64,000 bases of DNA, taken from Euprymna scolopes (Eukaryota). The DNA lies in assembly GCA_053919585.1 (NCBI GenBank), contig CM132798.1; one strand, 5' to 3'. Below, one piece after another: positions 1 to 64,000 of the stretch. The position numbers were made by a program, and so were the translations under genes. Within the stretch, counting starts at the first letter, position 1, and each line of letters begins with the position of its first letter. The notes beneath the pieces are model-generated. The model worked only from the letters and a program-made list of their open reading frames with translations. It had not been told where the DNA came from and did no database searches.

Positions 1-111
1 TAACAATATTAAATAAATAAATAAAATAACTAAAAGGGGATTATTATATTATATATACAGGACGATTGGGATAAATTTGGTACTTTTTGGAAAATTAAAG
101 GAAAAAAACGT

Positions 112-549
112 TAATAATTAACGTATTTTCAAAATTTCAAATTTAATAATTGACGTATTTTCAAAATTTCAAATTTAATAAATGACATATTTTCAAAATT
201 TCAAATTTAATAAATGACATATTTTCAAAATTTCAAATTCAATAAATGACATATTTTCAAAATTTCAAATTCAATAAATGACATTTTCAAAATTTCAAAT
301 TCAATAATTGACATATTTTCAAAATTTCAAATTTAATAAATGACATATTTTAAAAATTTCAAATTTAATAAATGACATATTTTCAAAATTTCAAATTTAA
401 TAAATGACATATTTTCAAAATTTCAAATTCAATAAATGACATATTTTCAAAATTTCAAATTCAATAATTGACATATTTTCAAAATTTCAAATTTAATAAT
501 TGACATATTTTCAAAATTTCAAATTTAATAATTGACATATTTTCAAAAT
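112..549. repeat. Minisatellite, 32-bp unit (ttaataaatgacatattttcaaaatttcaaat), ~13.7 copies
   Basis: Direct periodicity of 32 nt (e.g. acgtattttc at 121 and 153); near-identical units with no spacers. Confidence 0.95.
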
Positions 550-901
550 AGCAAAATGTAGAGGAACTTTTCTCAAATACACCGTTCAAAATCTTTCCAT
601 GTAAAATGATGTTCTGTGTGAATAATCTTTGTTCACAGCTAGTTGTGTAGTGCCAAGAAATATATTTTCCTGATCCTTATCACAAAATTATATTGTTTAG
701 TTATAAAGAAAATGGTGGGTTGACTTCTCTCTTTGTAGTTAGCTTGAAATAGTGGAGTGATAACAAAAAACGAAATATGAAGGCAATCAGGTAAAAGTAT
801 TGCTAGGGCTAGTATTGTAACTAGTCTGGCTCTGCCATTGAATGACACATGTGCCGAGTCGTCATTTTTAGTCATGACGTGGTTATGATGTCACGGAATT
901 G

Positions 902-949
<48 letters not shown>

Positions 950-1064
950 AAGAAAGGGAGGAGAAGCAAAGAGAAATAAAAGGAAAAGACGTGTAGCAAT
1001 TTGGAAGTTATGCTCGCCAAGCATGAGAGTCTCTTCCTCTTACCTCTGCAAAAAACGAGCCTGT

Positions 1065-1195
1065 TTGGCAGCTGTGTCAGGTACAGTATATTGAGAACCA
1101 GTTGTGTCTGGTATCATGTATTGAGAGCCAGCAGTGTCTGTCTGGTGCCGTGTATTAAGAACCAGCTGTGTCTGATGCCATGTGTATGGAGAGCT
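1065..1195. repeat. Degenerate ~30-bp tandem repeat (gagaaccagttgtgtctggtatcatgtatt-like), ~4 copies
   Basis: Recurring ccag(t/c)tgtgtctg...tgtatt motif. Confidence 0.7.
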
Positions 1196-2262
1196 TGCCA
1201 ATGTGGCGGTCAGTTAGAAAGAACAACAACGTTATGATATGCTTAAAGACTACATTTAGGCAAAGGTAAAAACATCACAAGAAAAAAGTGCCATTATTAT
1301 TATTATTATTATTATAGATGTGCCTTGTCATTCTTTTTTTATTTTGAGGAATGTTCATATGCCTTGCCACAATGTGTATGCTATAACTAGTTTGCATGGT
1401 GGGACTACTATGATAATGCATTATAAAAATTTATTATGATAGTAGCCATCAGAGCTACTATGACACTTAAAATTTTTCGACACTAAAATTTTTTTCATAG
1501 AAATATTAAAGCTGAAATATATTTTTTCCTTCGCTTTTTCTAGATCCAAACCTTATTAATTCGAGCATTTTTTTTGCAATGAGAATGGCCCCCAAACCTA
1601 TCATAATAGTTGACCCAGATTGACATTACATCAGTGGAAACCTTGTGAAAATTACAACCAAGATGGGAATAGTAGTCCAAATAATGCAACTGTTGTGGTT
1701 AAGCTTTTGTTTAGAAATGTTATATTTATCAACACTTATTTAAATTTCATGTAATATTTACTTCTTTTTTTTTCTTATCTCTCTTATCATTTTGACTAAT
1801 TACCAACTCTGGAATGTGTTAAGCTTAACACTATTGGTATTTTAATATCCCAAGTACATTACAATCTGAGATTCGCTTTGGCCTTCTTAAAACTAATATA
1901 TAACATAAACTGAATGACCTTTTCGTGGGTGTCTTGGCTAGAATCTTAATAATAATAAAAAACTCTTTTGAACATGACTTTTAGTTATTTTAGATTTGGA
2001 GAGCATTAAATCAAAATATTTAATCACTTTTTTTTTGTAACAGCATTTTTGTTAATTGAATTTTAAATTGGAATTAATTTAAATAAACTACGACTAAAAA
2101 TATTCTATTAGTTTAATATGCCAATTTTTGTAGGTCAATGTATATAAAAAAAGCGACATACAATTTTTGAAGTCATCTAACATCAAATTTGATTAGATAT
2201 TTCTGTATTAAGTCTATTATATATACAAACTATTAAGTCTATATACAAAATAAACCAGCATT

Positions 2263-2390
2263 CCTATCCTGTCACGGTTAACCACCTGATGAAGGCCAGA
2301 GAAATAGTTGGTCGAAACGTTGTGAAACAACAACTATAAAAATGAGGATAATAGTCCGCAAATAAGTAAATAAATAAAATAAACCAACAT
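2263..2390 (+). ncRNA. Minimal hammerhead ribozyme motif in a short 5'-truncated retroelement tail
   Basis: cac-CTGATGA(2286)-aggcca..tggtc-GAAA-cgtt-gtg; downstream tail matches the reverse complement of 26330-26415. Confidence 0.7.
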
Positions 2391-2475
2391 CTATTCCAAG
2401 TAAATTTTGATAAGTAAAATTTGAATTGACTTATGTCGATATAATAAATTGGTAGTGTTGTAATGATTGTATAAC

Positions 2476-3146
2476 ATACAAAGCACATTCCAAAAGTAGT
2501 GCCTTTTATTTATTTATTTTTTTGGAATGGGTCGGAAGGGATTGCAAATTTCATTTTTATGATGACTGAACTTATGCATTTATAATCTCAAATTTTCATC
2601 TCTCCGTTGCAGATATTGACTGTATAAGACTCTAATAAAGCAATCCGTTATGAACATGCATCAGAAGCAAAGATGCGTCATTGAACTCCTGGCAAAAGTG
2701 TATTGAAAATGGTGGTGACTATGTAGAAAAATAAAGTTTTTTTTATTTTATTTTAACCGTACCACTTGTTTTCATAGCTCTTTAACTTTTTTAGTTTAAA
2801 AAAAAAAAACAGGAGAATGGTGGTAACTATGTAGAAAAATAAATTACGAAGCTCAAAAGGTTGCTTGTTTTAATGGTACCACTCTTGTCTTCACAGTTCT
2901 TTAACATTTTGAGTTAAAAAAAAAAAATAGGAGTTTTTACTTTTGGAACAATGCTTGTATGATAAAACATGCTCTGAACGCCCATGCACAGCCATCATTC
3001 ATTGTTGGCAAAAGTGCATTGAGAATGTTGGCAACTATGTAGAAAAATAAATCATGGAGCTCAAAACGTTGCTCATTTTGATAGTACCATTCTTGTATTC
3101 ATAGTTGAACTTTGAATTTAAAAATACTTTTGAAATGATCCTTGTA
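2476..3146 (+). mobile_element. Non-autonomous mariner-type element with repeated 3'-end fragments
   Basis: Ends ..ttccaaaagtag / ttacttttggaac..gta; three copies of tggtggtgactatgtagaaaaataa (transposase C-terminus GDYVEK*); 5' end also seen at 22683-22815. Confidence 0.6.
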
Positions 3147-3561
3147 TTATTTAATATCCACTTCTTTAATTGAACCATGCATCATTGGTACACTTTCTGG
3201 TGCTACTAAATAAGGTCGTCTGAAGATATTGATGCTATTGTTTGTTTGTTTTTCTTTCTCTTTGCAAAATTCAATCCTCTTCTGCAAAGCCAAAAACAAT
3301 AGCAATGAAACTAAACACCATGAATAAATATTTAAAGATATAAAGGACTTGAAGCATGAAACTGTTTCCTAAATTATTGGATTTGGCATCAAATAACCTA
3401 AGAAAGGGTTGATATGCAATAAAACAAAACATTAATACACTTAGTTTTAACAAATCCATCCCTGGCTCACGAGTCATATTTTTGACAAATAAAATCAGTT
3501 ATGAATTAGTTTCTGCAATATTTGAAGTCATATTAAAGCACACAATATCTAAAATATTGAT

Positions 3562-3790
3562 GATATGGCTATGATCATGTTTACACACCGGTTCCCATAA
3601 GATCACCAAAGTTAAGCAACATTGAGCCTGGCTCATATTAAATGAGTGACCATTTAAAAAGACCAGATTCTATATGTAAGAGAATCCTTTAAAATTAATC
3701 TACAAGTCAGTAGTTTCTAAAAATCTGTGGGATTTCGGCATAAAATGACTCTACAATGGTTGACATAGTGTGAAACACAGCAATAATAAA
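3562..3790 (+). mobile_element. 5S rRNA-derived head with a SINE-like tail (body differs from the 39744 family)
   Basis: acaccggttcccataagatcaccaaagttaagcaacattgagcctgg matches metazoan 5S rRNA (A-box region) but is degenerate. Confidence 0.7.
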
Positions 3791-4283
3791 ACTGCCAATA
3801 TGAAGACAGCAACCACGTCCGATTTTCATTGGCGAAAACAAAAAAAAAAAATAAATTCATAAATGCTGTACCTAATAACAATTCTTGTTGAAGTAGTGCA
3901 ACTACTGATTTTCTTAATTGATTTTTTTTACAAGGATGAATAACTTATTTATTATTCATTTTTAAGTCTGAAAAGTTTTGCCATGAATATTGACCTATTT
4001 TTTTTTTTCTTTCATCAGAAATTAACATCTGTAAATATTTTGTGTGAGAAATACAATTCGACTATTATTTACAACAATTATCAGCTTTGGATACAAACTG
4101 TCTGGAAATTGCCAATCCCAGGACAATATCATTTTAGTTTTTAAAGTAACCAAGTAAATGATTAAAGCTTCTTCTCTAAACAATTCCACACTCACTTCCT
4201 ACACTTGTGCGATTTCAAGATAAATAATTTCCTAGGCATTACTACTCACAGACAAAAAATAATTGAACCAAATGTTGTCCATA

Positions 4284-5202
4284 TGAGGTGCCTTTGATAA
4301 GTTTCCATTTTTTTATGCAAGCATTTAAAATTATCATAGACTCATGAAAATTCAGTACGTTATTGCTATACGTCTTATAAGATAACTGGGCACTTTTTAT
4401 GATTTCAGATTCAAATGAACAGCTACAGCAGGATTTGGAATACACCCTACTAAAGCCTGATTGTCACAGCTGGTGAATTTCAAAAATGCAATCTGGACGT
4501 GAGGACATTTTTAGAAGAATGATATGCAATAAATTTCTGTTTTAAACTTGAAAATAATGGAACATATGAAATGCTTCAGACTGCTTTTGGACCATCTTGC
4601 ATTAATCGAGCATCAGTTTTTGAGTGGCATAAGAGATTCAAGATAGGCAGGGAGTGTAAGGGATGATGAGAGGTATGGGAGGAGTAAGGAAGTCAGAACA
4701 ATATAGTTGATTGGCCAAATAAAGAATTTCATGAATAAAGACCGTTGTGTATCATAAGAGACAATAAGTGCACAGTTTGATGTCAGTGTGGGAACTGTAC
4801 ACAAAATTATTCATGAGGATCTGAAGATGCAGAAGATTTGCATGAAGTTTATCCCAAGGGTACTCAGAGAAGATCAGAAAGACAGACATTGTCATGGGCA
4901 TCAAGACAGGTTCCTCACCCTCCCTATAGTCCAGACCTTTCTCCCTGTGACTTGATTATTCCCTAAACTTAATGAAAACCTTAGAAGTTGTCGTTTAGAC
5001 AACTGAGGTGATAAAAGAGGCTGTGACAAGGGTCATTGACGCGCTCACACAAGAGAACTTTTGTGACACTTTTCGAAAGTTGTTGGAACAGTGCATTGCA
5101 GTCAGAAGAGATTACTTTAAAGGGGACTAAAGTTTCATGTATGTTTTATCAATAAAAGTGTCCATCGGAAAAAAAGTCTGGAAACTTATTTAAGGTACCT
5201 TG
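4284..5202 (+). mobile_element. Internally deleted mariner (DD34D-type) transposon
   Basis: Imperfect TIRs (gaggtgcctttgataagtttcca / tggaaacttatttaaggtaccttg) with TA flanks; decayed transposase HTH and HPPYSPDL-PCD motifs; homologous to 56595-57531. Confidence 0.85.
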
Positions 5203-6729
5203 TAAATTCATTTTATCTTCACTTTATGGACATGTAACACTACTGGATTCATCATATAAAAGAAATGTGTAGTGTAGGTGTGTATCTGGCAAAAGTAAAA
5301 AAACTACACAAGGTACATTTTGAAACCTTACATCATCAGATTCAGTGTGACCCTCGATGAGATTGTGATTAAAAATATATTATAATATTCATTCCCTTGG
5401 ACTCACCAGTGACTGAATTAATGCAAGGAGTAGGAGCAGAAAAATACGTTTTTATTTTTATTATTGGTAGTTGTTTCCGAAACAACACTCACATTAGGGC
5501 AGTTGCTGATGACTTTTTCTTTCTTAGCTATTTTTGTCTTTTTTCTGTTATATTGAACCAGTTGCTAGAGAGAGAAAGAGGAGGAGGAGGAGGAGGAGGC
5601 GCAGTTGAAGAAGTAGAAACTGAAAAGTTTTAAAGGAAAGCTGTTACCTTTTTTAAACTCCTTTATTTTATAAAAACAATTATTTTTTATGGATTCATTA
5701 TTTATCACTGCAACAATTCTGACTTATTTATTCTCTACCTGTTTTGCATAACATTGTCAGGTGCGATGTCAAGGACCATTTTAAAATGTCCAAAACGTCA
5801 TACTCCAAAAATACCTAAAATCAGTCAAAAACATTTATTGTTATGCTAAAAACTGAAAATAGAGTTTACATAACTGTTATGGGTTCCGAAAAGTTTTAAT
5901 TTTGATAAAAAGATAAAAGGTCTAATTAAAAGCTCATAAAATGATCAAAATTTGTTCAAATTTAAGAGTTTATTTAAGTTTGTATCATTGGGGGATTATT
6001 TAATGCCAAATCGTAATTTTTGCAAACGATTTTATGTTTCTAATTTTACATATCTTCAAATATTTGTTTTGTATAAAATGAGTTTACACACAAATAATTT
6101 GTAAACGATAGATTTTACTCCACGTATAGATATCTCAACTGTCTGCATCTACTAATAATATGCCATCCATTGTGAATTGGCTTGCCTCTACTAGCACCTC
6201 TTCCTGTCATTATTCAACAGAATGCCTTGAGTCTTCTTTCAGCCTATTAAGGCAGCACGACATCAGACGAAACTTCCCAGTGTTTTGTATCTCAGAATTT
6301 ATTTTTTTTTTAATAAAAAGAATTTACTTTTAATATATTTTTTATTCAGTTTGATTTCGGTTTGTATGTGTTTTTAAAAAGAAATCTGTATAAATTAAAG
6401 ATGATTAAGCAATTGAAAAGAGAGAAGTAAACAAAAAAAAAAAAAAAGAAAGAAAAAGAGTGTAAATTGCTTTTACTTCCTGTGTAAATTATTGGTTTGA
6501 TGTTGTCAAATGTTAGGTTTAAAGCTGAGTAGATGTGTGGGTTATTGACCCCTACTTTTCATGTTGAAATGACATACAGAACTTGTTGAAGTGGCATTTT
6601 CAAAACGCTCCCCACTCCCGGAATATTTTATATGGAAGAAGATATCATCTTTCCTGGTTTGTAATCAAATAGTTTTCTTTTTCTAAAACTTGGTGTACAA
6701 ATAAGGAAAACTTACTAGCGTCACATCAC

Positions 6730-6798
<69 letters not shown>

Positions 6799-6801
<3 letters not shown>

Positions 6802-6919
6802 TGGGGAAAATAAGTGTTGGACACATCCCATTATTCTTTATTTTACACATTTTTTATGCAGCGAATGACGCGAACATTTAACAAGAAATAGTTACTAATT
6901 TAACAATTACAAATCACTG
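6799..6919. mobile_element. Short Tc1-like terminal fragment or mini-element
   Basis: TA|CAGTGGGGAAAATAAG... ending CACTG|TA next to a (TA)n tract. Confidence 0.5.
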
Positions 6920-6942
6920 TATATATGCCTGATTTTGTAAGC

Positions 6943-7016
<74 letters not shown>

Positions 7017-7019
<3 letters not shown>

Positions 7020-8648
7020 TGATGATCATATTTATTGGCACGGTAAAATAAAAGTTAAATTTTGTCTAATAAATTCTAAAAAAGGGATTAAATTAAAGAA
7101 AATAACAAAGTATATTATGTATTTTTAACTGGCCTTTCTGATGCAGCAATCGGATTTTAGAAAAAATAAATAACAAAGGAACAACAAACATAATTGCAAA
7201 AACCCTTGTTCAAAATTATTGGCACGGCTTTGTTTTTCTTTTAGTATCAGTATAATATCAATCAATTTCCGGTTTACGTGCTTTCTGAACTTTTTTATAG
7301 CCATATTATGCTTGTTTAACGCTAATTCAGTGAATAATTTTTTTCAGATAATTTTTAGATAGTGATTTATTTACACTATTATAAGTGACTAAATTATAAT
7401 TTTCAATCGCCATGGTTAAAACTAAGGAACACAGCGAAGACGTCAGGAAGCTTGTTGTAGCATGCCATACCAATGGGGAGAGCTATGATAAGATTTCAAA
7501 GAAGCTAAACCTTCCCAAATCCACTGTTAGAGCCATAATAAACAAGTTCAAATCGCAAGGCCACGTTATGAGTTTAGAGGGTAGAGGGAGAAAAAGGATT
7601 CTTTCCCCAAGAGATGAACGGAAAATTGTTCGACAAGTAAAACAAAACCCAAGGATCTCTGTTGGGGAGATTGTTGATGAACAGAGCACCTCTGGAGTGA
7701 ATGTATCTCGACATACAGTTGGTAGAGTTTTGAAGAGAGCTGGTTTAAAAGCATGTCGTCCGAGAAAGACTCCCTTATTGAAGCCTATGCACCTGAAAGC
7801 AAGGCTAGCCTTTGCAAAACGTCATATTGATAAAGATGTTGCATTCTGGAAACGTGTTCTATGGACTGACGAAACGAAAATAGAGTTATTTGGCCATAAT
7901 AAAGTGTCTTATATTTACAGAAAATCTGGCGAAGCTTTCCTGCCTAAGAACACCATACCCACAGTGAAGCACGGTGGAGGCAGTTTGATATTTTGGGGAT
8001 CCTTTGCTGCCTCTGGACCAGGGCGACTTGTTAAGGTCACAGGTAGCATAAAAAAGGAAGATTATGTTAAAATATTGGATGAAAACCTGAAAGACTCTGC
8101 TAAAGAGCTCTCACTTGGTTGTCGTTGGTGGTTCATGCAAGATAATGACCCAAAGCATTCGGCTAAACTGACTAAGAAATGGCTTGAGGACAATCATATT
8201 AATGTTTTGGAGTGGCCATCACAAAGCCCAGACCTTAATCCAATTGAAAATTTATGGAGAACATTAAAATTGAGGGTAATGCAAAGGAAGCCTAAGAATC
8301 TTATTCAATTGGAGGATTATTGTCAGGAAGAGTGGGCTAAAATTACTACTGAAGAGTGCAACAACTTGGTTGTAAACTATGAAAAGCGACTGAGGAAGGT
8401 AATCAAGGCCAAAGGCTATACAATTGATTATTAAATAAATCGTGCCAATAATTTTGAACAAGGGTTTTTTGCAATTATGTTTGTTGTTCCTTTGTTATTT
8501 ATTTTTTCTAAAATCCGATTGCTGCATCGGAAAGGCCAGTTAAAAATACATAATATACTTTGTTATTTTCTTTAATTTAATCCCTTTTTTAGAATTTATT
8601 AGACAAAATTTAACTTTTCTTTTAGCGTGCCAATAAATATGATCATCA

Positions 8649-8651
<3 letters not shown>
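7017..8651 (+). mobile_element. Full-length Tc1-family DNA transposon with IR/DR-type long TIRs
   Basis: TIRs 7017-7226 and 8441-8651 (~210 bp; about 3 substitutions and 1 indel); CAGTG..CACTG termini; TA flanks in (TA)n; ttattggcacg at both ends of each TIR; intact transposase. Confidence 0.97.
7412..8434 (+). CDS. Tc1-like transposase, DD34E, 340 aa, intact
   Basis: Paired-like HTH N-terminus, GRKR linker, WTDETK / QDNDPKH / SPDLNPIE with 34 residues between D2 and E; AATAAA at 8434-8439. Confidence 0.97.
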   Translation: MVKTKEHSEDVRKLVVACHTNGESYDKISKKLNLPKSTVRAIINKFKSQGHVMSLEGRGRKRILSPRDERKIVRQVKQNPRISVGEIVDEQSTSGVNVSRHTVGRVLKRAGLKACRPRKTPLLKPMHLKARLAFAKRHIDKDVAFWKRVLWTDETKIELFGHNKVSYIYRKSGEAFLPKNTIPTVKHGGGSLIFWGSFAASGPGRLVKVTGSIKKEDYVKILDENLKDSAKELSLGCRWWFMQDNDPKHSAKLTKKWLEDNHINVLEWPSQSPDLNPIENLWRTLKLRVMQRKPKNLIQLEDYCQEEWAKITTEECNNLVVNYEKRLRKVIKAKGYTIDY

Positions 8652-8686
<35 letters not shown>

Positions 8687-8687
<1 letters not shown>

Positions 8688-8908
8688 CAATTCCCAATCA
8701 CACCTCTCCTGAATCGGCATTGCTTAGGTCCAGTGGCAAAGAGAGGCCTAAGATGGACTGGAAACAATGCTGAGATAAATGGAGAGCACATGCAGTACGT
8801 GGAATTCCCAAATAATCACCCATGTTATTATATGCCGCACAATCACATTGATCACTGGTTCCCGCCAGATCCCCTAAGTTAAGCAACGTTAAGTCTAGTC
8901 AGTACTAG
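8687..8908 (-). mobile_element. 5S-derived SINE copy with inverted 5' head
   Basis: 8687-8823 is the reverse complement of the 5S 3' part plus SINE body (as at ~39823-39960); 8829-8908 is the 5S 5' part on the + strand. Confidence 0.8.
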
Positions 8909-9529
8909 TATATATCTGGCATGACCAGATCAAAATATATTGTCGAGTGGAAGGTTAAGTCACATTCTATTTAAGATACATTGAATATCCTAACTTGTTA
9001 CGATTTTCTTGAAAGTGGATCACATGTTTTATTTATGGAAGCATAAAACACATTCATCTTCATCTACGAAAACCAAGCAGGAAATAACTCTCATAGCTTA
9101 AATAAATAAACGATGCTTCCGTTTTTAAACACAACTGATGTTGGCTAATAATAATTAAAAATGAATATAAATTAAATTAAAAATAAATTAAATAAATCAA
9201 CTTTAAATAATATCCATAAACAGAACAATTAAAACAATTCTATTACTAAAGATTATTAATGACATGGAGCTAATTGTTAAAATAAATTTTCTTTAATGTA
9301 ATATGCAAATGAAGTAACTTCTTTAATGTAGATTTCCTTTGAAAAAATAGTATATATAGAAATCACCCTGGAATAAAAATGTATATAAATCCATTACAGT
9401 ATGAAAATTAATTTGTGAAACGGAATATTTTTTGTACATATTAATTAAATTGGGAACAAATAAACGGACAAGAATACGACTTCAATTATAATAGATGTAT
9501 ATAAACTATATTTTTCAAATAAATATTAA

Positions 9530-10015
9530 CAATTATTTTTTTACCTACAGACACTAGTGTTTCATGTTTATGCAATCGTCAGTGTAGGAAGTGATAATTA
9601 CTGCTAGTGGTGAGATTCAAAACCAGTCATAACGCCATCCTTGGTTTCCTTCAAGCCACTGGCAATTAACACATAAATGGAAGGAAATTAAGTACCTATA
9701 AATACCATATCGGTGGGCACTCACAATAACCAGTTAGAAAGTATTCACTGATAATATTGCATTAAAACTAAAGTTGACTATTTTTTTCTCAATGTCATAA
9801 TTTAATTTCGTAAAGGGGTTTTATAGCTATAATATTTTTCATATTATTTTCTACTTGTGGTTCATGCTTATGCAATGATCAGAGTAGAAAGTGATAATTA
9901 CTGCTGGTCGGGAGATTTGAGCCGCAAAGCTAACATTGGCTTCATAAGCTAGTATCTTTCCCTCAGGCAGACGACAATTAACACAAGGATTGAACAGAAT
10001 TAAGTATTTAGAAAT
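9530..10015 (-). mobile_element. Two tandem copies of a short element with A/B-box-like head and hammerhead tail
   Basis: 9540-9720 and 9850-10015 are homologous; second hammerhead (9850-9890) is degenerate. Confidence 0.65.
9544..9588 (-). ncRNA. Type I hammerhead ribozyme motif
   Basis: Minus strand cctaca-CTGACGA-ttgcataaacat-GAAA-cactagtg-TC-tgtagg; perfect stem I, palindromic stem III, GUC site. Confidence 0.85.
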
Positions 10016-10369
10016 GACATGTCTAATTTTTTTTTTTTTAAATGAATAAAATCATTTAATATAAAACTAAGACTTTTGACAAGTAAAATGTCATTTTCAA
10101 AGCAAAACTTTTCAGTTTTTGTGTGTTAATTCAACTGGTATTAGCTCATGAGGCTAGCACAATATATGTCTGCCTAAGTTTTAAAGTAAATTTTGGGGTC
10201 AATGTGTGTTTAGTTGGCTCTTTTTTTTTAATTGAAGGAGTTGTTACATCTTAGAAAAGCAATATTTAAAAAGAAATTTACAAACCAAATAATGTCATTT
10301 TTTTTAATGAATAAAATTATATAATGCCTGAAATGATGAAATTGCTCAATTACATATACATTACATAAA

Positions 10370-10422
<53 letters not shown>

Positions 10423-11059
10423 AAGAATACTATACATTAGTTTTATCTTCCATCATTACCTTTTTGGTTTAAATATCAAAAAATAAGAATAAATAATGCA
10501 GTACTTAGTCAGGGTCAGAGTTTATAATACGATGATGAAGTTTATTATTTTTTTATTGGTATGTATCCGTGTTTCGACTGTTTTTCTTACATTTTCTTAA
10601 CCAAAGCCTTTTTTTTTGCACGTGCTGCATATTTTCAAATCATTAACTTGAAAAAACATCTCGGTTAGTGTCTTTTTTTCTTACATCTTGCTGTTTTTTC
10701 TCATTAAATTTAAAATCTTAACAGCTCCTGAAAACGTTCCTTGATCCAAACGAAATCAGTCGTTTTTTTAATTTCTTCCTGTGTGTAATTATTTTCTTTT
10801 CTGCCTTTCATAAAATCTGTCTCCACGACTTTTCATTTTATGACATATTGTATTTTATCCTCGTGTATCGCATATATATTAAATGGAAAGTCTAATCTTT
10901 ATATGCTTATTCAATTATATTTCACCCTTTATTTATACCAATCCTTTTATTCATGAAGCTCGATGTATGTTGAATATAACTACAGAGCATATACAAATAA
11001 ATGACAAAAAAAGTCCAAATTCCAACATCTTGGAATTTTGAATGTAGACTTTTTGTTTT

Positions 11060-11850
11060 ATAATTATTTTTTAATACCTACAGACACTAGTGCTTCATCC
11101 TTTCGGGGGTACTCATCAATGGAGAGTGTCACGATCACCGCCAGTCAAGAAATTTAAACAAAGCCATCTCTGACTCCATTAGCAAAGAACAAACCCAAAC
11201 GGCCAACGTTAACCACGATAAATACAGTTGAAATTTAAACATTTTTTTTTAATGTCAAGACAGTGATAGTGATCTAATGATTATGACATCATGATCTGCG
11301 CGTGTAAGCTTAAGTCACCGACTTTTAACTTCAACTTAGAATGCTCAACAATAAGAACAGAGTTCTTAAAGGGACTGACATAATTAATTATTACTGTTAT
11401 ACCGGCTTTCCTTGAACAGAGGAATTTACACCGATTAGCACTATAAATAGCATTAGTAATTCCAACACCAGTGAGAGAGATGCGACTGCACTTCAATTGC
11501 TAGCCGAGTGCCCAGCAGATATACACGCTTTCCTATCTTTGTACATTATTGTTAATACACTTGTTCCTTAACCGAACTTCGACTTGATTGTTCTTATTTT
11601 CACTGTTGTTCCATGACACAACAATTACTATAATTATTTTTTAATACCTACGGACACTAGTGTTTCATCCTTTCGGGAATCATCAGTGCAGGGTGTCACA
11701 ATTACCGCCGGTTGGGAGATTCGAAGCCGATAACGATGCCATCTTCGACTCCATTAGCAAGGAATAAACCCAAACGGTCAACGTTAACCACGAGAAATAT
11801 GGTTGAAATTTAAACATTTATTTTTAAATTTCAAGACGGTCGGTTTTAAT
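11060..11850 (-). mobile_element. Two further copies (11060-11260, 11630-11850) of the hammerhead-tailed family
   Basis: Shared ttaatacctac-gacactagtg..tcatca..gccatct..gactccattagcaa..caacgttaaccacg. Confidence 0.75.
11647..11692 (-). ncRNA. Type I hammerhead ribozyme motif
   Basis: Minus strand cctgca-CTGATGA-t[tcc cgaaa gga]t-GAAA-cactagtg-TC-cgtagg. Confidence 0.8.
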
Positions 11851-11864
11851 TTGTGTGTGTGTGT

Positions 11865-11937
<73 letters not shown>

Positions 11938-12457
11938 TTGAGACACAAACGTTATTTTATAGTATACTTGCTACAAGTGTATATTTTTGTACTACTGCAT
12001 AAACTCTGTTCAGGCATTGAGCACTGTTGAAGTAACTATCAAAGCAAAAAATATATTCACGAATGCTGAAAAATGTTAGTATTACAAAAATACTGGTGTG
12101 TAACTTTTAATGAAAAGAAAAAAGACCAACCTGTATCCAATCTTCCAATCTAATTTAAGTTGACAAGATTCCTTTATGAGTTTTTTTCTTGCTGTGGCAG
12201 CAGCAGCAGCCTTACATTGTTTTAATAATACACACCTGATTATGACCTGAGTATACAAAATGACTTGTTTATATTTCAGACCCCCCCCCCTTCTCTCTCA
12301 CTTATATATAAATTAGCAGTACCTGTTCTGTATTGCTCAATAGTCTTTTATTTCATTTTTTTTTTTTTTTACCAGTCTATCTTTTTACCATGTCACGTTT
12401 TAATAGTAATTTGATGGTTCACTTTAATTATTACAGTATCGTTTATTCTTTTACTTA

Positions 12458-51714: not shown

Positions 51715-52334
51715 TGAATTGAGTCCAAAACAATAAATCTTAAGGGGTTATAATAGGGGTCAAAGTTTAAAAAAATTTGACCTCTGCGGTCTCTACCAAA
51801 TTACTCAGACAATTTCTGGTCTAAACATTTGAAATTTTACATAAAGGGTATTCAGAGATAGGGCAAGCTTTTTAATCGGTTTGGGTCGAAAATTTGAGTT
51901 ACCAATATATAAATGTATGTATGTATGTATGTATGTTTGCATGTCTGCCTAAAAATTTTGACAGAGGTGACAGATTTTTACAAGATCAGTATCGTTTTGA
52001 AGTTCGACCTTTCAGATGACAAATATAAAAAAATTGGCTAAAAACATTAATATCTTCACCTTCAACTAGGCACTTTTCTACAGGGGGAGGGGCTCACTTT
52101 TTTTGCCGATATTTTCAAAAGTCATCCTCTCCTTTCAATTGTCTAGCCTTAATTTAAACCTACATCACTTCAGTTTGGTGGTGGTCTTAACAGCAAAGAC
52201 GTCAGATTTTTTTCCCATTCTTTTCCTCCTTTGTGGTACAGATTCGAGCCTGCCTTCCAACTACCACTTTTTTTTTTTTTTTTTGCTCAACATACACCTC
52301 CAAACACCCGGGCAACGCTGGGCTGAAATGCTAG
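51715..52334 (+). mobile_element. Non-autonomous Helitron, long form, 5'-truncated
   Basis: Reverse complement of 58950-59560; hairpin plus CTAG|T. Confidence 0.75.
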
Positions 52335-52830
52335 TATATTACGTATGAAAGATGCCACTGTTTAATCTCCACAGGTTCCACTAGTTTTATATGAATATTT
52401 TAGGAATACATCTGACGGTGTGCAATAGAATAACTCGTCTTCATCGATTAATGAAATAATGGACAGTAGTTTGGGTTAAGATGGAGGGGGGGTATATTTA
52501 ATTCAAGATTAACAAAAAAAAAAAAAAAAAAAAACTGTGGAAACCTGAAATAAAGAAAATGAATACATCTACGATTGAATATGACGTTTCTTCTGGCCGA
52601 AGGCTTTTTCTTGTGTGCCACATTAATTGCTCATTATTAGCAGATTAAATATGATGTATGATATAGCCATTGGGTAATTGTTCATTATAATTGCTGTCAT
52701 ATGTCGAAAATCATGGTTGAAAATTATCTAATTTATTCTCTATCTGCATTGATCAAATAATACTTAACCTGAAAAGTACGATACATCTAAATTGAATCTA
52801 TTATTCTATGTGTGTGTGTGTGTGCGACCC

Positions 52831-53118
52831 ACGTACGGTATAACTACATTGACACACCGGTTTTCGTGAGATCAGAGTTAAACAAATGTTGAGCCTGGCT
52901 AATACCAAATGGGCAACCATTTAGGAATTCTAGGTGCTGTATGTCCTCTCCGCTTATCTCAGCATTGTTTCCAGTCATCGTGAACCTTTACTTGCCAATG
53001 GTATTTAACAACACCAACTCAGGAGAGGTTTGGTTGGATTATGCAACTTTTCCACAAATATTTCATGCGCAGACACCCTTACAGTCGGTATCCTTAGTCG
53101 TTTAAGAGTGCAGGAAGT
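52831..53118 (+). mobile_element. 5S rRNA-headed SINE
   Basis: Colinear with 39744-40050. Confidence 0.8.
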
Positions 53119-53128
53119 TTTCTATAAC

Positions 53129-53172
53129 CCATGCTGATGACGCTTGATAGCTAGAAACATGCATATTCATGG
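53129..53172 (+). ncRNA. Hammerhead ribozyme motif
   Basis: ccatg-CTGATGA-cgcttgatagcta-GAAA-catgcata-TT-catgg; perfect stem I. Confidence 0.7.
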
Positions 53173-53431
53173 CTATACCTTTTATGCATGTAATAATATT
53201 TAATAATAAAAAATAAATAAAAATACATCCCATAAAAAATACGGGGTGACTCATATATAAATGTATATGAATAAGAAAAGGAACTTATAGCTCTTTAACA
53301 AAAATGCTAATGTAGCAAAAAAAAAAATAAATAACGGCATTTCAAAGCTGTTAATATTGCTTTAAAAAAAAAAACACCAACAAAAAATCTTAAATTTAAA
53401 AGTGATAAAAAACCGTGCATTCAAGTGGTGA

Positions 53432-53534
53432 GTCATTGTAGCTCATTGGTAGAATGCCAGACTATGGATGCAGATGTCATCAGTTTGATCATAACCCATG
53501 CTGATAATGGCTGAAAGCTAGAAATATGCATGTA
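53432..53534 (+). mobile_element. tRNA-like head fused directly to a degenerate hammerhead
   Basis: tagctcattggtaga (A box)..gactatggat..gtttgatc (B box), then ccatg-CTGATAA-tggct gaa agcta-GAAA-tatgcatg-TA. Confidence 0.65.
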
Positions 53535-53542
53535 ATAATAAT

Positions 53543-53614
<72 letters not shown>

Positions 53615-54889
53615 TAAAAAAACTTATGTTACATATTTCAAAAAAACATACCATGGTTTCATTGATGTGGATTCATTTACCATTTAAAAGGCCACTAAAA
53701 CATCATCAAATCATTAGTAACTCACAAAATGAAAATCAATCAAATAATGATATTCAAAGCAAATTCACTAGTAAATCCTACCGGTGGACTCCATTTTTTC
53801 ATTTGTTTTGATTTTGTGGGTCATTTCTGATTTGAATGGATTCTTAATGGCCTTTAAATGGTATGTTTCTGAAATATTTAATGCATAGTTTTTAAATAAA
53901 TAATCTGTATTTTAGCTCTTGCATTTACAATCAAGCACTTTATTGATTTTTTTTCAACACAACCTGACACACACACGCACACACATACTAAAAGAAAAAA
54001 ATGGGTAAAATTAATTTTTAAAAATGGGTAAAATTAATTTTTAAAAATGGGTAAAATTAATTTTACACTCAAACTTTTATGCAAAAATTAAAATATATAA
54101 TATTATAAATATATAATGATGCTAAACCGTATACTTTGAATCCTTATTCTCATTTTGATCAAAATTCGTTACATTGTTTTTGATTTTTAGAAAATTTCTA
54201 AAATGTCAGGCTTTAGCTTAAAAAGTATTAATAATAAATTAAATTCTAGGGAATCTTACTTAATTGTTGTCTAAATTGAAGTACATATAACCTATATTGT
54301 CCATTTTTATGCCTGGCAAGTGTGTTCCAACATTCGTAATGATTTGTTTAGGAATTTATGCTGTACAATAAAATATAATTTCCATACATGTACCTCTTAA
54401 ATATTAACGTTTGCAAAAATACAATCTGCCCATGTTACTTACGATAAAATTTATAATAATTCTTCCATTAGTTATGATATTATCTAAGAATATCGTCTCC
54501 AGTTAAATTAATGCTCTAAACAGTTTGCACCACTTCTATGTCCTTTTCAAAGATTAAAATCACAATATATAATCATACTAAACCTTTTGTCTAGAATCCT
54601 TATTTAATCTTGATCAAAATCCATTGCATTATTTCGATTTTAGAAAATGTCTAACATTTAAGGTTTAACCCTAAGGGGTCTTCAGAAGAAATTGAAATTC
54701 AGGGAATCTTGATATATTACTGTCTATGGATTAACTGCAGTACAAATGTGATATGCTTAAAATTTTTATGAAAGGTTGTGCCCATATTATGCTCCCAAAA
54801 ACCATTTAAAATATTCCAAAAGAACTTGAGTTTGTGAAATATTTATTAATTAAATTATTATTATTATTATTATCATTATTTTTATTTAT

Positions 54890-55310
54890 TGTTTTTTTTT
54901 TTTTTTACAAACGAATCACCATTTATGAAGGTTTGGAGACCACTCGAGGATAAGGGCTAATGAGTGTACAGTAATCAATTGGACAATATTGTAGTGATTG
55001 TTAGTTATGGAAATTTGGTAAATTGGATTACTTAAGGAGAAGACTTATCAAGAACTTGTTTACGTTGGATTTGAAGACGACCATATTGTAGTCACCTGGA
55101 AAGCAGGCAAACGGAAGAGAATTCCACAGATGTGCAGTTCTAAGAGAGAAGCTTTGTTCATGGAATCAACGATTAGGGTTTATAAGAGTCAGGGAAATTA
55201 TTGATTGTGGTTTCAGCTAGATGAGTGTTTTTCATGAAAGTTTGGCAAGGGAGAGGAGCCATAGATTGGAACTCAGGCGAGGACTTGCCATGAAAATAAC
55301 GAGAGAGCAG
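54890..55310 (-). mobile_element. LINE 3' remnant (same family as 37393-38182)
   Basis: Colinear with 37393-37800 including the tail; isolated tail also at 50401-50465. Confidence 0.75.
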
Positions 55311-55829
55311 AGATGTCTAAAGTGTAATGCCTATCGTTAAAATTTCACAAAAATCAGAGGTATCTTCCATGCCCTTTTTTTTACCTGCTTTGCATAAAAC
55401 TAAATTAAATTTAGACATTTAAGCCTAGCTGTTGTGTTTCAAAATTTATAGTGATCATGTATTTAGTTTAGGGCTAAATTCTGTACGTACGAATATATAA
55501 ACTTTCTAACTTTTATAATAATAGGATTGTAATCTAATGATGGAGTCGTGTTCTAAGTGAGTTTGCTCGTTACCATTACCAGTATTTTTAAAGCTCTCTT
55601 TATAAACGAATTGAGCACTTTGCTGCTAATAATGTTTATATAAACATTAAGACTTAATCTACTTGTGATAACCTCGTGTTAGAAACACTATAAAAAAAGC
55701 AGTTGAGTTTCGACCCCAGCTTGAAATGCTTGACTGTCTAGCCACACTGAATCTGTGATGACTATGTATATATACTAGCTGTACTAACTGGTGTTGTCTA
55801 GGAATCTTTACTTTGATTTTTGTTTCACA

Positions 55830-56165
55830 TGTTATTATTCAAATATGTACAATTTTGTAAAAGTTCAACGAAAAACTTGTTATTATTCAAATATGTACAA
55901 TTTTGTAAAAGTTCAACGAAAAACTTGTTATTATTCAAATATGTACAATTTTGTAAAAGTTCAACGAAAAACTTGTTATTATTCAAATATGTACAATTTT
56001 GTAAAAGTTCAACGAAAAACTTGTTATTATTCAAATATGTACAATTTTGTAAAAGTTCAACGAAAAACTTGTTGTTATTCAAATATGTACAATTTTGTAA
56101 AAGTTCAACGAAAAACTTGTTGTTATTCAAATATGTACAATTTTGTAAAAGTTCAACGAAAAACT
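55830..56165. repeat. Minisatellite, 48-bp unit x7
   Basis: tgttattattcaaatatgtacaattttgtaaaagttcaacgaaaaact repeated; one variant in the last two units. Confidence 0.97.
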
Positions 56166-56594
56166 CTATGTAAGAAAAAAGAGGGGGTTTTGTAATTGAA
56201 TCTAATTGATGTCTTATGAGATACTAAAATTTCTTTGCAACTAAAAAGTAAGCAATTTTTTAATTTTTAATTGTAAAAACCATGTGTATTTGTATGTTTA
56301 TACACACACAGGCTAGATTGTTCTTTGATATTTTTATTTTGTTTTATTGTTTGAAAAAGATTAGCGAGAAGAAGGCGGACATAAGAAGAACAATCAAAGC
56401 ATTATTAACAGTCAACTTTGTTTCATACAATATTTTCATTGGCTTCCTGCTTTCATCAATTAAGCTTTCGTTCATTGTTATAACCAAACCGAGAACTGCA
56501 AATACATTGTTTTTAATTATCAACCAATGACACATGTATGCATACAAATTAATGTGCTGTTTCGCTCATGAAAACCCACCATAATATTAAACTA

Positions 56595-57531
56595 CAAGGT
56601 GCGTTCAATAAGTTTCCAGACATTTTTTGTATGGGCACTTTTATTGATAGTACACACATGAAACACCAGTCCCCTTTGAAGTAATCTCCTCCGGTTGCAA
56701 TGTACTTGTTGTACCGTTCCAACAACTTCTGGAATGCCCCATGGAAGTCCTCTTGTGTGAGCGTGTCAATGATCCTCTACACAGCCTCTTTCATCTCCTT
56801 AATTGTCTTATAACGACAGCCTCTAAGGTTTTCCTTGAGCTTAGGAAATAACCAAGAGTCACAGAGAGCAAGGTATGAACTATAGGGAGGGTGAGGAATT
56901 GTCTTGATGTCCATCTTGGCTAAATAGTGTGTGTCAAGGATGAAACACCATTGGGACAAACTTCACGCAAATCTTCTGCATTTTTATTCCTCACGGATAA
57001 TTGTGTGTACAGTTCCCACACTAATATCAAACTGTGCACTTATTGTCTCTTTAGACACATGATGATCCTTTTCCATGAAATTCTTTATTTGGCCAATCAA
57101 CTCTGGTGTTCTGACTTCCTTACATACCCACATTTCTCATCATACTTCACAAACTTTCTGCCTTCCTTGAATTTCTTATGCCACTCAAAAACTGATGCTT
57201 GATTCATGCAAGATGGTCCAAAAGCAGCCTGAAGCATTCCACACGTTTCTGTGGCATTTTTGCCAAGTTTAAAACAATTTTATTGCATATTTTTCTTCTA
57301 AGGTGTCCTTACATCCAGATTGCAATTTTTGAAATTCACCAGCTGTGACAATCAGGCTTTAGTAGGGTGTATTCGAATTTCTGCTGTAGCTGTTTATTTG
57401 AACCTGAAATCTTAAAAATTGGTAAGTCATCTCATAAGTTGTATAGCAATAACATACTGAATTTTCATGGATCCATGACAATTTTAAATGCCTGTACAAA
57501 AGAAGCCTGGAAAGTTATTGAAGGCACCTTG
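56595..57531 (-). mobile_element. Internally deleted mariner transposon
   Basis: TA-flanked TIRs caaggtgcgttcaataagtttccag / ctggaaagttattgaaggcaccttg; PHPPYSSYLALCDSWLFPKLK remnant. Confidence 0.85.
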
Positions 57532-58063
57532 TAGTTTTCTTTATCAATGAAAAGGAATGCGTGTAAGCATTTTAATCAAACAAAACACGTAACTATTAGC
57601 TTCATTTATATTCTGCTAAATGACCCCCCCTCCCGATGAAGATTGTTAACATCTTACATAATGTGCAAATAAAATGAATTTTGAGGTAACAGAAACCATG
57701 TGTTCGTGTGTTGATACAAACATTTACCTTTTTAATTTGAACAACATGAGTTCTGTCTATATCAGTGAAATAAGAAAATGTGAAATTTCAGATTGTCTTA
57801 ACATGTAATAAGTGTCTGAATTTAAATTTAAAAAATTTAAGCATCATGTAAATAAAGTAGAGGATAAAATGAAAGAATTTACCCTAATTATTCAATGAAA
57901 ATAAATGGTGAATTTCAGGAAATGTATTTTACTAAAAAATTAATTGACATTTCAGTTTTTTACTAATTAATTCTGATTAACCGATTACAGAATTTAAGTG
58001 ATTTGTCAGATGCAATGCTATTGCTAACATTGAGAATTCAAATGACTTTATTTTATATATATA

Positions 58064-60339
58064 CTAGCATGGGTGCCTGATATTTCCCAAGTGTTTTGAG
58101 GTGTGTGTTGAACAAAAAAAAAAAAATTAAAAAAGTGGTAGTAGGAAGGCAGGCTCGAACCTGTACCGTAAAGGAGGAAAAGAATGGGGAAAAAACGTGA
58201 CGTCTTTGCTGTTATGACCACTGCCAAACCGGAAGTGACGTAGGTTTAAATTAAGGCAATCGAAAAGAAGGGATGACTTTCGAAAATATCGCCGAAAAAA
58301 GCAACCCCTCCGTGTAGAAAAGTGCCCAGTTGAAGGTGAAGAGATTAATGTTTTCAACCAATTGTTCGGTATTTGTCGTCTGAAGGGTCGAGCTTCAAAA
58401 CGATACCGATCTTGTGAAAATCCATTGCCTCTGTCGAAAGTTTTATGCAGACATACATTTATATATTGGTAACTCAAATTTTCGACCCAAACCGATTAAA
58501 AAGCTTGCCCTATCTCTGAATACCCTTTATGTAAAATTTCAAATATTTAGACCAGAAATTATCTGAGTAATTTGGTAGAGACCGCAGAGGTCAAATTTTT
58601 TAAAACTTTGACCCCTATTATGACCCCTTAACATTTATTGTTTTGGGTTCATATCAAGTTATTAAATTAGATCCATGTCCAAGGAACCTATATCTAAAGT
58701 ATCAATTGTTTATACCCAAAATTGTCGGAGGAGTTTGGTAGAGTTCTCAAAGGTCAAACGTTGAACTTTGACCTCTTAACAGCCAAATTTCTGGCCGAAA
58801 ACCGATTAGAAAGATTTTCCCAAATTTCAATACCCTGTATATCAAATTTCGAGTCTGTAGACCGAAAATTGACAGAGTTATTGTATAGGGAAATGTACAC
58901 AGACAGACAGACAGACACTTTCACTTTTATAGAGATATATATATATATAATAGCATTTCAGCCCGGCGTTGCCCAGGTGTATGGATGTGTTTGTTGAGAA
59001 AAGAAAAAAACAAAGTTGTAGTAGAAAGGCAGGCTCAAACCCGTACTGCGAAGGAGGAAAAGAACGGGTGAAAAACAAAAACGGATGTCTTTGCGGTTAC
59101 AACCACCGCCAATCCTGAAGTGACTCATGTTTAAATTAAGGCTAGACAATCAAAAGGAGAGGATAACTTTCAAAAAATATCGGTGAAAAAAGCGCCCCCC
59201 CTATAGAAAAGTGCCTAGTTGAAGGTGACGATATTGATGTTTTTAGGCAATTTTCTGATATCTGTCATATGAAAGGTCGAACTTTAAAACGATACTGATC
59301 TTGCTAAAATCTGTCGCCTTTGTCGAAAGTTTTAGGCACACATGCAAACATACATACATACATACATACATTTATATATTGGTAACTGAAAACCGATGAA
59401 AAAGCTTGCCCTATCTCTGAATACCCTTTATGTAAAATTTCAAATGTTTAGACCAGAAATTGTCTGAGTAATTTGGTAGAGACCGCAGAGGTCAAATTTT
59501 TTTAAACTTTGACCCCTATTATGACCCCTGAACATTTATTGTTTTGGGCTCAATTCAAGTTATTAAGTTAGATCCATATCCAAGGAACCTATATCTAAAA
59601 TTTCAAGTGTTTAGACCCAAAATTGTCGGAGGAGTTTGGTGGAGTTCTCAAAAGTCAAATCCTTGAACTTTGATCCCTTAGCAGCCAAATTTCTGGCCAA
59701 CAACGGAACACAAAGATTTTCCCAAATCTCAGTACCCTTTCTATCAAATTTCGAGTCTGTAGACTTAAAATTGACAAAGTTATTACGTAGGGAAATGTAC
59801 ACACACCCACACAAACACACAGACACAGACAAACAGATACACAGACACATTCACTTTTATAGATATACTAGTATGGGTGACCGGTGTTGCCTGGATGTTT
59901 GGAGGTGTATGCTGAGCAAAAAACGGTCAATTTTTTTAACGTTGACCCTTTTATGACCCCTTAACATTTATTGTTTGGGGCTCAAATCAAGTTATTAAGT
60001 TAGATCTATGTCCAAGGAACATATATCTAAAATTTCAAGTGTTTAGACCCCAAATCGTCGGAGGAGTTTGGTAGAGTTCTCAAAGGTTAAATCGTTGAAC
60101 TTTGACTCCTTAACAGCCAAATTTCTGGGCGAAAACCGATCACATAGATTTTTCCAAATCTCAGTACCTTGGATATCAAATTTCGAGTCGGTAGACTAAA
60201 AATTGACAGAATTATTGCGTAGGGAAATGTACACACACACACACACGTTCACTTTTATAGATATATTTATTTAATATTACGTTTAATTTGACTTATTGGT
60301 TTCTGAAAAAATGACAAATGCGGGCTCTCTTTTCTGCGT

Positions 60340-60389
<50 letters not shown>

Positions 60390-60766
60390 TAGTATGGGTT
60401 CCCGGCGTTGCCCGGGTATTTGGAGGTATATGTTGAGCAAAAAAAAAAAAGTGGTCAATTTTTTTAAATTTTACCCCTATGGCCCCTTAAAATTTATTGT
60501 TTTGGGCTCAAATTAAGTTATTTAGTTAGATTAATGTCCAAGGAATCTATATCTAAAATTTCAAGTGTTTAGACCCAAAATTGTCGGAGGAGTTTGATAG
60601 AGTTCTCAAAGATCAAATCGTTGAACTTTGACCCCTTAACAGCCAAATTTCTGGCCGACAACCGATCACATAGATTTTCCCAAATCTCAGTAACCTGTAT
60701 ATCAAATTTCTAGTCTGTAGACTAAAAATTAACAGAGTTATTGCATAGGGAAATGTACACACACAG
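58064..60766 (-). mobile_element. Head-to-tail array of four non-autonomous Helitrons (58064-58935, 58950-59862, 59868-60261, 60389-gap)
   Basis: Each begins on + with (C)TAG plus a cccggcgttgcccggg-type hairpin; the first three end cacttttatagA; two long and two short forms. Confidence 0.85.
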
Positions 60767-62206
60767 NNNNNNNNNNNNNNNNNNNNNNNNNNNNNNNNNN
60801 NNNNNNNNNNNNNNNNNNNNNNNNNNNNNNNNNNNNNNNNNNNNNNNNNNNNNNNNNNNNNNNNNNNNNNNNNNNNNNNNNNNNNNNNNNNNNNNNNNNN
60901 NNNNNNAAATGTCTCTACATCATATTTCAAAACATAGACTTTCTTGATGAGGGCAATCTTTTGAGAAGAAACGTTCACCAGGATGAATAAGAAATGAAGT
61001 TTTCATAAAAGCATTTTAATATTGTTTAGAATGTTTCCTGTGAATAGAAATTTAGAAAAAAAACAAGTACTTGGAAATATCTTGACTTAAAAATTTTTTT
61101 ATAAAAATTACTTACAAAAACCGTGTATACTATAAAATACATAAAGAAATTAGTGTTGGAACAATAAATTGGAATCGGAAAGATCGGAACGTTTTGGGCT
61201 ATTGTCATTAGTATCAGAATCAGAAAAAATTGAACCGGATTTCTAATGCCAAAAACTATTCTTTTACTCATTTTTTTTTTTAAACACTAAATTGCCTATT
61301 TCTGTTTTTCTGGCACAGGTGAAAAATATAAATGAAAATCTTACAATGAGTTTATCAAAATCTTCGATGTAATAGATAGACATTATATTTGCGTTTAAAA
61401 GTAGATGAGGATGCTTTTATTTTATTTATTTTTTTACTGTTATTTTCACTCCAAACAAGGCAGAGTGCCACTTCGACATAACAGGCTAATATTTGGGATA
61501 AAATTTACAAGTATACAATGTAGGGAGTTGAGCAGCAAAATGTCTGTTCACATTACATTTGAACTTCTGCATGTCAGTATAGTCAGGGAAGCATGGATTC
61601 GGGAGGGAATTCTAAAATTTAACAGTTTGAGGGAAAAATCTATAGAATGAATCTATGAATAGAAGGCATTCTAGCAGCTAAGGATCTTTTCAGTATAGAG
61701 GTAGGATTTTGCTGGTGTGAAGGTATCTACTTCATGGGAGTACAAGAGCACATTTAGATAGTGTATCATTAGACAAAAAAAAAAAAAAAAGAAATCAAAT
61801 TTTACTTTTTTTTAGGCAATTTTAGAATCTGAATGGATAACTGTATCAGAATTAGAAATTGTATTGGAATTGGTGAAAAATATTGGAATCATCCCATCAT
61901 TAATAGACATATTTGATTTTGTGATTATGGTATAAGGAATAGATGGAGAGTATTGGGAGTTTTTTCTTAAAAGTCTGAAGTTATATTGATGTGTTTAAAA
62001 AAGAAAAACAATTGAAAGACATTTTTTATTAATTAAATTTAAACAGCTTTGTGCTTTTCCATCGATAGGTTTCTCCTGAGATTTTCTCTGTTGGCAGACA
62101 CTAATATCATAGATTCTTTCGATTGTTGCATATCCTCGACAATAAATTTGACTTCTTTTTTTTTTTTCATGTTTCATTTTCAAAAGTATGATCATGACTA
62201 GGTGTT

Positions 62207-62429
62207 CCTATTTACTTGCTTCCCCACGAGGGAAGAGTTGTACACAAAGTTGGTTTTTAATGTGGAGAAAATCCAACTTCCCTAAAAGGGGCACTCTGGA
62301 TAGTAATAAAAATAAAAATTGCCTCAATCTAGAAACATTTCCCCTCTACTGATTGAGGTCAGAAAAGGTGAAGCATAGTATCAGAACAGATACTACACTT
62401 TGCTCCTAGTCAGAAGGCCAAGGAAACAT
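62207..62429 (-). mobile_element. Full-length U2 snRNA-headed SINE-like element with TSD
   Basis: Reverse complement atgtttccttggccttctgactaggagcaaagtgtagtatctgttct head; atcatgactag(g/t)tgtt at 62191-62206 and 62428-62443. Confidence 0.9.
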
Positions 62430-63394
62430 CATGACTAGTTGTTACTTCTGGATTATCTACATAAGTGAAACAAATTTTCTTAACACCTTAAAATCAGCAA
62501 AACCTTTTATGATGTATGGTTTAGCTAAAATTCGAGCTGAAATTGTAATATTCATCTTTATTAATCTTTATTATACCACGCAGGTAAGCTTACAAATCAG
62601 TTGTTTAGCTTTCATATGCGATTCTGGTTAACCCTAAAATCATACCCTTCATCTTTGCCAATTCTGTTTTCCCATTATTTTATACTCGTAACAGAAGGAA
62701 ACTAAAGCTTTTTACCGTAACAAGGGCTGAAGAATAAAGCAGTTTTCGTAACAACTTAAAATTTCTGCAAAATTTTTAAACAAAGCATTTTTGTAGATTT
62801 CCTCTGATGCTCAAGAAATGTTACGAGGAATGTTAAATGATTTACCTTCTGAGATGATCATAAAAAAATGATCTCAACTGAAAATCATGTGATAAATATA
62901 TAAATCCTGCAGCTGTGTAATAGAGCCTTGCTTCCTTTTATAATTCATGATGTGGCAGACGTACATGCCTTCGAGACCTATTCAGTATGGATTCTGCTAT
63001 TTATATAAATATATTAAAAAAAATTAAGTGTATTTTTTAAACCCAGATTTTATGTGGTTAAAATTGTTAAAAAGTAAAAAAGCATCAGTTACTGAAAAAC
63101 GAGTGTTTCAGAATTTTTTAGATGAGGATTGATAATTTTTATCCTGTGATAAAAAAAAAAAAAAACCCAAACACCTAACTGTTTTCCTATGCATGATGAG
63201 TGATTGAGAGCATTACTTAACATAAGCAAACATTTAAAGTGCAAAATAGTTTTCTGCAAAATATTCTCACAGACTCTGAGGAAAGATTTTTTTAATCCAT
63301 TCTTAAAAACAAAAACTGTATGGAAAGCCATCACTTTATCATAAGGTTCTTAGAATTATAAGCAAGTAGTTGCTTGAATTATTTGATTTATTCA

Positions 63395-63685
63395 AGCTAC
63401 TGTTCTCATCTTGAGTGTTATCCACACAACGATTCAGCCGATGTAACCTCTGACCTTCTTCAGATGTATTTTGTTGAGGTCTAGAATCTTTCTGTCAAAG
63501 TCAGGAATCTGCATGGAATTTTGAATGGAATCCTTTATTAAATCCTCCGGACAGCATGCTCTCATTCCATCAGCCGTCACTGAGTAGATGTCTTAATGAA
63601 TTTGCAATTGTATTTTTCGTATTACTTGCATTGAGGATTGAGCCTTCATTTTCCAGAGTGCTTTATCCATTACACCACAAACCTC
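63395..63685 (-). mobile_element. tRNA-headed element with degenerate hammerhead tail
   Basis: Head tggtgtaatggataaagcac..ggctcaatcc; tail CTGAAGA-aggtcagaggttacatcggct-GAAT-cgttgtg; related fragment at 38505-38570. Confidence 0.6.
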
Positions 63686-63828
63686 TAGTATGATTTTTTT
63701 TATGGTGACATTATCTATTTAAAATTAATGGTTCCCATATTGTATTAAATTCTAGGTTTGCTTAGTAGTTGATCATGTGCTGCTGCTTTTAGTTTACTCT
63801 TCACTGTTCTTCTCTATAATTTTTACTG

Positions 63829-63901
63829 CATCCCATAAGGATAGATAGTTTCCCTTTTTCCTCCATCCCATAAGGATAGATAGTTTCCCTTTTTCCTCCA
63901 T
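63829..63901. repeat. Exact 35-bp tandem duplication
   Basis: catcccataaggatagatagtttccctttttcctc x2. Confidence 0.9.
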
Positions 63902-64000
63902 ATGTGGTCAGCTATATCCAACTTTTCAGTATCTCCACGTAGTATGGCTTTTCTGTGTTCTAATTTTACTTTTAGCGACTTGTTCTTATAATGGCTGATT

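What the first reader, a model, noticed from the sequence alone, without database searches (positions are those of the whole stretch)
2263..63685. High density of hammerhead motifs: about 15 from at least six unrelated short families
Seen: motifs at 2286, 9544, 9850, 11077, 11647, 14094, 24318, 24542, 26374, 26986, 38513, 39123, 39183, 48900, 53129, 53496 and 63425, several of them degenerate. Stem sequences are unrelated between families, but the CUGANGA/GAAA/UH core and palindromic stem III loops (ACGT, CACTAGTG, CATGCATG, GAATATTC) recur. Palindromic stem III is the known hallmark of hammerheads that cleave as dimers. No PLE coding sequence is visible. Inference: a large, diverse population of non-autonomous retrozyme or PLE-dependent elements, roughly one motif per 4 kb here.
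Basis: partly seen in the sequence, partly recalled or inferred. Interest (0 to 1): 0.8.

Follow-up and report, generated by a model that had tools for sequence, protein, structure and literature searches.

The report
Hammerhead-ribozyme retroelement relics, Penelope-type insertions
This 64-kb stretch of a cephalopod-like mollusc genome really is littered with copies, mostly decayed, of at least six unrelated short mobile elements that each carry a self-cutting hammerhead RNA motif, and their insertion scars point to Penelope-like retrotransposons as the copying machinery; this is a known kind of element and has been seen repeatedly elsewhere in this genome.

Summary
Of the 17 listed sites, 10 have an intact hammerhead core: 2286, 9582, 11686, 24362, 24548, 26412, 27048, 39171, 39188 and 53134. 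Five are mutated copies homologous to an intact family member. Two (14099, 48941) cannot be told from chance. Descriptor scans give 4-5 fully formed motifs against 0.06-0.07 in dinucleotide shuffles. Rfam's hammerhead models detect none of them.

The motifs fall into six unrelated families:
- F1 is a textbook Penelope "min-HHR".
- F2 and F5 have a palindromic helix III, and F2 cofolds as a double hammerhead.
- F3 and F4 have a stable helix III and fold as monomers.

The motifs sit near the 3' end of short non-coding units, followed by AT-rich tails of 20-65 nt. Four loci carry an inverted copy of their own tail at the 5' end, one carries a direct repeat of it, and several abut (TA)n. All of these are published hallmarks of Penelope-like element insertions.

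No RT or GIY-YIG domain turned up in the ORFs scanned. No tandem arrays were found, and no RNA ends fall at the cleavage site.

Best reading: dispersed relics of hammerhead-tailed, Penelope-mobilised elements. Some have tRNA-like or 5S-like heads, and some are just truncated 3' ends. The scan has already reported this phenomenon on other pieces of this genome. It is a new member of a known kind.

The parts
2276..2331 (+). F1 min-type hammerhead, core intact (CUGAUGA-A-GGCC..GGUC-GAAA-CG-UU); 5'-truncated copy 2272-2394 with A-rich tail
   Evidence: 83% identical over 110 bp to 26315-26426
2234..2267 (+). direct repeat of the last ~34 nt of the F1 tail (copy at ~2363-2394), immediately upstream of the truncated copy
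   Evidence: score 19 vs 10.3+-1.7 in shuffles
26310..26612 (-). F1 unit of about 300 nt: tRNA-like boxes (TGACACAGTGG..GTTTCAATCCT), body, hammerhead 26367-26422 (core intact, helix III AUGU), ~55-nt tail
26613..26665 (-). inverted copy of the F1 tail abutting the 5' end of the 26.4k unit
   Evidence: score 29 vs 15.6+-2.2; z 5.5
38503..38575 (+). F1b hammerhead relic, dead (GAAA>GGAA)
63401..63690 (-). F1b unit: tRNA-like 5' half (TGGTGTAATGG..GGCTCAATCCT), body, dead hammerhead (~63415-63473, GAAA>GAAU)
39721..39741 (+). fragment of an F1b hammerhead (CCUGAAGAAGGUUG..UUACAU) just 5' of a 5S-like SINE
9531..9760 (-). F2 unit; hammerhead 9534-9589, core intact, helix I 6 bp, helix II weak, helix III palindrome CACUAGUG
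9830..10060 (-). F2 unit, dead hammerhead (core at ~9882: G8C, A15.1C)
11059..11264 (-). F2 unit, dead hammerhead (core at ~11119: C3U, A15.1G)
11629..11840 (-). F2 unit of about 215 nt starting at (TA)n(CA)n: B-box-like GCTTCGAATCT, hammerhead 11637-11693 (core intact), 22-nt AT tail
24278..24367 (-). F3 left arm: hammerhead (24312-24369, intact, predicted cut 24323|24322) + 45-nt tail ending in (TA)n
24543..24632 (+). F3 right arm: hammerhead (24541-24598, intact, predicted cut 24587|24588) + 45-nt tail; 82/90 identical to the left arm in inverted orientation; 175-bp spacer between arms
38991..39262 (.). F4 element between two (TA)n runs: 107-bp unique part plus a 165-bp hairpin (39098-39262, arms 81/82 identical) made of two head-to-head hammerheads (39119-39179 minus, 39180-39240 plus; predicted cuts 39128|39127 and 39231|39232)
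13719..13926 (.). second F4 copy between (TA)n runs, with a shortened hairpin lacking both ribozyme cores
   Evidence: one DNA contig with the matching 39132>39209 joint
52826..53230 (+). 5S-rRNA-like head (52831-52945, 35.6 bits) + ~170-nt body + F5 hammerhead (53127-53174, core intact, helix I 5 bp, helix II poor, 16.2 G>A) + A-rich tail; whether this is one element or two adjacent insertions is not settled
53436..53547 (+). F5 copy with by-eye tRNA-like boxes (TAGCTCATTGG..AGTTTGATC), dead hammerhead (G8A), ending at about the cleavage site in (TAA)n(TA)n
   Evidence: not supported by Rfam tRNA model or ARAGORN
26984..27110 (-). single-copy hammerhead (26984-27055): core, helix II (5 bp) and helix III (6 bp) intact, helix I broken; inverted copy of its own tail at 27082-27110, next to (TA)n 27105-27144
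   Evidence: z 7.7
14093..14143 (+). hammerhead-like site with C3>U, single copy; not distinguishable from chance
   Evidence: descriptor D (7 real vs 1.33+-1.3 expected); no homologue
48893..48946 (-). hammerhead-like site with GUAAA in place of GAAA, single copy; not distinguishable from chance

Best explanation
The window holds dispersed, mostly dead copies of at least six unrelated families of short non-coding retroelements. Their 3' module is a type I hammerhead ribozyme followed by an AT-rich tail of 20-65 nt. Some units of about 215-350 nt begin with a Pol III-type head: tRNA-like boxes in F1/F1b and F2, and a 5S-rRNA-like head next to F5. Others (F3, F4, 27048, 2286) are only 5'-truncated 3' ends. 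Inferred mechanism: the unit is transcribed from its own head or by read-through. A Penelope-like element's RT/GIY-YIG protein, supplied in trans, recognises the hammerhead/tail end, cuts AT-rich or (TA)n DNA and copies the RNA by target-primed reverse transcription. Frequent 5' truncation and template switching then produce the inverted or direct partial copies at the 5' end. The hammerhead can cut multimeric or read-through transcripts, as a monomer in F3 and F4 and as a dimer in F1, F2 and F5. Shown here: motif integrity, enrichment over chance, family structure, folds, inverted and direct tail copies, high copy number and the depth gradient. Inferred only: Penelope dependence, transcription from the heads, and self-cleavage.
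For: Motifs far exceed shuffles. C15.2-G16.2 and the 1.1-2.1 pair are kept in the intact families. Compensatory changes occur in F2 helix II (UUCC..GGAU vs UUGC..GCAU) and in F3 helix I (G-C vs A-U at 2.6-1.6). F4 (both copies) and F3_24362 fold by MFE into the three-way junction. F2 cofolds into a double hammerhead with a 10-bp intermolecular helix III. F1 has all the published min-HHR traits of Penelope elements (PMC4209133). Inverted copies of the own tail lie at the 5' end in four loci and a direct one at 2286, as described for PLEs in PMC8557442. Element ends abut (TA)n at F3, F4, F5_53501, F2_11686 and 27048; 5 of 17 motifs lie within 100 bp of (TA)>=8 vs 1.4 expected, P 0.008. F4 is very high copy, with depth falling about 5-fold from tail to ribozyme. 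Other genomic copies keep the core and differ at N7 and in loop 2. No RT/GIY-YIG domain in the ORFs scanned.
Against: No Rfam hammerhead hit at any threshold tried. Fold z-scores are not significant. 10.1-11.1 is A-U (F3, F4) or U.U (F2) rather than the usual G-C. tRNA-like heads are not called by ARAGORN or the Rfam tRNA model, and box pairs upstream occur in only 2 of 17 loci vs 0.32 expected, P 0.04. The (TA)n association by independent loci is only P 0.05-0.14. Poly(A) RNA reads show no ends at the predicted F4 cleavage site, and most reads come from other copies or read-through. No Penelope element with a matching tail was available for comparison.
Confidence: 0.7

Rival explanations
1. 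The copies are animal-type retrozymes: tandem arrays whose transcripts self-cleave and are ligated into small circular RNAs that serve as transposition intermediates.
For: F2 and F5 occur as same-strand pairs 300-570 bp apart. The palindromic helix III of F1, F2 and F5 suits dimeric cleavage in multimeric transcripts (PMC4209133, PMC7229834). Earlier unchecked notes report young tandem arrays elsewhere in this genome.
Against: TRF finds no hammerhead-bearing array of period 150-500 in the window. The tails after the cleavage site do not match the unit starts, so the copies are not circular permutations. The joints listed for the F4 stretch include no back-joint at the hammerhead element, and there are no RNA ends at the cleavage site.
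Confidence: 0.15
2. F1 (2286), F3, F4 and 27048 are not dedicated short elements but 5'-truncated 3' ends (pLTR pieces) of full-length, possibly autonomous, Penelope-like elements.
For: Only the hammerhead plus tail is retained at these loci. F4 depth falls from tail to ribozyme, and other copies continue upstream with different sequence. PLE insertions are mostly 5'-truncated (PMC8557442). Earlier unchecked notes list GIY-YIG relics followed by hammerheads in this genome.
Against: F1_26412 and F1b_63463 show a short unit with tRNA-like boxes about 180-215 nt upstream of the ribozyme rather than coding sequence. No RT/EN remnant is seen near any copy.
Confidence: 0.3
3. The motifs are chance matches or decayed, functionless look-alikes in AT-rich repeats.
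For: No Rfam hammerhead hit. Seven of 17 cores are broken. 14099 and 48941 are single copies within the chance expectation for one-mismatch matches. Fold z-scores are not significant.
Against: There are 4-5 fully formed motifs vs 0.06-0.07 expected. Six families independently keep GAAAC...GUH and paired helices, with compensatory changes. The F4 core is kept in many other genomic copies.
Confidence: 0.03
4. They are ordinary LINE-mobilised SINEs that happen to contain a hammerhead.
For: A-rich 3' tails in F1 and F5. Pol III-like heads.
Against: Inverted 5' arms at four loci, a partial direct repeat of the tail, (TA)n targets and a ribozyme close to the 3' end are Penelope signatures, not LINE ones. 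No poly(A) or short TSD was seen.
Confidence: 0.07

Closest known systems
Minimal hammerheads (min-HHR) in the pLTRs of Penelope-like elements (Cervera & de la Pena 2014, PMC4209133)
   Same: F1/F1b have the extra unpaired base between A9 and 10.1, a G10.1-C11.1 pair, a long helix II (6 bp), a short helix I, a palindromic 15.2-16.2 (CG) and no loop 3. The ribozyme lies near the 3' end.
   Different: Here it sits in a non-coding unit of about 300 nt with tRNA-like boxes, not next to an RT/GIY-YIG ORF. The host is a mollusc lineage for which I found no published description.
Schistosoma Sm-alpha / Sj-alpha SINE-like elements with a hammerhead (from my own knowledge; the Schistosoma hammerheads are mentioned in PMC4209133)
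   Same: A short, Pol III-headed, non-coding dispersed repeat carrying a type I hammerhead with a weak, palindromic helix III.
   Different: Several unrelated families coexist here, one possibly with a 5S-like head. Here the heads rest only on box matches by eye and a weak upstream-box test. Some families (F3, F4) have a stable helix III.
Metazoan non-LTR retrozymes (Cervera & de la Pena 2020, PMC7229834; Li et al. 2026 preprint 10.64898/2026.07.22.740005)
   Same: Non-coding, AT-rich units of 170-400 nt with type I hammerheads, proposed to be non-autonomous derivatives of Penelope-like elements.
   Different: Retrozymes are defined by head-to-tail tandem arrays and circular RNA. This window has only dispersed, truncated or inverted copies and no evidence of circles.
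Penelope-like element insertion architecture (Craig et al. 2021, PMC8557442; Frangieh et al. 2024, PMC11167929)
   Same: 5' truncation, an inverted 5'-truncated copy at the 5' end, partial direct repeats, a tail beyond the ribozyme, and (TA)n bias. As in this window, no RNA-seq ends were found at the hammerhead cut site of the active anole element.
   Different: No coding part is present here. The tails vary from 20 to 65 nt.

Membership tests
Type I hammerhead ribozyme | Conserved core C3 U4 G5 A6 N7 G8 A9 ... G12 A13 A14 ... A15.1-U16.1, H17 not G | tested here: met
   Met at 10 sites. Not met at 7 sites, each with one or two substitutions or an insertion.
Type I hammerhead ribozyme | Three helices around the core, helix I open, with helices II and III closed by loops | tested here: met
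   F3 and F4 meet the strict descriptor, and their MFE gives the three-way junction (F4 both copies, F3_24362). F1, F2 and F5 meet it only with a minimal or palindromic helix III. 27048 lacks helix I.
Type I hammerhead ribozyme | Match to the curated covariance models (Rfam RF00163 and relatives) | tested here: not met
   No hammerhead family is listed at gathering score or at E<=10, on the whole window or on four sub-stretches.
Type I hammerhead ribozyme | Self-cleavage 3' of H17 | tested here: inconclusive
   Poly(A) RNA-seq shows no pile of ends at 39231|39232, but depth there is 35-100 and reads are mostly from other copies. The same negative result is published for an active PLE (PMC11167929). 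An in vitro assay is needed.
Penelope-type min-HHR | Unpaired base between 9 and 10.1; G10.1-C11.1; palindromic 15.2-16.2; no loop 3 or a palindromic one | tested here: met
   F1_2286 and F1_26412 against the criteria in PMC4209133. F2 to F5 are not of this subtype.
Dimer-dependent hammerhead | Helix III too weak as a monomer but self-complementary, so that two copies form an extended helix III | tested here: met
   F2 dimers form a 10-bp intermolecular helix III, with a gain of -5 to -8.8 kcal/mol. For F1 (ACGU) the predicted dimer uses another palindrome. F3 and F4 do not need a dimer.
Penelope-like-element-mobilised insertion | Inverted 5'-truncated copy at the 5' end and/or a partial direct (pLTR-like) repeat; a tail beyond the ribozyme; 5' truncation | tested here: met
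   Inverted tail copies at F1_26412, F3, F4 and 27048 (z 5.5-16) and a direct one at 2286. F4 depth gradient. The other loci show none.
Penelope-like-element-mobilised insertion | Microsatellite, (TA)n, target bias | tested here: inconclusive
   5 of 17 motifs lie within 100 bp of (TA)>=8 (P 0.008), but counted by independent loci P is 0.05-0.14. Several element ends abut (TA)n directly.
Penelope-like-element-mobilised insertion | A partner PLE in the same genome sharing the 3' hammerhead/tail module | not testable with these tools
   No access to the rest of the genome. Only unchecked first-reader notes of GIY-YIG relics with 3' hammerheads exist.
Animal non-LTR retrozyme | Head-to-tail tandem repeats of 150-450 bp, each with a hammerhead | tested here: not met
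   No such array by TRF. The F2 and F5 pairs are separate, diverged units.
Animal non-LTR retrozyme | Expression as unit-length linear and circular RNA | tested here: inconclusive
   Only one stretch (F4) could be laid. No back-joint at the hammerhead element is among the joints listed (most joints were not shown). The libraries were poly(A) reads or contigs.
SINE (Pol III-headed) | tRNA- or 5S-derived head with internal promoter | tested here: inconclusive
   The 5S-like head at 52831-52945 scores 35.6 bits (gathering score 38), but its link to the hammerhead is unproven. tRNA-like boxes were seen by eye; A+B box pairs lie upstream at 2 of 17 loci, P 0.04. No ARAGORN or Rfam tRNA call.

The most novel reading that the evidence does not exclude
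The hammerhead-plus-tail cassette may be the recognition module for Penelope-like RT/EN, captured repeatedly by different Pol III heads. The same F5 hammerhead module follows a 5S-rRNA-like head at 52.8k and tRNA-like boxes at 53.4k. That would make these elements a SINE/LINE-style partnership for Penelope elements, with 5S-headed members as a new variant, and it would give the long-unexplained hammerhead of PLEs a testable role in template recognition.
Probability: 0.25. Interest if true: 0.6.

Novelty: new member of a known kind. Interest (0 to 1): 0.4.

Why it matters
It adds a cephalopod-like mollusc to the animals whose genomes carry many, very diverse hammerhead-bearing non-coding retroelements. 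It also links them to Penelope-like elements through insertion scars (inverted 5' arms, tails, (TA)n targets) rather than through phylogenetic distribution alone. And it shows that Rfam-based annotation misses these motifs completely, so published counts such as the 235 Hammerhead_1 hits in the giant squid genome (PMC6962438) probably underestimate them. The role of the hammerhead in Penelope biology is still open. Families with monomer-competent (F3, F4) and dimer-type (F1, F2, F5) ribozymes side by side in one genome would be useful material for testing it.

Tried and rejected
- Rfam cmscan, on the whole window at gathering score and at E<=10 and on four short stretches, found no hammerhead. 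It found only 5S-like and U2-like hits and hairpin-type miRNA false matches on the F4 palindrome.
- ARAGORN found no tRNA at default settings. With lowered thresholds it did not call the heads I had flagged by eye; it consistently called only the 420-bp family.
- Pfam on 29 ORFs gave only a Tc1/mariner transposase. Relics shorter than 80 aa were not scanned.
- Single-strand fold z-scores were uninformative for these short AT-rich motifs.
- The one read-laying run showed copy number and variants but no cleavage-site ends or circles.
- Pairwise alignment of the 3' ends of the two 5S-headed copies was too weak to decide whether the 39.7k copy ends in half a hammerhead.
- Look-ups of earlier notes by sequence returned nothing.
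- I did not build a custom covariance model, because training it on the window's own motifs would have been circular.
- I considered the F4 hairpin as a possible assembly artefact and could neither confirm nor exclude it. No listed contig bridges its centre, although head-to-head copies are expected for Penelope-type insertions.

Full report
**What the window is.** It is AT-rich (GC about 31%) eukaryotic DNA with six assembly gaps. Public runs that hold it come from one coded organism plus "mollusc metagenome" samples. It contains 5S-rRNA-like and U2-like repeats. Repeats of this kind are reported in the tens of thousands (5S) and about 1,300 (U2) for a decapod cephalopod genome (PMC6962438). 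Earlier notes of this scan call it a 5.9-Gb mollusc, probably cephalopod, genome. I did not verify the species.

I parsed each against standard hammerhead numbering.
- Ten have an intact core (CUGANGA, GAAA, A15.1-U16.1, H17): 2286+, 9582-, 11686-, 24362-, 24548+, 26412-, 27048-, 39171-, 39188+ and 53134+.
- Seven are mutated: ~9882-, ~11119-, 14099+, 38513+, 48941-, 53501+ and 63463-.
- Five of the mutated sites are homologous to a core-intact copy.
- 14099 and 48941 are single copies. About 1.3 one-mismatch matches per window are expected by chance, so I do not count them.

Against dinucleotide-preserving shuffles:

| Descriptor | Window | Shuffles |
|---|---|---|
| Perfect core, helix I 5/6, helix II 4/4 | 4 | 0.07+-0.25 |
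| Variant allowing one extra base after A9 | 5 | 0.06+-0.24 |
| Core-only CUGANGA-N7-45-GAAA | 18 | 5.7+-2.4 |
| Bare heptamer CUGANGA | 47 | 20.2+-4.9 |

The important negative is that Rfam's hammerhead models report none of these motifs. This held on the whole window and on four stretches of 0.4-2.9 kb at E<=10. No motif touches a gap.

**Families and ribozyme types.** There are six unrelated families.
- **F1/F1b** (2286, 26412, 38513, 63463, plus a fragment at 39721) reads CUGAWGA-A-GGCC..GGYC-GAAA-CG-UU. It has an unpaired base after A9, G10.1-C11.1, a 6-bp helix II, a short helix I, palindromic 15.2-16.2 and no loop 3. These are exactly the traits that Cervera & de la Pena list for the minimal hammerheads of Penelope-like elements (PMC4209133).
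- **F2** (9582, ~9882, ~11119, 11686) has a 6-bp helix I and the palindrome CACUAGUG as helix III. Its short helix II shows a compensatory change between subfamilies (UUCC..GGAU vs UUGC..GCAU). As a monomer it misfolds. Two copies cofold into the classical double hammerhead with a 10-bp intermolecular helix III.
- **F5** (53134, 53501) has a consensus helix III of CAUGCAUG, damaged differently in each copy.
- **F3** (24362, 24548) and **F4** (39171, 39188) have a stable helix III. The MFE fold of both F4 copies and of F3_24362 is the three-way junction. F3 helix I shows a G-C to A-U double change between its two copies.
- **27048** keeps its core and helices II and III but has lost helix I.

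All intact families keep C15.2-G16.2.

**What carries the motifs.** In every family the ribozyme lies near the 3' end of the repeated segment and is followed by an AT-rich tail shared between copies. The tail is about 22 nt in F2, 45 nt in F3 and about 65 nt in F1.
- F2 is a unit of about 215 nt. The 11686 copy starts right at a (TA)n(CA)n run.
- F1_26412 and F1b_63463 are units of about 300 nt with an A-box/B-box pair 125-215 nt upstream of the ribozyme and a shared tRNA-like 5' half.
- The tRNA-like heads are weak evidence. Neither ARAGORN nor the Rfam tRNA model calls them, and the box test is only P 0.04.
- The F5 hammerhead at 53134 follows a 5S-like head (35.6 bits) and a body that the 5S-like SINE at 39744-40057 also has. 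The same hammerhead module at 53501 follows tRNA-like boxes. Whether 5S head and hammerhead form one element could not be settled from two copies. Unchecked first-reader notes report the same combination on other pieces of this genome.

**Insertion scars.** I tested every locus for a second copy of its own tail upstream.
- Four independent loci have an inverted copy: F1_26412 (z 5.5), F3 (z 12.5-13.5), F4 (z 10.6-16) and 27048 (z 7.7).
- At 2286 the last ~34 nt of the tail recur as a direct repeat immediately upstream of a copy truncated 14 nt before the core.
- F3 and F4 are thus head-to-head pairs of hammerhead plus tail, with the tails facing outward. The F4 arms are 81/82 identical and joined 8 nt upstream of the core. 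The F3 arms are 82/90 identical with a 175-bp spacer.
- F4 lies between two (TA)n runs. A second F4 copy at 13719-13926, also between (TA)n runs, has a shortened hairpin without the cores.
- Several other element ends abut (TA)n. Statistically the association is suggestive only: P 0.008 by site and 0.05-0.14 by locus.

These features are the published signature of Penelope-like element insertions: hammerhead near the 3' end, a tail, 5' truncation, an inverted 5'-truncated copy at the 5' end, partial tandems and (TA)n bias (PMC8557442; PMC11167929).

**Coding capacity.** Twenty-nine of the 42 ORFs of at least 80 aa were scanned against Pfam. The only mobile-element domain found is a Tc1/mariner transposase. 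I found no Penelope RT or GIY-YIG domain, though short relics are not excluded.

**Reads.** On 38400-40200, the F4 element and the neighbouring 420-bp family are extremely abundant in the organism's DNA contigs.
- Depth falls about 5-fold from the F4 tail part to the ribozyme part, as expected for 5'-truncated copies.
- Loose ends from dozens of contigs show that other copies keep the core and differ at N7 and in loop 2, both free positions. They also continue upstream with other sequence, so they are not hairpins there.
- Poly(A) RNA reads cover both strands about equally, and 62% run on into unlike sequence. They therefore come mostly from other copies or read-through.
- No pile of ends occurs at 39231|39232, and no back-joint at the hammerhead element is among the joints listed.
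- The same absence of cleavage-site ends was reported for an active anole Penelope element (PMC11167929), so this says little either way.

**Tandem arrays.** TRF finds none that contain a hammerhead. The animal-retrozyme definition (PMC7229834) is therefore not met in this window.

**Conclusion.** The most likely reading (about 0.7) is a graveyard of hammerhead-tailed retroelements of at least six families, inserted by Penelope-like machinery. Some have Pol III-type heads and some are mere truncated 3' ends. Most of their ribozymes are now dead. Rival readings:
- Truncated ends of autonomous Penelope elements, for F3, F4 and 27048 (0.3, not exclusive of the main reading).
- True tandem or circular retrozymes (0.15).
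- LINE-dependent SINEs (0.07).
- Chance (0.03 for the set, but likely for 14099 and 48941).

The kind of element is known from Sm-alpha, the PLE min-HHRs, animal retrozymes and a 2026 preprint proposing retrozymes as PLE derivatives in vertebrates. I found no paper describing it in cephalopods. This scan has already reported the same phenomenon on other DNA of this genome. It is therefore a new member of a known kind and of moderate interest.

Noticed in passing
window 38575-38991, 39286-39678, 51715-52339, 58054-60766: A 420-bp repeat family of extremely high copy number (summed contig word depth in the millions), with a tRNA-Thr-like fold that relaxed ARAGORN calls in four copies. It starts right after (TA)n, forms a partial array at 58-60.7k that is cut by the gap at 60767, and has no hammerhead.
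   Followed up: partly
window 3561-3678, 39744-40057, 52831-53110, 8688-8941 (minus): A 5S-rRNA-derived SINE-like family. Two copies exceed Rfam's 5S gathering score. The 39.7k copy is flanked by (TA)n on both sides. The first 60 nt of its head are about 4-fold richer in the 'RNA?' runs relative to DNA than neighbouring repeats.
   Followed up: partly
window 12458-12628, 13209-13380, 14295-14527, 16341-16554, 20467-20644, 62204-62421: Six copies of a U2-snRNA-derived repeat (best 42.3 bits, below the gathering score of 46). I saw no hammerhead in them.
   Followed up: no
window 6983-8685: An apparently complete, young Tc1/mariner DNA transposon: an open 340-aa transposase (7412-8434; HTH_Tnp_Tc3_2, DDE_3) between 245-bp inverted repeats that are 98% identical, with (TA)n at both outer ends.
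   Followed up: partly
window 23381-23415 and 24809-24843: The sequences at the outer edges of two assembly gaps are inverted copies of each other (94% over 35 bp). The 1,053-bp contig between the gaps, which holds F3, may be misoriented or may lie inside a larger inverted repeat.
   Followed up: no
window 48200-48650 and 54259-54709: A 451-bp direct duplication, 98.9% identical, 6 kb apart. It carries one of the chance CUGAAGA...GAAA matches.
   Followed up: no
window 55830-56165 and 111-549: Two very homogeneous minisatellites: 48 bp x 7 at 99% and 32 bp x 13.8 at 96%.
   Followed up: no
window 38400-40110: A nest of insertions into one (TA)n tract, in this order: F1b relic, 420-bp unit, F4, 420-bp unit, F1b fragment plus 5S-like SINE, each separated by leftover (TA)n. 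It shows that several unrelated families use the same microsatellite target.
   Followed up: partly
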